A stretch of 64,000 nt of DNA from a virus. Location: IMG/VR virus record IMGVR_UViG_3300037189_002988, positions 1 through 64,000 of that record; one strand, written 5' to 3'. This document shows positions 1 to 64,000 of this stretch, piece by piece. The notes under the pieces were generated by a model that did not search any database, was not told the DNA's origin, and saw only the letters and a list, made by a program, of their open reading frames with translations. Position 1 is the stretch's first letter, and each line of letters begins with the position of its first letter. The position numbers were made by a program, and so were the translations under genes.

Positions 1-2
1 AT

Positions 3-515
3 ATTACTACAGGTAATGACTTTCCATGGTATTGGAATGAAAATACTTCTGGCTATGAAAAGAGCGATGCTAAAGATGCAAACTTCGCGGGGTTTCAATA
101 TGGCTTCTATCATGTCTTATATCATAATGATCAAACAGTATCTCATTTCTATAAAGACTTTGAACCATTGTTATATTTTATGGAAGAAAAGACTGGCATA
201 GATGTAAAGTCTGTCTATAGAGTTAGAGCAGCCCTTAATACTTGGACTCCTAATGATCTCCAACACCATGCTCACGTAGATATGAAATATCCTCATAATG
301 TTCTTTTATATTATGTCAATGACTCAGACGGTGATACCTTTATGTATAACGAGGTTCAAGAACTCGGGGAAGAAAGTCCTACTGAATTTACTCTTCATAG
401 TAGATATACTCCTAAACAAGGAGATGCTGTATTATTCGATGGACTAAGATATCATTCTTCTAGTAAGCCTAAAGAGCATTCTAAAAGAATTATTGTCAAT
501 ATAGACTTTTACTAA
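3..515 (+). CDS. 2OG-Fe(II) oxygenase-family protein (5' truncated by window edge)
   Basis: Frame is open from the window start (ITTGNDFPWYWNENT...), upstream of the listed 168 start. HxD (HAHVD), distal H (RYHSS) and RxxxN (RIIVNIDF) motifs. Confidence 0.8.
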   Translation: MTTGNDFPWYWNENTSGYEKSDAKDANFAGFQYGFYHVLYHNDQTVSHFYKDFEPLLYFMEEKTGIDVKSVYRVRAALNTWTPNDLQHHAHVDMKYPHNVLLYYVNDSDGDTFMYNEVQELGEESPTEFTLHSRYTPKQGDAVLFDGLRYHSSSKPKEHSKRIIVNIDFY

Positions 516-539
516 AAAACCAGGGGGTAATAAAAATCC

Positions 540-752
540 CTATTCTGGTGAATATTCTTTCCATAATCCAATAGGACAAGAAGCATGAGCCATTTGGCAT
601 TTTAAATTCATAAAACAACCACATTTCTTACATTGGGAAGTCATCTTAATAAAATTATCACATGTTAGACAAGTATTTATTCTATCTGCAAATACTTCAC
701 TTGGTACATATTGTGTATTAGGGTTTAATAGATCCCATGGTTTTGCATTCAT
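540..752 (-). CDS. Small Cys-rich (Zn/Fe-S-binding) hypothetical protein
   Basis: CxxC...CxxCGC...C...CP-x3-W pattern; leaderless-type promoter upstream. Confidence 0.65.
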   Translation of the reverse strand: MNAKPWDLLNPNTQYVPSEVFADRINTCLTCDNFIKMTSQCKKCGCFMNLKCQMAHASCPIGLWKEYSPE

Positions 753-864
753 TCGATAATATTATCATACCCCCCAGAATTTTGCAAGAGAGACGATAGT
801 CTCCTATTGTGCAAAGGGGAGGGGAGTGCTATACTTATATCGCCGACTTAAAAGAATGGACTGT

Positions 865-1152
865 ATGAAGCACCTTGAATGGATCGCCGCGTTGAAAACA
901 ATGCGAAATAAGAAATATTGGAATAAACCTAATACTGTTGAATTTTGGGCTTTTTCTACAAAACTTAGCATTATCTTCCCAGGCTTGCTTTTAGGGAAAC
1001 AATGGTGGTGGTTGTATATTTTCGCCCTTGTTTCATCCCTTGCTTTAATATGGTCATCCACGAAAAAAACTTTACCGACTATAATTCTTTTTAACATCGG
1101 ATGGTCTATACTTGCTAGTATCGCCTTACTCAAACACTTTTTAGGGGCATAA
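865..1152 (+). CDS. Small membrane protein (~3 TM segments)
   Basis: Hydrophobic stretches; abuts the halogenase gene. ATG 865 (or 856) is preferred over GTG 826 because an extended -10 TGCTATACT lies at 827-835. Confidence 0.6.
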   Translation: MKHLEWIAALKTMRNKKYWNKPNTVEFWAFSTKLSIIFPGLLLGKQWWWLYIFALVSSLALIWSSTKKTLPTIILFNIGWSILASIALLKHFLGA

Positions 1153-1153
1153 C

Positions 1154-2752
1154 GTGAAATCAAAGAACATTAAAAGCATTACCATTGTTGGCGGCGGAAC
1201 TTCAGGCTGGATTACCGCCTCACTTCTAATTAACAAATTTCCAGATAAACAAATTACACTTGTTGAGTCTGAAGACATTCCTACTGTAGGTGTTGGCGAA
1301 AGTACCCTCGGCGGAATTAACTACTTATTCTATACACTAGGACTTAAAGATGAAGACTGGATGAAAAAATGTAATGCATCATACAAGATGAGTATTAAAT
1401 TTACTGACTTTTACGATAAAGATGCAGGTGGATTTCACTACCCATTCGGACAACCATATCTACAAGATACTATGTGGGGTCTATGGGATTGGCACTTAAT
1501 GAAATATAAGAATCCTGATTTATCATGGGAAGATTATTCAAGATGCTATATTCCATCAGCAGCACTATACGAACAAAATAAAATTTCAGATAATGAAAAT
1601 GGTGAATTTGACAACTTTACACCAGCAACAGATGTTGCTTATCATTTTGATGCAGCATTACTAGGAAGATTTTTAAGAGATGAATACTCAAAGCCTAGAG
1701 GTGTAACTCATATCTTTGGTACCGTAAAAGACGTAGTACTTGGAGATAAAGGTGTAGAAAATGTAGTACTAGAAGATGGAACAGTATTATCATCTGATCT
1801 ATACATTGACTGCACAGGTTTTAAGAGTCTACTATTAGATAAAGCATTAAAAGAACCATTCATTTCAAAGGCTGACGTACTAGTAAACAATAGTGCTTGG
1901 GCTACAAGAATTGAATATAAAGATAAAGAAAAAGAATTAGAACCATTTACTAATGGAACAGCAATTGAAAACGGATGGTGCTGGAATATTCCATTGTGGT
2001 CACGTCTTGGTGCTGGCTATGTATATAGCGATAAGTATGCAACACCAGAGCAAGCATTAGAAGAATTTAAAAACTATTTAATGTCTGACAAAATGGTTAT
2101 ACCTAGAACTAAAGAAGAAGTAGAGGCTTTAGAATTTAGAAGCATTAAGATGCGTGTTGGAATCCACGAAAGAACATGGGTAAAGAACGTAGTAGCAATC
2201 GGCTTATCTGCTGGCTTTATCGAACCACTAGAAAGCAATGGTTTATTTAGCGTTCACGAATTCTTATTTAAACTTGTAAGAATTTTATCTTTGCCAAAAG
2301 TAAATCAAATGGATAAAGATGTTTATAACGCATCAGTAAGAGGTATGTTTGAAAACTTTACAGAGTTTGTTTCATTACACTATGCATTAAGTCACAGAGA
2401 TGATACCAAGTACTGGCAAGATATTCAAGAAAGAACATTTAGTGAAAAGATGGTCAAGTTAATTCCAGACAGAACTGTTGGTTACTTTGACTTCCAAGAT
2501 CTATATATGTTTAAGCAACAATATTCTGATCCACATGGAGGTATTCATTTCATTGCTACTGGTCTTCAATATCAATTATTAGATGATCATACATTTGCTG
2601 GAAAAAAACTTGCAAATCCATATCAAAACTATAATGAAATAAATACTACTATAAAAGCCAACTTCTTAAATAAAAAGAACAGATGGATGAAGGCTGCTGA
2701 AAAAGCACCTAAGTTAACAGAATATCTAAAGAATAGAATCTATAAAGATTAG
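1154..2752 (+). CDS. Flavin-dependent (tryptophan-halogenase family, PrnA-like) halogenase
   Basis: GGGTSG FAD-binding motif, VGVGEST, catalytic-Lys region SYKMSIKF, WCWNIP motif, FIEPLESNG. Confidence 0.9.
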   Translation: MKSKNIKSITIVGGGTSGWITASLLINKFPDKQITLVESEDIPTVGVGESTLGGINYLFYTLGLKDEDWMKKCNASYKMSIKFTDFYDKDAGGFHYPFGQPYLQDTMWGLWDWHLMKYKNPDLSWEDYSRCYIPSAALYEQNKISDNENGEFDNFTPATDVAYHFDAALLGRFLRDEYSKPRGVTHIFGTVKDVVLGDKGVENVVLEDGTVLSSDLYIDCTGFKSLLLDKALKEPFISKADVLVNNSAWATRIEYKDKEKELEPFTNGTAIENGWCWNIPLWSRLGAGYVYSDKYATPEQALEEFKNYLMSDKMVIPRTKEEVEALEFRSIKMRVGIHERTWVKNVVAIGLSAGFIEPLESNGLFSVHEFLFKLVRILSLPKVNQMDKDVYNASVRGMFENFTEFVSLHYALSHRDDTKYWQDIQERTFSEKMVKLIPDRTVGYFDFQDLYMFKQQYSDPHGGIHFIATGLQYQLLDDHTFAGKKLANPYQNYNEINTTIKANFLNKKNRWMKAAEKAPKLTEYLKNRIYKD

Positions 2753-2802
2753 TAAAAGGAGAGAGCCAACCCCTGTGGTGTGGTGGTGGGGGGCTGGCTC
2801 TC
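2753..2802 (-). terminator. Intrinsic terminator (minus strand)
   Basis: 13-bp stem 2761-2773/2790-2802, fully paired on the minus strand only (one G-U), followed by tcctttt. Confidence 0.7.
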
Positions 2803-2832
2803 AGACTATGAGGAACTATATGTGTTCCAGAC
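2753..2832 (-). ncRNA. Candidate ~80-nt small RNA
   Basis: TATAAT at 2843-2838 directly after the upstream stop, no ATG downstream, small stem ggaac/gttcc, then the terminator hairpin with a C/A-rich loop. Confidence 0.35.
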
Positions 2833-2845
2833 TTATTATTATACC

Positions 2846-3091
2846 TTAGTTTGCAGATCCTGTCAAACGATTTTCAACTAACTTTTCTCTTTCATCAATA
2901 ATTTTAAAAGCCCATTCTTTAATAGAGTCTTCTACTTTCTTATAATGATGTCCACAGAATAATAATTCTCCAGATACCCCGCTTGCACTAACATAGGCTT
3001 GAGCCTCACAGCGATCACAACGATCTAAGGCTGTCAATTTGTATTTAACTTCTTCTTTTTCAATCAATTTAGATTTTGTCATATTCACCAC
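2846..3091 (-). CDS. Small actinobacterial-type Zn-finger protein
   Basis: LTALDRCDRCEAQAYV...GELLFCGHH pattern typical of small actinobacterial proteins. AAGGAG SD suggests the start at ATG 3082. Confidence 0.7.
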   Translation of the reverse strand: MVNMTKSKLIEKEEVKYKLTALDRCDRCEAQAYVSASGVSGELLFCGHHYKKVEDSIKEWAFKIIDEREKLVENRLTGSAN

Positions 3092-3159
3092 TCCTTGGTA
3101 TTAATTATAAGGGGTAAAAAGATAGATTGTCAATAATAAAATGTTACAATGATAATGTT

Positions 3160-3471
3160 ATGAATTTTAATATCTTAACCTCTACCGCCGAATTATGGCA
3201 AACCCTCACAATTATAGGTGTAGCCCTCAGTGTTGGTTATGCAATGGCTAGAAGATTTGAAGGACTTCTTAGTAAAAATAAAAAAGGTGACACAATAGTT
3301 GAAAGATTAGAAAAAATAGAAAGACAACTACAGCCAAATGGCGGGTCAAGTATGTCAGACAAAATTGACTATATTCGTAGAGATCAAAATAAAATGAAAA
3401 ATGAACTTTCTCAAATTTCTGGAGAATTAGAAGTAATTAAAGATATCGTAATCTCAATAGTAGAAAAATAA
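3160..3471 (+). CDS. Single-TM membrane protein with coiled coil
   Basis: N-terminal TM, PNGGSSMSD motif, heptads. ATG 3160 is preferred over TTG 3127. Confidence 0.6.
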   Translation: MNFNILTSTAELWQTLTIIGVALSVGYAMARRFEGLLSKNKKGDTIVERLEKIERQLQPNGGSSMSDKIDYIRRDQNKMKNELSQISGELEVIKDIVISIVEK

Positions 3472-3515
3472 TTTGGTATAATGAAACTAAGGCGTACAGC
3501 CTTTAGGAGTACCCT

Positions 3516-3860
3516 ATGACCCCAGGGAAATTGAATTTTGTCTGTCCACAAGGAAGCACATTCCGTAGGACATTGACCTATAAAATTGACGAAACACCAG
3601 TAAATCTAACTGGATATTCTGCACGTCTACAAGTAAGAGAAACTCACGACTCAACTGACTATATTGTATATCTAACAAATGGAAATGGCATTACCCTTGG
3701 TGGAAGTGCTGGAACAATTGATATCTTAATAGCAGATTCAACAACAACAAACTTCATCACTGGGGACCACGTTTACGATCTAGAAGTAGAATCAGTAAGT
3801 GGTATTACAGATCGTTTAATCGAAGGTAGATTTAATGTCACCCCAGAGGTGACTCGTTAA
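3516..3860 (+). CDS. Baseplate/tail-fibre attachment protein (BppU-like beta-sandwich)
   Basis: QGSTF...PVNLTGYSARLQVR...YDLEV...EGRFNVTPEVT; paralog of 23928..24278. Confidence 0.65.
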   Translation: MTPGKLNFVCPQGSTFRRTLTYKIDETPVNLTGYSARLQVRETHDSTDYIVYLTNGNGITLGGSAGTIDILIADSTTTNFITGDHVYDLEVESVSGITDRLIEGRFNVTPEVTR

Positions 3861-4204
3861 TGGCAGAAGTAACTGTATCAGTTGTTGAAAGTCCAGTAAC
3901 AGTTATCTCTGCAGAACAAAATGTAGATGTATCAGTAAACGAACAAACAGTTGTAATCAGTCTTGGAACCTCTGGTCCACAAGGCCCAGCAGGAACAGTT
4001 GATTATGGCGAGTTAGGATATGTTCATACACAAACAACAGCAGCAACAGTATGGACTGTCAATCACGGATTAGGGTTTATACCTAATGTAACAGTAGTAG
4101 ATTCAGCAGGAACAGTTATTGAGGGGTCATATAACTATCCTAATGAAAATACTATAGTACTAACCTTTGCTGGAGCATTTTCAGGAAAGGCTTATTTTTC
4201 ATAA
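3860..4204 (+). CDS. Tail-fibre connector protein
   Basis: Short collagen-like GPQGPAG; C-terminal WTVNHGLG domain; translationally coupled. Confidence 0.55.
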   Translation: MAEVTVSVVESPVTVISAEQNVDVSVNEQTVVISLGTSGPQGPAGTVDYGELGYVHTQTTAATVWTVNHGLGFIPNVTVVDSAGTVIEGSYNYPNENTIVLTFAGAFSGKAYFS

Positions 4205-4222
4205 AAAGGGCAGGTGAAATAA

Positions 4223-5641
4223 ATGAGTAGAAAATTTTTAACGAACTTAGATCTTAATACCAATCAATTACTGAATGGTGTTATTCAAAATCTTGGAACA
4301 GATCCAGAAACTGGAAAAGCAGGTCAAGTTTATTTTAATACCTCAAATCAAAAATTAAAATTCTACAATGGCTCTGCTTCAGCATGGCAATTCGTAGGTG
4401 CTTCTAACGAAGAAATTGAAGATTTAATTGCACAATTAATTGATGCAGGAACTGGTATTTCTGTAAACTATAATGACGAAACAAGTAGTTTAGTTATTAC
4501 TAACACTGGTGTAACAGCCCTTGTTGGTACTGCAAACGAAATTGACGTATCTGCATCAACAGGTTCTGTAACACTAAGTTTACCATCAACAATTAATGCT
4601 AACACTACAGGAAACGCAGCAACTGCTTCTGCATTAGAAACAGCAAGAACAATCTCCCTAGGTGGAGATTTAAGTGGTAGTGCTAGTTTTAAAGGTGATC
4701 AAAATATCACAATTAATGCAACAGTTCAACCAAACTCTGTAGCACTAGGAACTGATACAACAGGTGACTATGTTGCATCTGCATCAGCAGGAACTGGTAT
4801 TAGTATTAGCGGAAGTGGCGAAGGTGCTGCTTTAACAATTACTAACACTGGCGTAACAAGTCTTTCTGGAACAAACAATGAAATTACTGTATCTGCATCA
4901 GCAGGTGCTGTACAAATTGGTTTGCCAGATAACGTAACAGTCGCTGGTGATTTAGTTGTAGACGGAAACTTAACAGTATCAGGTAGCACAACATACTTAA
5001 ATACAGCAACACTAACTGTAGAAGACAACATTGTTCTTCTTAACAGTAATGCCACAGGAACTCCTGTTGCAGATGCTGGTATTGAAGTAGAACGTGGAGA
5101 CGGACCTAATTCATCTTTTTATTGGGATGAATCAGAAGGTAAGTGGACTTCAAGTAACGGTGTAACAAATACTGCCGTATCGCTAGAAGGACACGGACAC
5201 TCTTCAATTAACATTAGTGACTTTCAAGAGGCCGTAGAAGATGTAGTTGGAGCAATGGCAACAGATTCTGGAACCATTGACTTTGCTTACACTGATAACG
5301 GAACAGGTGCTGGAACACTTAGTGCTTCCGTAGTACTTGCCGCATCTAATTCATACTTGTCAAGAGCAGCAGGATTAGCAGTAGATAAGTCAGCATTAGA
5401 AACAGCACTCGTAACAGATGGCTTCACAAAGAAGGCTTCTGCTAACGTTGGAAACGGTTCATCACTTTCATTTGCAATTACTCATAATCTAAACAGCAGA
5501 GATGTTGTTGTAAACGTTTATGATAATTCTTCTTTTGACACAGTAGAAACTGATGTTGTTAGAACAGACGCAAATACAGTAACTGTATCATTTGCAACAG
5601 CACCAACAAACAACGCATACCGCGTAGTTATCGTTGGATAG
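4223..5641 (+). CDS. Tail-fibre shaft protein
   Basis: S/T/G/N-rich beta repeats (ITNTGVT x2), VEDNIVLLN...AGIEVERG motif, C-terminal ITHNLN domain. Confidence 0.65.
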   Translation: MSRKFLTNLDLNTNQLLNGVIQNLGTDPETGKAGQVYFNTSNQKLKFYNGSASAWQFVGASNEEIEDLIAQLIDAGTGISVNYNDETSSLVITNTGVTALVGTANEIDVSASTGSVTLSLPSTINANTTGNAATASALETARTISLGGDLSGSASFKGDQNITINATVQPNSVALGTDTTGDYVASASAGTGISISGSGEGAALTITNTGVTSLSGTNNEITVSASAGAVQIGLPDNVTVAGDLVVDGNLTVSGSTTYLNTATLTVEDNIVLLNSNATGTPVADAGIEVERGDGPNSSFYWDESEGKWTSSNGVTNTAVSLEGHGHSSINISDFQEAVEDVVGAMATDSGTIDFAYTDNGTGAGTLSASVVLAASNSYLSRAAGLAVDKSALETALVTDGFTKKASANVGNGSSLSFAITHNLNSRDVVVNVYDNSSFDTVETDVVRTDANTVTVSFATAPTNNAYRVVIVG

Positions 5642-5654
5642 TATAAAATATATT

Positions 5655-5682
5655 GAGGGGGTAGTGAAACACCTACCCTCTC
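5655..5682 (+). other. Intergenic stem-loop (possible attenuator/processing site)
   Basis: gagggggtag...ctaccctctc stem with a GAAA-containing loop; no clear U-tract. Confidence 0.4.
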
Positions 5683-5697
5683 TAACTAAGGATTAAA

Positions 5698-8600
5698 ATG
5701 GCAAAAAGGTTTTTAACACCTACAGGTTTAGTGAGTTTAGCCTCAGATCCAGCAACTGGGTCAGAGGGTAATCTGTACTTTAATAATACCTCTGATGTCA
5801 TTAAAATATATAGAAATGGTGCTTGGGAAAACTTAGTACATACAAGTGAAGAAATACAAGATGCAGCATCAGGTCTTTTAGACCATAGTAATCATGTAAA
5901 CATAGAAGCAACATATGACGACAATAATAATCAAATAATTTTAGAAGCAGATTTATCATCAGTAGGAGCAACAGGATACTATGGATCTTTTTACCATAGT
6001 TCTTCTGCAATAATAAGTGCGTCTGCAACAACACAAGAAGTAGTAATTCCAATTAATACAACAGCAGAAGCAAATGGTGTATCAATTCAAAATAATATTT
6101 CAGGAAAACCAACAAGAATAAAATTTGCAAATGCTGGTGTTTACAATATTCAATTTTCAGTACAATTAGCAAATAGTAATAATACAATTCATAATGCTAC
6201 TATCTGGCTTAAAAAGAATGGAACTAATGTTCCTTCATCAAGTGGTCAAGTAACTGTACCAGAAAAACATGGAGGTGTTAATGGTCAAATAATTCAAGCA
6301 TGGAATTATGTAATGAGTTTAGCAGCAAATGATTTTATTGAATTTTATTTTCAAGTAGAAGATATAGGTATATTTATTGAAACAATTCCTGTTGGAACAA
6401 CACCAACAACTCCAGAAAGTCCAGCAATTATTGTTACAGCACAACAAATTACAAATACACTTGCTCCAGGATTTGGCGGTAGTGGAAGTTCATTCTATCT
6501 AAATGATCTATTAGATGTATCTATTATTAGTCCAGAGAATCATCAATTAGTAGCATTTAATCAAGAAACAGGATTATGGAAGAATTTACACCCCTCAGAA
6601 ATTAACTTAGCAACATTAACAAATTTAAACTCAGCAAGCACATCACTTCTTGCATCAGCATCAACACTTTATATTCCAAAGACTGATCAACAGTCAATAA
6701 TTAACACAGCATCAGCAGCAGCAGTAAACTATGTTGTTGATTCAGCACCAGGTGCACTAGATACTCTAAATGAATTAGCAGCAGCATTAAACGATGATGC
6801 AAACTTTGCTTCTACCGTTATAGGAACAATAGCATCATCATCTGCAGCAGCAGTATCATCAGCAGTTTCTTCAGCAAGTGCAAATACTGTATCTCAAATT
6901 AATGCTTTAACTACATCTGATATTGAAGAGGGTAGCAGACTATACTTTACAAATCAAAGATCTTTAACTACAGCATCAACTGCTTTAGTACATAGCAATC
7001 ATACAAATATTACTGCTACATACAACTCAGCAAGTAATCAAATTATATTAACAGGAAATGCTGGAGGTGGTGGAGCAGGTGGTGATGGTGCCTCTGTTAT
7101 ATATTCAACAGAACAACCAGATACAAGCCAACTCTCTATTGGTGATATATGGGTAGATAGTAACGCTTCTGTGGGGTATAGTGGAAGTTCTACTCCTTTT
7201 GTAAATCAACTTACATATTGGTTAGAAGATGATAATGGAAATCTATTACCAGATGCAGATAATGTTTACTCAGTAGGATCAAGTGCTTTTAGAGTAAAAG
7301 ACTTATATCTTGGTGCTTCATCTCTTTATATGCAAAATCCATCAAGTCCTAATCAAAATATTGCATTAACTATGGACTTAAATGGAAATATGCAAATTGG
7401 AAATCATAAGATTATTACTACTGGAAATGCTCAATCAAATCTAGACTTATCATCATATGCAACAAAACTTTATGCAAATTCAGCAAGTGCTTATGCTTTA
7501 AATTCAGCAAGTGCTTATACACAGTCACAACTTGACAGTGCATCATCAAATCTTACATCTTCAATAAATACAAAACTTTCTATACAATCAGCATCAACAA
7601 CATATGCTACAAAGGCAGAATTATCAAATGTTAATGTTGACTTATCAGCATACTTAAGTAAGGCTGAGGCTAGTGCAATGTATCAAAAACGTATTCCATA
7701 TTCATCTGCATCTCCTACCCCTACACAATTGGGTGATATGTGGGTTGATAATACAGGAACTGCTGCAATTTTAAATATTTGGGATGGAAATGAATGGAAG
7801 TATGAATCATATGTACCAACTCCAAATGTTCTGTCAATTCTTCCAGTTAGTTCAACATCAGCAGGAACTATTATAGATATTACTGGAGCAAACTTTGTAT
7901 CTGGTGCAACAGTACAGTTTATTGGAACAAATGGTACACCATATAATGCAACAGTTGTTCAAAGAGTTTCAGCAACATTACTAAAAGCAACCACACCAGC
8001 ACTTGCACAAGCATATGAACCATATAGTATTAAAGTTATAAACCCAAGTGGAAACTATGGAATATTGGCTGGAGCATTAGATGCTGGATCTACACCAGCA
8101 TGGATTACACCACAAGGATCTATAGGAACTCTTTACGATATTGAAAGAGGAATTAAAACATTTAATGTTAGTGCTAGTGATGCAGATTTACAAAGTCTTC
8201 AATATTCAATTGTTGGAGGAGCACTACCTGCTGGAATGATTTTAAGTGCATCTGCTGGAGTAATATCTGGATTAGCGTCTCCAGTTGTAAATGACACAAC
8301 ATATACATTTGATGTAAGAGCAAGTGATGGAATAAACTCATCAACCAGAACATTTAGTTTATTAATGAAAGCACCAGTAACAATAACATATACATCAGTT
8401 GGAAGCAACACATTTACTGCACCTACTGCATTAACTTATGTTAAAATTCTTCTAGTTGGTGGAGGTGGAGGTGCTGGAAGCAGTCGAGGAAATGGACCTG
8501 GCGGTAACGGTGGTGGTGGTGGTATTGTTTATAATCCATTAGTTGCTGTAACTGCTGGACAAACTTATTCATTAAACGTTGGTGGTGCAGGATCAGGTTC

Positions 8601-8931
8601 TGGATGTAATAATCAATCTGGATGTAGCGGTGGAGTAACAACAGGATTTGGTGGAACAGCAGGTGGTGGAGGTGGTGGTGTATCAGAACATAACGGAAAT
8701 TGTAACAGTGGTTGGGCTGGAACATCTTCAATGGTTGGAGCAACAGCACTTTATGAAGGTGGTTCTGGAGGATGTTCATTTGGTGCAGGTGGTGGAGGAA
8801 CACAATACTCAAACTCTGAATTTGGATCACCTACAACATTTGGTGGACAGTGTGCATCACAATATTATGGTGGTGGAGGATGTCACTCAGGTGGCGGCGG
8901 AGCACAGGGTATTATTAGGGTTAAATACTAA
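5698..8931 (+). CDS. Large tail-fibre protein with IPT/Ig-like domains and a C-terminal glycine-rich domain
   Basis: APGALDTLNELAAAL fibre motif, ITGANFVSGATV (IPT/TIG-like), GALPAGMIL...GVISG (putative Ig), C-terminal Gly-rich domain. Confidence 0.7.
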   Translation: MAKRFLTPTGLVSLASDPATGSEGNLYFNNTSDVIKIYRNGAWENLVHTSEEIQDAASGLLDHSNHVNIEATYDDNNNQIILEADLSSVGATGYYGSFYHSSSAIISASATTQEVVIPINTTAEANGVSIQNNISGKPTRIKFANAGVYNIQFSVQLANSNNTIHNATIWLKKNGTNVPSSSGQVTVPEKHGGVNGQIIQAWNYVMSLAANDFIEFYFQVEDIGIFIETIPVGTTPTTPESPAIIVTAQQITNTLAPGFGGSGSSFYLNDLLDVSIISPENHQLVAFNQETGLWKNLHPSEINLATLTNLNSASTSLLASASTLYIPKTDQQSIINTASAAAVNYVVDSAPGALDTLNELAAALNDDANFASTVIGTIASSSAAAVSSAVSSASANTVSQINALTTSDIEEGSRLYFTNQRSLTTASTALVHSNHTNITATYNSASNQIILTGNAGGGGAGGDGASVIYSTEQPDTSQLSIGDIWVDSNASVGYSGSSTPFVNQLTYWLEDDNGNLLPDADNVYSVGSSAFRVKDLYLGASSLYMQNPSSPNQNIALTMDLNGNMQIGNHKIITTGNAQSNLDLSSYATKLYANSASAYALNSASAYTQSQLDSASSNLTSSINTKLSIQSASTTYATKAELSNVNVDLSAYLSKAEASAMYQKRIPYSSASPTPTQLGDMWVDNTGTAAILNIWDGNEWKYESYVPTPNVLSILPVSSTSAGTIIDITGANFVSGATVQFIGTNGTPYNATVVQRVSATLLKATTPALAQAYEPYSIKVINPSGNYGILAGALDAGSTPAWITPQGSIGTLYDIERGIKTFNVSASDADLQSLQYSIVGGALPAGMILSASAGVISGLASPVVNDTTYTFDVRASDGINSSTRTFSLLMKAPVTITYTSVGSNTFTAPTALTYVKILLVGGGGGAGSSRGNGPGGNGGGGGIVYNPLVAVTAGQTYSLNVGGAGSGSGCNNQSGCSGGVTTGFGGTAGGGGGGVSEHNGNCNSGWAGTSSMVGATALYEGGSGGCSFGAGGGGTQYSNSEFGSPTTFGGQCASQYYGGGGCHSGGGGAQGIIRVKY

Positions 8932-8948
8932 GGGGTTATGATTATAAT

Positions 8949-9644
8949 ATGTCTTCAGCACAAATACTAGATATTACTAGACCAGCATATGTTTGGAATG
9001 GCACTAACTGGGTGCCAATTACTCAAACAAGAAACGATGCTGTTCTTTATCAACCAACTCAACCAGACGTTAGTGCTTTAGATGTAGGAACAGTCTGGGT
9101 AGATAGTAATGATTATCTAGGTACTGGAATAGTAAATCCTAATGGATTTGGATACATAACAACAACTCCAGCAACACAACAAATATTAGCAGACTCAGAT
9201 TTTGATAATATTAATCTACAGGCTGGAAATAGCATAACAATTAATGCTGCTAGTGCTACAAATACTATTACTATATCTTCTACAATTACAAACTTAAATA
9301 GTCTTACAGATAGCACTATTGCTTCCCCTTCAAATAATCAATTATTAGCATATAATTCTTCTTCCGCTCAATGGACTAATCAGAATATAATGAATATTCT
9401 TTCTACCGCCAATGCTTCAGCAACATACTTAACAGTAACAGCAGCATCTGCTACATATGAACCAAATATTACCTATAATTCTTCATCCCCTGCATATCAA
9501 ATTGCAACTGGACAACTTTGGATTGATACAACAGATGCCGAGGCACCAATATTGAAAGTGTATAATGGAAGTACCTGGATTGAAATGTCAGGTGCTGGTG
9601 GCGGTGGGGATGTCTTTGACACACTGCTGCTTATGGGAGTATAA
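8949..9644 (+). CDS. Tail-fibre arm protein
   Basis: N-terminal RPAYVWNG..W motif, G.LW.D...LKVYNG..W domain, C-terminal GGGG-D.F..LLMGV. Confidence 0.55.
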   Translation: MSSAQILDITRPAYVWNGTNWVPITQTRNDAVLYQPTQPDVSALDVGTVWVDSNDYLGTGIVNPNGFGYITTTPATQQILADSDFDNINLQAGNSITINAASATNTITISSTITNLNSLTDSTIASPSNNQLLAYNSSSAQWTNQNIMNILSTANASATYLTVTAASATYEPNITYNSSSPAYQIATGQLWIDTTDAEAPILKVYNGSTWIEMSGAGGGGDVFDTLLLMGV

Positions 9645-10214
9645 ATGGCACAACAAGTAAAAACTTTAAAGATTTTGGGTCAATCACTTTTAACCACAGA
9701 GTCAAGAGCCATTTCATTTAGAAATTTAACAAGTAACTTAGTTACCTTAACAACAGCAACAGCACATAATATTATTGAAGGAAACTATGTAACAGTTACA
9801 GGTATTGATGCAACATTTAATGGTAATCAGAATGTTTCTACAGTTCCAAATAATACATCTTTTACATACCCAGTAACTGCAAGTAACGTTGTAACAGCAG
9901 CAACTGTTGGTGCTAGTGTTTCATACGTTCCAGAAACAATAGTATACACATGTCCAGCCTCTCCAAGCACTCAAACACTAATATCAACAATAACAGTAAC
10001 AAACTGCTCAGACGTTGATGGAACATTCTTTTTAGCAGTAGTTAAAACTGGAGAAACTTTAAGTAAGAAACATTATATAGCCTGGGGACCAGGTATATTA
10101 GCAAGAGATCAAATTTCACTAACTTTAGGTTTAACAATTACATCTGGAGATAAGATAGTAGCATTCGGTGCTCCTAATATTGCTATATCTCTATTTGGAG
10201 GAGAAATAGTCTAA
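9645..10214 (+). CDS. Adapter beta-sandwich protein with inserted small beta domain
   Basis: Paralog of 20440 and 29478 (YT.P...QT.IS.I.V.N...HY...LG.T....D). Confidence 0.55.
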   Translation: MAQQVKTLKILGQSLLTTESRAISFRNLTSNLVTLTTATAHNIIEGNYVTVTGIDATFNGNQNVSTVPNNTSFTYPVTASNVVTAATVGASVSYVPETIVYTCPASPSTQTLISTITVTNCSDVDGTFFLAVVKTGETLSKKHYIAWGPGILARDQISLTLGLTITSGDKIVAFGAPNIAISLFGGEIV

Positions 10215-11236
10215 TGGCTGTTAACAGTATAAGAGGAACTACAGGAAGTAATTCAGTAGGTCAAACTTTATTTTCATATTCAGAACTAGCAAGCATAATT
10301 CCAATTAGTTCTCCACCTGCAACTTTTTCATATGTTGCATGGGCAATTAGCCAGGGTAAATCAAAAGCAAATATTTTATCTGGTACTGCTTATTTAGACT
10401 ATATTGCTTCAAGTGGTTATACAACTTATAGAGATACAAATGGAAATTATTATGCTTATAAAGAATTTACAAGTGGTACAACAACTTGGAATGCTGGTCC
10501 ATTTAATGGAACAAATGCTGACGTACTTGTTGTAGCAGGTGGAGGTGCTGGTGCTGGACATCACTCAGGTGGTGGAGGTGCAGGCGGATACAGATTAGAA
10601 ACAAACTTTGCAGTAAGTGGTAACGTAACAGTTACAGTTGGTGCTGGTGGAACAAGTAATAACGTTACTAATACAAGAGGTACAAATGGTCAAAACTCTG
10701 TATTTAGCACAATAACTTCAATTGGTGGAGGTGCTGGAGGTGCATGGTCTGGAGTTCATGACGGTGCAGCAGGTGGTTCTGGTGGTGGAGGATCTCTTGG
10801 TGCAAGTGGTAGTACTTACAGTAATGGTGGAACAGGAACAAGTGGTCAAGGAAATAATGGCGGTAGAGGAAGACATAATGATAACCACGTAGGTGGTGGA
10901 GGTGGAGGTGCAGGTGGTCCTGGAAGTGATGGAACTTGGGGAACTGGAAGTAGAGGTGGAGCAGGTGGTGGTGGATTATCAAATTCTATAACTGGTGTAA
11001 CTAAATTTTATGCAGGCGGTGGCGGAGGTGGAAGTGGTGAAGCAAATCCAGGTGGAAACGGTGGAAACGGTGGTGGAGGTTTTGGTGGAACAAATCAATA
11101 TAAAGCAACTGATGGTGTAGCAAATACTGGTGGTGGTGGCGGTGGAGGTTGGACAACAACTTTCTTTGGTGGAAATGGCGGATCTGGAGTAGTAGTAGTA
11201 AGATTCCCACTATCTTTCCCAGCGGGGTCGATTTAA
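10214..11236 (+). CDS. Glycine-rich domain protein (putative adhesin tip)
   Basis: VLVVAGGG...GGGGAGG...YAGGGGG...GGSGVVVVRF. Confidence 0.7.
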   Translation: MAVNSIRGTTGSNSVGQTLFSYSELASIIPISSPPATFSYVAWAISQGKSKANILSGTAYLDYIASSGYTTYRDTNGNYYAYKEFTSGTTTWNAGPFNGTNADVLVVAGGGAGAGHHSGGGGAGGYRLETNFAVSGNVTVTVGAGGTSNNVTNTRGTNGQNSVFSTITSIGGGAGGAWSGVHDGAAGGSGGGGSLGASGSTYSNGGTGTSGQGNNGGRGRHNDNHVGGGGGGAGGPGSDGTWGTGSRGGAGGGGLSNSITGVTKFYAGGGGGGSGEANPGGNGGNGGGGFGGTNQYKATDGVANTGGGGGGGWTTTFFGGNGGSGVVVVRFPLSFPAGSI

Positions 11237-12262
11237 TTGCCAGAAATTTATACTTCTGATGATATTACTGCATTACTTAAATTTGGAAATACTAGTGGGG
11301 TATATAGATATTTCTCTTATGCAATGCAAAATGATTTTACTAGAACAAAAACATATAATGGTATAAGTTATTTAAATTATTTAGAATCACTTGGATGGGA
11401 AATATATTTTCAATCAAATGCATTTTATGCATGTAAAGAATTTAATACTGCTGGAACAACAACAACAACTATAACACCATTTGAAAAAAATACTTTTGAT
11501 GTTTTCTGTCTTGCAGGAGGTGGCGGTGGCGGTGGACAACACGGTGGTGGTGGCGGTGCAGGTGGTTATCGTTTAACAACAAAAGTTTTTAATAAATCTA
11601 GTATATCTGTTACTGTTGGTGAAGGTGGTATAGGTGCTATATCGGGCAATGCAAATATAATGGGTGCTAACGGTGCCAACTCAGTTGTTGACGATATTGT
11701 TTCAATTGGTGGTGGCGGTGGAGGAACTCATAACAATGTTGGTTCTGGTGCTCCTGGAGGTTCTGGTGGCGGAGGAGCAATTGGACATAGTGGTGCTAAC
11801 GGTGATAATTTTACTTGGCGATCAAACAGTCAAAGAGGAACTCCTGGTTATGCAGTGACTGGTCAAGGAAATCATGGTGGTGGAGGTTGGCATTCTAGTC
11901 CAGCATATCCTGGTGGCGGTGGTGGAGGTGCTGGCTCAGTAGGAGTACAAAGAACTGGCAACGAAAACGGTGGGCCAGGTGGAACTGGTTTATCAAATAC
12001 AATTTTAGGATATACACGTTGGTTTGCTGGCGGCGGCGGTGGTTGGAATCATTCATACTATAGTGGAACTGGTGGGCTTGGTGGTGGAGGTTTAGGATTA
12101 CAACAGTCATCTTGGGTTAGTGATCATGCTAATGCTGCTCCAAATAGTGGCGGTGGCGGTGGCGGTGGTGGTCATAGTAATGGTATTCGGGGTGGCAATG
12201 GTGCAACTGGTATAGTTGTTATTAGAACTCAAATTGTTTATTCCGCAGGAGGTATTGGATAA
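11237..12262 (+). CDS. Glycine-rich domain protein (putative adhesin tip), TTG start
   Basis: Same Gly-rich scaffold; N-terminal domain paralogous to its neighbours. Confidence 0.7.
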   Translation: MPEIYTSDDITALLKFGNTSGVYRYFSYAMQNDFTRTKTYNGISYLNYLESLGWEIYFQSNAFYACKEFNTAGTTTTTITPFEKNTFDVFCLAGGGGGGGQHGGGGGAGGYRLTTKVFNKSSISVTVGEGGIGAISGNANIMGANGANSVVDDIVSIGGGGGGTHNNVGSGAPGGSGGGGAIGHSGANGDNFTWRSNSQRGTPGYAVTGQGNHGGGGWHSSPAYPGGGGGGAGSVGVQRTGNENGGPGGTGLSNTILGYTRWFAGGGGGWNHSYYSGTGGLGGGGLGLQQSSWVSDHANAAPNSGGGGGGGGHSNGIRGGNGATGIVVIRTQIVYSAGGIG

Positions 12263-13263
12263 TGCCAGATAATTTTTCCTCTTCAGAACTAGCAAGCGTA
12301 TTGCCTGCTGGAGCAAATCCAGCATTGTATAGATTTGTTACAACAAAAATTAATCAAGGTGTTTCAAAAACACAAATATTTAGTGCTAGTCCAACATTTA
12401 CTCAATGGATTCAAAGTTATGGATGGACCACATATGCTTCAGGTGCAAGTTTTTTTGCATACAAATCATTTACAAATACTGGATCACAAAACGTAGACTT
12501 ATCTCCATTTGTTGGGGGATATGCAGATGTCTTAATAGTTGGTGGTGGCGGTGGTGGAGGAAATCATCATGGCGGTGGAGGTGGAGGTGGTGGTTACATT
12601 TTTGAGTCTGGTATTTTAGTAGACACTAATAGTGTTCCTATAACAGTTGGTGCAGGTGGAAATTCTAGTCCATATAGTAGTGCTGCTCCAGGAGGTACAG
12701 GTGGCAATTCAAGATTTATGCATTTATTGGCTATAGGTGGCGGTGGTGGAGGTTCATATCAATGTGCTTACGGTAACGGAACTCCTGGTGGTTCAGGTGG
12801 TGGTGCTGCAATGGGAAACTCTTCTGGTGGCGGAGACACAATTGGAGAAAGAAGAGGTCACGGTGGTGCGGCTCAGTTAGGTCAAGGAAACTTTGGTGGA
12901 CATGGATATCATCACTCAAATTGGGGTGGCGGCGGAGGTGGTGGTGCAGGTGGTGTTGGAACTACCGTTAGTGGAAATAATGGTGGACCAGGTGGACCAG
13001 GTCTAGTAAATAGCATTACTGGTACAGCAACACATTACGCAGGAGGCGGTGGCGGACACGGTCACACTGCAAGTGCTCAAGGTGGAATTGGTGGTGGAGG
13101 ACTTGGTGCAAGCCATAGTCCAAACGTAACACCAGGAAATGGAACAGATGGTTTAGGTGGCGGCGGTGGCGGATCACATGCAAGTCCAAGTGGTTCAGCG
13201 GGAAGAGGGGGTAGTGGGATAGTTATAGTAAGATTTAGTTTTACTAATCCTACTTCATTTTAA
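12262..13263 (+). CDS. Glycine-rich domain protein (putative adhesin tip)
   Basis: Same scaffold, ends GGSGIVIVRF. Confidence 0.7.
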   Translation: MPDNFSSSELASVLPAGANPALYRFVTTKINQGVSKTQIFSASPTFTQWIQSYGWTTYASGASFFAYKSFTNTGSQNVDLSPFVGGYADVLIVGGGGGGGNHHGGGGGGGGYIFESGILVDTNSVPITVGAGGNSSPYSSAAPGGTGGNSRFMHLLAIGGGGGGSYQCAYGNGTPGGSGGGAAMGNSSGGGDTIGERRGHGGAAQLGQGNFGGHGYHHSNWGGGGGGGAGGVGTTVSGNNGGPGGPGLVNSITGTATHYAGGGGGHGHTASAQGGIGGGGLGASHSPNVTPGNGTDGLGGGGGGSHASPSGSAGRGGSGIVIVRFSFTNPTSF

Positions 13264-13265
13264 TT

Positions 13266-13664
13266 ATGACTGAAAAAGAAATAGAATTAAGAGAAATTGC
13301 CAGAACTAATTTAATTAATAACATAAGTTATGATTCTCTTGGAAATCCAATTGAATATACTGATGAAGAGTTAGATTTTAAAGTAGATCAAATTATAAAT
13401 TTTGAAAAGACTAATGTTATTAGATGGGAAGAATTAAGACAGTCTAGAAATAGAAGATTATTAAATTGTGATTGGACTCAGATAGCAGACGCACCCATTA
13501 CAGAGGAATTAAGGGCTGAATGGACGACTTACAGAAGAGCACTAAGGGATTTACCAGCCAATACAGAATTTCCTGCCTACGTTGATTTTCCTAGGTTTCC
13601 TGGCGAAGTAAGACCAGAAGATGAAGGTTTTGTTACAGATACAGTTCCAGGAGAAGGTGCATAA
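13266..13664 (+). CDS. Tail-fibre assembly chaperone
   Basis: LRQSRNRRLLNCDWTQIADAP...W..YR.ALRDLP motif. Confidence 0.75.
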   Translation: MTEKEIELREIARTNLINNISYDSLGNPIEYTDEELDFKVDQIINFEKTNVIRWEELRQSRNRRLLNCDWTQIADAPITEELRAEWTTYRRALRDLPANTEFPAYVDFPRFPGEVRPEDEGFVTDTVPGEGA

Positions 13665-14563
13665 TGGCATCAGCAACTATATCCCTAACAACTAGACCAG
13701 CGTATGTGTGGTCTGGGTCACAGTGGATTCCTGTAAATGATATAACTAATGTTGGTAACTATACATATGTTGCCTATTCATCAGCATCACCTTCAGATCC
13801 TAAGATTGGTTTGCTATGGGTAGACGCCGATTCTCAAATAAGTGGTTCAGATCACACACACACTGACTTAACAGAATTAATTGCTGCCTCAGCATCATTT
13901 GCAACATCTACTGAATTATTTAACTTTACTACTTCTAATAGTGCTTCTGTAAATACTATAAGTTCTTCTTTGACTACTTTGTCAAATAATGTTTCAACAA
14001 ACTATTTACAAAATACTACAGCATCAACAAACTACTTAAGCAAGACAGGTGCTTCTTCAGAATACCTAAGTAAGGTAGGTGCTTCTGCAGAATATGTTAA
14101 CTATGGAGCATCTGGACAAGAATTTATTCAAGACTTAATTGCTTCTTTATTTGCAAGTGCCTCAACTGCGGGGGTATCTGTAAGTTATGACGATGTTAAT
14201 AATAAAATATCCTTATTTGTAGATGACGATATTATTCCATTGGATAATTTACAAGGAAGATTTGACGGTATTGAAAATAGATTCTATGCAATGTATAGAG
14301 GAGAGGTATTTAATATAACTAATCCCTATAGACTATTTCTTACGATTAATGGTATAATACAAACAGTAGACTTTCCAGAATATGTGTGGAAATCAGAGTA
14401 CCCTAGAGATGGCTTTAGGATAGACTCAGACGGATATATAGCATTCTCAGAAAGACCACCTGCTGGGTCAACATTCGATGCTAGACTAATGATGGGATCG
14501 GCAACTACCACTAGAAACGACATATATCCATTTAAACCAATTGATATAATGTTGGGAGGATAA
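13664..14563 (+). CDS. Tail-fibre arm protein
   Basis: N-terminal RPAYVWSG..W, 10-aa YL....AS repeats, C-terminal INGIIQ domain. Confidence 0.55.
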   Translation: MASATISLTTRPAYVWSGSQWIPVNDITNVGNYTYVAYSSASPSDPKIGLLWVDADSQISGSDHTHTDLTELIAASASFATSTELFNFTTSNSASVNTISSSLTTLSNNVSTNYLQNTTASTNYLSKTGASSEYLSKVGASAEYVNYGASGQEFIQDLIASLFASASTAGVSVSYDDVNNKISLFVDDDIIPLDNLQGRFDGIENRFYAMYRGEVFNITNPYRLFLTINGIIQTVDFPEYVWKSEYPRDGFRIDSDGYIAFSERPPAGSTFDARLMMGSATTTRNDIYPFKPIDIMLGG

Positions 14564-14568
14564 AAAAT

Positions 14569-17500
14569 ATGGCAAGAAAAGTAGTATTTGAAACACAATA
14601 TACATTTAACCCAGCAACTAAAACAATTGTATTTAATCACTATATACCAGCCGAAAGACTAATCTTAATAACAAACGTAACAAAAAATATTGTAATTTAT
14701 AATTTCTCAGACCCAAGTCTAAAGGGTACTGTATCAGCATCTGTTAACTCAAACATGGACGAATTAACTACAGTTGTATTAAACTATAACACTGCTGCAA
14801 TGTCTTCAACTGATAAGATATCTATCTTAGTTGATGAATATGATGAAAAATTTACTCCATCAGAATCATATGTAGATTCTACAAATAAACTTAGAGTAAC
14901 AACTCCACAAGCACTTATCGATACTGACTTTGAATACGGCCCACAAACTACAAAATGGGAAAATCTTGGATTAATTAATCAAAGACCATTTTCTTATACA
15001 ACACCAGCACCAATTCCAAACGTTTCAGCAATTACAATGAATACAAATTCAAGAGTTGTAACAGTGACACTTTCAAGTGGTACTGCACCAGCAAACGGAA
15101 CATCAATTTCTGTTTATGATACATATCTTTCAATTGCAAATGGTAACTTTACAGTAGAAAGCGGCGGTGGAACAAGTACATTTACATACACTGGTAGAGC
15201 AGTAAACTCAAGTGGAGTATCGTCAATTTTAGATACAAATAAAACTGTTATCTATTCTGGATTGGTTTATACAGGTGCTGCAATTGGTGGAGCACCAACA
15301 ATGTCTTATGCTGGTCAGGCAGTTTCTGTTACAACAACAGTTCCTCATGGACTATCAATTGGTAATGAAGTAAGTATTATTGGAGCAACAGCAACAACAA
15401 ATGCACCAAATGGAACATTTCCAGTTTGTACAATTACAAGTCCAACTCAATTTACATACTATACTTTAGCAGCACCAACTGGAACTCTTTCTGGTGCAGC
15501 AGCAACAGTATATATGGTTCCAAAATCACAATTCTTACACAGACCATTTGACGGTGGTGTTGTATTTTCAGCAAATGCCAACTCAAACAACGAGCAGGCT
15601 ATTCGTCAAACAAGACGTTATTTCCGTTATCAATCAGGTAAGGGTATGCAAATGTCTTCAGGAACAATTTTAAAACCAAATCTTCAACTTGACTCAATCA
15701 ACTCAGTTGGACAAACTGTAACAGTACAAACAAAAGATCAACATAACTTGCAACCAGGTGCAATTGTAAGAATTGGTGGATGTTTAGATCCAATCTATAA
15801 CGGAGACTATGCAGTTAGTTCAATCATTGGATATAACAAATTTCAATACACAATTCCAAGTGTACCAACATCATCAGTAGGTCAAGGACCATACTATGCA
15901 GCAGTAATTTCTTGGTACGGATGCTCAAATAAACTTGGTATTTTTGATGAACAAAATGGTTTATTCTTTGAATTTAATGGTCAGACATTATATGCAGTTC
16001 GTAGAAATTCTACATTCCAAATTTCTGGTAGAGTAACTGCAACAAATGGTTCAAATACTATTACACAAACAGATTCATCATTCCCAACATATTTTGCAAG
16101 ACAATTAAATGTTGGTAACTTTATTGTAGTTCGTGGGGTATCTTATAAAGTTCAAAGTATTGAAAGTGATACAAGCATGACAATAACACCTTCATATAGA
16201 GGATCAACAACACAATTTGCAATTGTTTCTAAAACAGTTGATACAAAGATTCCTCAATCACAGTGGAATATTGATAAGATGGATGGAACTGGACCATCTG
16301 GAATGTTACTAGATCTAGCAAAAATGCAAATGTTTTATATTGACTATTCTTGGTATGGTGCAGGGTATGTACGTTGGGGTATGCGTGGACGAGATGGAAA
16401 CGTAACTTATGTACATAAGATGCCAAATAATAATATTAATAATGAAGCATATATGCGTTCTGGTAACTTACCAGCACGTTATGAATCTTCAACAGATCCA
16501 ATTTACACATCCTTAACATCTAGCATGTCTAATACTGATACTGCTATGTATGTAAATGATACATCAAACTTTCCAGCAAGTGGAACATTGTGTGTAAGAG
16601 ATGGTTCTAAATATGAATATATTAATTATTCAGCAAAAACAACTACATCATTTACTGGATTAACAAGAGCACAATCTGGTTCAACAGGTGGAGTAACTGT
16701 ATCTATCACTTCAGGTACAAACACAGGAACAGTAGCAAGTGTTTCAGGTATTCAAGTTGGTCAAAGAGTTATTAGTGCAGATTTTCCAGATGGAACTTAT
16801 GTTGCAGCAATTAGTGGAACAACATTAACATTTACTCAGGCATCAACTGCAACAAACCCTACAGGTGTACTATTTGCACCAATGGGTATGGCTAGTCCAC
16901 AATCATTTACAATTTCTGCTACATCGCCAACAATGGTTGAATTAGCATTCCCATCATATTCATCTCAAATTTCACATTGGGGCACATCTGTAATTATGGA
17001 TGGTAGATATGATGATGATAAATCTTTGGTATTTACATATGGACAAACAGCATTTACCACTATTGCATCAGGTGCTTCAAGAGCACTATTTTCAATTCGT
17101 GTAGCACCATCTGTAGATAACGGTATTGCTGCAAACTTTGGAACACGTGAACTTGTTAATAGAATGCAGTTAGTTCTTCGTGCTCTAGATGTTTCTACAA
17201 AAAGTGCCTCTGCAAACATGCTTGTAACAGCAGTTCTTAATGGAACTCCAAGTTCTGCAACTGCATGGACAAATGCAATTAATAACGCTACAGGATTAGC
17301 AAATTCAAGTCTTGCACAAATTGCAAACTATGCAGCAGGATCAACAACAATTTCTGGTGGTGAAGTAACTGGAGGTTTCTTTGTTACTGGAACAACAAGC
17401 GTTGACTTAGAACGAGTTCGTGATCTTGGAAATAGCATTCTTGGCGGCGGCGGTACAAATGCAAATACAAACATATATCCAGATGGACCAGATGTTCTTA

Positions 17501-17577
17501 CAATTGTTGTAACAAATACTGGTGCAGCAGCAGTAGATGTACTAGGAAGACTTTCTTGGACCGAAGCCCAGGCATAA
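14569..17577 (+). CDS. Large virion structural/receptor-binding protein
   Basis: T/S-rich beta protein with repeated V.V.T...H.L..G..V.I.G domains. Confidence 0.6.
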   Translation: MARKVVFETQYTFNPATKTIVFNHYIPAERLILITNVTKNIVIYNFSDPSLKGTVSASVNSNMDELTTVVLNYNTAAMSSTDKISILVDEYDEKFTPSESYVDSTNKLRVTTPQALIDTDFEYGPQTTKWENLGLINQRPFSYTTPAPIPNVSAITMNTNSRVVTVTLSSGTAPANGTSISVYDTYLSIANGNFTVESGGGTSTFTYTGRAVNSSGVSSILDTNKTVIYSGLVYTGAAIGGAPTMSYAGQAVSVTTTVPHGLSIGNEVSIIGATATTNAPNGTFPVCTITSPTQFTYYTLAAPTGTLSGAAATVYMVPKSQFLHRPFDGGVVFSANANSNNEQAIRQTRRYFRYQSGKGMQMSSGTILKPNLQLDSINSVGQTVTVQTKDQHNLQPGAIVRIGGCLDPIYNGDYAVSSIIGYNKFQYTIPSVPTSSVGQGPYYAAVISWYGCSNKLGIFDEQNGLFFEFNGQTLYAVRRNSTFQISGRVTATNGSNTITQTDSSFPTYFARQLNVGNFIVVRGVSYKVQSIESDTSMTITPSYRGSTTQFAIVSKTVDTKIPQSQWNIDKMDGTGPSGMLLDLAKMQMFYIDYSWYGAGYVRWGMRGRDGNVTYVHKMPNNNINNEAYMRSGNLPARYESSTDPIYTSLTSSMSNTDTAMYVNDTSNFPASGTLCVRDGSKYEYINYSAKTTTSFTGLTRAQSGSTGGVTVSITSGTNTGTVASVSGIQVGQRVISADFPDGTYVAAISGTTLTFTQASTATNPTGVLFAPMGMASPQSFTISATSPTMVELAFPSYSSQISHWGTSVIMDGRYDDDKSLVFTYGQTAFTTIASGASRALFSIRVAPSVDNGIAANFGTRELVNRMQLVLRALDVSTKSASANMLVTAVLNGTPSSATAWTNAINNATGLANSSLAQIANYAAGSTTISGGEVTGGFFVTGTTSVDLERVRDLGNSILGGGGTNANTNIYPDGPDVLTIVVTNTGAAAVDVLGRLSWTEAQA

Positions 17578-17586
17578 GGGGCGGGT

Positions 17587-18156
17587 ATGGGATTAAATAA
17601 ACTCAATCATCAATATGATTATGAATTAAACGTTCCTATATTATCATCAGGTAATAATTCAACTATTGTTAATAATACAATTGGTACTAATAATATATCT
17701 GGTGTAAGTAATATTTCTAGCCCCCCTGCAACTACAGCCTCAGCATCTTTTACAAATACAGTTGACATTACTGGAAGACTTGATGTATCTGAAATATCAG
17801 AAAGAATTACTGATGTAGTTGTAACCCCAAGTGGTCTTTGTTATACAAACTTTAATCTTTCTAGCATATTTTATTTATCAAATAGTCCAACATCAAATTT
17901 TGCAATGAATGTTGATAATGTTCCAACAACCAATTTAAAATCAAATGTAGCATCTTTAATAATTCCACAAGGTGCAACAGGCTACGGAGTTTCAACTTTT
18001 CAAATTAATGGAGTTACTCAAACAATTAGATGGTTAGGTGGAACAGGACCAACTCCAACTAACGGTGCTGGAAGAATAGATATATATAACTTTACTATGA
18101 TTAGAAGATCAAATTCTTGGATAGTTATAGGTAACGCTAACCAAAATATTATTTAG
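17587..18156 (+). CDS. Connector protein for Gly-rich tip
   Basis: QTIRW.GGT.PTPT...G.IDI..F domain, shared with the C-terminus of 24874..25806. Confidence 0.5.
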   Translation: MGLNKLNHQYDYELNVPILSSGNNSTIVNNTIGTNNISGVSNISSPPATTASASFTNTVDITGRLDVSEISERITDVVVTPSGLCYTNFNLSSIFYLSNSPTSNFAMNVDNVPTTNLKSNVASLIIPQGATGYGVSTFQINGVTQTIRWLGGTGPTPTNGAGRIDIYNFTMIRRSNSWIVIGNANQNII

Positions 18157-18163
18157 GAGTTAT

Positions 18164-18916
18164 ATGCCAGCAACTAGTATATTATCTGGAAACTTTGGAG
18201 TAATTGGAAAAAGATCTGGTAGCGGTGGTGGATCTTTTAATGCATCTGGTGGAAATCAAACTATAGATAGTGGCGGATATAGAATTCATAAATTTACAGC
18301 AACTGGTTCATTTACTGCAGTTGGAACAAAGTCAATACAATGTTTTGTTTTGGCAGGTGGAGGACCAGGTTCTTTAGCAACAGGGTCAAATGGCGGTGGT
18401 GGAGGTGGTGCTGGAGGATTAATTATTTCTTCTTTTAATAATGTAGGAACAAACGTATATACAATTACTGTTGGTGGTGCTGGTTCAAGTTCTTCAATTG
18501 ATAGTATAAAAGTTGCACAACCTGGTGGTGCTGGTGGAGCATTAAGTTCAAGCGGCACACCTGGACCATCTGGTGGCGGTGGAGGTGGATACGGAAGTGG
18601 TGCATTTGGTGGATACAATGATGATCTTGATGCAGAAACATTTGGAAATGCAGGTGGAAATGGAAATTCTTCTGGTACACCATTAGGTGGTGGAGGAGGA
18701 GGTGCTGGTGGTCCTGGAGGAAATGCAAGTAGTTCGTTTGGTGGCTCTGGCGGATTAGCATACACATCATCATTTGATGGAACATCAAGAGAGTATGGTC
18801 GTGGTGGTGCTGGATTTAATGGATCAAATAGTGGAAATGCTGCTAACACTGGAAATGGTGGAACATATCTTAGTGCAGGCGGTAGTGGAATTGTAATGTT
18901 AAGATATGCAATTTAA
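18164..18916 (+). CDS. Glycine-rich domain protein
   Basis: GYRIHKFTATG...GGSGIVMLRYAI. Confidence 0.7.
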   Translation: MPATSILSGNFGVIGKRSGSGGGSFNASGGNQTIDSGGYRIHKFTATGSFTAVGTKSIQCFVLAGGGPGSLATGSNGGGGGGAGGLIISSFNNVGTNVYTITVGGAGSSSSIDSIKVAQPGGAGGALSSSGTPGPSGGGGGGYGSGAFGGYNDDLDAETFGNAGGNGNSSGTPLGGGGGGAGGPGGNASSSFGGSGGLAYTSSFDGTSREYGRGGAGFNGSNSGNAANTGNGGTYLSAGGSGIVMLRYAI

Positions 18917-18954
18917 TAAATTACTACAATGCTATAATTAAAAAGGTGAATTAA

Positions 18955-20439
18955 ATGACAAAACCAATGTATATTTGGGACGGATTATCTTGGCAACCAG
19001 CCGTTGATAATTTACTTGGAACAACTGCAAAAGTTGTTTATCAAGCATCTGAGCCAGATATTGTAGAAATTGGTACTGTATGGGTAAATAGTGCTGCGTC
19101 TGCAGTTCCAGACTATACGGCCACAAGTGCAACTCAAATTGCATATAGCCCTTCAATTTATACTTCAGCAAGTGCAACTAATGTTCAATTAGGACTAGAT
19201 TATTTAAGACTTAATCCTTTTGTTTACGTTACTTCTGTAACAAGACCAGGGTATCCAAATATTGGAATGGTTATATATGAAACAGATACTAAAAAAACAT
19301 ATATGTGGAATGGACTAAAGTGGGCAAATGTAAGTGATAGTGCTGCAATATATCAATCAGCAGACCCATCTATATCAGATCCATTTATAAACGTTGGAAC
19401 GTTTTGGGTTGATTCAGACAACGGTGTTTTAAAATATTTTAATGGTACATCTTTTGTTGAACCAGAATTTCTTGATTATTTAACATTATCTTCAGCATCG
19501 TCAACATACTTAACAAGATCTTCGGCATCGTCAACATACTTAACTCAATCTTCAGCATCCTCAACATATACCACCCCAGCACAAATAGCACAAGACTATT
19601 TATCTAAAGCCTCAGCATCATCAACATACTTAACACAGTCTTCAGCGTCATCAACCTATCTAACTCAATTTGTTGCAAGCACTGATTACTTAACAATTGC
19701 AAACGCAACCAATAACTACCTTCCTAAAACTGCAAGCATGGCATTCACTAGGTGGAGAAAGACATATTCTGCTTCAGCAACTGCTATAACAGGCTCTGAT
19801 GATAATCTATATAGTTTACAATATAATCCAGGGTATGAACAAGTATTCATAAATGGAGTATTACTTGCTAATAATGAATATACTACTACTAACTCAAACT
19901 TAATTACTTTAAATCAACCAGTATTACCTAATGAAATTATAGATATATATGCATATCAAAATTCAACGAATGTTAATACATATACCCAGGGTCAAATAGA
20001 CTCTAAATATAATGAGTATTCAAGATGGAGAAAAGCATTTTTATCAAGTGCTTCTGTAATTACAGGAATAGATGACCTTGGAAATACTTTAAACTATACC
20101 CCTGGATATGAACAAGTATATTTAAATGGTATTTTATTAACTCCAATTATTGACTATACAAGACTAGCAAATACTGTTATAACATTGCCTACCTCAATAG
20201 TTTCTGGAGATATATTAGAAATAGTTGGACTCAAACCATTTAATGTAGCAAGTCTTGATTTTGAGCCAAACATACCTTATGTATCAGCATCACCTACTTC
20301 TCCAGTACCTGGTACTTTATGGATTGACTCAACAACTATCACTTCACCCAAATTGAAAGTGTATAATGGAACTAAGTGGATCGCTGTCTCTGGTGGTGGA
20401 GGAGACTCTGGTTTCCATCCATTCTTTGGAGCGTACTAA
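18955..20439 (+). CDS. Tail-fibre arm protein with SSASSTYLT repeats and two V..NG.LL domains
   Basis: N-terminal KPMYIWDG..W; duplicated RWRK...GYEQV..NG.LL domain; C-terminal GGGGDSGFHPFFGAY. Confidence 0.6.
   Translation: MTKPMYIWDGLSWQPAVDNLLGTTAKVVYQASEPDIVEIGTVWVNSAASAVPDYTATSATQIAYSPSIYTSASATNVQLGLDYLRLNPFVYVTSVTRPGYPNIGMVIYETDTKKTYMWNGLKWANVSDSAAIYQSADPSISDPFINVGTFWVDSDNGVLKYFNGTSFVEPEFLDYLTLSSASSTYLTRSSASSTYLTQSSASSTYTTPAQIAQDYLSKASASSTYLTQSSASSTYLTQFVASTDYLTIANATNNYLPKTASMAFTRWRKTYSASATAITGSDDNLYSLQYNPGYEQVFINGVLLANNEYTTTNSNLITLNQPVLPNEIIDIYAYQNSTNVNTYTQGQIDSKYNEYSRWRKAFLSSASVITGIDDLGNTLNYTPGYEQVYLNGILLTPIIDYTRLANTVITLPTSIVSGDILEIVGLKPFNVASLDFEPNIPYVSASPTSPVPGTLWIDSTTITSPKLKVYNGTKWIAVSGGGGDSGFHPFFGAY
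19477..19737 (+). repeat. In-frame 30-bp / 10-aa tandem repeat (YLTxSSASST)
   Basis: About 8 degenerate units, e.g. tcttcagcatcgtcaacatacttaac. Confidence 0.8.
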
Positions 20440-20775
20440 ATGCCTAATGTTTATAAGTCACCAGCACAGGTAATACCTGTTGCAGAAACCTTAACAACTC
20501 TTTATTCTGTACCAGCAAGTACTCAAACAGTTATATCAAATATACACGTTTGTAATCTTGGAACAACATCTGCATCAATAAGAATTGCAGTTAGACCACT
20601 TGGTGCACAGATTGCAAATCAACACTACTTATTTTACGGACTAACAGTAACTGCTTATGATACTATTGAATTAGGTCATGGAATTACCATGGGTGCATCA
20701 GATGTATTATCAGTGCATGCATCTAGTGGTAGTGTAAGTTTTACTTTATCATATGCCGAGGTGACTGCAGACTAA
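20440..20775 (+). CDS. Adapter beta-sandwich protein
   Basis: Paralog of 29478..29807 and of the C-terminal part of 9645..10214. Confidence 0.6.
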   Translation: MPNVYKSPAQVIPVAETLTTLYSVPASTQTVISNIHVCNLGTTSASIRIAVRPLGAQIANQHYLFYGLTVTAYDTIELGHGITMGASDVLSVHASSGSVSFTLSYAEVTAD

Positions 20776-21650
20776 TGCCAATAAGTTCATTAAACTCAAT
20801 TGCAAGAAATCCAAATGTTCAATTATTAACTGCAAATGGAGGAAACTCATTTTCAGATATAGTTGTGGGGCAACAAACATTTAGAGTTCATACATTTTTA
20901 TCATCATCAAATTTTACAATAACTGCTGGACAAGGGGTTATTGAATATACTATTGTTGCTGGAGGTGGTGCTGGAGGTGGTGTTAATAACACAACTCCAT
21001 CTGGCGGTGGAGGTGGTGCTGGAGGAATGTTGAGTGGTGTAACAAATATATTAGTTGCTGGAACTTATCCAGTTGTTGTTGGTTCAGGTGGACCAGCAAA
21101 TAGTTATGTGGGAAACCCTGGAGGAAATTCAAGTTTTAACAACGTTACATGCTTTGGCGGTGGACAAGGTGGTGCTCATGGTGCAGATGGTGGATACCAA
21201 GGAGGATCTGGTGGAGGTGCTTCTCATTGGGGCCAAGGTGCTGCTGGTGTTGCTGGACAAGGATTTAGAGGTGGTAACGCTAATGCATCAAGTGGACATT
21301 TAGGTGGAGGCGGAGGCGGTGCTGGTGGTACTGGTGGAGACGCTAGCGGACAAGTTGCTGGAGCAGGCGGAAGTGGTGCTTCGACAACAATAACTGGAAC
21401 TTCAATAACACACGCAGGTGGTGGTGGAGGTGGATCAGATAATCGTGGTTCATCAAATCAAGTAGGTGGTCCTGCAGGTTCAGGTGGTGGAGGAACTGGT
21501 GGAGGTGGTCCAAATAACTGGCAAGGTCAAGCAGCCCAAATAAATACTGGATCAGGCGGTGGCGGTGGTTCTGGTTGGACAAGTGGTGTTACAAGAACTG
21601 GTGGTAACGGCGGCAGTGGAATAGTTTATATTCGCTATAGGATAGCCTAA
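20775..21650 (+). CDS. Glycine-rich domain protein
   Basis: FRVHTFLSS...GGSGIVYIRYRIA. Confidence 0.7.
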   Translation: MPISSLNSIARNPNVQLLTANGGNSFSDIVVGQQTFRVHTFLSSSNFTITAGQGVIEYTIVAGGGAGGGVNNTTPSGGGGGAGGMLSGVTNILVAGTYPVVVGSGGPANSYVGNPGGNSSFNNVTCFGGGQGGAHGADGGYQGGSGGGASHWGQGAAGVAGQGFRGGNANASSGHLGGGGGGAGGTGGDASGQVAGAGGSGASTTITGTSITHAGGGGGGSDNRGSSNQVGGPAGSGGGGTGGGGPNNWQGQAAQINTGSGGGGGSGWTSGVTRTGGNGGSGIVYIRYRIA

Positions 21651-21651
21651 A

Positions 21652-22698
21652 ATGGGTAGAGCAAGAGATATTGCTAGTTTATTCACAACAAGTAGTGCAT
21701 TAGCAACAGATAGTGAAGTTGCTTCTTTATATACCCCGCTATCTTCTCCAGTAACATCATATAAAAATAAATTAATTAATGGAGAATTTGATATTTGGCA
21801 AAGAGGAACTACCTTTAGTGCTGGTGGCTATACTGCAGATAGATGGCTTCTACAGGTAAACGGATCAGGTGCAACAAGGTCAGTATCTCAACAAACACTT
21901 ACTCCAGGCTCTATAACTGGATATGAATCAGCATTCTTTTTAAGATATAATCAGTCAGTTGCTGGTACTAGTGCTACGTTTAATATTATCGACCAAAGAA
22001 TTGAAGATGTTAGAACTCTTGCAGGTCAAACTGTAACAGTATCATTTTGGGCTAAAGCAGATTCAACAAGAACTATCACCTCATCTATTCAACAAGTATT
22101 TGGAACTGGTGGGTCATCAGAAGTTGCTGGATTAGCAAGTGGTAACATAAACATTACAACATCTTGGACTAGATATTCTTATACTGGAACTTTATCAAGT
22201 ATATCTGGAAAAACAATTGGTACAGATAGTTATGCAGCATTTAGAATTAATTTTCCAATAAATGCTACATTTACCGTAGATATTTGGGGGGTACAAGTAG
22301 AAAATGGATCTATTGCTACTGAATTTGAACAAAGATTTATAGGTGATGAATTAAGAATGTGTCAAAGATATTATGAAAAATCTTATGCATTAACAACAAA
22401 TCCAGGAACAATAAATGTTGGAATTACTGTAAATGGATTTAGCACATCTTCTGCTCAAAAGTGCATATTTCCTGGTCCTTGGAAAGTTCAAAAAAGAACA
22501 ACTCCGTCAAACGTAATAGTATATGACGAAGCAGGTAACTCAAATAGAATATCAACTTTAGATGCTGGCGGAACTGCTACAAACAATGTTGCTGTTGCAA
22601 TTAGTATTTTTGATGATTCTTGTTTTCGTGCTTTAGGTTCAAATAATGGAACACAAGCAGGATATAAATATTCTTGGACCGCTGATGCAGAATTATAA
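21652..22698 (+). CDS. Tail-fibre protein with carbohydrate-binding-like jelly-roll domain
   Basis: NKLINGEFDIWQRG...YTADRW...GVQVENGSIATEFE...EL..CQRYYEKS motif set. Confidence 0.7.
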   Translation: MGRARDIASLFTTSSALATDSEVASLYTPLSSPVTSYKNKLINGEFDIWQRGTTFSAGGYTADRWLLQVNGSGATRSVSQQTLTPGSITGYESAFFLRYNQSVAGTSATFNIIDQRIEDVRTLAGQTVTVSFWAKADSTRTITSSIQQVFGTGGSSEVAGLASGNINITTSWTRYSYTGTLSSISGKTIGTDSYAAFRINFPINATFTVDIWGVQVENGSIATEFEQRFIGDELRMCQRYYEKSYALTTNPGTINVGITVNGFSTSSAQKCIFPGPWKVQKRTTPSNVIVYDEAGNSNRISTLDAGGTATNNVAVAISIFDDSCFRALGSNNGTQAGYKYSWTADAEL

Positions 22699-22718
22699 AA
22701 TGGAGGGTATAGAATAAT

Positions 22719-23243
22719 ATGGGTATAACAAGAGAAATGTCAAAGATCTTATCAACAAGTACTGCTATTACCACAGATGCAGAAATATCTGCATATAACT
22801 ATTTATCACAAACATCTGCTAGTACAACATACGCTACAATTTCTAACTTTCCATCAAGTGCCTGGACATCTTTTAATCCTCAATTAGACCAGGGTACAAC
22901 AAATATTAGTAAAACTATCAACTATTGTAAATATATTAAGTTAGGTAAAACTGTTATTGCAAATGGATATATTGCAGTCACTGCAAATGGAACTGCAGGA
23001 GCAAACGTTACTTTAACCCTTCCATTACTAGCAGCAAGTGCTGGTCAGCCAATTGGTAGTTTTATAATTTATGGATCAAGTGGCAACGTAAACTTTGCTG
23101 GAACAGCCTGGGCTTTAACAACAAGCCAAATGGCATTTAGATCAGATGCCTCTAACTTTGAATCATATTTTGGAAATCAACCAAATAGGGCTATAGTAAA
23201 CATAGACTCAATTGCTTTTTCAATTGCCTATGAAGTGGCTTAA
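22719..23243 (+). CDS. Tail-fibre tip protein
   Basis: WTSFNP...KY.KLGKTV...TLP...YEVA head domain; N-terminus resembles that of 21652. Confidence 0.55.
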   Translation: MGITREMSKILSTSTAITTDAEISAYNYLSQTSASTTYATISNFPSSAWTSFNPQLDQGTTNISKTINYCKYIKLGKTVIANGYIAVTANGTAGANVTLTLPLLAASAGQPIGSFIIYGSSGNVNFAGTAWALTTSQMAFRSDASNFESYFGNQPNRAIVNIDSIAFSIAYEVA

Positions 23244-23273
23244 TAGGATATAATATAACGAGGAGGTAGTAAA

Positions 23274-23642
23274 ATGGCACATTTTGCAGAATTAAATGAA
23301 GATAATATTGTTCAAAGAGTAATTGTTGTTAATAATGAAGACTGTCTAGACGCTAATGGCGTTGAGTCAGAAGAAGTTGGTTCAGCATTTTGTCACAATT
23401 TATTAGGTGGCACCTGGAAACAAACATCATATAGTGGTAGTTTTAGAAAAAACTATGCTGGTAATGGATATAAATATGATGCTGAAAAAGATGCTTTTAT
23501 TTCACCAAAACCATTTAGTAAGTGGATTCTTAATGAAGATACTTGTCAGTGGGAACCACCAGTAGCATATCCAGATGATGATAAGTTTTATGTATGGAAT
23601 GATAACAAAGGAGTATGGGAAGAGTCTGATCTTTCTAACTAA
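23274..23642 (+). CDS. Putative tail-fibre chaperone
   Basis: MAHFAEL...WKQTSY...RKNYAG.GY.YD...DAFI.PKPF..W family; paralog of 30553. Confidence 0.6.
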   Translation: MAHFAELNEDNIVQRVIVVNNEDCLDANGVESEEVGSAFCHNLLGGTWKQTSYSGSFRKNYAGNGYKYDAEKDAFISPKPFSKWILNEDTCQWEPPVAYPDDDKFYVWNDNKGVWEESDLSN

Positions 23643-23899
23643 TGCCTAACATATCAGCAAATTCTAGACCAGCACAAGTTTGGAATGGAACCGAATGGGT
23701 TCCAATTGCTGGCGTTCAACCAAACTATGAATTTGGTGCAGCAGATCCAACACATGCTGCAAAAGAAGGAACCGTCTACTTTAAATTAAGCGGGGAATTA
23801 AATGAAGTAGTAGGTTTATATGTAGTTATTAATGGAACTTGGATAGAATTTAAGTCAGTATTTAATTTACAGAATGTAACATGGGGCGACCTTGCTTGA
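23642..23899 (+). CDS. Small virion protein
   Basis: N-terminal RPAQVWNG.EW motif, C-terminal TWGDL. Confidence 0.5.
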   Translation: MPNISANSRPAQVWNGTEWVPIAGVQPNYEFGAADPTHAAKEGTVYFKLSGELNEVVGLYVVINGTWIEFKSVFNLQNVTWGDLA

Positions 23900-23927
23900 C
23901 AATGATATAATAAAAAGGGTGATATAA

Positions 23928-24278
23928 ATGGCATTTCCAGCAACATATAATTTCAATTACTACCGTGGTGATAGTTACGAGTTCGTTATTTATCCAAAGA
24001 ATGCTAATGGAACTGCATTTGATTTATCATCTTACAATTCTAATTTATTTACAGTAGCAACAGATAGAGGTACTGGTGCAACTCTAGTAGGAACTGGTAC
24101 AGTAACAAAGTCTGGCTCTACAGCACTAATATGTAAAATAACTCCAACACTTGGAGATTTAATGTCTTTAGCAACATATGTTTATGATGTTCAAATTAAT
24201 AATACAACAGCGTCAACTAAGTACACACTACTAACAGGAAACATCAGCGTAACACAAGACGTATCTGGCAGGGTATAA
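23928..24278 (+). CDS. BppU-like attachment protein
   Basis: YRGDSYEF...FDLS.Y...YVYDVQI...LLTG.I.V..DV; paralog of 3516. Confidence 0.6.
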   Translation: MAFPATYNFNYYRGDSYEFVIYPKNANGTAFDLSSYNSNLFTVATDRGTGATLVGTGTVTKSGSTALICKITPTLGDLMSLATYVYDVQINNTTASTKYTLLTGNISVTQDVSGRV

Positions 24279-24854
24279 ATGGCAATTAACTCAGTAGTTC
24301 AAACTGATTCAATCACAGTGTTTGGTCCACCAGCAGCAATTGATGTTGCTTTAGACATTGGCCCATCTGGAGAAAGAGGAAGTTTAATATATTCTGGATC
24401 TGGTGATCCAAACATTAATACAGGTGCATTTGTTAACGAAAGTCCAAAAGTAAGCGACCTATATGTTAGAACAGACGCTGGTGGAGACTATGGTGTTGTA
24501 TACCAATATAATACAGTTCCTGGCGGTAATGAATGGCAATCAGTATTAAAGTTTCAGCCAATATTATTTAGTAAAATAGAAACATTAAATTTTGCTTCAG
24601 GTAGTGCAAGTGTTTCTATACCACTAAGTGAAATTTATCAAGATGCACCAGCATCATTATTGGCAGAAAATATTTCAATTCAACTTACACCACAACACTC
24701 TGAGGCTATCGCACACTCAATTTCAGCAAAGGCTTTAAGTGTATCTGGAACAAGGGCACTACTATTTACAGTCAAGGCAAAACAAATAGCGGGTAGTATA
24801 ACTGATTTATCAGGCAATATAGCCTTTAACATATCTATTACTATCGTGTTATAA
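24279..24854 (+). CDS. Virion structural protein
   Basis: GPSGERGS...GSGDP motif; coupled to the upstream gene. Confidence 0.5.
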   Translation: MAINSVVQTDSITVFGPPAAIDVALDIGPSGERGSLIYSGSGDPNINTGAFVNESPKVSDLYVRTDAGGDYGVVYQYNTVPGGNEWQSVLKFQPILFSKIETLNFASGSASVSIPLSEIYQDAPASLLAENISIQLTPQHSEAIAHSISAKALSVSGTRALLFTVKAKQIAGSITDLSGNIAFNISITIVL

Positions 24855-24873
24855 TTTAAGAAGGTGAAGCAAA

Positions 24874-25806
24874 ATGGCAGGTCAATTTTTAAGTGATGCA
24901 TCTGGATACGGTGCTACAGAATTTGATACAAAGATTCCCTCACTAAACGATCAAGCAAATATCGTAGAGGCTTTTAAACTTTATCACTATGGACTAGATA
25001 ACTATACAGGTGCAGAAGCACCAGCAGCAGACAGCATCCACGCTCATTTATCAGACTTTAACACAAGACTAGAATTACAAGAAAGCACACCATCTGGCGG
25101 TGGAGTTGTTCAAACAGCAATTCCTCATTTACTAGTTAGAGCAGATAATACAACAACTATTCTTCCAGAAGGATACATCTGGGTTGATCAAGATGGAACA
25201 GTTCCAAGTGTTACAGCCGCTGGAGTTGTATCATACTTAAATGATGAACCATCACCAGCAACACATGGTCAAGTTTGGATTGACAAAGACTACAATATTG
25301 CACCAGTAAATATTTCAGCATATGCACCTACTGCAAATCCTACTTTTACAGGAACAGTAATTGCTCCAACACTAAACTCAACAACTTTAACAGCAACAAC
25401 AGCAAACTTAACAAACTTAACAGTTACTGGAGCAGCAAACATTGCTGAAGTTACAGAAACTGTAAACACCTTGTCATTTGTATCTGGCTCAGTAACTGGA
25501 AATTATAATGATAGTGCAATTTTTTACACATCATCAGGAACAATTGCAAACTTTGGAGTAATTCTTACAAACATTCCAACAACAAATAATAGAGTAACAA
25601 CAATGTCATTTATGATAACTCAAGCATCAACTGGATATATTCCAAATGCAATAAGTGTTAACGGATCAAATCAAACAATTAGATGGGTTGGTGGAACCGC
25701 TCCAACTCCAACAAGTTCTGTAGGGAAAATTGATATCTTCATATTTTCACTTTTAAGAATATCCGATTCTTGGATAGTTCTTGGAAGTTCTAATTTAAAT
25801 ATTTAA
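24874..25806 (+). CDS. Tail-fibre arm/connector protein
   Basis: Two G..WVD/WID motifs, APTANPTFTG motif, C-terminal domain shared with 17587. Confidence 0.55.
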   Translation: MAGQFLSDASGYGATEFDTKIPSLNDQANIVEAFKLYHYGLDNYTGAEAPAADSIHAHLSDFNTRLELQESTPSGGGVVQTAIPHLLVRADNTTTILPEGYIWVDQDGTVPSVTAAGVVSYLNDEPSPATHGQVWIDKDYNIAPVNISAYAPTANPTFTGTVIAPTLNSTTLTATTANLTNLTVTGAANIAEVTETVNTLSFVSGSVTGNYNDSAIFYTSSGTIANFGVILTNIPTTNNRVTTMSFMITQASTGYIPNAISVNGSNQTIRWVGGTAPTPTSSVGKIDIFIFSLLRISDSWIVLGSSNLNI

Positions 25807-25815
25807 GGAAAACCT

Positions 25816-26595
25816 ATGCCAATATTATCATCATTCAGTGGCTCTAGGGGCGTAACAGGAAGACAACAACAAAGTCCATTTACCGCAACTGGTGGAACAA
25901 TGACAGAAGCCACTATTAGTGGAACAATATATAAAGTTCATACATTTACAACTAGCGGAATTTTTCAAGTTTTAAGCGGTAAATCAGATATTAGTTATTT
26001 AGTAATTGCAGGTGGTGGATCAGGTGGTGGTCCAAATACTAACTTTGGTGGATCAGGTGGTGGTGGAGGTGCTGGAGGTTTACTACAAGGATCAGCATCT
26101 AATATAACACCTGCTTCATATACAGTTACAGTTGGAAATGGTGGAACATCAGTACCAAGTTCTGGAGGTATATCATCTATTTCTGGAATTGTAAGTACAG
26201 TTGGTGGAGGTCATGGTGGTAGAGGAGACGGTGTTTATAGCGGAACTACTGGTGGATCTGGTGGAGGTGCTGGACGAGGAACTGGTGCAGGAAGTGGTAC
26301 TTCTGGACAAGGACATGCTGGAGGTGCTGCTCAATATTTAAGTTGGGGTGCTGGTTCAGGTGGAGGTGCTGGAGGTGCTGGTATTCAAGGTGGAGGAGAT
26401 CTTTCTTCTCAACCAGGTGGAGCAAGTGTTACTATAAACTTTAATGGAACTTCAACAGAATATGCTAGAGGTGGTGCTGGAGGATCAAGAGACAGTGGAG
26501 GTACTACATACCTTGGTGAAAATACTGGTGCAGGTGGCGGTGGCGGTGCTGCTGGAAGATCTGGTATTGTTATGATAAGATATGTTAAACCATAA
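25816..26595 (+). CDS. Glycine-rich domain protein
   Basis: YKVHTFTTSG...GRSGIVMIRY. Confidence 0.7.
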   Translation: MPILSSFSGSRGVTGRQQQSPFTATGGTMTEATISGTIYKVHTFTTSGIFQVLSGKSDISYLVIAGGGSGGGPNTNFGGSGGGGGAGGLLQGSASNITPASYTVTVGNGGTSVPSSGGISSISGIVSTVGGGHGGRGDGVYSGTTGGSGGGAGRGTGAGSGTSGQGHAGGAAQYLSWGAGSGGGAGGAGIQGGGDLSSQPGGASVTINFNGTSTEYARGGAGGSRDSGGTTYLGENTGAGGGGGAAGRSGIVMIRYVKP

Positions 26596-26603
26596 GGAAA
26601 AAT

Positions 26604-26852
26604 ATGAATTATAAATTTAAACCACTAAGCCCTATTGCAGAAAATAGTGGGGTTGTAAAAAAGGTAGATCTTGGAACTCATTATTCAACCTTTATAAGTC
26701 CATTTGATTTTGAAGTAGATGAATCTAATGATATGTATGTATGTGGAAAAGAATATAGCATTAATGAATCAAAAGCCGAAGAACTATTCTTATCTGGATA
26801 TGGACATTTTTTAGACCCAGCATTTATTCAAGATATTGAAGAAGAAGTTTAA
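26604..26852 (+). CDS. Hypothetical protein
   Basis: AAGGA SD; follows the Gly-rich gene. Confidence 0.5.
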   Translation: MNYKFKPLSPIAENSGVVKKVDLGTHYSTFISPFDFEVDESNDMYVCGKEYSINESKAEELFLSGYGHFLDPAFIQDIEEEV

Positions 26853-28399
26853 AACAATAATCCTTTTTTAGGAAACCAAATAGCATCTAATGCTGTAGAT
26901 CTTAATACATTAATAGCCTCTTCTGGAGTTTCAACTAATGGCATTCCTGCTGTATTAAAACTAGTATTTAATAATATTCCTATACCAGTATTTTTCTTAA
27001 ACTCTTTTAATAGTTCGTAGATATGTCCTGAGTTAACTGTTTGAATTCTAGAAGTATTATCAACATGAACAACAGATGGAATCATAGAAGATACCCCATC
27101 TTTACATTTATAAGCAACAGTCATATATTCATTCTTAGTATCACTATTTGTATGAAAGTATTCTTGAAAATCTTCTTCTAGCATTACTGCACCAAATGGT
27201 CTATACCATTCTCTATTCTTTATTTTGTTTACAATATCTTTACCATCTTTGTTTCTTGGGTCAAATAGTATTGATCTATTTCCTAATGCTCTAGGTCCAG
27301 CCTCGGATTTACCATTAAAGACACCAATAGTTTTTTGATCTAGTAAAATTTTAACAATATCAGCATATAAGGCGTTTACTGTATTAATATCTAGGTCATA
27401 GTCAAATCCTTGAAAAAAGGTATCTTTTAGGGGATATATAGACTTGTCTAAGGTCATATCCCTATAAACATTCATTGCAGCACCAATACTATTTCCACTA
27501 TCGTCAGCAATTGGTTCAAAATAAAAATTAATACCCTCACAATTTTCAAGGTAGTAATTATTTGCTATTACATTTAAACCATACCCACCAGTAATACATA
27601 CATTGTTAATACCAGTTTCTTTGGTAAATTTTTTTATAAGTTTTAGTACCTGCTCTTGTGTTTGCTTTTGGACTTGATGTGCATAATCGGCATAAGGTTG
27701 ATAGTTTTCTTTTGTAACACCGTCTACTCTAATGTTTTTATTCTTCTTTAGTATAGATACGCTTGTATCAAATCTATCCATAAGTAAACCTTCAAAAAGA
27801 TGATTTTTAACTTTGCCATCTTCATAAAAGAAATCATCTGACTTGGATGAGTTTCCGTATGACGACAGTCCCATAGTTTTTCCATTCTCTAAAGGATGTT
27901 GACCAATAAGGGTAGTGGCTGATTCATATACCTTTACAATTCCTAAACCATTATTATCCCAATATCTTTTATGCAGCGTCTTAAATACGCTAGGATATTC
28001 TGCTACTAAAACAGTTTCACATTCATGACCTTTATTATTAACATAAGATCCATTTCTATCAACTATGATTACAAGACTTTTTTCAAACCCACTATTATAA
28101 AATGCCAAAGAAGCGTGTTGCTGATGGTGCATATGAGAAAGACTTAATATATCTTTTGAATACATTTTTGAAAGGTATGTAGATAGATAACTATCATAGT
28201 TATTATAGAATGGATTAGCAACTACTATATGGTCTATAGAATTCTTATATCTATCTTTTACTATATCTAAAGATTTCCAGGGATACATGTCCCTTTTTAC
28301 ACCAGTAAATCTTTCTTCTTTATAAAATTCTTTTACTTTGCCATTTTCTACAAGTGCAACTGAACTATCGTGCATAGAACTTACACCTAAAATTATCAT
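26849..28399 (-). CDS. O-carbamoyltransferase (NodU/CmcH/TobZ family)
   Basis: HDSS, EERF, HHxxHA, GKTMGL, GGYGLN, EAGPRALGNRS, REWYRPF and LLNTSFN motifs. Confidence 0.9.
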   Translation of the reverse strand: MIILGVSSMHDSSVALVENGKVKEFYKEERFTGVKRDMYPWKSLDIVKDRYKNSIDHIVVANPFYNNYDSYLSTYLSKMYSKDILSLSHMHHQQHASLAFYNSGFEKSLVIIVDRNGSYVNNKGHECETVLVAEYPSVFKTLHKRYWDNNGLGIVKVYESATTLIGQHPLENGKTMGLSSYGNSSKSDDFFYEDGKVKNHLFEGLLMDRFDTSVSILKKNKNIRVDGVTKENYQPYADYAHQVQKQTQEQVLKLIKKFTKETGINNVCITGGYGLNVIANNYYLENCEGINFYFEPIADDSGNSIGAAMNVYRDMTLDKSIYPLKDTFFQGFDYDLDINTVNALYADIVKILLDQKTIGVFNGKSEAGPRALGNRSILFDPRNKDGKDIVNKIKNREWYRPFGAVMLEEDFQEYFHTNSDTKNEYMTVAYKCKDGVSSMIPSVVHVDNTSRIQTVNSGHIYELLKEFKKNTGIGILLNTSFNTAGMPLVETPEEAINVLRSTALDAIWFPKKGLLF

Positions 28400-28405
28400 T
28401 TGACA

Positions 28406-28414
28406 AGTATATCA
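28406..28414 (-). promoter_or_regulatory. Extended -10 promoter, leaderless start
   Basis: Minus strand TGA-TATACT-tgtcaa-ATG. Confidence 0.6.
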
Positions 28415-28446
28415 ACTAAGGCTTATTTAATCAATAGTGCATCTAC

Positions 28447-28476
28447 TTGACACCACTTGGATAATAGGTGTATAAT
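28447..28476 (+). promoter_or_regulatory. Sigma70/SigA-type promoter
   Basis: TTGACA-18 nt-TATAAT. Confidence 0.65.
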
Positions 28477-28505
28477 TTTACCTATGTTCTAAAAGGAGGA
28501 CATTA

Positions 28506-28751
28506 ATGGAATCAGTACTAAATAAGAAGGTTCTTAGTTCAGCATTGAACGCCTTCGTAATCGCACTAGTAACACAATTTGTTGATTCAGGAGCAGATGT
28601 ATCTGCTCTTACAGGTGATGCTCTAGGCACCATCTTGAATTCAGCAGTTGCTGCAGCAGCATGGGTTGTAATCCGTGCAGTTAATCCAAAAGATACTAAG
28701 TTTGGTATCGGTGCAGTAGCAGATAAGGTTGCTGCAAAGAAAAAGAAATAA
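28506..28751 (+). CDS. Holin-like small membrane protein
   Basis: Two hydrophobic segments, basic C-terminus (AAKKKK), strong AGGAGG SD. Confidence 0.55.
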   Translation: MESVLNKKVLSSALNAFVIALVTQFVDSGADVSALTGDALGTILNSAVAAAAWVVIRAVNPKDTKFGIGAVADKVAAKKKK

Positions 28752-28766
28752 GCATTTAAAAACATT

Positions 28767-28797
28767 GGGGGTTGCTTAAAAGGCAGCCCCCTTTTTT
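28767..28797 (+). terminator. Intrinsic terminator
   Basis: gggggttgct/ggcagccccc stem followed by tttttt. Confidence 0.8.
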
Positions 28798-28832
28798 ATG
28801 TTATAATTAAAAACATGGAGGGCTTATAAAAT

Positions 28833-29477
28833 ATGCCTTTAAGATTAGTCACAAATAAAGCACTTACAGACAATGTAGCAACACTCACTACATCAGCAAG
28901 TCATAGCCTATCAGCAGGCACATACATTACAATTAGTGGTGTAGATTCAACATTTAATGGATCCTATACAGTAACAGGAACTCCAACAACAACAAGTTTT
29001 ACTTATGCAAAGACAGCAACAAATGTTCCTTCAGCAGTTGTGTCACCATCAGGTAGTGCAATTTATGCAACTATAGATGATACAGGAAGACCAGCATATA
29101 TGTACGATGCTGGAACAGATACTTGGTTTGCAGTTGCAGGAAAAGTAGATACTGGAAGAAATTATACTTGGACAGGAACACATACATTTTCTGCACCAGT
29201 TTCAGCATCAGACACATTTACTGTCAATGCTCAACTTAGATCAACTTCAGCAAGTGTTTCTGGAGCCTTAACAGTCTCTGGAGATGTTGTTGCTAAAAAA
29301 GGTATAAATGCTTTTGCTAATACAACTGCAAGAGACGCAGCAATTCCTTCTCCAACTGTTGGTACAATAGTATATATCACTGCATTAAACCAACAACTAG
29401 TGTGGAATGGCACAGCCTGGATAGCAATTGAAGGCGGCAGTGGCATGGAAGACATATTTTTAATGATGGGGGCATAA
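28833..29477 (+). CDS. Tail-fibre arm protein
   Basis: N-terminal small beta domain, RPAYMYD...W motif, C-terminal WNGTAW...EDIFLMMGA. Confidence 0.55.
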   Translation: MPLRLVTNKALTDNVATLTTSASHSLSAGTYITISGVDSTFNGSYTVTGTPTTTSFTYAKTATNVPSAVVSPSGSAIYATIDDTGRPAYMYDAGTDTWFAVAGKVDTGRNYTWTGTHTFSAPVSASDTFTVNAQLRSTSASVSGALTVSGDVVAKKGINAFANTTARDAAIPSPTVGTIVYITALNQQLVWNGTAWIAIEGGSGMEDIFLMMGA

Positions 29478-29807
29478 ATGGCTAGAAGTTATAAAGTCCT
29501 AGGACAAAATAATCCTGCTGCAACAACAGCAACAACTTTGTACACAGTACCAGGAGCAACACAATCTGTACTATCAACAATATCAGTTTGTAATTTTGCA
29601 AATACTGCTGCTACATATCGTATTGCAATTAGACCTGCTGGCGAAACATTGGCAAACAAACACTATGTTGCATACGATTCATCACTACCAGCAAACGATA
29701 CTGCAGTATTAACATTAGGATTAACAATGAATACAACAGATATTCTTACAGTATACGCATCAACAGCATCTGTATCATTTGGAGTATTTGGTTCGGAGAT
29801 TTCCTAA
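29478..29807 (+). CDS. Adapter beta-sandwich protein
   Basis: YKVLGQ.NP.ATT.TTLYTVP...KHY.AYD...FGSEIS. Confidence 0.6.
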   Translation: MARSYKVLGQNNPAATTATTLYTVPGATQSVLSTISVCNFANTAATYRIAIRPAGETLANKHYVAYDSSLPANDTAVLTLGLTMNTTDILTVYASTASVSFGVFGSEIS

Positions 29808-30553
29808 TGGCAATATCAACAGTTGCAAATACATTACTAAGTAATAATGCAAAATCTAATAGAAGTAATAAATTTGCAAAAGTAACCGCTAGTGGAGGTA
29901 CTGAAACTACTGGTGGTGGATATAAGGTTCATACATTTACTAGTAGTTCTACTTTTAACGTAACAGTTGGTGGACCAGTGGAAGTTTTTGCAATTGGTGG
30001 AGGTGCAGGTGGTGGACACGGACAGTGTGGTACAGGTGGTGGAGCAGGCGGTGTTCAGTTTGTTGCAAATCAACAGTTTATATCAAACTCCTCTTACACA
30101 GTAACAATTGGAAATTTTGGTGGTACAAATAGTGGTGGTGGAAACACAACAATTGTTGGAACAAATGTTTCTATCACGGCAGGTGGTGGAGGTATTCCTA
30201 CAACTGGAACTCCAGATAACTTTACAAACTCTGGTTCACAAGGACACGCTGGTGGTGCAGGTGCTGGTGGAAATACAGCAAGTTTAAGTGGTGGTCCTGG
30301 AAGACTTTATTTAGGAAATCATTATGGTGGTGGCGGTGGAGCAGGTGGAAGAGATGAAGGTGGATGTGAAGGTTTTGCTAGAGCAGGTGGTACTGGTGGC
30401 GGAGGTACAGGAATTAATGGTGATGGAACTGGTGGAAGTGCTAGTGGTCACGGATCAGGTGGCGGCGGTGGCGGTAGAGTAAATCATCAAAATAGAAATA
30501 CTCCAGGTGGAAATGGATCTTCTGGAATTGTAATTTTGAGGTATTTAATATAA
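29807..30553 (+). CDS. Glycine-rich domain protein
   Basis: YKVHTFTSS...GSSGIVILRYLI. Confidence 0.7.
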   Translation: MAISTVANTLLSNNAKSNRSNKFAKVTASGGTETTGGGYKVHTFTSSSTFNVTVGGPVEVFAIGGGAGGGHGQCGTGGGAGGVQFVANQQFISNSSYTVTIGNFGGTNSGGGNTTIVGTNVSITAGGGGIPTTGTPDNFTNSGSQGHAGGAGAGGNTASLSGGPGRLYLGNHYGGGGGAGGRDEGGCEGFARAGGTGGGGTGINGDGTGGSASGHGSGGGGGGRVNHQNRNTPGGNGSSGIVILRYLI

Positions 30554-30870
30554 TGGCTAACTTTGCAGTAATTGATTCAGAAAATATGGTTGTAAATATC
30601 GTAGCATCAGACTATGATTTTATAGAAATTTTAAAACAACAAAACCCAGATCTTAAATATATTGAATATCATGATAATAATCATGCAACTCCTGGGTACC
30701 CATATAATCCAGAAAAAGAAAAGTTTTTATTACCACCATCATATTATTCATGGGTATTAAATGAAGAAAAATGGGAATACGAAGCACCAATTCCAATGCC
30801 AAATGATGGTAAATACTACAGTTGGGACGAAACACAAGTTACTTGGGTTGAAGTAACCCCAGTGGTATAA
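30553..30870 (+). CDS. Putative tail-fibre chaperone
   Basis: MANFAVID...SWVLNE...EAP.PMP.DGK.Y.WDE; paralog of 23274. Confidence 0.6.
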   Translation: MANFAVIDSENMVVNIVASDYDFIEILKQQNPDLKYIEYHDNNHATPGYPYNPEKEKFLLPPSYYSWVLNEEKWEYEAPIPMPNDGKYYSWDETQVTWVEVTPVV

Positions 30871-30886
30871 TTTAAAAGGAGAAACA

Positions 30887-31090
30887 ATGGCAACAATAAA
30901 TGATAGCATAGGGAAATTAGCAAGAGTTTACGACTCTGCAACTGACACTTGGGTTCCTCTAATTGGTGCACCAGCACCACACACACATGATTTATCCAGT
31001 TTAGGATTAGTAATTATAACTAACCCACAAAATGGTCAAGTATTAAAATATAGTTCAAGTGCAAGTGCTTGGACTAATCAAAATCCATAA
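30887..31090 (+). CDS. Small virion protein
   Basis: ARVYDSATDTWVP motif plus NPQNGQVLKY...W; AGGAG SD. Confidence 0.55.
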   Translation: MATINDSIGKLARVYDSATDTWVPLIGAPAPHTHDLSSLGLVIITNPQNGQVLKYSSSASAWTNQNP

Positions 31091-31119
31091 TTGACATAAA
31101 GTCATTACCCTGATATAAT
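31091..31119 (+). promoter_or_regulatory. Consensus sigma70/SigA promoter
   Basis: TTGACA-17 nt-TATAAT with TG extension. Confidence 0.75.
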
Positions 31120-31143
31120 TTATTTAATTAAAGAAAGAGAATA

Positions 31144-32235
31144 ATGTCAAAACCTACCCTTTGTTATTTGACCTACGATTGGTCATGGGGAACTAAACCA
31201 CTACAACCTAATGGCTGTGCATGGTATCGATGCTTTCTTCCAATGGAAGAGTTAAAGAAAAAGGACTGGGAAGTTGGAATGGGATTTCCTGGATTTCACC
31301 CAGAACACGGATTTGGATTATTAATACCTGAATCAAAAGCAGTACATGGTTGGGATATTGTTGTATTAAAACTAATGATGTTAGATAGCATTGTTGAAAA
31401 TATTCCAAAGGCTAAAGAGGCTGGTCAAAAAATAGTTATTGATATTGATGATCATCATGCTGGATTAGAACCAACAAATATGGCCTATATAGCAACAGAT
31501 CCAAAAACTAATCCAAAAAATAATAGAGAGCATTACTTTAAGTCAATGGACTTAGCAGATGCACTTATTACTTCAACTCCATTCCTACATGATTTTTATA
31601 AAAAGAAATATCCAGACAAACCAATATATCTTGTTCGTAATGCTGTAGATCTACAATACTTTGGAATGAGAAAAGATAAGTCTGGAGCATTTCCAACAGT
31701 TGGGTGGGTTGGTGCAACACCTTGGCGTTCAAGTGATTTAGAAACACTTAATCCTTTTGTAGGAGAATTTATTGAAAAGAATAATCTTAGATTCCATCAC
31801 TCTGGATCTATTATTAATGCTCCAACAGTTCAAGAACAAATGGGTATTCCTGTAAAAAGTTTTTCATCTCAACCAATGAAGCCAATATTAACATATAAAG
31901 AACTATTTAATAGAATCGACATCGGACTAGTTCCATTAAATGAGGTTGAGTTTAATCGTGCAAAATCTTTTATTAAAGGACTTGAATACGCTGCTGCTGG
32001 AATACCATTTATTGCAGAGGACATGGAAGAATACTCACATCTTTATAATGAATACGGAATAGGCAGGGTAGCAAAAACAAAAGACCAATGGCTATCTCAT
32101 TTAGAAGATTTAAAGAATCCTAAGACAAGAAATATTGAAAGACAAAATAACTATAAATTAATAAAACAATTCCACAGTATGGAAGTAAGAGGGGAAGACT
32201 GGGATAAAGTTTTTAGAGAGATTAGAGAACTTTAG
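31144..32235 (+). CDS. Glycosyltransferase (GT-B fold, GT4-like)
   Basis: GC.WYR..LP, DIDD, VGWVG, DIGLVPL...FN..KS.IK.LEY.AAGIP. Confidence 0.85.
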   Translation: MSKPTLCYLTYDWSWGTKPLQPNGCAWYRCFLPMEELKKKDWEVGMGFPGFHPEHGFGLLIPESKAVHGWDIVVLKLMMLDSIVENIPKAKEAGQKIVIDIDDHHAGLEPTNMAYIATDPKTNPKNNREHYFKSMDLADALITSTPFLHDFYKKKYPDKPIYLVRNAVDLQYFGMRKDKSGAFPTVGWVGATPWRSSDLETLNPFVGEFIEKNNLRFHHSGSIINAPTVQEQMGIPVKSFSSQPMKPILTYKELFNRIDIGLVPLNEVEFNRAKSFIKGLEYAAAGIPFIAEDMEEYSHLYNEYGIGRVAKTKDQWLSHLEDLKNPKTRNIERQNNYKLIKQFHSMEVRGEDWDKVFREIREL

Positions 32236-32741
32236 TACCAACCATGCTGGCTTTTAAAATGCCAAGCATTGCAACCATCACCATAAATTAATTTTACATA
32301 TTTAGCCATAGCATCAATTTGATCATATGGGTTTTTAGTCTTCTTATAATCAACTAAACCCCATGTGCTATTTAAGAATTGACCGATACCAAATGCTGTT
32401 GATCTAGGATTTTGAGCAAGTGGGTTCCAATCACTTTCTTTATCAATAATATTAAAATAACAAGTTTCTTCATTATCTGGAACTATATCTTTTAAATACT
32501 CTTGATAAGCAGCAATTGCCTTATCTGATTTAGGATCTTCAAATCTAGCCTTAGAACGTGCTGCAATGGTGCTAGAAGCCTCTCTAGCGGCCTGTACAGC
32601 CCCTAAAACACTTGAAGTGGTCTGCCCTTCTGGGACGACCACTAACGGTTCTGCGGGGTATTGAATATACGATCTATCCAGTCGATTTGAATATGTTCCA
32701 ATAATAATAAATACCATTAATGCTAATAATACTTTCTTCAT
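32232..32741 (-). CDS. Membrane-anchored/secreted lytic transglycosylase (SLT-like)
   Basis: N-terminal signal/TM; KESDWNPLAQNP.STAFGIGQF catalytic-Glu motif; YG..C.AW...GWY end. Confidence 0.8.
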   Translation of the reverse strand: MKKVLLALMVFIIIGTYSNRLDRSYIQYPAEPLVVVPEGQTTSSVLGAVQAAREASSTIAARSKARFEDPKSDKAIAAYQEYLKDIVPDNEETCYFNIIDKESDWNPLAQNPRSTAFGIGQFLNSTWGLVDYKKTKNPYDQIDAMAKYVKLIYGDGCNAWHFKSQHGWY

Positions 32742-32862
32742 AAGTTACCTCCTTGAAGAAGCCATTTTTAGTTACTATACTAGTATAACCCTTTTATTCC
32801 CGAAAATCAACTTTTTATAAATATTTGTTATATTTGACATTTTTTGTATTATATGATAATAA

Positions 32863-33087
32863 TTATTTACTAGAAGTAAATTTTTTAATAGTATTCTTAA
32901 TAGTGTTTGTAACTTTAATTCCTGGATAAAATACAGAATCACATGTTATGCATTCAAAGTAAACCTGATCTTGAGAGTTAACTCTAGTAACAACAGTATC
33001 ATCTATATCAAAAGGACAGTTTATTTTTCCAACCAATCCCTTATTAACTAAATCATTATAAAATGTTACTTCCTGGACTGATAACAT
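32863..33087 (-). CDS. Small Zn-ribbon protein
   Basis: CP...CxxC pattern. Confidence 0.55.
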   Translation of the reverse strand: MLSVQEVTFYNDLVNKGLVGKINCPFDIDDTVVTRVNSQDQVYFECITCDSVFYPGIKVTNTIKNTIKKFTSSK

Positions 33088-33090
33088 GTA

Positions 33091-33119
33091 TTGACCTTCC
33101 TCATAAACTCGTGTAGAAT
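33091..33119 (+). promoter_or_regulatory. Sigma70-type promoter for nrdJ
   Basis: TTGACC-17 nt-TAGAAT. Confidence 0.55.
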
Positions 33120-33162
33120 ACTATTATCCCATAAAATCAAAAACTAGGAGTTGTATTTATTT

Positions 33163-35103
33163 ATGTCATTTATTAACGAAAACGGATCAATTACAGATCC
33201 ATATAAGAATTTTATTCATATCTCAAGATATGCAAGGTGGGTTGAAGACAAAGGTCGTAGAGAAACTTGGGTTGAAACCGTAGATCGCTATATCAACTTT
33301 ATGAAAGACTTTTTAATATTAAATTATGGCTATAGCCCAAATGCAAAAATATTTGATGAAGTAAAAGACGCAATCTTAAATCATAGAATCATGCCTTCAA
33401 TGAGAGCATTGATGACAGCAGGTCCAGCATTAGAACGCGATCATATTGCAGCATATAATTGTTCATTTATTGCAGTTGACAGTCTACGTGCATTTGACGA
33501 AGCAATGTACGTTCTAATGAATGGAACAGGTGTTGGATTCAGTGTTGAATCAAAGTACACAGATGAACTTCCAGTTATTGCAGAATCATTTAATAAAACA
33601 GAAACTACCATTGTGGTAGAAGATTCTAAACTTGGATGGGCAAAAGCATTTAAAGAATTAATTGCACTATTGTCACAAGGACAAGTTCCTCAATGGGATA
33701 TGTCAAAGGTTCGTCCAGCAGGTGCAAGATTAAAAACTTTTGGTGGACGTGCATCTGGTCCAGGACCACTTAGCATTCTATTTACATTTACGGTAGACAC
33801 ATTTAAAAATGCTGCTGGTCGTAGATTAAAGCCAGTAGAAGCACATGACTTAATGTGTAAGGTAGGTGAAGTTGTAGTAGTAGGTGGAGTACGCCGTTCT
33901 GCTTTGATATCACTATCAAACCTTGATGATTTTGAAATGGCAAAGGCAAAGAGTGGACAATGGTGGGAAACTCAACCACAACGTGCCTTAGCAAATAACT
34001 CAGCAGTTTATAACGCTAAGCCAAATACTGCTCAATTCTTACGTGAGTGGAGAAATCTTTACGAATCAAAATCTGGTGAAAGAGGAATTTACAATATAGG
34101 ATCAGTTCGCAAACATGTTGAATCATTCGGAAGAAGAGATGCATCTTTGGTATCTGGAACCAATCCATGTGGAGAAATCATCCTTCGTCCAAATGAATTT
34201 TGCAATTTAACAGAAGTTGTTATTTCAGCAGACGATACAAGAGAAGACCTTTTAGAAAAAGTTAGATTAGCCACAATTCTTGGAACATGGCAATCAACAC
34301 TAACTAACTTTAAATACCTCCGTAAAACATGGAAAGATAATTGCGAAGAAGAAAGATTGCTTGGCGTATCTTTAACAGGAATTTATGGAAACAAAATAAC
34401 TTCAACTGCAGGAAAAGCATTAGAACAGTTGTTGACTGACATGAGGTTAGAATCAGTTAGGGTAAATGAACATGAAGCAAAGAAACTAAACATTAATCCA
34501 TCTGTATCTATTACATGTGTTAAGCCTTCTGGCACTGTAAGTCAACTGGTCGGGGTATCAAGTGGTATTCATCCATGGTATTCAGAATATTACTTAAGAA
34601 GTGTTCGTGGAGATAATAAAGATCCATTAACACAATTTTTAAAAGATTCAGGAGTTGCATACGAACCTGATTTTATGAAGCCAGAAGAAACTACAGTATT
34701 TTATTTTCCTCAAAAGGCTCCAAAGAATGCAACTGTAACAAAAGATTTAACAGCCATAGATCATCTAGAAATGTGGAAGACATACAGAACTTATTGGACA
34801 GAACATAACCCTAGCGTTACTATCAATGTTCATGAAGATGAATGGCTAAAGGTTGGTGCATGGGTTTTTGATAACTTTGATTCAATTGGTGGTGTATCTT
34901 TCTTACCAGCGAGTGAACATACTTATAAGCAAGCCCCATATCAAGAAATTTCTAAAGATGAATATGAAGAGTGGGTAAAGAAATCACCTTCAAATATTCA
35001 ATGGGAAATGCTTTCTATCTACGAAAAAGAGGACGGCACAACTGGAACACAGGAACTTTCATGTGTTGCTGGGGTATGCGAAATAGTTGATATTACTAAA
35101 TAG
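33163..35103 (+). CDS. nrdJ: Class II (B12-dependent) ribonucleotide reductase, monomeric RTPR type
   Basis: PSMR, YNCSF, GTGVGF, GGVRRSA, TNPCGEI, CNL, VKPSGT and C-terminal CxxxxC. ATG 33163 is preferred over TTG 33151. Confidence 0.92.
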   Translation: MSFINENGSITDPYKNFIHISRYARWVEDKGRRETWVETVDRYINFMKDFLILNYGYSPNAKIFDEVKDAILNHRIMPSMRALMTAGPALERDHIAAYNCSFIAVDSLRAFDEAMYVLMNGTGVGFSVESKYTDELPVIAESFNKTETTIVVEDSKLGWAKAFKELIALLSQGQVPQWDMSKVRPAGARLKTFGGRASGPGPLSILFTFTVDTFKNAAGRRLKPVEAHDLMCKVGEVVVVGGVRRSALISLSNLDDFEMAKAKSGQWWETQPQRALANNSAVYNAKPNTAQFLREWRNLYESKSGERGIYNIGSVRKHVESFGRRDASLVSGTNPCGEIILRPNEFCNLTEVVISADDTREDLLEKVRLATILGTWQSTLTNFKYLRKTWKDNCEEERLLGVSLTGIYGNKITSTAGKALEQLLTDMRLESVRVNEHEAKKLNINPSVSITCVKPSGTVSQLVGVSSGIHPWYSEYYLRSVRGDNKDPLTQFLKDSGVAYEPDFMKPEETTVFYFPQKAPKNATVTKDLTAIDHLEMWKTYRTYWTEHNPSVTINVHEDEWLKVGAWVFDNFDSIGGVSFLPASEHTYKQAPYQEISKDEYEEWVKKSPSNIQWEMLSIYEKEDGTTGTQELSCVAGVCEIVDITK

Positions 35104-35132
35104 CAACGTGCTAAAATAGATTAGAGGTTGCT

Positions 35133-38100
35133 ATGTCTCATAATTTCTCAAATATTTACGCTGCTAGGGTATTCGCAGAACACCCATTAGCCCTTTGGTC
35201 ACTAGACGATGAAATCTACTACGTTTCAACTTTAGATGAAAATTATAAAGATGTTGAAAATTGGTTGATCGAAGGCTCAAATGCTCAATGGTTAAACTCA
35301 TACTCTACTCCAACAAACATACCTCTAAAGAATGAATCAAAAGGGGTATTAAGAAAAAACTCTAGTGCCAGTGTTACATATAGCAAAATCAACTCTGCAT
35401 CAATAGCATACTCATCACTTGATTCAACCAAAGATACAATTTGTATATCTGCCTTTGTATACCCATATAGTGCTCTTGTTGATAGTTATGAATTAGGATT
35501 TATATATTCAAATGGAACTACTAGCAAGAGTAGTCTAAATTCTATTGGATCATCAGAATGGCAAATAATTCAACATACATCTACGATTCCTGTAGGTGCA
35601 TCGGCTATGCCATATTTAAAGGTTAACTATATAGAAGGTGGATCTTTATCTGACTATGACGTTATGATAAATTCAATCTCAGTTGGACAATGGTCAGAAT
35701 TATTTTTATACGATAGTTCTGGAATAGTTCCTACTGCACTAACAGATGTCTCATTAGAATCTTTAGTTCCAAGAACAGACTACTCTGTAGTTTCTGTAGA
35801 CTCATATGGATTTAACGATAGTGATAATGGATATGTATTTATAGATAACGACAAACTTCTTTCTTATAACACTAGCCTTCCAATGGTATTTGGATCAGGA
35901 AATCTTACAGAAATATTAAGTCCAATAACACCAGGTATGCCATCACTTGCAATTCCTGGAAAAGGATTTTTAAATAAGACTGGTCAATATAGCGAAATGA
36001 CTATGGAGTTTTGGCTAAGAGTAAACCCTAACGTATTTGAAGAAGTAAAAATATTTGGGCCACTTGCTTCAGATGATGGACTGTATGTTGATGACGACTA
36101 TCTAACTTTAAAAATTGGAAGATATACAAAATCATATTTTATAGGTAAGTGGTATAGACCTATGCTAGTTCATATAAGATACTCACAAGATTTTGCTAGT
36201 GTACTAATCAATGGAGATGTTGTAATTGAAATAGAACTAGATAGTTTGCTAATTGACTTTCCACCAAACAATGTTGATTGGCTAGGATTTTTTGGTAATG
36301 AAAATATTTATCCTTTCCAACTAGATTGTATAGCAATATATCCATACATAGTTCCAGATCAACTAGCAAAGAAAAGATTTATCTTTGGCCAAGCAGTTCC
36401 AAATGCTGAGGCAGTAACAAATAATTTCGGAGGAGAATCTTCATACATTGATTTTCCATTTGCACAATATACATCAACAATAAACTATCCAGATATGAAT
36501 GCTTGGAACTCTGGATATTTTAATAATCTAAATGCCAACTCAAAATATATAGGTTTTCAAAATTATGATCTTCCAGAGTTTAGATTTAGTGGTCAAACAG
36601 GAATTTTTACAACTTCGGTAGATATACGTGATTGGTCAGAGTTTGAACAAAAGAACTGGTTAGAATGGCTTTCATATTCTTGGCTAGGAATACAAACAGA
36701 AGAAGCATCAGACATCCTTACTGATAATTTCTTAAAACAAGTAGAGGGAGAATATCCATTTATTAAGATGAGGCCGAATGACGCATACAATAACGTAGAT
36801 GGGTCTATAGAGTTTGATTCAATAAATCCAATAACTGACAGAGTAGCATCTGTTTACGCAGTATTTCAAGCACCACCAATATTATCAGCAAGTTCTCAAG
36901 TAATCATGCACTTTAAGAACTCTATCAATAATAATACTTTTGAAGTAACCCTTGACAACTCTGGACTAAAGTACGCCTATAACGATATAGTATTATCAAC
37001 AGCATCAGTCGCAGCAAGTGCTAACTTTGCAGTAGGTATAGACATAGATAAACTTTCAATTAATTATGGAAATGTATTAGGAAACTTTTTTTCAAGTCCT
37101 CAAAATATATCATTAAGTTTGATGGGCTATGCAAATTCAACATTCCTAGGAAAGTTCTTTAATATAACCTTTAACAATAGTTTCTTTAATCAAAAGGACA
37201 TGTCTTCAATTTTTAATGAACAAGGGTTTGCCAGCACTACAGTAACTAACCAATCTTTTGAATACACAGGAAATTATACGCTAAAGCCTCTGCTTGGCCC
37301 ATCATCTATGACTCTTGATATATGTTCTGCTGGGTATTGGGAAGATTCAATACCACTTTCATACTTTGGTAAGTTAGTTAAAAGCAAGGGTGGATTAGAA
37401 TATTATGATCTAGATATGATTCAATTTAATATAGAATACCCATCTCAGGTATTAACAAATCCTTCATCTAGTGCAAATTATCATAATCATGATAACCTAA
37501 AGTCATATATAACTCTTCAAAGTTTTGATGAGGTAGGAAAAGTTTCATATTCTAAATATATTAATACTCAAGAACTAACAAACAACAGAGTGCTTGATTT
37601 TGATAATACAACAGACGTTATTGAGACAAAGTTTGAAGTAGCAGATGGAACAGTTATTTTTCCACCAAAAGAGTTAGTTGACTTTTCAAACTACTACATA
37701 ACTATCCATCTAGAACTAAAAGTTCAGGGGGTAAATTCAAAGCCACTACAAATTAAAAGAATGAGCCTATCTTCACTGGCTAATGATGAAAGTGATTTCT
37801 TCTCTATTAATACAAGAACTGGTAACAAAATATATCCTGTTTCAAGATACGACAGGGCATACTCTTATAAAGATAAAAACCCATTTACTATTTATAAAGA
37901 CTCTACACCATATCTATATTTAACAGGAGACTCTGGAATATCAATACTTCCTTATACTTCACAGAGCACCAGAGCCTTTTCTATACCTATAAATAATAAG
38001 AAGGTATCATCCTTTTCCCTTGGCGGTTTTCAATTATGGTGTATGTACAATGAAGATGCTATTGTAGGATCTGTTAAAAAGGTAGGAAGAGTCTCAACTC

Positions 38101-38678
38101 CAGATAGAACCTATGACATATATCTTGACCCAATTGATAATGGAAAACGTGCATTACTAAAAGTATTTGATGCCGAAACAGGTTTTGAAGACGATGCTTT
38201 AACTTTTTATCAAAACGGTGTAAAGATAAATCATCCAGTTATATATCCAATGGTATGGTCATCTATAGTATTCTCATTTGGAGAAACTATCTTACTAGAC
38301 GGTGTGTCTGGCCAACTAGAACTGTATCAGGGATTTTTATACAACAACATTACTGTATATCAAAAATCAACAGAAATTTTAGGTCAAAGAACAGATGCAA
38401 GAACATGGCAAGAGGTTAGAGCATCAGAAGCAATTATCGGAGAAGAAATTGTTACAATCCAACTACAATGGGAAGACTGGAGCCCAACACAGTGGGGAAT
38501 TGTTTATGCACCAACTACTTCTATTACATTTACAATAGATGGTCAAAGCATTATGGGTTCATACTTAGGAACCTCTAGTATAGTTTCTGATGATTCTTCA
38601 GTAATAGAGTTAAATTCAGATGGTGTAGATATAATTTCTGACGTTACATGGGACACAACTCTTGTCAAACCAGTATAA
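35133..38678 (+). CDS. Large virion structural protein (lectin/LamG-like segment)
   Basis: EHPLALWSLDD, T.EFWLR beta-sandwich motif, Trp-rich repeats. Confidence 0.55.
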   Translation: MSHNFSNIYAARVFAEHPLALWSLDDEIYYVSTLDENYKDVENWLIEGSNAQWLNSYSTPTNIPLKNESKGVLRKNSSASVTYSKINSASIAYSSLDSTKDTICISAFVYPYSALVDSYELGFIYSNGTTSKSSLNSIGSSEWQIIQHTSTIPVGASAMPYLKVNYIEGGSLSDYDVMINSISVGQWSELFLYDSSGIVPTALTDVSLESLVPRTDYSVVSVDSYGFNDSDNGYVFIDNDKLLSYNTSLPMVFGSGNLTEILSPITPGMPSLAIPGKGFLNKTGQYSEMTMEFWLRVNPNVFEEVKIFGPLASDDGLYVDDDYLTLKIGRYTKSYFIGKWYRPMLVHIRYSQDFASVLINGDVVIEIELDSLLIDFPPNNVDWLGFFGNENIYPFQLDCIAIYPYIVPDQLAKKRFIFGQAVPNAEAVTNNFGGESSYIDFPFAQYTSTINYPDMNAWNSGYFNNLNANSKYIGFQNYDLPEFRFSGQTGIFTTSVDIRDWSEFEQKNWLEWLSYSWLGIQTEEASDILTDNFLKQVEGEYPFIKMRPNDAYNNVDGSIEFDSINPITDRVASVYAVFQAPPILSASSQVIMHFKNSINNNTFEVTLDNSGLKYAYNDIVLSTASVAASANFAVGIDIDKLSINYGNVLGNFFSSPQNISLSLMGYANSTFLGKFFNITFNNSFFNQKDMSSIFNEQGFASTTVTNQSFEYTGNYTLKPLLGPSSMTLDICSAGYWEDSIPLSYFGKLVKSKGGLEYYDLDMIQFNIEYPSQVLTNPSSSANYHNHDNLKSYITLQSFDEVGKVSYSKYINTQELTNNRVLDFDNTTDVIETKFEVADGTVIFPPKELVDFSNYYITIHLELKVQGVNSKPLQIKRMSLSSLANDESDFFSINTRTGNKIYPVSRYDRAYSYKDKNPFTIYKDSTPYLYLTGDSGISILPYTSQSTRAFSIPINNKKVSSFSLGGFQLWCMYNEDAIVGSVKKVGRVSTPDRTYDIYLDPIDNGKRALLKVFDAETGFEDDALTFYQNGVKINHPVIYPMVWSSIVFSFGETILLDGVSGQLELYQGFLYNNITVYQKSTEILGQRTDARTWQEVRASEAIIGEEIVTIQLQWEDWSPTQWGIVYAPTTSITFTIDGQSIMGSYLGTSSIVSDDSSVIELNSDGVDIISDVTWDTTLVKPV

Positions 38679-38696
38679 TATGGTATACTTGTTGAC

Positions 38697-39062
38697 ATGA
38701 ATCCAAAAAAACTTAAGAATAATGGCAAGCCTAAGATCACATTAGTAGAAAAAAAATCAGACTGGGGCATCTATGTATGGATGTGTGACCTAGATAACAA
38801 ACCTTTCGGAGATGGTAACGGAAATATTATGAATATTCCTGGCCGTCCATATGATTTAGAAAAAATGGCTAAGATCAGACAAGCAGCAGAACACTATGGT
38901 GCACCTGCAGGAAAGGTTCAGTTCATGGCTGGCGTAAATAGAGTTACAGATGAAGAACACTCTGAACAAATAGAAAGAATGAAATCAGGACTAATTCCAA
39001 GCGAAACAGATATTGGTGCTTGGATGGCGGCAGAAAAGGGATTCAATAAATATGGAAGATGA
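38697..39062 (+). CDS. Hypothetical protein upstream of portal
   Basis: Leaderless TGG-TATACT-N7-ATG start. Confidence 0.6.
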   Translation: MNPKKLKNNGKPKITLVEKKSDWGIYVWMCDLDNKPFGDGNGNIMNIPGRPYDLEKMAKIRQAAEHYGAPAGKVQFMAGVNRVTDEEHSEQIERMKSGLIPSETDIGAWMAAEKGFNKYGR

Positions 39063-40608
39063 AGGCGTAATAGCAAGAATAGATAATTTAGACAAGGCAG
39101 AAAAGCCTGAAAAAATAGATCCATTTAATACTGATGGAGAACTAGTAAAGTCTTATGATGGAATACATCAAAATTTTAAACGTAAAATAGCAAGAACTGT
39201 TAACAAGGTATATCAAGGTGTTGATGATGCAAAGTCAAAACAACTATTTCCAGAACAGGATATGGTTACAGCCTATGGTCTTTTTGACGTAGTTATTCCA
39301 CCATACAACCTAGATGAACTTGCATATTTTTATGAAAACTCATTTGCTAACCACGCAGCAATCCAAGCAAAGGTTGCAAACATAGTAGGGTTAGGATATT
39401 CATTTGAAATGACAGACTCTACAGTTGCAAGACTTGAAGAGGCTCCAGACGATGCGTCATTGATGAGGGCACAAAGAAAAATTCAAAGACTAAAGGCAGA
39501 CCTAACTTCTTGGGTAGAAAGTTTAAATGATGAAGATACCTTTACACATGTATTAGAAAAGGTATACACAGATGTTGAAACTGTAGGTAATGGATATATT
39601 GAAATTGGAAGAAAGGTAAATGGAGATATTGGATATATTGGCCATATCCCAGCAACCACAATTCGTGTTCGCCGTATGCGTGATGGATATATTCAAATAG
39701 TAAATCAAAAGGTAGTATATTTTAGAAACTTTCAAGAGTCAAGAAATATTAACCCAGTAACAAACGATAATAGACCAAACGAGTTAATTCATATTAAAAA
39801 GTACTCACCAAAGAATTCATACTATGGAGTTCCAGACACAGTAGCAGCAGCCACATCAATGGTTGGTAACGAATTAGCAGCAAAGTATAATGTTGACTAT
39901 TTTGAAAACAAAGCAGTGCCTAGATATATTGCTGTAGTAAAGGGTGCAAAGTTAAGTTCAGAAGCAGAAGACAAATTCTTTAGATTTATGCAAGCAGGAC
40001 TAAAGGGTCAAAACCATAGAACTCTTTATATCCCACTTCCTGGAGATGGACCAGATAGTAAGGTAGATTTTAAATTAGAGCCAATTGAAAATGGAATTCA
40101 AGATGGATCATTTGATAGTTATCGCAAAGCAAACCGTGATGACATCCTTATGGCACATCAAGTTCCATACTCAAAGGTTGGCGGTGGTGCAGGAATTTCT
40201 ATCGCATCAGCATTAGTAGCGGATAGAACATTTAAGGAGCAGGTTGCAAGACCATCACAGAGAAATCTAGAAAAGACCATTAACAAGATTGTTAAGGAAA
40301 AGACAGATATGCTCTCCCTTAAATTTAATGAACTAACATTGACAGATGAACAAACTCAAAGTCAAATAGACGAGAGATACCTACGTATGCAGGTAGTTGT
40401 TCCAAATGAGGTTCGTGAAAGATTGGGATACCCAGTAAGACCTGGTGGATCAGAACCAATTGTTCTCAATGCTCAGGCAAGGGCAGAACAAACTTCCCAA
40501 GCAACTGGCAATAGAAATAGGGATCAACAAAGAACTAACAATGCATCAGATTCAACCTCAACCACCACTGGACGAAATGCTCAGGGTGAAGGTAGATCTC
40601 AACAATAA
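39052..40608 (+). CDS. Portal protein
   Basis: D....GNGYIE, YYGVP, YFEN.A.P, I..AH.VP and NE.R..LG motifs; position before protease and capsid. ATG 39052 preferred. Confidence 0.88.
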   Translation: MEDEGVIARIDNLDKAEKPEKIDPFNTDGELVKSYDGIHQNFKRKIARTVNKVYQGVDDAKSKQLFPEQDMVTAYGLFDVVIPPYNLDELAYFYENSFANHAAIQAKVANIVGLGYSFEMTDSTVARLEEAPDDASLMRAQRKIQRLKADLTSWVESLNDEDTFTHVLEKVYTDVETVGNGYIEIGRKVNGDIGYIGHIPATTIRVRRMRDGYIQIVNQKVVYFRNFQESRNINPVTNDNRPNELIHIKKYSPKNSYYGVPDTVAAATSMVGNELAAKYNVDYFENKAVPRYIAVVKGAKLSSEAEDKFFRFMQAGLKGQNHRTLYIPLPGDGPDSKVDFKLEPIENGIQDGSFDSYRKANRDDILMAHQVPYSKVGGGAGISIASALVADRTFKEQVARPSQRNLEKTINKIVKEKTDMLSLKFNELTLTDEQTQSQIDERYLRMQVVVPNEVRERLGYPVRPGGSEPIVLNAQARAEQTSQATGNRNRDQQRTNNASDSTSTTTGRNAQGEGRSQQ

Positions 40609-40659
40609 TTGTTATAAACTTTTAAATCACCTATAAACACTTATTATAATAGAGGTAGC

Positions 40660-42063
40660 ATGACTAATTTAAATAAGGCCTTTTGGCACTCTGAAGAAAA
40701 CAGCATCAAGTTATCGATGCCGATTGCCAAGGTAGACAAAGAAAAGCGTATGGTTTCAGGGTTCGCGACCCTTGATAATATTGACAAGCAATCAGACATT
40801 GTTCCAACAGATGTTAGCGTAAAAGCATTCGAAAGATTCCGTGGAAACCTTCGTGAAATGCACATGCCAATTGCGGTGGGTAGAGTGGTATCATTTAAAT
40901 CAGATAAGTTTTATAATAAAGAAGAAGATAGATTCTATAATGGAGTTTTTGTAAATGCATATATTTCTAAAGGTGCTCAAGATACTTGGGAAAAAGTTCT
41001 TGATGGTACTCTTTCTGGCTTTTCTATTGGTGGTAGCATCAAAGATTCTGACCAGATCTACGATGCCGAGATGGATAAATCAGTTCGCGTTATTAAAGAC
41101 TATGACCTACACGAACTCTCATTAGTAGACAATCCAGCAAATCAATTTGCAAATATTGTGTCTATCGAAAAAATGGCAGACGGTCAAAACAAAATTGATG
41201 GTATTATTAGTAAAGTAGATCTTGAAAATGTTTACTGGTGTGAATCAGATTCACTAATTAGACTTTCTCAAGAAGAAGATTCTTCATGCCCATCATGCGA
41301 TAAAGGTATGACAAATATTGGCTTTGTAGAATCAAACGATTCAGAAAAGAATTCTGTGGTAAAAGGCTTACTAGCGTCACAGAAAAATAGACTTGGTAAC
41401 AAAATCACCAAGGCTGAAAATCCTGATAAGGAGGGAAATAATATGGCAGAAGAAAATGTAGAAGTAGCACCAGCAACTGAAGAAGTTGTTGAAACACCAG
41501 CAGCAGATGCACCAGCAGCAGCAGAAGAAGTTGCAGCAGAAGCACCAGCAGCAGAAGAAGTTGCTACAGATGAAAACATTGAAAAATCAGCAGATGCAGA
41601 AGAAGTTGCACCAGCAGAAGCAGCACCAGCCGAAGATGCACCAGTTGCACCAGAAGCACCAGCAGCAGACGCACCAGCAGCAGAAGATGCACCAGCAGAA
41701 GATGCCGTCACTCCTGCTAACGAAAGCGATAACGCTGAATTAGCAAAGGCTGTAGATACAGTACAAGAATCAGTAGATGAGGTTCAAAATACAGTTGCTT
41801 CAGCACTTGGAGACTTGGTGACAACAGTAAAATCACTAAACGACAAAATGGCAGAACTGCAAAAAAGCATTGCTTCCGCACAAGAGGAAATTAAAGGCAT
41901 TAAAGGCAATGTAGATAATTTTGGAAAGCGTGTTGACTCACTAGAAGATGACACCGCTATCCGTAAGTCTGGCGATCTCGGCGGGATCGTTCAGGAAACA
42001 CAAATAACAAAAAAATCGATGTGGGGCGGGCGTTTCCTCAATTCCGCTGACCTATATCGCTAA
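40660..42063 (+). CDS. Prohead protease fused to scaffold domain
   Basis: HK97-type protease motifs (REMH, GFSIGG, ELSLVDNPAN), then an acidic Ala/Pro linker and coiled coil. Confidence 0.85.
   Translation: MTNLNKAFWHSEENSIKLSMPIAKVDKEKRMVSGFATLDNIDKQSDIVPTDVSVKAFERFRGNLREMHMPIAVGRVVSFKSDKFYNKEEDRFYNGVFVNAYISKGAQDTWEKVLDGTLSGFSIGGSIKDSDQIYDAEMDKSVRVIKDYDLHELSLVDNPANQFANIVSIEKMADGQNKIDGIISKVDLENVYWCESDSLIRLSQEEDSSCPSCDKGMTNIGFVESNDSEKNSVVKGLLASQKNRLGNKITKAENPDKEGNNMAEENVEVAPATEEVVETPAADAPAAAEEVAAEAPAAEEVATDENIEKSADAEEVAPAEAAPAEDAPVAPEAPAADAPAAEDAPAEDAVTPANESDNAELAKAVDTVQESVDEVQNTVASALGDLVTTVKSLNDKMAELQKSIASAQEEIKGIKGNVDNFGKRVDSLEDDTAIRKSGDLGGIVQETQITKKSMWGGRFLNSADLYR
41443..42063 (+). CDS. 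Putative nested in-frame scaffold protein
   Basis: Internal ATG preceded by aaggagggaaataat, nearly identical to the leader of the major tail gene. Confidence 0.5.
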   Translation: MAEENVEVAPATEEVVETPAADAPAAAEEVAAEAPAAEEVATDENIEKSADAEEVAPAEAAPAEDAPVAPEAPAADAPAAEDAPAEDAVTPANESDNAELAKAVDTVQESVDEVQNTVASALGDLVTTVKSLNDKMAELQKSIASAQEEIKGIKGNVDNFGKRVDSLEDDTAIRKSGDLGGIVQETQITKKSMWGGRFLNSADLYR

Positions 42064-42091
42064 AACAAAATTCACTGGGAGGTGAAATATT

Positions 42092-43072
42092 ATGGCAGAT
42101 GAAATTTTAGAAAAGGCAGTAAGTACAGGATCAATCGTTTCTGGAGGTGTTGGTGGAGTAGTTAACCCAAACGCTGGAGACCTTGGTGTATATGGTGCTA
42201 CCACAAATGATGGTGGTATCTTATCTCCTGAACAATCACGCCAATTCATCGAATATATTTTCGAACAACAAGTACTAGCACGTGACGGACGCAGAGTAAC
42301 AATGCGTACAAACGCTGCAGAACTTGAAAAATTAAACGTAGGCGAACGTGTAATTCGTGCTGCTGCTCAAGCAGATAACGCATACACAAATGCTGGCGTA
42401 ACATTTACAAAGGTTGAACTTTCAACAAAAAAGATTCGTCTTGATTGGGAAGTATCAACAGAAGCATTAGAAGATAACCTTGAAGGTGCTGGATTAGAAG
42501 ATCACTTAGTTCGCGTAATGACTCGTGCATTCGCAAACGATCTTGAAGATCTTGCAATCAATGGTACAGGAACTGGTTCAAACGCATTCCTAAACATCCT
42601 TGAAGGCTTTACAACAAAAGAAAATAATGGTGCAAGTGCAACATACGGCACAACTGTAGAATCCTTACAAGCATTGGTATTAAAAATGCCACGTAAGTAT
42701 CGTGCAGCACGTGCTAACATGAAGTTCTACGCAGATACAGAAACAGTATCTGACATCATTAATGGTCTTGGATCTAACGGTAACTTAAACAGCGAAAGAA
42801 TCGTTGAAAGAGTTATTGGTGGAACAGAACCACAACTTGTTGGTGCACCTATTGCTTACCGCGTTCTAGGCCTTCCTTTATTGGAAGTTCCTTTGATGCC
42901 TGCAAACCGTGTCGTTTTGACATTCCCTGAAAACCGTATTTGGGGTTTCCAAAGAGACATTACAGTTCATCGTGAGTTCCAACCAAAGAAAGACACTGTA
43001 GAATATACAGTATTCCTACGCTTTGGTGTACAAATCGAAGAAACAGCAGCAGTAGCAAGAATGCAAGGATAA
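42092..43072 (+). CDS. Major capsid protein (HK97 fold)
   Basis: GG.L.PEQ, E.LEDN.EG, DLEDLAING motifs; strong SD; followed by a terminator. Confidence 0.88.
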   Translation: MADEILEKAVSTGSIVSGGVGGVVNPNAGDLGVYGATTNDGGILSPEQSRQFIEYIFEQQVLARDGRRVTMRTNAAELEKLNVGERVIRAAAQADNAYTNAGVTFTKVELSTKKIRLDWEVSTEALEDNLEGAGLEDHLVRVMTRAFANDLEDLAINGTGTGSNAFLNILEGFTTKENNGASATYGTTVESLQALVLKMPRKYRAARANMKFYADTETVSDIINGLGSNGNLNSERIVERVIGGTEPQLVGAPIAYRVLGLPLLEVPLMPANRVVLTFPENRIWGFQRDITVHREFQPKKDTVEYTVFLRFGVQIEETAAVARMQG

Positions 43073-43088
43073 TATCCTTAAAATAATT

Positions 43089-43124
43089 AGAGAGGGGCAT
43101 TTATTTGTCCCTCTCTTTTCTTTT
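43089..43124 (+). terminator. Intrinsic terminator after capsid gene
   Basis: agagaggggca/tgtccctctct stem followed by a T-tract. Confidence 0.8.
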
Positions 43125-43151
43125 ATAGTATAATTAAATAGAGGTGCACAC

Positions 43152-44036
43152 ATGGAAATTTTAAATTATAACAGTGGTTCACTAAGTGCATCTGTTTCAG
43201 GTTTAACTGCAAGCACAAACTACCTAATAGAATTAAATGACTTAATTACAGGAAATGAATACTCAGCATCAGCAACATCTAATGGATCTGGAACTGTAGT
43301 ATTTACAATGCCTTCAAACTTTAAAGAATATACAGCAAAACTTGCTGCATCAGTTAAGAAAATATCAAATGATGATTTAGTTAAGATATTTAATATAGAT
43401 ATAGTAAGACCGTACACTAACATATCCTCAATCGTAACAGCACTTAAAGTTACAAATACCCAGGCTACAGAATATGAAAGACTTGCAAGATATATCATAG
43501 ATTCACATACTGGCGGGTTTGAATATATGCGTAAAAAGAAAGAGTTTGTTGGAGATAACTCAGATCAACTTTTAATAGATGAACCAATCACTGGCAAGAT
43601 TTATAGCATTTTGGAAAATAACGAGGTAATGTTTGAAAGAGATGAAGACTTATCAAACAATGATCAAGAATTTGTATATAAGAAACAATTAAGTGCAATA
43701 GTTCAAAATCTACCAAATGGCAATAACAGAGTAAACTATTCAAAGGTATGGAGAGATAGATACTTAGATGTAGAATTCTACGATGGTTATGAATACCTTG
43801 TAGATGCAGACTTTGGATGGAAGGTTATTCCACAAGATATTCAAGATGCAGCAGATATGCTTATTCAAGATATTGCATCAGATAGTTTAAAGTATGTTAA
43901 CAGATATATTGAATCATTTGATAATGATGACTTTAAGATTAAGTTCTCTAAGAATTGGACAGCAAGCACAGGTAATCGTGTAGTAGATAGAATCCTGGAG
44001 AAATATCAGAAACCCATTCGTGTCGGGGTGTTCTAA
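43152..44036 (+). CDS. Head-tail adaptor protein
   Basis: Position; GW..IPQDI..A..ML and TGN..VD.IL..Y motifs. Confidence 0.65.
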   Translation: MEILNYNSGSLSASVSGLTASTNYLIELNDLITGNEYSASATSNGSGTVVFTMPSNFKEYTAKLAASVKKISNDDLVKIFNIDIVRPYTNISSIVTALKVTNTQATEYERLARYIIDSHTGGFEYMRKKKEFVGDNSDQLLIDEPITGKIYSILENNEVMFERDEDLSNNDQEFVYKKQLSAIVQNLPNGNNRVNYSKVWRDRYLDVEFYDGYEYLVDADFGWKVIPQDIQDAADMLIQDIASDSLKYVNRYIESFDNDDFKIKFSKNWTASTGNRVVDRILEKYQKPIRVGVF

Positions 44037-44489
44037 ATGTTTAGTGCATCTGGATTAACAGATATTTACTATCCAATGTCTGCTGAATTATATTATGCCG
44101 AAAGCAAACAAGATGAACTAGGCGTTATACAAAAAACGTGGGTATTAGACAGGGTAATAAGATGTTCTATTATATCCTCTATGTCAGATAAGACTCTTAC
44201 TGGAGAATTAAAGAATAGTGGACCTATGTTTCAATATAACTCAGATGTTCTTCTAAGAACCAATGAAGATATTCAAAAGAAAAAGAATGGTAGCATATTT
44301 TCAATAACTGAGATTTTAATAACAAATGTAAAAGATCCTGCTGGTAAAATAGTATGGCTAGAAAAGAATCAAAAGCCAACTCAATATGAAATAAAAACTT
44401 TTGTGCCATCCTACAATGGATTTCATGAAGTAGAGTTCTATCGTGGATATCTTGCAAGATCAGTAAGACAAAACGAGGTATTATACTAA
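44037..44489 (+). CDS. Head-closure/neck protein
   Basis: Position and size. Confidence 0.5.
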   Translation: MFSASGLTDIYYPMSAELYYAESKQDELGVIQKTWVLDRVIRCSIISSMSDKTLTGELKNSGPMFQYNSDVLLRTNEDIQKKKNGSIFSITEILITNVKDPAGKIVWLEKNQKPTQYEIKTFVPSYNGFHEVEFYRGYLARSVRQNEVLY

Positions 44490-45190
44490 TGGGTGCTATA
44501 GCAGTAAAATTTGATACAGTTAAACTAAATAGAACAATAAGCAACATTGTAAAGTACTCAGATGGATTTCTAAGTGAAACAAAACAGAGTAAAAACAAGA
44601 TAGCACTAAAGATGGCTAATACAAGCGTTAATGCTTTTTATCAATACCTTGATGGCGTGGCTAGAATGCATCCAGCAATGCTTCATCATATATATGAATG
44701 GGGAGAAGTTGGAAACCCATTTGCAAGACTTGTAGAACTTAACATCAAGGCTGGTCAAGGTGGCGTTATAGTTGGTGCAAACTTTTTACAATCAAATAGC
44801 AGTCCTAAGAGTGGTAGTGAACCATTTTACAATAAGGCTGAAGTGATGGAAGATGGAGAGCCAATCACTGTTCAAGAAAAAGATGCAGAGGCTTTATTTT
44901 TTGAAATTGATGGCAAAGAGTTTTTTAGAAAAGGTCCTATTATAATTGAGAATCCTGGTGGAGAAGCAGTTAGAGGATCATTTGTAAGAACATTCAATGA
45001 ATTCTATGGATCATATTTTTCTCAAGTATACTTAAGATCTATAAAGTTTTATGAGCATTTTCAAAACCCTAAGTCATATGCTAGAAACTTTAGATCAGCA
45101 GTTAAAGGTAGTAATGCAAAAAATGCTGGTAAGGCTGCTGCTATGCAGTGGATAAACAGTATTCCAGGAGATGATCAGATTGGCCTATAG
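44489..45190 (+). CDS. Neck/tail-completion protein
   Basis: Position; basic composition. Confidence 0.45.
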   Translation: MGAIAVKFDTVKLNRTISNIVKYSDGFLSETKQSKNKIALKMANTSVNAFYQYLDGVARMHPAMLHHIYEWGEVGNPFARLVELNIKAGQGGVIVGANFLQSNSSPKSGSEPFYNKAEVMEDGEPITVQEKDAEALFFEIDGKEFFRKGPIIIENPGGEAVRGSFVRTFNEFYGSYFSQVYLRSIKFYEHFQNPKSYARNFRSAVKGSNAKNAGKAAAMQWINSIPGDDQIGL

Positions 45191-45746
45191 TGCAGCAAGT
45201 GTAATGCTATTTACACCAACAGCAAACATATTAAAATACGCATTTGATGAAATTATTCAATTACCAGAATTTGACTATTTAAATAAAATAATTGATCAAG
45301 AAGGAAATAAACTTAGTCCAATAGTTCCGTTAACAATCATTAACTCTGGTGCAGATGCTTTACCATTTAATACACTAACTAATCCACAACAAGTCTCAAT
45401 TGTTCATGATGAATTTATTAAACAAAGAAGTGGACAGTATAAATACTTTTATCCAATAAAGGGTGTTCAGTCTAGAGTTAAAATAAGCCACGGCAATTTA
45501 GCAGACCTAATGGCTTTAAAGTGGAAATTTTTAGAGATTATAGATAGAGATGATGCAGCAGCAGAAGACATTAATGCCTGGATGCAAGATACTTATGGCG
45601 GGGATCAAAAAATCTACTTCCATTGTGTAAATGCCTATGAAACTACATATATGGCAGATGCTACTAATTTAGATGACCAAAGAAACGTATTTTCTGGGGA
45701 TATTATAATTAAGGCTGATTATCATACAATATCAGACTACCGATAA
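45171..45746 (+). CDS. Putative tail terminator protein
   Basis: Immediately upstream of the major tail gene. Confidence 0.45.
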   Translation: MIRLAYSAASVMLFTPTANILKYAFDEIIQLPEFDYLNKIIDQEGNKLSPIVPLTIINSGADALPFNTLTNPQQVSIVHDEFIKQRSGQYKYFYPIKGVQSRVKISHGNLADLMALKWKFLEIIDRDDAAAEDINAWMQDTYGGDQKIYFHCVNAYETTYMADATNLDDQRNVFSGDIIIKADYHTISDYR

Positions 45747-45812
45747 ACAAGACTTATAATTGTATTGAGGAACGCCCCCACTATCAACAAAATATAGAGG
45801 AGGGAAATAAAT

Positions 45813-46460
45813 ATGGCATATACTCGTGGTAATTCTAAGCAAATTATCGTAGGTGCAGCAGCATTATTCGTTGCAGACGATTCACTCGATTACTTTGACT
45901 CAGTAGGACAATACAGATTCTCATCTGCATCAACTACAGGAGTCCCAGCATTCGCAAACGGAGTCGACTTCAAAACAACAATGAGTGCTTGTACAGCATT
46001 TACAAACGTAGGCTACACAATGAATGGTTTGGAATTACAATTCCAACCAGACTTTGGTGAAGTTCAAGTAGACCAATTGCTAGACGTTGCACGTCTGTAC
46101 AAACAAGGTATGTCCGTAAGTTTAGTTACAGCATTTGCTGAAGCAACTTTGGACAACTTGATTACAGCAATCGCAGCGAAAGAAGCAGATAAAACAACAT
46201 CAGGATCAACCGTAACACTAGAACTAAAATCTGGTGACATCGGTGACGTTCCAGTTGAACGTGCTCTTGTTGCAGTAGGTCCAGGAACAGGTGACCCAAA
46301 CATTACTAAGGAACGCGTTTACGTTGCAAACCGTGCACTTTCAATCGAAAGTGTAACAGTATCAGCAAAACGTGACACACCTTCAATGTTTGAAGTAACT
46401 TTCCGCTTGCTTTCAGCATCAAACGGATCTTACGGAAAAATTGTTGACCGCACAGTCTAA
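45813..46460 (+). CDS. Major tail (tube) protein
   Basis: VGYT..GL, V.VDQ, AEATL.N motifs; strong SD; terminator follows. Confidence 0.8.
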   Translation: MAYTRGNSKQIIVGAAALFVADDSLDYFDSVGQYRFSSASTTGVPAFANGVDFKTTMSACTAFTNVGYTMNGLELQFQPDFGEVQVDQLLDVARLYKQGMSVSLVTAFAEATLDNLITAIAAKEADKTTSGSTVTLELKSGDIGDVPVERALVAVGPGTGDPNITKERVYVANRALSIESVTVSAKRDTPSMFEVTFRLLSASNGSYGKIVDRTV

Positions 46461-46481
46461 ACAATAATTTCATAAACACTT

Positions 46482-46513
46482 AGCCCACTTCCCTTTACAG
46501 GGGGTGGGTTTTG
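46482..46513 (+). terminator. Intrinsic terminator after major tail gene
   Basis: agcccacttccct/agggggtgggtt stem followed by tttg. Confidence 0.7.
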
Positions 46514-46547
46514 TGCTATAATTTTAATGAGTCTTAAGGAGGCTTGA

Positions 46548-46883
46548 ATGGCAACAAGTGTTTATGAACCAGTTGAAATTGAACTACAAAACGGAACAAA
46601 AATTACTATGGCTCCTTTAAAAATTACTCTATTAAGAGAATTTATGAAAGAGTTTCAAAAGATTTCTGATCCAAAAATTGCAGAAGACAATATCAAATCA
46701 ATGGATTTATTAGTAAGTTGTGCAGCAATTGCAATGAAACAGTATGATCCAGAACTATCTGATCCAGCAAAGTTTGAAGAAGTTATTGATCTTCCAACAG
46801 TTTACAAAATCATCGAAGTGGCAGCGGGTATTAAGTTGAACGACCCAAACGCACTAGCGGCGGCTCTAGTTGGGACGAACTAG
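46548..46883 (+). CDS. Tail assembly chaperone (G-like)
   Basis: Located between the major tail and tape measure genes. Confidence 0.75.
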   Translation: MATSVYEPVEIELQNGTKITMAPLKITLLREFMKEFQKISDPKIAEDNIKSMDLLVSCAAIAMKQYDPELSDPAKFEEVIDLPTVYKIIEVAAGIKLNDPNALAAALVGTN

Positions 46884-46892
46884 ATCTAGCCG
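46844..46892 (+). promoter_or_regulatory. -1 programmed ribosomal frameshift site
   Basis: C CCA AAC heptamer in frame 0; downstream hairpin; the -1 frame is open to 47221. Confidence 0.75.
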
Positions 46893-47221
46893 AGATAGAG
46901 TCTAAAGTATTTCTTTTAGGATTCTGGAAGAATTACAAAGATATGGAAGACTCTATATCAATGCCTGAGTTAGTAGCAATACTAAACGCAAAGAGTAAGC
47001 AAGAATATGAAGATAGAAAGTTCTTTGCTGCTCTTCAAGGCGTAGATATGGATAAAGACAATTCGTCTGAAGGTCAAGAGGCTTGGGAAAGAATTAAAGC
47101 CAAAGCCTTTAGTGGTGGAAAGACCACTGACCCTAACGATATAGTATCACTGCAAGGCAATGCCGCAAGAAAAGCAGGATTCGGTATCGGTGAGGGATTA
47201 GACTACGAGGTGATTGATTAG
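46850..47221 (+). CDS. Tail assembly chaperone C-terminal extension (GT-like frameshift product)
   Basis: The -1 frame reads ...GSSWDELDLAEIESKVFLLGFWKNYKD before the listed ATG at 46943. Confidence 0.7.
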   Translation, partial: RTSGGSSWDELDLAEIESKVFLLGFWKNYKDMEDSISMPELVAILNAKSKQEYEDRKFFAALQGVDMDKDNSSEGQEAWERIKAKAFSGGKTTDPNDIVSLQGNAARKAGFGIGEGLDYEVID

Positions 47222-50200
47222 TGGCTGAAGTTGTCAAGGGTATAGTTGATATTGAAATCAACACTGGCACTGCTGCAAAAGAATTAAAAGCATTACAACA
47301 ACAAATTAATGCTTTCAATCTTGCTATTAATAAAGGTAACACTTTTCAAACAGCCGCTGCTGCAAAATATTCATCTGAATTAAAAGATGTAATTAATGCA
47401 AGTAAATTCTTTACTGCTGAAACAGTAAGAATGCAAACTGCCGCAGGAGCACTTGACTCAACACTTAAAAAGGGTCAATCAACTCTTGGTAATTTCTTTA
47501 GTGCCAAATTCAACCGTAACAGTGCTTTATTTGCTGAAACAATGGGTCTTGCTGCAGAACGTGCAAGAACCATGCAAACTCAGTTTATTGCCACTTCTGG
47601 GTCCGCTAAAGGCATGCAAGAGGCTCTTGCTATTAGACCACTTGCTGCATTTAATTCTGAAATGGCTGTTGCAGCCCAAAGATCTCAAATTCTTAGCACA
47701 ATGTTCCGTCAGGGGACTACACATTTAATTAACTTTGGTAAAAACGTTCAGTGGGCTGGTCGCCAACTTATGGTTGGTTTTACATTACCACTTACTTCAT
47801 TTGGGATAGTTGCTGGAAAAACATTTGCAGACTTAGAAAAACAGGTGGTCTCATTTAAAAAGGTTTATGGAGATATTTTTACAACTCCAGGAGAATTGCA
47901 AGGAAACCTAGATGCTGTAATGGCTTTAGGAAAAGAATATACAAAATATGGAATTGCAGTAAAAGATACAGTAGGCTTGGCTGCACAAGCAGCAGCCGCT
48001 GGTCGTAGAAACAAAGACTTAACAGATGCAGTAACTGAAGCAACTAGATTATCAACTCTTGGTCAAATGGATCAAAACGAAGCATTAAAAACTACAATAG
48101 CATTACAAAGTGCTTTTAAATTATCTGGTCAAGAATTAACAAATGCAATTAACTTTTTAAACATTGTAGAAAACCAAACAGTAGTAAGCCTACAGGACTT
48201 GGCTGCAGCAATTCCTCGTGTAGCACCAGTAATTGTAGGTTTAGGTGGTGACGTAAAAGATTTATCAGTATTTTTAGCCGCTATGCAAGAAGGTGGTGTG
48301 TCAGCAGAACAAGGTGCTAACGCACTAAAGTCTGGTCTTGCATCTTTAATTAATCCTTCTAGAGCAGCAAAAGAAACTTTGGGTCAACTAGGAATTAACA
48401 TGGAATATATTGTTAATCAAAATAGAGGCGACCTAATGGGTACAGTTACGGCATTCAGTAGAGCATTGTCAACACTTGATGATTTTACAAGACAGCAAGC
48501 ACTAGAAAAAATATTTGGTAAATATCAATACGCAAGACTTGGTGCGTTGTTTGATAATCTAACTCGTCAAGGATCACAAGCACAGCAGGTGATGGATGCA
48601 GCAGGTTTTTCAGTAGAACAAATGGCATCATCTGCGGATAAAGAATTAAAAACAATTGAAGAATCATTTGGTGTTCAACTTACTGCCGCTATTGAAAAAT
48701 TTAAATTAGCAATCGCCCCAGTTGGTCAAATGTTCTTACAAATGGCAATTCCAGTAGTAAATTTCTTCACAAAGATAGTAGAAGGATTTAATAATCTACC
48801 AGATTTTACTAAAAGATTTGCAGCATTAGCAACAATTATTACAGGACTTGTAATTCCAGCAGGAACTATGTTCTTTGGTTTATTAATGAACTTAAGTGGT
48901 ACCCTTGCAAAATTAATGCAGGGTGTTGGAATATTTACTAAAGGAACACTTAAAGGTGGAATTCTTGGTGGTATTCAGGCTGTAAGTCAGTCCATGAAGT
49001 ATATGTCACTTCAAGAATTAGATTCAGCACTTGCTGCTAAACAACTAGGTACAGCAACTATGTCAGTCAATGATGCATTACTTGCTCAAGTAAATTCAGC
49101 ACAAGGTGCTCGTCAAGCAATTAATGGACTGGCAGATACATATGGGATATTGATTACAAGAATGGCAGAAGCAGCATCTATGTCTAAGTTTACACTTGGT
49201 ACACCAGGTGCAGCAATGCAAATGGCACAAACAAGAAATATTAAAGGTGGATTCCCAACAAAGAAATTTGCAAGTGGTGGAGTTGTTCCAGGAACTGGAA
49301 ATCAAGATACTGTACCAGCAATGCTTACACCAGGTGAGTTTGTTGTAAATAAAAAAGCAACTAGTTCAATTGGAACAAGTTTCTTAAGAATGTTAAATGG
49401 TGGAAAAGTTCGTGGGTATAATGATGGTGGATTCTTTAGTGATTATGAAAATATGCAAAAAGAAAATAATGGTGTAGGAAATAAATATACAAAGATTATT
49501 TCAGGTCAATATAGTGATCCAAATGTTTCATTTAGTCAACAACCATTTGAAATTGGAAATGCTCCTTCAGCATTGCTAGATGAAATGTTAAAAGAACTAA
49601 ACTTAACACATAATAAATATACAAGATTTATATCTCCTATGCCTAGATTTAAACCAGCAGCAGGAAGTTTAGCAAAAAGTTTAATCGGTGCAAGTAAAGA
49701 ATATGATTTTAATAATAGATTAAGAACAGGTACAGCAACAAGAGCAGAAGTTGGTGGATTCTTTTTAGGAAATAGAAGAGTTCATGGAGGGTCATCAGCA
49801 ATAGTTAGTCCATTCAAATACCTTCTAGATGAAGCAGGAATAACAGATCCAAAGGTTGAAAAAGAATTAGGAAGAATGGCACACAAAATATTACTGCAAA
49901 AGGTAAAGGCTGGTCAAACCGTAGATGATAAAATGTTTTCTAAAATATTTAATCAAGCAGTAGATAGAGTAGGTGCAAGTGTTCCAGATAAACAAAAATT
50001 AGGATTTGCTAGAGCAGCACTTGGCCAACAAACTGGAGAATCAAGAGTAAGTGGACGAGTTGCTGGATTATTAAAAGTTTTGCCAAATAAAATTAGAAGA
50101 ATTCCTGGAATGAGAAGAAGCACCTATGTTTATACTGGCAGTTCAGGAAGCATTAAATTTAGTCCAGGTCAAACTAGGTCATCTGGTGGATCTGGATATC

Positions 50201-53172
50201 AAACAATGCCTCAGTATGAGGGTTATAACAAAGGACATGTGCAAACATTTGCCAAAGGTGGATCAGTACCTTCACTATTAACACCTGGAGAATTTGTAGT
50301 AGGAAAAGAAGCAGCAGCAAAAAATAGACCATTCTTAGAAGCATTAAATAGTGGAATGATAAACAAGTATGCAGTTGGTGGAGATGTTATGTATGGTCCA
50401 CAAACAAGACGTCAAGCAGCAATTACATCATTTAAGGGTGGACTAGGAACTGCAGGAACAGTAGCAGCAGGTGCATCAATACCATTAATGTTTGCTGGAC
50501 AAATAATGGCACAAAGTTCAAATCAATTTGCTGCATCAATAGGAAGTTTTGTAAATTCAATGACTCCAGCACTATTTGGATTGCAGGTGCTCGGACCACT
50601 TCTTCCTAAGTTAGCAAATCCAATTGGCCTTGCAATCGGTGCTACCGCAGCACTTGCTTATGGAACATATAAAGTAGTAGCACAAATTAAAAAGTTAGAA
50701 GACTCTGGTGCTGCATTAACTAGAGCAATGTATGGCTCATCAAAAACAGTTGATCAAATGGCTGCAGCATTTGGAAGACAAACAGCAACTCAACAAGTTA
50801 CATCTACATTGGCACAAAGAGTTGGTGGTGCAGTTAGTCAACCAGCAGCAGAGGCTGCTAATCAATTTGTTGGAACTGATGCAGGAAAACAATTGATTGC
50901 TGATATTGAATTAGTTAAAAAGGCTGGTGGAGATACTATTGCCGCTCTAAAGAATCAACTAGCAAGAAGCGTTGTATCTGGTGCTATTACAGCAGAGGAA
51001 GCCAGGGGTGTAGCAATTGAAATTGGAAAAACTCTTAATGATCAACAATTAGCAGTAAATGTATCTGCTCAATTAACACAATTAATAGGACAAAATGGTG
51101 AATTAATTAAGGGTAATGAAATAGATATTATTGGAAAAATAACTCCTACAGTTGATATGACACAGGTAAATGCAATTACTGAACAAATGTTTGCTCAAAA
51201 TACTTCTGGATTCTGGGGTGGTCTTGCAAAAATATTTACTGATGATGATGTAGCAAAGAATAAAATTGCTGTTAATTTAATTGCAGAAAGCACAATTCAA
51301 GCATTTAAAACATCAGAAGAATCAGTGTCAAACTTTAAACTCGCAGTTTTAGATGGATCAATGAGTCTTGAAGAATATAATAGAAAAACAAATGAATTAG
51401 GAAGAACAAGTCAACAAACAGCACAAGGTGGACTTGATGCAATTGCAAATAAACTTAAAGTTACAAAAGGTGAATTAAATAATCTTGCAAATCAAAAAAG
51501 TGTAGTTGGTGGAAGAGGTGGCTCTGCACTTGTTCCAACTGGAACTGCTAAGTTATTAGAGGCAGAATTAAAGAAAACAAAAACAGCAGCACAGTCAGCA
51601 TTAAAGAATATGGGTCTTACAGACACCATGGTTGAACAAATTAGCAAAGGTCTTTCTTCTGAAAACTTTGTAACCCAAATGGAACAATTTGGAATGCTTG
51701 CTGGCGGAGCATTAACTGATGAAATGGAAATTAAACTTGCAGAAATGCTTGGAAAAGGAAAATATTATTTTGACAACTTATTAAACCCAGGAGGAAAAGG
51801 TGGTATCCCAGGAGCAGATACTGGAGGAGGACTTGGTGGAGATGGCACAGAAGGGGAAAAGTCAGCACTTCAACTATTATTAGAACGTATTGCATTAACA
51901 AAAAAACAAACCGCTGCAATATCTGGATTAGTTGCTAATGGATTAAAACCAGAAGCAGCCGCTGCATTGAGTGCTGAAGAAGCAACACAACTTTATAATA
52001 AATCTAAAAAAGAACAATCAAAAATTATTGAAACAATAAATAATGATTCTATTAGACAAAGAGTATTAGCAGCAGCAGCATTAACTGATGATCAAAAATC
52101 AATTAATTTAAATAATCTTAAAATTCAAGGTATGAACTTAGAAATTGCACAAAATCAAAAACAAATTGATCAAGTAACTAGATTAAATGAATTAGATACT
52201 AGACAAGTATCTATTAGACAACGTGCATTAGATATTTTAGGAAAGAAAGAAAAATCAGTAAATGATTTATATGCTAATAGAACAAAGGCTTTAGACGCAG
52301 TTGCTCAAGCAAATGAAAGAGCAAATCAACAACAAAGAAATTCTATTGCACTTGCTAATGCTTTAACCAGTGGAGACTTTGGTGCTGCTGCTACAGCCGC
52401 TGCACAGATGACATCAGACTCAGCATCAAATCAAATTCAAGATGCAAAGACAGCATTAGAAGCACAACGTCAAGCAGAACTTAATGCACTTACTACAGAA
52501 GTTAATGGTAAATTATTAACAAGGGCAGAAATAGAAGCACAAATAGATACATATAATGAAAATATTTATCAAAGAACACAAAGCACACTTCAATATGAAG
52601 ATAATATATATACTATAAAATCTAAAATGGCAGAACTTGAAAGAGAAAATGATTTAATTCAACAAAGAGTTGCAACTGCACAAGTTCAAGCAGAAGCATC
52701 TATGGCTAATCAAGAAAAATATTCAAAGAGTATTAGAGACTATTATGCACAAGTTCTTGAAATTATGAATAAGATGGGTGGAAAAGGAAAAGGTCAAACA
52801 GCAGCCTATGGTGGAACAATTAAAAAAATGGCTTTTGGAAATGTAGTTCCAGGAACTGGAATGACAGATAAAGTTCCAGCACTACTAACACCTGGAGAGT
52901 TTGTTGTTAGAAAGTCTGTTGCAGAAGCAAATATGCCATTATTAAAGTCATTAAACAGTAATGTATTTGGTGCAGGAATGAGTGTTGGATCTCCAAACAT
53001 ATCACCAGTTGATGCTACAACGTCTGTTTCAAACGTATCGGCACCAGTGTATAATTATAATGTAAACGTTAATGTTGCAGATACAAATGCATCTCCAAAT
53101 GAAATTGCAGATGTTGTAATGAATAGAATTAGAATGACAAAAGATAGAAGCGTCAGAGGAAACAGATACTAA
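47221..53172 (+). CDS. Tape measure protein
   Basis: 1983 aa, Ala-rich helical; TP901-like core; TM segments; three TPGEFVV motifs. Confidence 0.9.
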   Translation: MAEVVKGIVDIEINTGTAAKELKALQQQINAFNLAINKGNTFQTAAAAKYSSELKDVINASKFFTAETVRMQTAAGALDSTLKKGQSTLGNFFSAKFNRNSALFAETMGLAAERARTMQTQFIATSGSAKGMQEALAIRPLAAFNSEMAVAAQRSQILSTMFRQGTTHLINFGKNVQWAGRQLMVGFTLPLTSFGIVAGKTFADLEKQVVSFKKVYGDIFTTPGELQGNLDAVMALGKEYTKYGIAVKDTVGLAAQAAAAGRRNKDLTDAVTEATRLSTLGQMDQNEALKTTIALQSAFKLSGQELTNAINFLNIVENQTVVSLQDLAAAIPRVAPVIVGLGGDVKDLSVFLAAMQEGGVSAEQGANALKSGLASLINPSRAAKETLGQLGINMEYIVNQNRGDLMGTVTAFSRALSTLDDFTRQQALEKIFGKYQYARLGALFDNLTRQGSQAQQVMDAAGFSVEQMASSADKELKTIEESFGVQLTAAIEKFKLAIAPVGQMFLQMAIPVVNFFTKIVEGFNNLPDFTKRFAALATIITGLVIPAGTMFFGLLMNLSGTLAKLMQGVGIFTKGTLKGGILGGIQAVSQSMKYMSLQELDSALAAKQLGTATMSVNDALLAQVNSAQGARQAINGLADTYGILITRMAEAASMSKFTLGTPGAAMQMAQTRNIKGGFPTKKFASGGVVPGTGNQDTVPAMLTPGEFVVNKKATSSIGTSFLRMLNGGKVRGYNDGGFFSDYENMQKENNGVGNKYTKIISGQYSDPNVSFSQQPFEIGNAPSALLDEMLKELNLTHNKYTRFISPMPRFKPAAGSLAKSLIGASKEYDFNNRLRTGTATRAEVGGFFLGNRRVHGGSSAIVSPFKYLLDEAGITDPKVEKELGRMAHKILLQKVKAGQTVDDKMFSKIFNQAVDRVGASVPDKQKLGFARAALGQQTGESRVSGRVAGLLKVLPNKIRRIPGMRRSTYVYTGSSGSIKFSPGQTRSSGGSGYQTMPQYEGYNKGHVQTFAKGGSVPSLLTPGEFVVGKEAAAKNRPFLEALNSGMINKYAVGGDVMYGPQTRRQAAITSFKGGLGTAGTVAAGASIPLMFAGQIMAQSSNQFAASIGSFVNSMTPALFGLQVLGPLLPKLANPIGLAIGATAALAYGTYKVVAQIKKLEDSGAALTRAMYGSSKTVDQMAAAFGRQTATQQVTSTLAQRVGGAVSQPAAEAANQFVGTDAGKQLIADIELVKKAGGDTIAALKNQLARSVVSGAITAEEARGVAIEIGKTLNDQQLAVNVSAQLTQLIGQNGELIKGNEIDIIGKITPTVDMTQVNAITEQMFAQNTSGFWGGLAKIFTDDDVAKNKIAVNLIAESTIQAFKTSEESVSNFKLAVLDGSMSLEEYNRKTNELGRTSQQTAQGGLDAIANKLKVTKGELNNLANQKSVVGGRGGSALVPTGTAKLLEAELKKTKTAAQSALKNMGLTDTMVEQISKGLSSENFVTQMEQFGMLAGGALTDEMEIKLAEMLGKGKYYFDNLLNPGGKGGIPGADTGGGLGGDGTEGEKSALQLLLERIALTKKQTAAISGLVANGLKPEAAAALSAEEATQLYNKSKKEQSKIIETINNDSIRQRVLAAAALTDDQKSINLNNLKIQGMNLEIAQNQKQIDQVTRLNELDTRQVSIRQRALDILGKKEKSVNDLYANRTKALDAVAQANERANQQQRNSIALANALTSGDFGAAATAAAQMTSDSASNQIQDAKTALEAQRQAELNALTTEVNGKLLTRAEIEAQIDTYNENIYQRTQSTLQYEDNIYTIKSKMAELERENDLIQQRVATAQVQAEASMANQEKYSKSIRDYYAQVLEIMNKMGGKGKGQTAAYGGTIKKMAFGNVVPGTGMTDKVPALLTPGEFVVRKSVAEANMPLLKSLNSNVFGAGMSVGSPNISPVDATTSVSNVSAPVYNYNVNVNVADTNASPNEIADVVMNRIRMTKDRSVRGNRY

Positions 53173-53762
53173 TGGCTACAAGTACTTATATTCAAAATAG
53201 ATGGGCTTATACTAGACCACAGGCTATTGCATGGGCTAATAATAGCGGCAGTGTTAATGGTGGTCTCCTTGTGCCTGGGGGTACTGAATTAGAAGATTTT
53301 ATTATATTATCAGATCATAATCGTGGAGAAATATCAATAGGTCAAAATAGAATTGAAAATAGAAAAAGAATGATTAATGGAACAATGCGTTCATATCATA
53401 TTGCAGATAAATTAAATATCTCATTAGACTGGGAAATGCTTCCTTCAAGATCACATAGTGGAAACCCAGCATACAACGCATATGGCAATGCAGCGTCTGG
53501 ATTAACTGAATATACTGCTGACGGTGGTGCAGGAGGTGCAGACATAGTATCTTGGTACGAATCAAACCCTGGATCATTTTATATGTTTATGTCTTATGAT
53601 AGACACGATAAGTTTAGTGGACAGGTTGATAGATTTGATCATTTACATCAATATAATGATGTAGTAGAAGTTTATTTCTCTTCATTTTCTTTTAACATAG
53701 TAAAACGTGGTGGATCTAATCACGACTTTTGGAATATCTCATTATCTCTTGAGGAAGTATAA
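53172..53762 (+). CDS. Distal tail protein-like
   Basis: Immediately after the tape measure gene; ends W.ISLSLEEV. Confidence 0.6.
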   Translation: MATSTYIQNRWAYTRPQAIAWANNSGSVNGGLLVPGGTELEDFIILSDHNRGEISIGQNRIENRKRMINGTMRSYHIADKLNISLDWEMLPSRSHSGNPAYNAYGNAASGLTEYTADGGAGGADIVSWYESNPGSFYMFMSYDRHDKFSGQVDRFDHLHQYNDVVEVYFSSFSFNIVKRGGSNHDFWNISLSLEEV

Positions 53763-56700
53763 TGTTTGTAGATTCCGACTTAAACACACATCTTAAAACT
53801 AATAATACATTAAAATCAGAATCATTAGTAATTGCAGAATGGAATCTTAATGATTTTGAAAATATATTAAACTTTGGTAATTACCGATATAGGGCTAATG
53901 ATGCAGCATCTTCTATATATGCTAATTTACCTAATTCATACGACCCCGATGATTTAGGAGATTATTATACAGACGCACTTGTTTCAAGTATAGAATCAGA
54001 AACGCTTGTTGATGAAAATGATGCATCATTAATTTTTACTACACCAGAAGTAGACAGACAACTTTACTATGACTTAAAACAATGCTTTAATTCTTTTAGA
54101 CCTAGATCTGGAATTAATAAACCATTGTTCTTTGAAACAGGAAAGTATGTAGATAATATTAAGTCTGCAAGAAGACCTAGATACTACATGGCATCTAGAA
54201 ATGACTACTTTAAATACTGGAACTCATTTAGAATTGAAAATAATATTGAAAGAGGAAGGTCTGAAAGAGTAGACTCAACCGCAATTGGATACAGCATTAC
54301 AGATGCATGCCCATTTGTTGTATACAAAGAGCAGGTTGCCTCTAACAGAATTGTTGTTAAACTACAAACAAATCTTGCAGAAAGTGCTGGGGTAACAATA
54401 AAAGATATAAATAACAATGTAATTACAGATCCACTTACAGATATAACAAAGTCTAGTATTCCAAAAAGATGGTCTGTGCAATACCTAGACAACAACAATA
54501 ATTGGATAACAGCAATTGAATTTAACGAAGACTCATTAAGAAGAGATGGATCAAACATTGTTAAATGGGATGGATATGTAGAATTATTTTATGGTATCAA
54601 TATTCCAGATAAATATAAAGGATCATTTTATTATGTTGATAAACTAAATAGCGTAGGAGATCTTCCATCAGCACAAGCAATAAATGGAGAGGCATATCTT
54701 GTTGGCTCTTCAGCAACATCTGCTGGAACTGTTTATGTTTGGAATTCATCAAATATTGAATGGGAATCCTTTGCTGCAGAATATAAGTTTCAATTATTAG
54801 AAGATGATGATACAAAAAGAATTGGTGTTGTATCTTCCTTAACAGATCCAGACTACTTTATCAGTGGTGGAAAAACAACATTTAGAGAAATTGTATTATT
54901 AAAAGGACTAAGGGTAAAAGTTGAAACCCTGTATGGACCAGACAACACATTTGACTTGATTGAACTAAGCCCAAGACTTACAGCAAACATATCAGACTAC
55001 GTACTTGGCTTTGACGTAACAAAAACAATTCCAAATGATACTTCTGGCATTCCAGTAGGAAGCCTTGTAGCATCTAATGGAACTATGACTTTAATGAATC
55101 ATGATTTTGCATTTAGCGAACAGAATGTGTTTGAAAATAATCAGGGTAGTATTATAGCCAATATATTAAATCCCAATACAAGAGTAGACTTCTATGATGT
55201 TATAAAGAATGTAAATGAGTTTGATAAATTTATACCAGTTAAAAGTATGTATATTGAAGACTTTCCAAAAGGCGGAAGTGCCTTAGTTGACATATCAGTA
55301 AATACTAGAGACTCGTTCTTTAGATTAGAAACTCAATCTTGCCCACCATTATTTTTACAAAATGTTTCATTAACATACGCAGTAGCGGTACTATTAGATA
55401 ATATAGGATTTAGCAACTACGTATTTAAAAATATAACAGATAAAAATGATCCAGTTATTCCATACTTTTTTGTTGAGCCAGATGCAAACGTTGCTGAGGT
55501 ATTACAAAGACTGGCAGTAGCAACACAGTCTGCAATGTTCTTTGATGAATATAATAACTTTGTTGTAATGTCAAAAGAATATCTGTTACCCGCTACTGGT
55601 GAAAGACCAACAGACGTTACACTATATGGTCAAAAAACAGATAATAATCTTCCTAATATTATTGAGATTAAAAGTGGAGAAACAAAGGTTATAAATGATG
55701 GAAAGATTAATTACATTACTAGATATATTCAAAGAGCACCTGCCTCATTAAAGCAAGCCACATATTTAGACGAAGATAGAACCTATGGATATCAACCAGT
55801 AGTTTTGTGGGAAGTTCCAAGCCAAACAAACAGCAAAACAATAAATGAAAAGTCAAAGACTGGATCATTTACTTTAGGTGCAGTTGCTTTGAATACAACC
55901 CTTAATAACTTAGATCCATATGTAGAAAATAATACACTAGTCAACAACATTATAGACATAGGTGAAAATGTATACTGGCTTCCAAGAATGCAGGGGTATT
56001 TATATGCAAATGGTGAAATAATTAAATATGATGCTGTTCAATATACAGTTCCAGCAATAGGAAATGTTTGGGTATCTGATGAAATAGAATATCAAAAATA
56101 TTTTAGTCAACTACCATTTAATGGAAAGATGTATCCTACAGGATTAATAAGAATTTATGCAGAGCCATACTATGAAGATAATATAAATAACTTAGGAACA
56201 TATACTACTTTGTATAAGAATGGACCTGTAAAGAAAAGTGGAAGAGCACAATTTGGAACTAGCATAACTGAACACTCTGCAGGCTTAAATGATTTTTGGT
56301 CCAACAATAATAATGTTGATGGATACACTATGGACTCTAGTTATTTATTTACCACAACACCAACAGGATCTATTATTAGACCAGCCTTCGGAAATGCTTC
56401 AGAAAAACTTTGGCAAACAGGAAAGGCAAACGCAGTTCAGTCAAGTCGTAATGGAATCATATCAAACTTTTTAAGAGAAACAATTCCATCAGATGACATT
56501 GTTAAAACACAAAAAACAACATCTAAAGGAACTGTCCAATCATCTGCACTAGTATTTACAGGACCATCTACAACAGTAGATAAAAACCAAATAACACATG
56601 TTAAGAAAACGTTAGATTCAGACTACAAACATTTTGGAACTAGGATGAGAATTATAGGAAAGAAAGAAGCAAGTACTAGAATTCAAACACCTACAAACGC

Positions 56701-58081
56701 AACAGAGTACTATGTAGTTTCTTCACAGACTGGAGATCAGACAACAACACTTACTGGTGGATCTGGTGGCATATCTATTATGTTAGACTCAGACGGTGTA
56801 ACTGGCTACTACTTTGAAATATGTTCTTTAAGTTCTGATAACTTAGAAAACTACAATACTGTAGATTCTAATACAGGAGTAGAGAGTTCAGTGTTGCACA
56901 ATGTCTTATTTTATAAAGTAGTTAACGCAGTAAAAGACGGAAAAGAAATTGCTCTTCCTGTTAAACTTTGGGGTGGGTTGTCAAAGATATTAGTAGACGA
57001 AGGAAGATTTGTTGGACAAGACAGACTTTCAAATGAAGCAAATCCAACTGTATATGATATATCTATTGAATATAAAGAAATAGGATCTACAAGAAGATTC
57101 TATCTATACATCAATGGAACGCAGATTGCAACAGTAGACGATACAAATCCTCTATCACAAAAATATAACAATATGGCAGTTTTTGTGAGGGGTGGATCAA
57201 AATGTATGTTTGAAAATGTATATGCCCTAAAAAATCAATATTCTCAAGAAACAAAAAGTACTGTTATAGAGAATGTATCAAATGCCTTTGGAAAGAAAGA
57301 AATAAACTCTTCAGATGCTTTAAGAAAGTATGCAGTGTCTGGATTTGTTCAAGCAACATATCTATCTGGAATAGGTGCACAGAATGCACCAAAGTATGCA
57401 ATGTACTACGAAGAGTTTGGAACCATCTTTAGAGAGTGTGCATATTTTAATGTCAAATATGATAAGGCCTATCCAGCATTTAGAGCAATGCTAAAACCTA
57501 CATTTAATAATGAAAAAACATATACCTCATCAGGATTTTACGCAGATGCCTATGGTGCAGAGTTTTTAGTATTCAACTCAACAGATAAACTTATTACACT
57601 TGATGAGACATCTGGTAACTACTTACAGATTATAGGAATTACCTTTACTCAAAATACATCTAACACTCTTACAGCAGATAAGTTTTATCAAGATAGATCA
57701 AACTTTGCAGATCCAATAATTGTTAACAATGCAATACTTTCACCATCTAAACAAGATAAAATATATCAAGACGTAAAAATTAGTAGATCAAAATATGGAA
57801 GAAGAGACTTTACACTAGACTCAATTTATATACAAAGTGAAGATCAGGCTAACGGACTTATGGATTGGATACTTTCTAAAACAATAAAACCTAGAAAGAT
57901 TATACTCCTAGAAGTGTTTGGAGTTCCACATATCCAACTTGGAGACATTGTCAATATAGACTATACGATGCCAAGTGATGATAAGTTTGTTGAAATAGAT
58001 AAGCAGTTTGTTGTTAGTGAAATTCAATACGGAAGATCTGAACAGGGTCCATCTAGTATAATTAAGGTGGTTGAGGTATAA
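53762..58081 (+). CDS. Tail tip/baseplate hub protein
   Basis: 1439 aa; FFDEYNNFVV and P.IQLGDIV motifs; position. Confidence 0.65.
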   Translation: MFVDSDLNTHLKTNNTLKSESLVIAEWNLNDFENILNFGNYRYRANDAASSIYANLPNSYDPDDLGDYYTDALVSSIESETLVDENDASLIFTTPEVDRQLYYDLKQCFNSFRPRSGINKPLFFETGKYVDNIKSARRPRYYMASRNDYFKYWNSFRIENNIERGRSERVDSTAIGYSITDACPFVVYKEQVASNRIVVKLQTNLAESAGVTIKDINNNVITDPLTDITKSSIPKRWSVQYLDNNNNWITAIEFNEDSLRRDGSNIVKWDGYVELFYGINIPDKYKGSFYYVDKLNSVGDLPSAQAINGEAYLVGSSATSAGTVYVWNSSNIEWESFAAEYKFQLLEDDDTKRIGVVSSLTDPDYFISGGKTTFREIVLLKGLRVKVETLYGPDNTFDLIELSPRLTANISDYVLGFDVTKTIPNDTSGIPVGSLVASNGTMTLMNHDFAFSEQNVFENNQGSIIANILNPNTRVDFYDVIKNVNEFDKFIPVKSMYIEDFPKGGSALVDISVNTRDSFFRLETQSCPPLFLQNVSLTYAVAVLLDNIGFSNYVFKNITDKNDPVIPYFFVEPDANVAEVLQRLAVATQSAMFFDEYNNFVVMSKEYLLPATGERPTDVTLYGQKTDNNLPNIIEIKSGETKVINDGKINYITRYIQRAPASLKQATYLDEDRTYGYQPVVLWEVPSQTNSKTINEKSKTGSFTLGAVALNTTLNNLDPYVENNTLVNNIIDIGENVYWLPRMQGYLYANGEIIKYDAVQYTVPAIGNVWVSDEIEYQKYFSQLPFNGKMYPTGLIRIYAEPYYEDNINNLGTYTTLYKNGPVKKSGRAQFGTSITEHSAGLNDFWSNNNNVDGYTMDSSYLFTTTPTGSIIRPAFGNASEKLWQTGKANAVQSSRNGIISNFLRETIPSDDIVKTQKTTSKGTVQSSALVFTGPSTTVDKNQITHVKKTLDSDYKHFGTRMRIIGKKEASTRIQTPTNATEYYVVSSQTGDQTTTLTGGSGGISIMLDSDGVTGYYFEICSLSSDNLENYNTVDSNTGVESSVLHNVLFYKVVNAVKDGKEIALPVKLWGGLSKILVDEGRFVGQDRLSNEANPTVYDISIEYKEIGSTRRFYLYINGTQIATVDDTNPLSQKYNNMAVFVRGGSKCMFENVYALKNQYSQETKSTVIENVSNAFGKKEINSSDALRKYAVSGFVQATYLSGIGAQNAPKYAMYYEEFGTIFRECAYFNVKYDKAYPAFRAMLKPTFNNEKTYTSSGFYADAYGAEFLVFNSTDKLITLDETSGNYLQIIGITFTQNTSNTLTADKFYQDRSNFADPIIVNNAILSPSKQDKIYQDVKISRSKYGRRDFTLDSIYIQSEDQANGLMDWILSKTIKPRKIILLEVFGVPHIQLGDIVNIDYTMPSDDKFVEIDKQFVVSEIQYGRSEQGPSSIIKVVEV

Positions 58082-58761
58082 TGGCAAAAAAAGATAAAGA
58101 AAAGTCTGTAGCATCTAACGCGATTGCTGCTGCCTCGCTTACAGAAAAACAAAGAACTAACCTTCAAAAAGATCTAAAAAAATATGCTAAGTCTGGTAAT
58201 AATGTTACAAAGGCAGAACTTGCTAAGATTCAATCAAAGATAAATAAGTATACAAAAGCACTTACTGCAGAAGCAACAGTTTCAGTGCCTTCACTTCCTT
58301 CATTTCCAGATATTTCATCTACAGGAACAACATCTATAAAACTTCCAGAAAAAGATAATGTTCTTTCCCTTACGAATAACAATGTTGATGAAGCAACAAT
58401 TATAGCGATGGTTTTTGAAAAACTAGGTGCTGTAGAGTTAACTAAGTTTACAAGAACTGACACGGTAGAGGGAATAAATCCTTATTACAATATAATATCT
58501 AATCTAAGTACTATTAAGAAAGAGTTTGATCCTTCAAACCTTGTTGCATCTCAAAAATCAGATACCTCTTTATATAATGCATTTTCTATTAAACTATCTA
58601 ATAAAATACCTGGAGATCAATACCTAGCAGATAGAGCGTTAGATAACTATATCTACATAGATGCAGATGGAAATCTAATTATTGAACTAGACAATATGAC
58701 TCCAGACGAACTGGTAGAAGTAGAAATAGACACAAATGGTACAATTGTAGAGGTGAGATAA
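58081..58761 (+). CDS. Tail-region hypothetical protein
   Basis: Translationally coupled in the tail operon. Confidence 0.5.
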   Translation: MAKKDKEKSVASNAIAAASLTEKQRTNLQKDLKKYAKSGNNVTKAELAKIQSKINKYTKALTAEATVSVPSLPSFPDISSTGTTSIKLPEKDNVLSLTNNNVDEATIIAMVFEKLGAVELTKFTRTDTVEGINPYYNIISNLSTIKKEFDPSNLVASQKSDTSLYNAFSIKLSNKIPGDQYLADRALDNYIYIDADGNLIIELDNMTPDELVEVEIDTNGTIVEVR

Positions 58762-59873
58762 TGATAACTAATGATGGAAAACAAATCGTAGCAAAGTTTA
58801 TGCTTGGTCAAGCACCTACCTTTGCCTCATATATCGCAGCAGGATGCGGTCCAGAGCCACTAATTACTGGAGAGTCAGCATCTGTATCACTGACAAAAAA
58901 GTCACTAGATTTTGAGGTTTTTAGAGTTCCTATTTTATCAAAAGGTTTTATTAAAGAAGATGGGGTAGAAAAACTAGTTTTTAAAGCAGAAATGCCAAAC
59001 GATCAAAGATATAAGATATCTGAAGTAGGAGTATATCCTGGTGCAAACAATGCTGTTGCTGGAAGATATGATAGTAAATTACTTATAACATTTTCAACAG
59101 CAGAAGCATGGACATATTCAGATGGTTCAAGTTCTTCAGCAGTTCCTTATCCAAACATTCCAATTGACAATGGAAATACAAGTGCAAGTATAAATGCAAG
59201 CACTGAAAAGTTTTTATTTATTAACTCAGATTCTACAATATTTAATGATCAGTCAAGACAGAATAGACAAGAGCCACCAAGGTATCTAAATAGATCATTG
59301 CTAGTTTCTGGTAGTTCATCATACATAGGTTCAGGATATACTGTAAATGCTGGATCAAAATATTTAGAAAACTCTGCAATATCTTTTGATTTAAGTCAAA
59401 ACCTTCCAGATGATGAAGTAAAACTTGCTTTTAGTTTATTAAGTAGACAAGCAGCAACCAATACAAATCCAGACAGTGTAAAAATTATTCTACAATTTAT
59501 TAATAACCTATCTGGTATAAATACAGCACCACCTGCTGCAACAGCAAAAATAGATTTAACATCTGCCAATATCGGGTCAAATAGGTATCAGGTTGTAACT
59601 AGGACAATATCTCAATTTGCTGCTGACCAATCATTTTCATGGGCGAATATCAACATGGTTAGAATTTATGTTTCTACACTGGTAGGTGGAGTGCCATCTA
59701 ATGACTACTTTGTTTTACTTGATGGAATGAGAATAGATAACGTTACGGCAATTAACCCATTATACTCACTGGTCGGGTATAACATAATTAAGACAGACGA
59801 TGGACTACCAATTTTAAAGGGTGAAAATACAAATAACTATATTGAATATAGATTTGGCATAGGTGTCTCCTAA
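58761..59873 (+). CDS. Baseplate/tail protein
   Basis: MITNDGK...YIA.G.G...L.FE..R.PI...I.EVG.Y pattern. Confidence 0.55.
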   Translation: MITNDGKQIVAKFMLGQAPTFASYIAAGCGPEPLITGESASVSLTKKSLDFEVFRVPILSKGFIKEDGVEKLVFKAEMPNDQRYKISEVGVYPGANNAVAGRYDSKLLITFSTAEAWTYSDGSSSSAVPYPNIPIDNGNTSASINASTEKFLFINSDSTIFNDQSRQNRQEPPRYLNRSLLVSGSSSYIGSGYTVNAGSKYLENSAISFDLSQNLPDDEVKLAFSLLSRQAATNTNPDSVKIILQFINNLSGINTAPPAATAKIDLTSANIGSNRYQVVTRTISQFAADQSFSWANINMVRIYVSTLVGGVPSNDYFVLLDGMRIDNVTAINPLYSLVGYNIIKTDDGLPILKGENTNNYIEYRFGIGVS

Positions 59874-60322
59874 TGGCAAAAGTTATTATTCCTGTAGATA
59901 AACTTCCATTTCCAGGAAAAGACGGTAAGCATAAAATCAGATTTAGAATTACAACAAAAGATTATAATGAAATTTCTGAATGGTCTCCAATAGTATTGTT
60001 AAATAGTTCTGGCCAAGTCGTATCAGCAAGTGCTGGATATTCATATGACGTATCAACCTCAACATCTGGAACAAAGATGATCAATATAACATGGCAAGAT
60101 GTTCATTCCAGTGTTGATAAAAATAGTCATGATGTATTTGTCAAATGGAGTTATTCATCTGTATTTCAATATATCGGAAGAGAGGCTGGAAATACAACTA
60201 CCATAATGGTTCCAGTAACAGCCTCAACTGCAGTTGTTAAGGTTCAATTACCTTCGTACCCAACCCCACCAGAAGAAAGCAACTTATTTAAACTTTTTCA
60301 GACACCAGTAATAACCCTATAG
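59873..60322 (+). CDS. Tail-region beta protein (FN3-like)
   Basis: S.WSP motif; translationally coupled. Confidence 0.45.
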   Translation: MAKVIIPVDKLPFPGKDGKHKIRFRITTKDYNEISEWSPIVLLNSSGQVVSASAGYSYDVSTSTSGTKMINITWQDVHSSVDKNSHDVFVKWSYSSVFQYIGREAGNTTTIMVPVTASTAVVKVQLPSYPTPPEESNLFKLFQTPVITL

Positions 60323-60340
60323 TGATATAATGGAGAGAAT

Positions 60341-60763
60341 ATGGCAACGATAATTACACCAACAAGAGGTCAACCTATAGATGTTACTCTTATTTCATCT
60401 TTAGTAGAAGCAGTAAGTGATCTTCAAAACTCTCAAATAACATCTACTCAGTCTAGAGTAAATGGTGCTGCCGCAAATACTACGTCTTTAAAGTTTTATG
60501 CAGAGACTAAGTCTATTACAATTAATAACATTACAACCTCACCAGAAGAAAAATTCTTCTTTACATACCCAAATTTTACAACAACTCCTGTTGCCATAGC
60601 AGGACTAACCAATACTACAAGTACTGTTTCTGGCGGTAACGCTGCAACTGTAGTATTAACATCAGTAACAAAAGATCGTGTTGATGGAATTATCAAGTTT
60701 CCATCTGGATCAACAGGTTCTGTAACTATGCAGATTAACCTAATAGTACTCGGAATAGCCTAG
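60341..60763 (+). CDS. Minor tail/fibre protein
   Basis: P.RGQPID N-terminus, F...P C-terminal beta domain. Confidence 0.45.
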   Translation: MATIITPTRGQPIDVTLISSLVEAVSDLQNSQITSTQSRVNGAAANTTSLKFYAETKSITINNITTSPEEKFFFTYPNFTTTPVAIAGLTNTTSTVSGGNAATVVLTSVTKDRVDGIIKFPSGSTGSVTMQINLIVLGIA

Positions 60764-60784
60764 ATTCTGGTATAATTTTTCACT

Positions 60785-60994
60785 ATGAATATAAAAGAAG
60801 CCTTGACATGTAGGAAGTGTTCTGCTAAAATATTTGTGGATAGAGTATTTTTAACACACGATCATCTTGAATTATACTGTTTAAGATGCGGGAAAAGAGA
60901 GATGTATCACAACCCAGAAAAGTTTGATGAAAGAATAAGATGGATAATGTCACAGGAAAGAATCAGGGCAAAAAAGAGTGGAAATCCTCTGTAG
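60785..60994 (+). CDS. Zn-ribbon protein
   Basis: CRKC...CLRCG. Confidence 0.6.
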   Translation: MNIKEALTCRKCSAKIFVDRVFLTHDHLELYCLRCGKREMYHNPEKFDERIRWIMSQERIRAKKSGNPL

Positions 60995-61485
60995 CCCCTA
61001 GTTCTATTATATTTTTTTTAAATAATGAATTAGTCAGGGTAGTACATTCTAATAGAGCAAATAACATTGTTGTAATTTATAATTATATACATAATAAAGA
61101 TCAAACACTTTTATTGTCTGATTTTAAAAAACATAGAAAAAGAGCATACAACATAACAAATACACTTCAGATATTTAAAAGATCTAGAATGCAACTTGAA
61201 AGACTTATTAAAAGTGAAACAATACCATCCCCAACAGGTGCTACGATTGGTGGAACAAGGGCTTGGCAAAAAATGTCCTACTATTCTGAAGATGATTTAT
61301 TTAAAATAAGAGATGGCTTAGCAAGCATACATGCTGGTAGACCAAGGCGAGATGGAAGAGTTACTCCAAGAAAAGGAATTCCTACCGAAAAGGAGTTGCG
61401 TTCTTTAATTGGAGACGCTATAATGTTATATACGCAAAACAAAGATGGGGAATTCGTCCCTGTCTGGGCAGAAGAAACGTGGTGA
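60940..61485 (+). CDS. Putative DNA-binding protein (MerR-like HTH region)
   Basis: AY.I......RSR..L.R.I....IP.P...YYSEDD pattern; GRPR. Confidence 0.45.
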   Translation: MDNVTGKNQGKKEWKSSVAPSSIIFFLNNELVRVVHSNRANNIVVIYNYIHNKDQTLLLSDFKKHRKRAYNITNTLQIFKRSRMQLERLIKSETIPSPTGATIGGTRAWQKMSYYSEDDLFKIRDGLASIHAGRPRRDGRVTPRKGIPTEKELRSLIGDAIMLYTQNKDGEFVPVWAEETW

Positions 61486-61488
61486 ATT

Positions 61489-61689
61489 ATGTCTGACAAG
61501 ACAACAGTATCAGCAACACTTGGCTATACATTAAACCTAGGAAATTTTCAAAGTCTAAGAGTAGATCTTGGATGTACAGATTTTCTTCGTGAAGGTGAAA
61601 CAATGGACATGGCAATGCAACGTGTTTATAAATTTGTTGAAGAGCAAGTTATTGCAAAAGTAGATGAGGCTAAGAAAGAACTAGAGTAG
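61489..61689 (+). CDS. Hypothetical protein
   Basis: GYTLNLGNFQSLRVD; translationally coupled. Confidence 0.6.
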   Translation: MSDKTTVSATLGYTLNLGNFQSLRVDLGCTDFLREGETMDMAMQRVYKFVEEQVIAKVDEAKKELE

Positions 61690-62048
61690 TGCCTACAGCA
61701 AAAGAACCAAAAAAGAAAAAAGAACTTAAAGATATACTAGAAGAAAAACCAGTCTGGGATGTTGATGAAATATACAGACTGTTTATCAAACGTTTAAAAG
61801 AACGTAGTATATATAGCAAGTTTGGCATAGGCAAAGCAAAGTTTTTTATTAAAGAACTATATCAATCGTATGGTGTTGAAGAGTCTAAAGAATTAGTAGA
61901 GTATTACTTTAAGACATATCATAGCCCAGATTGGGATCATTTTGTAAGAAATTCTGAAACTTTTTATAAGGCATTGCAACTTAGAAAAGAAGATGATAGA
62001 ATTAGAGCGTTACTTCGCGAGCAAGCAAAAGAATGGTTGGATAAATAA
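61689..62048 (+). CDS. Hypothetical protein (possible helicase-associated)
   Basis: GTG start; coupled to the helicase gene. Confidence 0.5.
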   Translation: MPTAKEPKKKKELKDILEEKPVWDVDEIYRLFIKRLKERSIYSKFGIGKAKFFIKELYQSYGVEESKELVEYYFKTYHSPDWDHFVRNSETFYKALQLRKEDDRIRALLREQAKEWLDK

Positions 62049-63274
62049 TGTCTGCAGAATTAGAGGCAAAAGTACTTTCTGCAGTATTAAAAGATAAGCA
62101 ACTACACGTTTTACTTCAAGCAAACCCAGATACTCTTTTTAGAACACATAAAGATGTTTGGGACTTTATTAAACAATATAGTGAACAAAATTCAGTAGTT
62201 CCATCAATTCCATTAGTTATAGAAAAGTTTAGAGACTTTAGCCCAATAGGGGAAATAGGAAATACAAAGTATCATCTTGAAGAATTAAGAACTTCATATT
62301 TACAAGATAGTTTAAGCGGTGTCTTAATGTCTACTGCAAAGCAATTACAGGAAAATAAACCAAATGATGCTTTAAACAATTTGATTGGTAAGACTGCTGA
62401 GTTAAAAAAGATCACAGCAGATATTAGAGACGTAGATGCTACAGACATAGATGATGCTGTTGCACACTTTAAACATATTAAGGAGTTAAATGAAAAAGGT
62501 CATCACGGCATTAAAACAGGTCTTGCAGGTTTTGATAACTATCTTCCAGCGGGCATTACTCCTGGTCAGTTTGGCATTTTGCTTGCCTATCCTGCTATTG
62601 GTAAGTCTTGGCTCGCATTATTTATGGCTGTTCAAGCGTGGAAGAATGGAAGAAAGCCATTAGTTATTTCTCTTGAAATGACAGAGACTGAAGTTAGAAA
62701 TCGTGTATATACAATTATGGGTCAAGGAATGTTTTCACATAGAAAACTAACATCTGGAGAAGTTGACGAAGACTCTTTTAATCTTTGGGGAAAACAACAC
62801 CTTGAAAATATGCCATCATTTCATATTGTCTCAAACGATGGGGTAGGAGAATTATCTACTTCTGTATTAAGAGGAAAGATAGATCAATATGCACCTGATA
62901 TTGTGTTTGTAGATTATATTCAATTAATGCAATCAAACGTTCCAACAGATAATGAAGTTGTAAAAATTAAAAGTATTTCTAGAGAGTTAAAAGTTCTTGC
63001 AATATCTGCACAAGTTCCAATTGTTGCAATTGCATCAGCAACTCCAGACGATGCAACAGATATGAACAGTGTTCCATCACTTGGACAAGTTGCTTGGTCT
63101 AAACAATTAGCATATGATGCTGACTGGGTTCTTGCATTAGGTCGTGCACAAGGAACTACAATTCTTGAATGTGCATTTAGAAAGAACCGTCATGGGTTCT
63201 CTGGAGAGTTTATGGTTGATGTCGACTTTGATTCTGGTAGATTCTTGTATAAAGATTTTGAGGATAAAACATAA
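62048..63274 (+). CDS. dnaB: DnaB-like replicative helicase
   Basis: Walker A AYPAIGKS, SLEM, Walker B VFVDYIQL, ISRELK, YDAD, KNRHG. Confidence 0.9.
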   Translation: MSAELEAKVLSAVLKDKQLHVLLQANPDTLFRTHKDVWDFIKQYSEQNSVVPSIPLVIEKFRDFSPIGEIGNTKYHLEELRTSYLQDSLSGVLMSTAKQLQENKPNDALNNLIGKTAELKKITADIRDVDATDIDDAVAHFKHIKELNEKGHHGIKTGLAGFDNYLPAGITPGQFGILLAYPAIGKSWLALFMAVQAWKNGRKPLVISLEMTETEVRNRVYTIMGQGMFSHRKLTSGEVDEDSFNLWGKQHLENMPSFHIVSNDGVGELSTSVLRGKIDQYAPDIVFVDYIQLMQSNVPTDNEVVKIKSISRELKVLAISAQVPIVAIASATPDDATDMNSVPSLGQVAWSKQLAYDADWVLALGRAQGTTILECAFRKNRHGFSGEFMVDVDFDSGRFLYKDFEDKT

Positions 63275-63294
63275 TATAACGATATAATTGTTGT

Positions 63295-63606
63295 ATGTAT
63301 AGCCACAAACCTATCAAACGGTTTGGTCTTGAAGGCGAAATATACGATGACTCTTATATTACAAGACTCAAAGACCAATATATATCTATGATCACCTCAG
63401 TAATGAGAAATCATGGATATGTACCAAGATATGATATTGACACAGATTTTACTATTGGGTACAATGGTAGAACATTTGATTTTCAGTTATCAGTATATGG
63501 AGTGTATGTTGGAAAAGATAGGGCAAAGTGGATACTAGGAATAGACAAAGACAAACCAATAATGTCACATACTACTCAGAAGAACAAGTCAAGCGAAGTC
63601 TCATAG
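63295..63606 (+). CDS. Hypothetical protein
   Basis: Leaderless TATAAT-N6-ATG start. Confidence 0.6.
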   Translation: MYSHKPIKRFGLEGEIYDDSYITRLKDQYISMITSVMRNHGYVPRYDIDTDFTIGYNGRTFDFQLSVYGVYVGKDRAKWILGIDKDKPIMSHTTQKNKSSEVS

Positions 63607-64000
63607 CCGCTGGCATAGATATTAAATTTGAACTAGATAATGATTTAATGATATTTTGTCCTTTTCATAATAACTATAGATCTCCAGCAGGAGAAGTTTC
63701 AAAAGAAACAGGTATCTTCTGGTGCTTCTCATGCCAAGAAGCAAAAGAGTTAGTAGAAGTTATAATGCAGGCAACAAAAAGATCTTATTTTGAATCGATG
63801 AGATTGATAGACTCAAAGGCAGATAAAAGAAATCTAGTTGATCAACTAAATAGCACACTTGATAAAGTAACAACATTTGTTCAGTATGATTTAGAGATGA
63901 TTGAAAAGTTACATAAAAATGTTTTTGAAAATGAAAGGGCCATAGAATATTTTAAATCCAGGGGTATAACAAAAGATAGTGTAGAAAGATATAAGTTGGG
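63528..64000 (+). CDS. dnaG: DNA primase, N-terminal CHC2 Zn finger (3' truncated; absent from the ORF track)
   Basis: From GTG 63528: ...IFCPFHNNYRSPA...FWCFSC...YFKSRGI...YKLG, open to the window end. Confidence 0.85.
   Translation, partial: MDTRNRQRQTNNVTYYSEEQVKRSLIAAGIDIKFELDNDLMIFCPFHNNYRSPAGEVSKETGIFWCFSCQEAKELVEVIMQATKRSYFESMRLIDSKADKRNLVDQLNSTLDKVTTFVQYDLEMIEKLHKNVFENERAIEYFKSRGITKDSVERYKL

What the first reader, a model, noticed from the sequence alone, without database searches (positions are those of the whole stretch)
3516..31090. Plug-and-socket gene grammar suggesting a branched, multi-adhesin tail apparatus
Seen: the C-terminal domain of one gene predicts the identity or N-terminus of the next. 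(a) H.L-type end domains (3860, 4223) are each followed by a gene starting M.(RK/KR)FLT (4223, 5698). (b) Ends such as GGGG..FDTLLLMGV, GGGG..FHPFFGAY and GG..DIFLMMGA (8949, 18955, 28833) are each followed by the same adapter family (9645, 20440, 29478) and then Gly-rich genes. (c) The IRW.GGT.PTPT domain (17587, 24874) is each time followed by a Gly-rich gene starting MP..S..SG..G..G. (d) Three modules end with a chaperone-like gene (13266, 23274, 30553). Inference: ~27 kb encodes a modular tree of fibres joined by short peptide-domain pairs and displaying 10 or more different tips.
Basis: partly seen in the sequence, partly recalled or inferred. Interest (0 to 1): 0.8.

Follow-up and report, generated by a model that had tools for sequence, protein, structure and literature searches.

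The report
Modular jointed tail-fibre gene array
A marine phage carries a 27-kb block of tail-fibre genes built from repeated shaft, connector and head sets; the same junction motifs recur in hundreds of unrelated aquatic phages, which suggests an uncharacterised way of exchanging host-recognition heads.

Summary
All four adjacency rules are present at the stated coordinates. Each also holds outside this genome, so chance or local duplication does not explain them.

- **Rule b:** in 80 unrelated IMG/VR loci, 44 of 49 distinct genes upstream of the ~110-aa connector end in a hydrophobic ...ΦΦΦMG[AG] tail, against 58 of 1179 control ORFs. The shaft bodies are unrelated.
- **Rules a, c and d:** each recurs in other contigs. 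Rule c also holds in cyanomyovirus S-PM2, and the b+d cassette in Pontimonas phage phiPsal1.
- **Connector:** predicted with high confidence as a small jelly-roll. Natural proteins fuse it to different heads.
- **Gly-rich genes:** they fold like the receptor-binding tip of cyanophage Pam3 fibre gp24.
- **Head swapping:** close relatives exchange heads exactly at the junctions.

Three things are not shown. No docking of the tail peptide was predicted. Nothing supports a branched tree over several linear jointed fibres. There is no virion evidence for this uncultured phage. The terminal Gly codon also doubles as the next gene's ribosome-binding site.

The backbone resembles large Streptomyces siphoviruses. 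This scan already noted the same cassette on other DNA (follow-up e1-5402611). My verdict is a real, widespread and apparently uncharacterised variant of modular fibre joints, here unusually expanded.

The parts
3516..3860 (+). 114-aa small beta protein, paralogue of 23928; first gene of the array, TGGTATAAT at 3474
   Evidence: phrog_1084 E 1e-23; weak phrog_3304 'L-shaped tail fiber protein assembly' E 1e-6; promoter-like motif
3860..4204 (+). 114-aa protein with a GPQGPAG stretch and a C-terminal H.L domain
   Evidence: (phrog_30556 and others on residues 53-113)
4223..5641 (+). 472-aa fibre: MSRKFLT leader, shaft, C-terminal H.L domain
   Evidence: 80 related loci share the leader and the terminal position of the domain
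5698..8931 (+). 1077-aa fibre: MAKRFLT leader, shaft, Ig/TIG-like part, Gly-rich head fused at residues 899-1068
   Evidence: Pfam PF21722 E 1e-9; in relative G002 the same shaft ends ..AIIAGRMFA and the Gly-rich head is a separate gene
8949..9644 (+). 231-aa shaft: N-terminal RPAYVWNGTNW motif, distal W-hairpin, GGGG linker, tail peptide FDTLLLMGV
9645..10214 (+). 189-aa connector (jelly-roll family) with a beta-domain inserted after its first strand (KILGQ)
   Evidence: same architecture in P0012 and P0034
10214..11236 (+). Gly-rich head 1 of a tandem triplet (340 aa)
   Evidence: PF21722 E 9e-22
11237..12262 (+). Gly-rich head 2 of the triplet (341 aa, TTG start directly after the stop)
12262..13263 (+). 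Gly-rich head 3 of the triplet (333 aa)
13266..13664 (+). Tail assembly chaperone family protein (132 aa)
   Evidence: Pfam PF16778 E 7.5e-19, above cut-off
13664..14563 (+). 299-aa shaft with RPAYVWSGSQW N-motif and tail peptide ..IDIMLGG, not followed by a connector
14569..17577 (+). 1002-aa virion structural protein family of cyanomyoviruses; TGATATAAT at 14542
   Evidence: phrog_5838 E 0; 44-45% identity to S-PM2p175, S-RSM4 and others; N-terminus not detectably connector-like
17587..18156 (+). 189-aa protein ending in the IRW..GGT.PTPT beta domain
   Evidence: homologous domain at the end of S-PM2p177
18164..18916 (+). Gly-rich head with MP leader (250 aa); replaced by an unrelated LamG-like head in relatives G001 and G002
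   Evidence: PF21722
18955..20439 (+). 494-aa shaft with SASSTYLTQ repeats, distal W-hairpin, tail peptide FHPFFGAY; TGCTATAAT at 18930
20440..20775 (+). 111-aa connector
20775..21650 (+). Gly-rich head (291 aa); only its N-terminal ~125 aa are conserved in close relatives
21652..22698 (+). 348-aa head, MGRARDIASL leader, carbohydrate-binding-like C-terminus
   Evidence: phrog_4492 tail fibre E 1e-65; weak CBM_4_9; absent or recombined in G001
22719..23243 (+). 174-aa head with related leader MGITREMSKIL; body swapped in G002
23274..23642 (+). 122-aa module-ending protein, phrog_7759
   Evidence: E 3e-45; found downstream of connectors in 34 of 80 loci and in phiPsal1 gp024
23642..23899 (+). 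85-aa mini-shaft with RPAQVWNGTEW N-motif
23928..24278 (+). 116-aa paralogue of 3516; TGATATAAT at 23903
   Evidence: phrog_1084
24279..24854 (+). 191-aa protein, no family
24874..25806 (+). 310-aa shaft ending in the IRW domain
25816..26595 (+). Gly-rich head with MP leader (259 aa)
26604..26852 (+). 82-aa protein, no family
26849..28399 (-). Carbamoyltransferase on the opposite strand; interrupts the array and is not a fibre part
   Evidence: phrog_1601 E 4e-125
28833..29477 (+). 214-aa shaft: N-terminal beta-domain (as in 9645), W-hairpin, tail peptide DIFLMMGA
29478..29807 (+). 109-aa connector; modelled jelly-roll
   Evidence: AF2 pLDDT above 90 over the domain; fold searches
29807..30553 (+). 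Gly-rich head (248 aa); modelled
   Evidence: AF2 pTM 0.72; best Foldseek match Pam3 fibre 7ypx_A, E 1.7e-5
30553..30870 (+). 105-aa phrog_7759 protein ending the module
30887..31090 (+). 67-aa remnant of a shaft; relative L088 has a 185-aa version ending in an IRW domain plus a further Gly-rich head

Best explanation
Window 3516-31090 is a late-gene array encoding about five or six tail fibres, each assembled end to end from separately encoded segments. Gene order follows assembly order: shaft, joint, head, helper. Three joint types recur.

1. **Tail-connector-head joint.** The shaft ends in a W-hairpin, a Gly linker and a 6-8-residue hydrophobic tail (ΦΦΦMG[AG]). Next comes a highly conserved ~110-aa jelly-roll connector. 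Then comes a head whose first residues are M-[AS]-[IV]-x-[SR]-[LF].
2. **IRW joint.** A C-terminal 'IRW..GGT.PTPT' beta domain is followed by a head starting MP.
3. **H.L joint.** A C-terminal H.L domain gene is followed by a fibre starting M.(R/K)(K/R)FLT.

Most heads are TNF-like/Gly-rich domains of the kind that forms the receptor-binding tip of cyanophage Pam3 gp24. Others are lectin-like. Small genes at module ends (PF16778, phrog_7759) probably help folding.

Shown: the families, their conserved order across unrelated phages, head swapping at the joints, connector-head fusions, and the predicted folds.

Inferred: that the terminal peptides and domains are the physical contacts, that the parts are trimeric, that they sit on the tail, and that the heads bind host receptors.
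For: - Paralogy map.
- Connector family: at least 451 relatives in IMG/VR.
- Upstream genes: 44 of 49 distinct ones end in the hydrophobic tail, against 58 of 1179 controls.
- Tail conservation: the last 8 aa are 50% pairwise identical, against 10-13% in the preceding blocks. The shafts are 65-732 aa with unrelated bodies, and the hydrophobic positions use many synonymous codons.
- Spacing: the tail persists with 0-47-nt spacers.
- Head leader: present in 44 of 54 heads, against 92 of 648 controls.
- Rule (a): 25 of 53, against 8 of 499.
- Rule (c): holds in L045, L054, L055, L082, L088 and S-PM2 p177 to p176.
- Rule (d): phrog_7759 lies downstream of the connector in 34 of 80 loci.
- Minimal cassette in a cultured phage: phiPsal1 has it directly after the tape measure and the next tail gene.
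- Connector model: pLDDT above 90, jelly-roll.
- Gly-rich head model: best match Pam3 fibre 7ypx_A at E 1.7e-5, then ALK/LTK Gly-rich domains and Bxb1 tail-tip chains. Pam3 structure and function from PMC9608196.
- Natural connector-head fusions: P0008, P0013, P0015-18, P0016, P0020, P0066.
- Head replacement exactly at joints in relatives with 85-90% nucleotide identity. The Gly-rich head is fused in the window and separate in G002.
Against: - AF2 of a natural read-through fusion (shaft end plus connector) left the tail peptide at pLDDT around 50-70, with no docking. No multimer modelling was available.
- Tail-ended genes also occur in chains without a connector, or before unrelated genes. 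Here 13664 is followed by the 1002-aa protein instead.
- The Gly codon of the tail is GGA in 34 of 44 cases and overlaps the next gene's Shine-Dalgarno site, so part of the motif is a translational signal.
- The connector fold is generic, with Z 8-9.7 to many jelly-rolls.
- No virion proteomics exists for this uncultured phage. 'Virion structural protein' labels on relatives are annotations I could not trace to data.
- phrog_7759 has no known function.
Confidence: 0.6

Rival explanations
1. One reading: all modules join into one branched tree, a single organelle displaying ten or more different heads at once.
For: There are more heads than connectors. Three Gly-rich genes follow 9645, and three heads follow 20440. 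Connectors can themselves carry inserted domains (9645; P0012, P0044). Branched receptor-binding complexes are known in other phages (my knowledge: CBA120, G7C, K1-5, phiK64-1).
Against: Five or six genes share the same N-terminal RPAYVW.G..W motif (8949, 13664, 18955, 23642, 30887, and internally in 28833). That fits parallel fibres using one kind of docking site. Extended -10 motifs precede several module-leading genes, which suggests separate transcription units. No protein with two different sockets was identified. In phiPsal1 the cassette is a single linear fibre.
Confidence: 0.2
2. The connector and phrog_7759 proteins are assembly chaperones that are not part of the virion. In that case the hydrophobic tail is a chaperone-recognition or trimerisation tag rather than a structural joint.
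For: Fibre chaperones are usually encoded directly after their client (Pam3 gp25, PMC9608196). No docking was predicted. Tail-ended genes exist without a connector.
Against: In several lineages the connector is the N-terminal domain of head-bearing proteins (RCC1, LamG-like, TIG and others), which a released chaperone would not be. It lies between shaft and head rather than after the head. Relatives are annotated as virion structural proteins.
Confidence: 0.12
3. The 'grammar' carries no physical meaning. On this view the adjacency reflects en-bloc duplication of cassettes, and the terminal motifs reflect translational coupling, with a Shine-Dalgarno site embedded in the last codons.
For: All junction stops are TAA with the ATG abutting or overlapping. 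GGAG-like sequences sit in the last codons. The Gly codon is strongly biased to GGA.
Against: The tail peptide is kept with spacers up to 47 nt, where the ribosome-binding site lies outside the gene. Its hydrophobic residues are conserved through synonymous codon changes. It is attached to unrelated shaft bodies in hundreds of phages of three tail types. Heads swap precisely at the joints.
Confidence: 0.05

Closest known systems
Cyanophage Pam3 tail fibre gp24 with chaperone gp25 (PDB 7YPX; PMC9608196)
   Same: Both have a TNF-like beta sandwich bearing a Gly-rich (GGGGxGG) lattice as the distal head. It is the best structural match of the modelled head 29807 (E 1.7e-5, 24% identity, TM 0.51). 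A helper gene is encoded downstream in both.
   Different: Pam3 has one fibre made of one protein, with a long N-terminal helical bundle that docks to the baseplate. Here the heads have only a short leader and are preceded by separate shafts and connectors. There are eight heads. The helpers (PF16778, phrog_7759) were not shown to be related to gp25.
T4/T2/S16 long tail fibre: gp34-gp35-gp36-gp37 plus adhesin gp38 (my knowledge; S16 gp38 as cited in PMC9608196)
   Same: Both have serially joined, separately encoded fibre segments in gene order, a Gly-rich adhesin capping the distal end, and dedicated assembly helpers.
   Different: No sequence similarity was detected. The joints here use a ~110-aa jelly-roll connector and short terminal peptides. 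The cassette occurs on sipho-, podo- and myovirus genomes.
Adapter-based or branched receptor-binding complexes (K1-5/SP6 adapter, CBA120 TSP1-4, G7C gp63.1/gp66, Klebsiella phiK64-1; my knowledge)
   Same: In both, conserved N-terminal anchor peptides or domains let several different receptor-binding proteins be mounted on one virion, and heads are exchanged by recombination behind the anchor.
   Different: Those systems use tailspikes and T4 gp10-like or other anchor domains. No family search here returned such a domain. Branching is not demonstrated for this array.
The 'plug-socket-tip' cassette noted earlier in this scan on other genomes (e1-5402611 and others)
   Same: It is the same three-gene set: a shaft ending in a greasy tail, a ~110-aa conserved beta-sandwich, and a swappable tip.
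   Different: This window adds two further joint types (IRW domain to MP leader; H.L domain to M.RKFLT). It is an unusually large array and has a backbone like Streptomyces siphoviruses.

Membership tests
Pfam PF21722 Gly_rich_2 / Pam3 gp24-like TNF + Gly-rich receptor-binding head | Significant match to the family profile | tested here: met
   Tested on 10214 (E 9e-22), 18164 (E 3e-8) and the 5698 C-terminus (E 1e-9), all above the 24.3-bit cut-off. The other five are linked to these by BLASTP.
Pfam PF21722 Gly_rich_2 / Pam3 gp24-like TNF + Gly-rich receptor-binding head | Beta-sandwich core with Gly-rich extended loops, structurally like Pam3 gp24 or the ALK Gly-rich domain | tested here: met
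   AF2 model of 29807: pTM 0.72, core pLDDT above 85, Gly loops low. Foldseek top hits are 7ypx_A (E 1.7e-5) and 7yfw_a, then LTK/ALK Gly-rich domains at weak E-values.
Pfam PF21722 Gly_rich_2 / Pam3 gp24-like TNF + Gly-rich receptor-binding head | Long N-terminal alpha-helical bundle docking the fibre to the baseplate (Pam3 gp24) | tested here: not met
   The 29807 model has no helix. The heads begin with a short leader of about 25-60 aa.
Pfam PF21722 Gly_rich_2 / Pam3 gp24-like TNF + Gly-rich receptor-binding head | Binds a host surface receptor | not testable with these tools
   Inferred from Pam3 and S16 (PMC9608196) and from head swapping in close relatives.
Shaft-tail / jelly-roll connector / head cassette (unpublished as far as I found; seen earlier in this scan) | The gene upstream of the connector ends in a hydrophobic tail ΦΦΦMG[AG] | tested here: met
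   Window genes 8949, 18955 and 28833. 44 of 49 distinct upstream genes in other loci, against 58 of 1179 controls.
Shaft-tail / jelly-roll connector / head cassette (unpublished as far as I found; seen earlier in this scan) | ~110-aa connector with YKVLGQ...LYTVP...NxxxxxxYRIAxRP...HY motifs | tested here: met
   20440 and 29478 align end to end with 46 relatives at 34-70% identity. 9645 has the same domain with an insertion.
Shaft-tail / jelly-roll connector / head cassette (unpublished as far as I found; seen earlier in this scan) | Physical contact between tail, connector and head leader | tested here: inconclusive
   The cis-fusion AF2 model gave no docking. Connector-head fusions in other lineages support connector-head association. 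No multimer tool was available.
Pfam PF16778 Phage_tail_APC (tail assembly chaperone) | Profile match above the curated cut-off | tested here: met
   13266: 67.8 bits against a 26.6-bit cut-off.
T5-type collar / L-shaped tail fibre attachment protein | Clear homology of 3516 or 23928 to the T5 family | tested here: inconclusive
   There is only a secondary PHROG hit (phrog_3304, E 1e-6). No solved structure was found by sequence.
Stanwilliamsviridae-like large actinophage siphoviruses (genome backbone) | Homologous portal and shared gene order around the head and tail modules | tested here: met
   The portal is 54% identical to those of Streptomyces phages Moab, Gilson and others. The shared order is glycosyltransferase, RNR, portal, protease, capsid, tape measure, minor tail genes, DnaB. 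Formal taxonomic membership was not assessed.

The most novel reading that the evidence does not exclude
A near-universal docking code in aquatic phages of all three tail types lets receptor-binding heads be exchanged as plug-in units. The code consists of a C-terminal hydrophobic peptide, a jelly-roll connector and an N-terminal head leader, plus the IRW-domain/MP-leader joint. In this phage the code builds a multi-headed, possibly branched adsorption apparatus with ten or more distinct heads on one virion.
Probability: 0.3. Interest if true: 0.8.

Novelty: new variant of a known kind. Interest (0 to 1): 0.62.

Why it matters
If the junction motifs are real docking elements, they would help in three ways.

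- **Annotation.** They give a sequence-readable rule for which proteins form one fibre and which part is the exchangeable host-recognition head. This would apply to the large uncultured fraction of marine and freshwater phages, where fibre genes are mostly 'hypothetical'.
- **Host-range work.** It would aid host-range inference from metagenomes and explain rapid head swapping between close relatives.
- **Engineering.** It offers a compact natural connector for mounting foreign binding domains on laboratory phages.

The cultured phiPsal1 carries the minimal cassette and makes the idea directly testable.

Tried and rejected
- **Stop-codon read-through or recoding at shaft-connector junctions.** All three stops are TAA and in frame with the next ATG. 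The connector-to-head junctions overlap out of frame, and the rest of the window reads normally in table 11. I dropped this idea.
- **AF2 of a read-through fusion (28833 C-terminus + Gly + 29478, alignment A2).** The connector folds well, but the tail peptide is not docked.
- **Sequence searches of the PDB.** Queries with the connector, a Gly-rich head, the 3516/23928 family and 23274 found nothing significant.
- **Profile comparisons.** Connector against the IRW domain, and connector against the N-terminus of 14569: no similarity.
- **tblastn of a Gly-rich head against cultured phages.** No match, probably because of the low-complexity filter.
- **megablast of the region.** No match.
- **ESM Atlas.** It returned only unnamed viral clusters, or nothing.
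- **Apparent fusions P0003, P0004, P0005, P0007 and P0011.** They carry Q exactly where relatives have an in-frame stop; L172 has TAG at that position. I treat them as read-through gene calls and did not count them. Of 67 distinct IMG/VR relatives of P0011, only one (L250) is fused.
- **Literature searches.** I found no description of the cassette and no primary proteomic evidence for the pelagiphage relatives.
- **First guess of a T4-like cyanomyovirus.** I rejected it because the window has a siphovirus-type module.

Full report
**Context**

The window is the first 64 kb of an 80.7-kb IMG/VR virus contig with about 35% G+C. My first guess was a T4-like cyanophage, because the 1002-aa gene 14569 is 44-45% identical to virion structural proteins of S-PM2, S-RSM4 and relatives. 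That guess was wrong.

Downstream lie a portal, protease, major capsid protein, Ig-domain tail protein, a 1983-aa tape measure protein, minor tail genes and DnaB. The portal is 54% identical to those of about 130-kb Streptomyces siphoviruses. The order glycosyltransferase, RNR, portal, tape measure, DnaB matches Streptomyces phage Moab.

So the fibre array (3516-31090) sits in a large siphovirus backbone. It is all on the + strand except for one antisense carbamoyltransferase. It lies upstream of the head genes, and Moab has no comparable block there.

**Observation**

All-against-all BLASTP gives these families:

- Eight Gly-rich domains, one of them fused to the 1077-aa fibre 5698.
- Three connectors (9645, 20440, 29478).
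- Two IRW-domain proteins (17587, 24874).
- Two phrog_7759 proteins (23274, 30553).
- Two phrog_1084 proteins (3516, 23928).
- Shafts sharing an N-terminal RPAYVW.G..W motif (8949, 13664, 18955, 23642, 30887).

13266 is a Pfam tail assembly chaperone.

Junction genes abut or overlap. All three shaft-connector junction stops are TAA. The last codons of the upstream gene carry the next gene's Shine-Dalgarno sequence.

**Is it more than chance or local duplication?**

Adjacency inside one window can be inherited from en-bloc duplication, so I tested each rule in unrelated DNA.

*Rule (b).*
- The connector has at least 451 relatives in IMG/VR.
- In the 80 best loci, 44 of 49 distinct upstream genes end in a hydrophobic tail of the ...[FLM][LM][LM]MG[AG] type, including the HPFLLAGM and PLLLIGG variants. 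Only 58 of 1179 other ORFs do, and many of those look like further genuine tails.
- The shafts are 65-732 aa long. They are unrelated except for the last 8 residues: 50% pairwise identity there, against 10-13% elsewhere.
- The hydrophobic positions use many synonymous codons.
- The motif persists with spacers up to 47 nt.
- The Gly codon is GGA in 34 of 44 cases, so that position also serves the ribosome-binding site.
- The gene after the connector belongs to the Gly-rich family in 33 of 80 loci. Otherwise it belongs to at least four other head families, including IRW-domain and carbohydrate-binding-like proteins.
- 44 of 54 distinct heads share the leader M-[AS]-[IV]-x-[SR]-[LF], against 92 of 648 controls.

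*Rule (a).*
- In 80 loci the H.L domain is at the very C-terminus.
- The gene carrying it starts M.(R/K).FLT in 39 of 53 distinct cases.
- The next gene does so in 25 of 53, against 8 of 499 controls.

*Rule (c).*
- IRW-domain proteins are followed by MP-leader genes in L045 (Gly-rich head), in L054, L055 and L082 (another head type), and in L088.
- In cyanomyovirus S-PM2, p177 ends in a homologous domain (hhalign probability 90%, E 1.7e-6), and p176 starts MPVSFNS.

*Rule (d).* A phrog_7759 homologue lies downstream of the connector in 34 of 80 loci, often directly after the head.

**What the parts are**

I modelled the connector with AF2, using a 48-row alignment and a natural read-through of the 28833/29478 junction. 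It is a confident eight-stranded jelly-roll with pLDDT above 90. Its best structural neighbours score Z 8-9.7: nucleoplasmin-like cores, a trimeric phage cement protein, viral turret domains, Ena pilus subunits, and YomS/XepA. That is a generic, oligomer-prone fold with no specific functional assignment. The tail peptide stayed at low confidence, so no docking was predicted.

The Gly-rich head 29807 models as a beta-sandwich with Gly-rich loops (pTM 0.72). Its only significant Foldseek match is the cyanophage Pam3 fibre (7ypx_A; E 1.7e-5, 24% identity). Weak matches follow to ALK/LTK Gly-rich domains and to mycobacteriophage Bxb1 tail-tip chains. In Pam3 this TNF-like plus Gly-rich unit is the distal, receptor-recognising end of the fibre and needs a downstream chaperone (PMC9608196).

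**Evidence that neighbours work together**

1. *Fusions.* Several lineages have the connector as the N-terminal domain of head-bearing proteins: RCC1 propeller, TIG, LamG-like and other heads. Examples are P0008, P0013, P0015-18, P0016, P0020 and P0066. P0017 has been seen on 21 contigs. Others, like window gene 9645, carry a domain inserted after the first connector strand (P0012, P0032, P0034, P0044). I discarded five apparent fusions that have Q where relatives have an in-frame stop.

2. *Head swapping at joints in relatives with 85-90% nucleotide identity.*
   - Homology to G001 and G002 stops at the start of head 18164 and resumes before 18955. The replacement is an unrelated LamG-like protein that keeps the MP leader.
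   - Heads 20775, 21652 and 22719 keep only their N-terminal parts.
   - The Gly-rich head is covalently fused to shaft 5698 in the window. In G002 that shaft ends ..AIIAGRMFA and a separate Gly-rich gene follows.
   - 30887 is the remnant of a shaft-plus-head module that is intact in L088.

3. *A minimal cassette in a cultured phage.* Pontimonas phage phiPsal1 is a 31-kb siphovirus. Directly after the tape measure protein and the next tail gene it has:
   - an 86-aa mini-shaft ending ..NALMLMGG;
   - the connector;
   - a 298-aa Gly-rich ORF that the GenBank record misses;
   - a phrog_7759 gene.

The connector also occurs next to a 1326-aa tail fibre gene in myovirus P-SSM2 and in podovirus HTVC106P.

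**Mechanism**

I think the most likely mechanism is several linear fibres whose segments are encoded in assembly order. They would be joined through the conserved terminal elements, carry exchangeable receptor-binding heads, and have helpers at the module ends. I put this at about 0.6.

The families, conserved order, swapping, fusions and folds are shown. The physical contacts, trimeric stoichiometry, tail location in this phage and receptor binding are inferred.

A single branched tree is possible, since there are more heads than connectors, but nothing here requires it. Several genes sharing one N-terminal motif, and extended -10 motifs before module-leading genes, fit parallel fibres.

The chaperone-only reading of the connector is weakened by the fusions. 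The pure translational-coupling reading is largely excluded.

**Comparison and novelty**

Functionally this resembles three known arrangements:
- the serially jointed T4/S16 long tail fibre with its Gly-rich gp38 adhesin;
- the simple Pam3 gp24/gp25 fibre;
- adapter-based multi-receptor-binding-protein systems.

It is a member of none by sequence, apart from the head domain (PF21722, Pam3-like fold). I found no paper describing the tail/connector/leader cassette.

This scan had already noted the cassette on other genomes, and one follow-up reached the same reading. So the cassette itself is not new to the scan. This window adds:
- two further joint types with cross-phage support;
- the link to Pam3-type heads by fold;
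- the phiPsal1 minimal cassette;
- head replacement at joints;
- the Streptomyces-phage-like backbone.

Noticed in passing
L083:7349-8245 (Pontimonas phage phiPsal1, MG835450.1): A 298-aa Gly-rich head ORF with a TTG start lies directly after the connector gp021. It is not annotated; the record instead lists two ORFs (gp022, gp023) in other frames with 'no BlastP matches'.
   Followed up: partly
window 31144-64000: The backbone is syntenic with ~130-kb Streptomyces siphoviruses, and the portal is 54% identical. Together with 35% G+C, and the connector also being present in an actinobacterial phage, this hints at a low-GC marine actinobacterial host. No host evidence was obtained.
   Followed up: partly
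window 3474, 14542, 18930, 23903, 24847, 28799, 30863, 31111 (+ strand): Extended -10 motifs (TGNTATAAT) lie 20-45 nt upstream of the starts of module-leading genes. The total count in the window (13) is not above shuffles (7.5 ± 2.7), but the placement is regular.
   Followed up: partly
window 9645-10214; 28833-29080; 14569 residues ~252-320: One ~70-aa beta domain (..VTLTT..H.L..G..VTI.G.D..FNG..) is reused in three places. It is inserted into connector 9645, sits at the N-terminus of shaft 28833, and occurs inside the 1002-aa protein. It is also inserted, in two copies, in connectors P0012 and P0034.
   Followed up: partly
L002:13223-19943 (Synechococcus phage S-PM2 p177, p176): S-PM2p177 ends in a domain homologous to the IRW domain, and p176 begins MPVSFNS. 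p176 ends in a LamG-like ..NFNALRTRFGL motif, like the replacement head of relative G002.
   Followed up: partly
L012, L054, L055, L061-L063, L074 (IMG/VR loci): There are chains of three consecutive genes (181, 65 and 225 aa). Each ends in a hydrophobic tail (..NQLMMMGV, ..FDLFFLVGA, ..SPLLLIGG), and they come before the connector. So the tail is not only a partner of the connector.
   Followed up: no
L172:3319-3330 and proteins P0003, P0004, P0005, P0007, P0011: Several database proteins read an in-frame stop between connector and head, or between shaft and connector, as Q. This is either gene calling under a recoded table or real suppression. I did not resolve which.
   Followed up: partly
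window 26849-28399 (-) and 31144-32235 (+): A carbamoyltransferase lies inside the fibre array and a glycosyltransferase at its end. P-SSM2 also has a carbamoyltransferase a few genes after its connector cassette. Fibre or receptor glycan modification is conceivable but untested.
   Followed up: no
window 14569-14860: The N-terminal ~95 aa of the 1002-aa protein follow a tail-ended shaft (13664). By eye they have a connector-like alternation of strands, but profile comparison shows no similarity (probability 0.6%).
   Followed up: yes

Follow-up and report, generated by a model that had tools for sequence, protein, structure and literature searches.

To our knowledge, glycosylation of the proteins of phage particles has been demonstrated chemically in only a few actinobacteriophages, and we know of no sequence rule in general use for the modified sites. 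In the mycobacteriophages, the 2023 work of Freeman and colleagues is said to have provided this chemical demonstration for both capsid and tail proteins.

Three described systems come closest to the one considered here. Mycobacteriophages such as Che8, Corndog and Myrna glycosylate their virion proteins with glycosyltransferases (GTs) of their own, according to the summary in PMC12363180 (citing Freeman 2023). In the serine-rich adhesins, cytoplasmic GT4 enzymes glycosylate Ser residues in repeats of the SASASAST type (PMC2920850; PMC6973325), and it is GtfA/GtfB that primes serine-rich-repeat adhesins with O-GlcNAc, for instance PsrP with its SASASAST repeat motif (PMC2920850; PMC6973325; PMC5578698). 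Lastly, SdgB/SdgA (PDB 7vfl and related structures) represents a GT4 enzyme that reads a very short Ser-containing repeat, the Ser-Asp of staphylococcal adhesins. We found no report in the literature of an SAS sequon in phages.

Our study concerns a window of 64,000 nucleotides (positions 1 to 64,000 of the IMG/VR record IMGVR_UViG_3300037189_002988; the SAS-bearing ORFs, the GT gene and the promoter-like site before it are all on the plus strand) and demonstrated that the tripeptide Ser-Ala-Ser (SAS) is enriched, specific, restricted to virion-surface proteins, repeatedly gained at new sites and co-distributed with a GT gene. As in the mycobacteriophages, a soluble GT is encoded by the phage and is proposed to act on virion proteins synthesised in the cytoplasm. 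Unlike theirs, the present system is known from sequence alone, its head proteins are without the motif, the motif is a discrete tripeptide spread over tail and fibre proteins, and a single GT4-like gene is involved. The likeness to GtfA/GtfB lies in a cytoplasmic GT-B/GT4 enzyme and a Ser in an S-A-S context, which we propose would be modified before export or assembly. The acceptors of GtfA/GtfB, however, consist of hundreds of tandem repeats, whereas SAS is isolated here: alternating Ser/Ala runs rarely exceed four residues (386 of length 3, 131 of length 4, 15 of length 5 and none longer), and with a longest run of 5 no long tandem Ser-rich acceptor domain was found. Alongside the GT we found no GtfB-like partner, accessory Sec system or extra acceptor-binding domain. 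SdgB differs in its size of about 500 aa with an extra domain, compared to 363 aa for the phage GT, and in its acceptor, since charged residues, Asp included, are depleted around SAS.

SAS in the virion proteins of the window

The sequence-only reading of this DNA had counted about 55 SAS tripeptides by eye in about 20 structural ORFs, and the exact count is indeed 55 in 20; its claim that SAS is missing from the halogenase, carbamoyltransferase, GT, NrdJ, DnaB, portal, protease and capsid was confirmed by the same count. The motif is most abundant in a 1077-aa tail fibre with a C-terminal Gly_rich_2 tip (5698-8931, 12 SAS), which matches the tail collar fibre gp4 and the Pam3 cyanophage fibre in PDB sequence searches, in a fibre protein at 18955-20439 (9 SAS, five of them in a 10-residue SAS-S-T-Y-L-T repeat), and in a fibre or minor-tail-like protein at 4223-5641 (6 SAS), whose PHROG matches are to minor tail, tail fibre and decoration families. 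A fibre protein at 13664-14563 contains four SAS, one of them within a YS-SAS-P...G..W.D plug motif; in other phages the residues preceding P..P..G.LW.D are SSAP, STAP or SEAP. The adjoining 1002-aa virion structural protein (14569-17577, 2 SAS) matches phrog_5838 and is 45% identical over its full length to structural proteins of T4-like cyanophages. One SAS each is found in three Gly_rich_2 proteins (a fibre protein at 12262-13263, and those at 25816-26595 and 29807-30553), in two small fibre-region proteins (17587-18156 and 20440-20775) and in two further fibre-region proteins (22719-23243 and 24279-24854), and three in the fibre-region protein at 28833-29477, which has a perfect sigma-70-type promoter upstream (28447-28476).

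Beyond the fibre region, SAS occurs three times in a 1181-aa protein encoded upstream of the portal gene (35133-38678), twice in a neck- or adaptor-position protein (43152-44036), once in a neck-region protein (44037-44489), twice in a tail tube-position protein with an Ig-like domain (45813-46460), once and without enrichment in a protein of tape-measure size (47221-53172), twice in a baseplate or tail protein (58761-59873) and once in a baseplate-region protein (59873-60322). As a separate lead only, a protein atlas linked the 35133 protein to viral ConA-like lectin proteins.

Given the composition of each protein, 14.7 SAS would be expected in the window where 55 are observed (3.7x, z 10.5), an excess second among all tripeptides and exceeded only by that of GGG. 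The controls were lower, whether similar tripeptides (SGS 30/19.5 observed/expected, STS 9/16.0, TAT 17/13.6) or the same residues in another order (SSA 27/14.7, ASS 17/14.7). Shuffling in blocks of 10 to 50 residues yielded 16-18 ± 4 SAS with a maximum of 29 (17.8 ± 3.7 for 10-residue blocks); these values stay far below 55 and local Ser/Ala richness is therefore not the explanation, which rules out an artefact of composition or low complexity. An excess of ASA is due only to its overlap with SAS (in SASA and ASAS); isolated ASA occurs at expectation and was rejected as a second motif. At the DNA level, the 55 sites are encoded by 22 different 9-mers with bulk-like codon use, and Ser1 and Ser3 share a codon no more often than expected, so that a DNA repeat, slippage or a DNA motif can be dismissed. 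One 30-nt tandem repeat does contribute: the only one underlying any SAS sites lies within the 18955 gene (19480-19568, period 30, 3 copies), and the earlier statement that the motif is not a DNA repeat outside this stretch thus holds.

It could be argued that SAS has a neutral history, in which a few modules rich in SAS spread inside the clade by duplication and shuffling, or Ser/Ala mutation was biased, in the absence of selection on the motif. Fibre genes are in many cases mosaic paralogues, a recognisably repeated context surrounds about 17 of the 55 SAS of the window, and the 30-nt repeat would fit the same picture. However, about 40 sites are left once repeated contexts are taken out, against 15-18 expected, the codons are heterogeneous, and Ser/Ala interconversion would predict an equal rise of SSA, ASS and ASA, which is not seen. 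Together with the gain of SAS at 65 different columns of vertically inherited tail orthologues described below, these observations make a neutral origin very unlikely in our view.

Lineage specificity of SAS in the siphovirus clade

The distribution of SAS was compared between 11 contigs of one siphovirus clade (lineage A) and an outgroup of five sister contigs that have no GT (G006-G010). In the clade, SAS is raised 5.3-fold in fibre orthologues (236 observed/45.0 expected), 5.9-fold in those of the 35133 protein (38/6.4) and 2.6-fold in neck, tail and baseplate proteins (110/42.3), and not in head (1/5.6, 0.2x) or replication proteins (15/20.3, 0.7x). The outgroup shows no such excess in the same orthologues, with fibres at 4/3.5, the 35133 protein at 2/2.6, neck-tail-baseplate at 13/16.5, head at 0/2.4 and replication at 5/6.8. 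The SAS ratio of replication proteins is 0.74 in both groups, and there is therefore no sign that off-target sites are avoided. With outgroup fibres and tails at about 0.8-1.1x, and six fibre proteins of cyanophage S-RSM4 at 6/3.8, a generic property of phage fibres was ruled out.

The excess is also specific to the exact tripeptide. Among S-x-S combinations in the clade contigs only x = A is raised (3.1x), and among x-A-x only SAS, while SGS, TAS, SAT, TAT, STS, SSA, ASS and TGS remain at the outgroup level. If small residues simply alternated in beta-strands, more tripeptides than this one should be raised, and such alternation was rejected as a general explanation. In 14 orthologous families, we counted 65 distinct SAS columns in the 11 clade genomes compared to 9 in the five outgroup genomes, and 32 of the 65 are private to a single genome. 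The baseplate proteins illustrate this well, with 13 distinct sites in clade orthologues of the 58761 protein and 8 in those of the 59873 protein, compared to one each in the outgroup. Sites often fall within variable or inserted loops, as does one SAS of the tube-position protein, which lies in a loop insertion missing from the outgroup. SAS is lineage-specific, a point that the earlier reading had put forward for testing, and it is a real, selected motif.

What the motif is selected for is less straightforward. It may reflect a structural preference of the tail and fibre architecture of this clade, for a turn or the start of a strand in trimeric shafts and loops, in which case SAS would stay unmodified and the GT would serve, for example, in glycosylation of the host envelope or of DNA. 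Parts of the data agree with this. In the 4223 family, four of the six SAS sites belong to a repeated [DEN]-V-SAS-[AT]-G unit and are kept unchanged by 117-120 of 120 homologues, the other two varying to GAS, GAT or SAT, and residues 127-167 match the repeat of the Dec protein (PDB 6e3c), with GSASF at the homologous place. The SAS-P plug motif and a 10-residue shaft repeat, SAS-x-T-Y-L-T, together account for about a fifth of the sites, and the scarcity of charged neighbours points the same way. The AlphaFold model of the 4223 protein has a pLDDT of 57.8, which falls below 50 across residues 96-187, where SAS sites 110, 153 and 186 lie, and is about 50 around a fourth site, 224. On the other hand, the outgroup neck, tube and baseplate orthologues share the folds without the excess, sites turn over rapidly and occur in indel-rich loops, and Thr, Gly and Val variants equally fit for a strand or turn are not raised. 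The same excess is seen in a myovirus whose structural proteins, the major capsid protein (MCP) among them, are different (see below). We consider a purely structural role unlikely on balance, even though some GT-bearing contigs without SAS excess and the annotation of GT homologues speak for it.

The glycosyltransferase and its co-distribution with SAS

The candidate modifying enzyme is encoded at 31144-32235, next to a lysin-like protein and a 74-aa ORF, and has no SAS itself. A perfect TTGACA-17-TATAAT promoter-like site is located directly upstream (31091-31119); the window contains four such sites, for 0.21 expected. The AlphaFold model of the 363-aa protein (pLDDT 96.8, pTM 0.94) predicts with confidence two Rossmann-like domains in GT-B topology and a GT4-like fold. 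Its Foldseek matches include MshA, BshA, PimA, PglA and GlgM (probability 1.00, TM 0.6-0.7), with SdgB (rank 32 and below) and GtfC at lower rank and GtfA not among the matches listed. Small molecules and lipids are the substrates of the best structural matches, and the generic GT4 fold is uninformative on the acceptor. The model has neither the extra acceptor-binding domain nor the partner subunit of the GtfA/GtfB or SdgB type. At the sequence level, the GT remains just below the curated threshold for PF13524 (24.4 bits, cut-off 25) and far below those of the NCBIfam families TuaH and BgsA, and a PDB sequence search gave no match. It has more than 1000 close homologues, some of which carry PF13524 or PF13692 in precomputed tables and some of which are labelled by JGI as cell-wall biosynthesis enzymes; these names and the weak TuaH and BgsA matches are the annotations that would suit a structural role of SAS. 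In 45 homologues, down to 30% identity, 21 columns are invariant, including K274, S275, K278, E281 and E296 in the C-terminal region (E-x7-E type) of the putative nucleotide-sugar binding and catalytic residues.

In a profile search, all clade contigs extending to the GT site gave a match and the outgroup contigs gave none; a second GT-like ORF was not found. In outgroup contigs G007 and G008, the RNR gene directly follows on the fibre genes or they on it, the GT being missing from the junction. In our screen, no gene but the GT was present in at least six clade contigs and all four independent GT-bearing contigs while missing from the whole outgroup. Myoviruses G011-G013 (lineage B), whose MCP is unrelated and whose replication genes are only about 25% identical to those of the clade, encode a GT 53-55% identical to that of the clade, adjoining common fibre modules. 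SAS is raised 2.2-fold in the lineage B virion block (45/20.1, p 1e-6) and not in the rest of the genome (6/13.5, 0.45x); fifteen lineage B loci pooled gave 63/35.8. In both lineages, the GT has the fibre cluster on one side and the head genes on the other; at loci L150, L151 and L156 it adjoins fibre-module homologues. A phage-encoded GT conserved with the structural module, as in virion glycosylation of the mycobacteriophage type, is thus found here.

The association has exceptions. Contig G014 encodes a GT of the same subfamily, yet has SAS at 4/10.0 overall, with one SAS in its four large Ser/Ala-rich proteins where about 3.4 are expected, and loci with GTs of about 40% identity reach 17/12.4 when pooled. 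Motif density is about 3x in lineage A, 2.2x in lineage B virion blocks, 0.9x in the GT-less outgroup, 0.4x in G014 and 1.4x in the loci with ~40% identical GTs, and presence of the GT is not sufficient for an SAS excess. A search for further independent GT lineages via P0121 and P0124 found none in viral contigs. Since the comparison comprises only about two independent lineages with the excess and a single sister lineage lacking it, common ancestry, host or habitat could account for such a pattern as well.

SAS may instead be read by another factor, such as a host modifying enzyme, another phage enzyme encoded in the ~30% of the genome that the contig lacks, a chaperone of assembly or a component of the host surface, the link with the GT being coincidental or an indirect result of a shared host and mobile fibre modules. 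Lineages A and B do exchange fibre modules (~50-55% identity), pointing to a common host pool, and the insufficiency of the GT is in keeping with such a factor. The 80.7 kb contig is also incomplete (CheckV completeness of its relatives suggests a genome of ~110 kb), and other enzymes may lie outside it. However, the outgroup has fibre modules in common with contig G000 as well (56-63% identity) and shows no excess, and no other clade-specific enzyme was found in contigs of up to 94 kb (an estimated 87% complete), making another reader of SAS quite unlikely in our opinion.

A role for carbamoylation, which the sequence-only reading had envisaged as an additional decoration, did not survive. 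The gene at 26849-28399 has the domains PF16861 (Carbam_trans_N, 6e-57) and PF02543 (Carbam_trans_C, 2e-22) and a partial NodU match, which identify its product as a predicted NodU/CmcH-type O-carbamoyltransferase. A search of the 19 other long contigs, SAS-rich or otherwise, gave no homologue (1 of 20 examined), and there is no co-occurrence with the SAS excess. It is therefore not part of any conserved system.

SAS as a candidate acceptor of the phage glycosyltransferase

That SAS is regained repeatedly, and only in lineages with the GT gene, suggests that it may mark sites of sugar attachment. Our leading but tentative explanation, to which we give somewhat less than even odds, is a phage O-glycosylation in which the GT at 31144 adds a sugar to Ser of SAS on tail, baseplate, fibre and 35133 proteins. 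SAS would be a short, positively selected motif of these exposed proteins and its most likely reader the phage's own cytoplasmic GT4-type enzyme, which would attach the sugar to virion proteins soon after their synthesis, ahead of assembly or in the course of it, leaving the tail decorated with glycan. Inferred here are the action of the GT on protein, the identity of SAS as its acceptor and the function of the sugar. The acceptor tag first proposed is supported in part: the enrichment is real, acts at the protein level, is lineage-specific, is confined to proteins of the tail, fibres and neck, and is accompanied by the GT in two unrelated lineages and absent from a GT-less sister lineage. What weakens the proposal is that the GT is not sufficient. 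The presence of some SAS within generic fibre motifs, such as GSASF in the Dec repeat, weakens the acceptor reading further.

It is possible, though we say so with some doubt, that SAS is a minimal O-glycosylation sequon and that the small GT4 enzyme reading it moves horizontally with tail-fibre modules between siphoviruses and myoviruses sharing a single pool of aquatic hosts. In that case, sugar-coated tails and fibres would be a trait of entire clades of abundant uncultured phages, with sites predictable from sequence alone.

The finding pairs a three-residue signature, strong, specific, repeatedly regained and present in tail, baseplate and fibre proteins and not in the head, with one candidate enzyme. 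A single 363-aa enzyme and short SAS-bearing fragments form a small testable pair for which phage culture is unnecessary. If SAS is not an acceptor, it would represent a lineage-specific constraint on tail proteins that is still to be explained. If it is, glycan-coated virion surfaces would become readable from metagenomes, with a bearing on host recognition, on resistance to proteases and grazers, and on the stickiness of phage particles in natural waters.

The contig and its Ser-Ala-Ser excess

The contig that carries the window is linear and viral, 80.7 kb long with a GC content of 35.5%, and the window is its first 64 kb. The window encodes a portal, a prohead protease, an HK97-type capsid protein, neck and baseplate proteins, a tube-position protein, a tape-measure-size protein of 1983 aa, NrdJ and a 363-aa glycosyltransferase (GT, 31144-32235), and genes for DnaB, primase, the Pol III alpha subunit, RecA and the large terminase follow past the window's end. 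The closest cultured phages by capsid are Streptomyces phages at 41% identity, so there is no close cultured phage; IMG/VR holds hundreds of related contigs. A Trp-halogenase homologue lies at 1154-2752 (PF04820, 6e-110); among the relatives, homologues were seen only in G008, a GT-less sister contig, in two copies.

The fibre gene cluster spans 4223-30870. Its Gly_rich_2 (PF21722) tip domain occurs in eight ORFs within 8949-30553, and the 5698-8931 product bears such a tip at its C-terminus. In the PDB this 5698 tip matches the Pam3 cyanophage fibre, and GGG occurs 178 times in the window, against 66 expected. The product of 14569-17577, a virion protein of 1002 aa, aligns from end to end with T4-like cyanophage structural proteins (S-RSM4, S-RIM44, Syn1) at 45% identity, a resemblance that hints at a possible cyanobacterial host and suggests that receptor-binding proteins may have been exchanged between this siphovirus and myoviruses.

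The sequence-only reading had counted about 55 Ser-Ala-Ser (SAS) tripeptides in some 20 virion ORFs, with the enzymes, portal, protease and capsid free of the motif; our recount gave exactly 55 in 20 ORFs and again zero in those other proteins. Per-protein composition predicts 14.7 (z 10.5), which makes SAS the second most over-represented tripeptide in the window, behind GGG, and shuffling within blocks of 10 to 50 residues, which preserves local composition, yields only 16-18 +/- 4. The control tripeptides SGS (1.5x), STS (0.6x), TAT (1.25x), SSA (1.8x) and ASS (1.15x) are flat. Apart from a 30-nt tandem repeat at 19480-19568, the source of a few sites, the excess had been said not to be a DNA repeat, and codon diversity bears this out: the 55 sites draw on 22 different 9-mers, their codon usage resembles that of the bulk, and the Ser codons within a site are not identical more often than expected, so the signal lies at the protein level. 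On the minus strand, whose three frames are mostly non-coding in the window, SAS likewise exceeds expectation, by about 1.8x (33 observed, 18 expected).

Distribution and turnover of the motif among relatives

We compared the window's contig (G000) with ten long related contigs and then nine more, of 33-89% completeness by CheckV, with ORFs in the relatives called mechanically. The ratio of observed to expected SAS over whole contigs is 2.5-3.4 in eight members of its siphovirus clade (G001-G004 and G016-G019), which share 77% or more capsid identity with G000, and lower in two others, G005 (1.7), which lacks the fibre region because the contig stops at the GT, and G015 (1.5). In the outgroup, made up of five sister contigs whose capsids show about 55% identity, it is 0.4-1.2. 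Within the clade SAS ranks first among non-homopolymer tripeptides (234/76 observed/expected, z 18), versus 42/47 in the outgroup, and across 80 capsid-centred loci the ratio drops with capsid divergence from 3.7 through 2.5 and 1.6 to 0.94. The excess is not a generic property of fibres; six fibre proteins of cyanophage S-RSM4 have 6/3.8. PPP also differs, with 99 occurrences against 11 expected in G000-G005 and 10 against 10 in the outgroup.

When ORFs of the 11 clade and five outgroup contigs were classed by their G000 orthologue, observed/expected SAS was 236/45.0 in the clade and 4/3.5 in the outgroup for fibre-region homologues, 110/42.3 and 13/16.5 for neck-tail-baseplate proteins, and 1/5.6 and 0/2.4 for portal, protease and capsid. 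Replication proteins gave 15/20.3 and 5/6.8, with no extra depletion in the clade relative to the outgroup, a point against an enzyme that reads SAS. Tail-side virion proteins thus bear the excess, vertically inherited orthologues included. The most enriched orthologue family is that of the 1181-aa protein encoded just upstream of the portal (35133-38678; 38/6.4, or 5.9x, in the clade and 2/2.6, or 0.8x, in the outgroup), which for this reason is probably an exposed virion component; Pfam, PHROG and NCBIfam gave no match for it, and its protein atlas lead is to viral ConA-like lectin (Laminin_G_3) proteins.

The enrichment is specific. The S-x-S series is raised only where x is Ala and the x-A-x series only for SAS; SGS, TGS, SAT, TAS and TAT stand at 1.1-1.7x in the clade, equal to the outgroup level; the ASA excess is confined to overlaps with SAS, and alternating runs of more than four residues are almost absent. 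Lys, Glu and Asp are depleted around the sites, and the +1 residue is Ala, Val, Pro or Thr. Certain contexts would fit a purely structural motif: residues 127-167 of the 4223 product match the Dec protein repeat of PDB 6e3c, with GSASF in both, several SAS lie ahead of the widespread P..P..G.LW.D plug motif, a place at which SSAP, STAP or SEAP stands in other phages, and a 10-residue SAS-x-T-Y-L-T shaft repeat holds about a fifth of the clade sites. Some sites are thus ordinary fibre grammar, which accounts for part of the total but not for the clade contrast, and we consider a structural role by itself rather unlikely. The AlphaFold model of the 4223 product was of too low quality for mapping site exposure.

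Alignment of 14 orthologous families revealed 65 distinct SAS columns in the clade versus nine in the outgroup. Of the clade columns, 32 are private to a single genome and one is common to nine, and many of them fall within stretches rich in indels; an inserted loop of the tube-position protein, missing in the outgroup, reads SSAST, GSASV or GSASA depending on the member. Of the SAS sites in the 4223 family, four stay unchanged in 117-120 of 120 homologues and two are variable, with GAS, GAT or SAT as the alternatives; another three SAS columns are seen in homologues only. Conservation combined with repeated gain of sites indicates that selection acts on the motif itself, and we regard a neutral history as very unlikely.

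Co-distribution with the glycosyltransferase

A profile search found the GT gene in every clade contig that reaches its site (G003 ends just short of the gene and G005 inside it), and gave no match in the outgroup (G006-G010) up to E = 10. The fibre genes of G007 and G008 directly adjoin the RNR gene, which makes the absence genuine at this locus. Among the genes that a screen placed in six or more clade contigs and no outgroup contig, only the GT was also found in all four independent GT-bearing contigs. Three of these (G011-G013, lineage B) are myoviruses: they have a sheath and a baseplate wedge, and their capsids are unrelated to that of G000. In replication genes their identity to G000 is only about 25%, whereas their GT is 53-55% identical and adjoins fibre modules also present in G000. 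In lineage B (G011-G013, loci L221-L233), identity to the window counterparts (3860-4204, 4223-5641, 23274-23642, 28833-29807 and 31144-32235) is 50-55% for the GT and several small proteins of the fibre modules, and the GT appears to travel together with fibre modules. The outgroup shares fibre modules with G000 as well, at 56-63% identity, without the excess, and module sharing alone is therefore insufficient to bring the motif.

The co-occurrence of SAS with this GT, proposed in the sequence-only reading, holds in the clade, with its flat GT-less outgroup, and in G011-G013, where virion blocks have SAS at 45/20.1 (p 1e-6, controls flat) and the rest of the genomes 6/13.5; fifteen lineage-B loci pooled give 63/35.8. 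It fails in the fourth contig, G014 (GC 0.54, about one-third complete), which has the same GT subfamily but SAS at 4/10.0, including one against about 3.4 expected in its four large Ser/Ala-rich proteins, and in loci whose GT is about 40% identical (17/12.4 pooled, raised only in L151, at 8/2.7). The independent lineages in this comparison are few. Recognition of SAS by some other factor would sit easily with these exceptions, but the GT is the sole candidate enzyme with a matching distribution, and we think such a factor unlikely.

The carbamoyl decoration also envisaged did not hold up. The NodU/CmcH-type carbamoyltransferase (26849-28399, minus strand), which lies inside the fibre cluster in opposite orientation, has no homologue in the 19 other long contigs examined and so stands outside any conserved system; it looks like a recent insertion.

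The glycosyltransferase and a possible recognition motif

Close homologues of the GT number more than 1000 on phage-like contigs, and a representative library gave 5753 matches; in IMG/VR the GT family is present on more than 550 contigs. A model built from a 45-sequence alignment (pLDDT 96.8) has a GT-B fold, and its closest solved structures are the GT4 enzymes MshA, BshA, PimA, PglA and GlgM, with the protein O-glycosyltransferases SdgB and GtfC lower among the matches; the acceptor is not readable from this predicted fold. A perfect TTGACA-17-TATAAT site (31091-31119, plus strand) lies 25 nt upstream of the gene. The window has four perfect TTGACA-N16-18-TATAAT sites, with 0.21 expected by chance, all at borders of accessory and fibre gene blocks; the others are at 2838-2866 and 3104-3133 (minus strand) and at 28447-28476 (plus strand), the last heading the fibre genes at 28833. 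Convergent with the GT is a lysin-like gene (32232-32741, minus strand) whose product has SLT and aggregation-promoting-factor C-terminal domains; other clade members have a different ORF of 192 aa in its place.

Cytoplasmic GT4 enzymes glycosylate Ser in SASASAST-type repeats (PMC2920850, PMC6973325, PMC5578698), and mycobacteriophages are known to glycosylate their virions with enzymes of their own (PMC12363180). In this clade SAS is a genuine and specific motif under selection, restricted to putatively exposed tail-side proteins, a pattern that a short enzyme-recognition motif fits best. Our tentative reading, to which we would give somewhat less than even confidence, is that SAS may serve these phages as such a motif, with the GT as the candidate enzyme.
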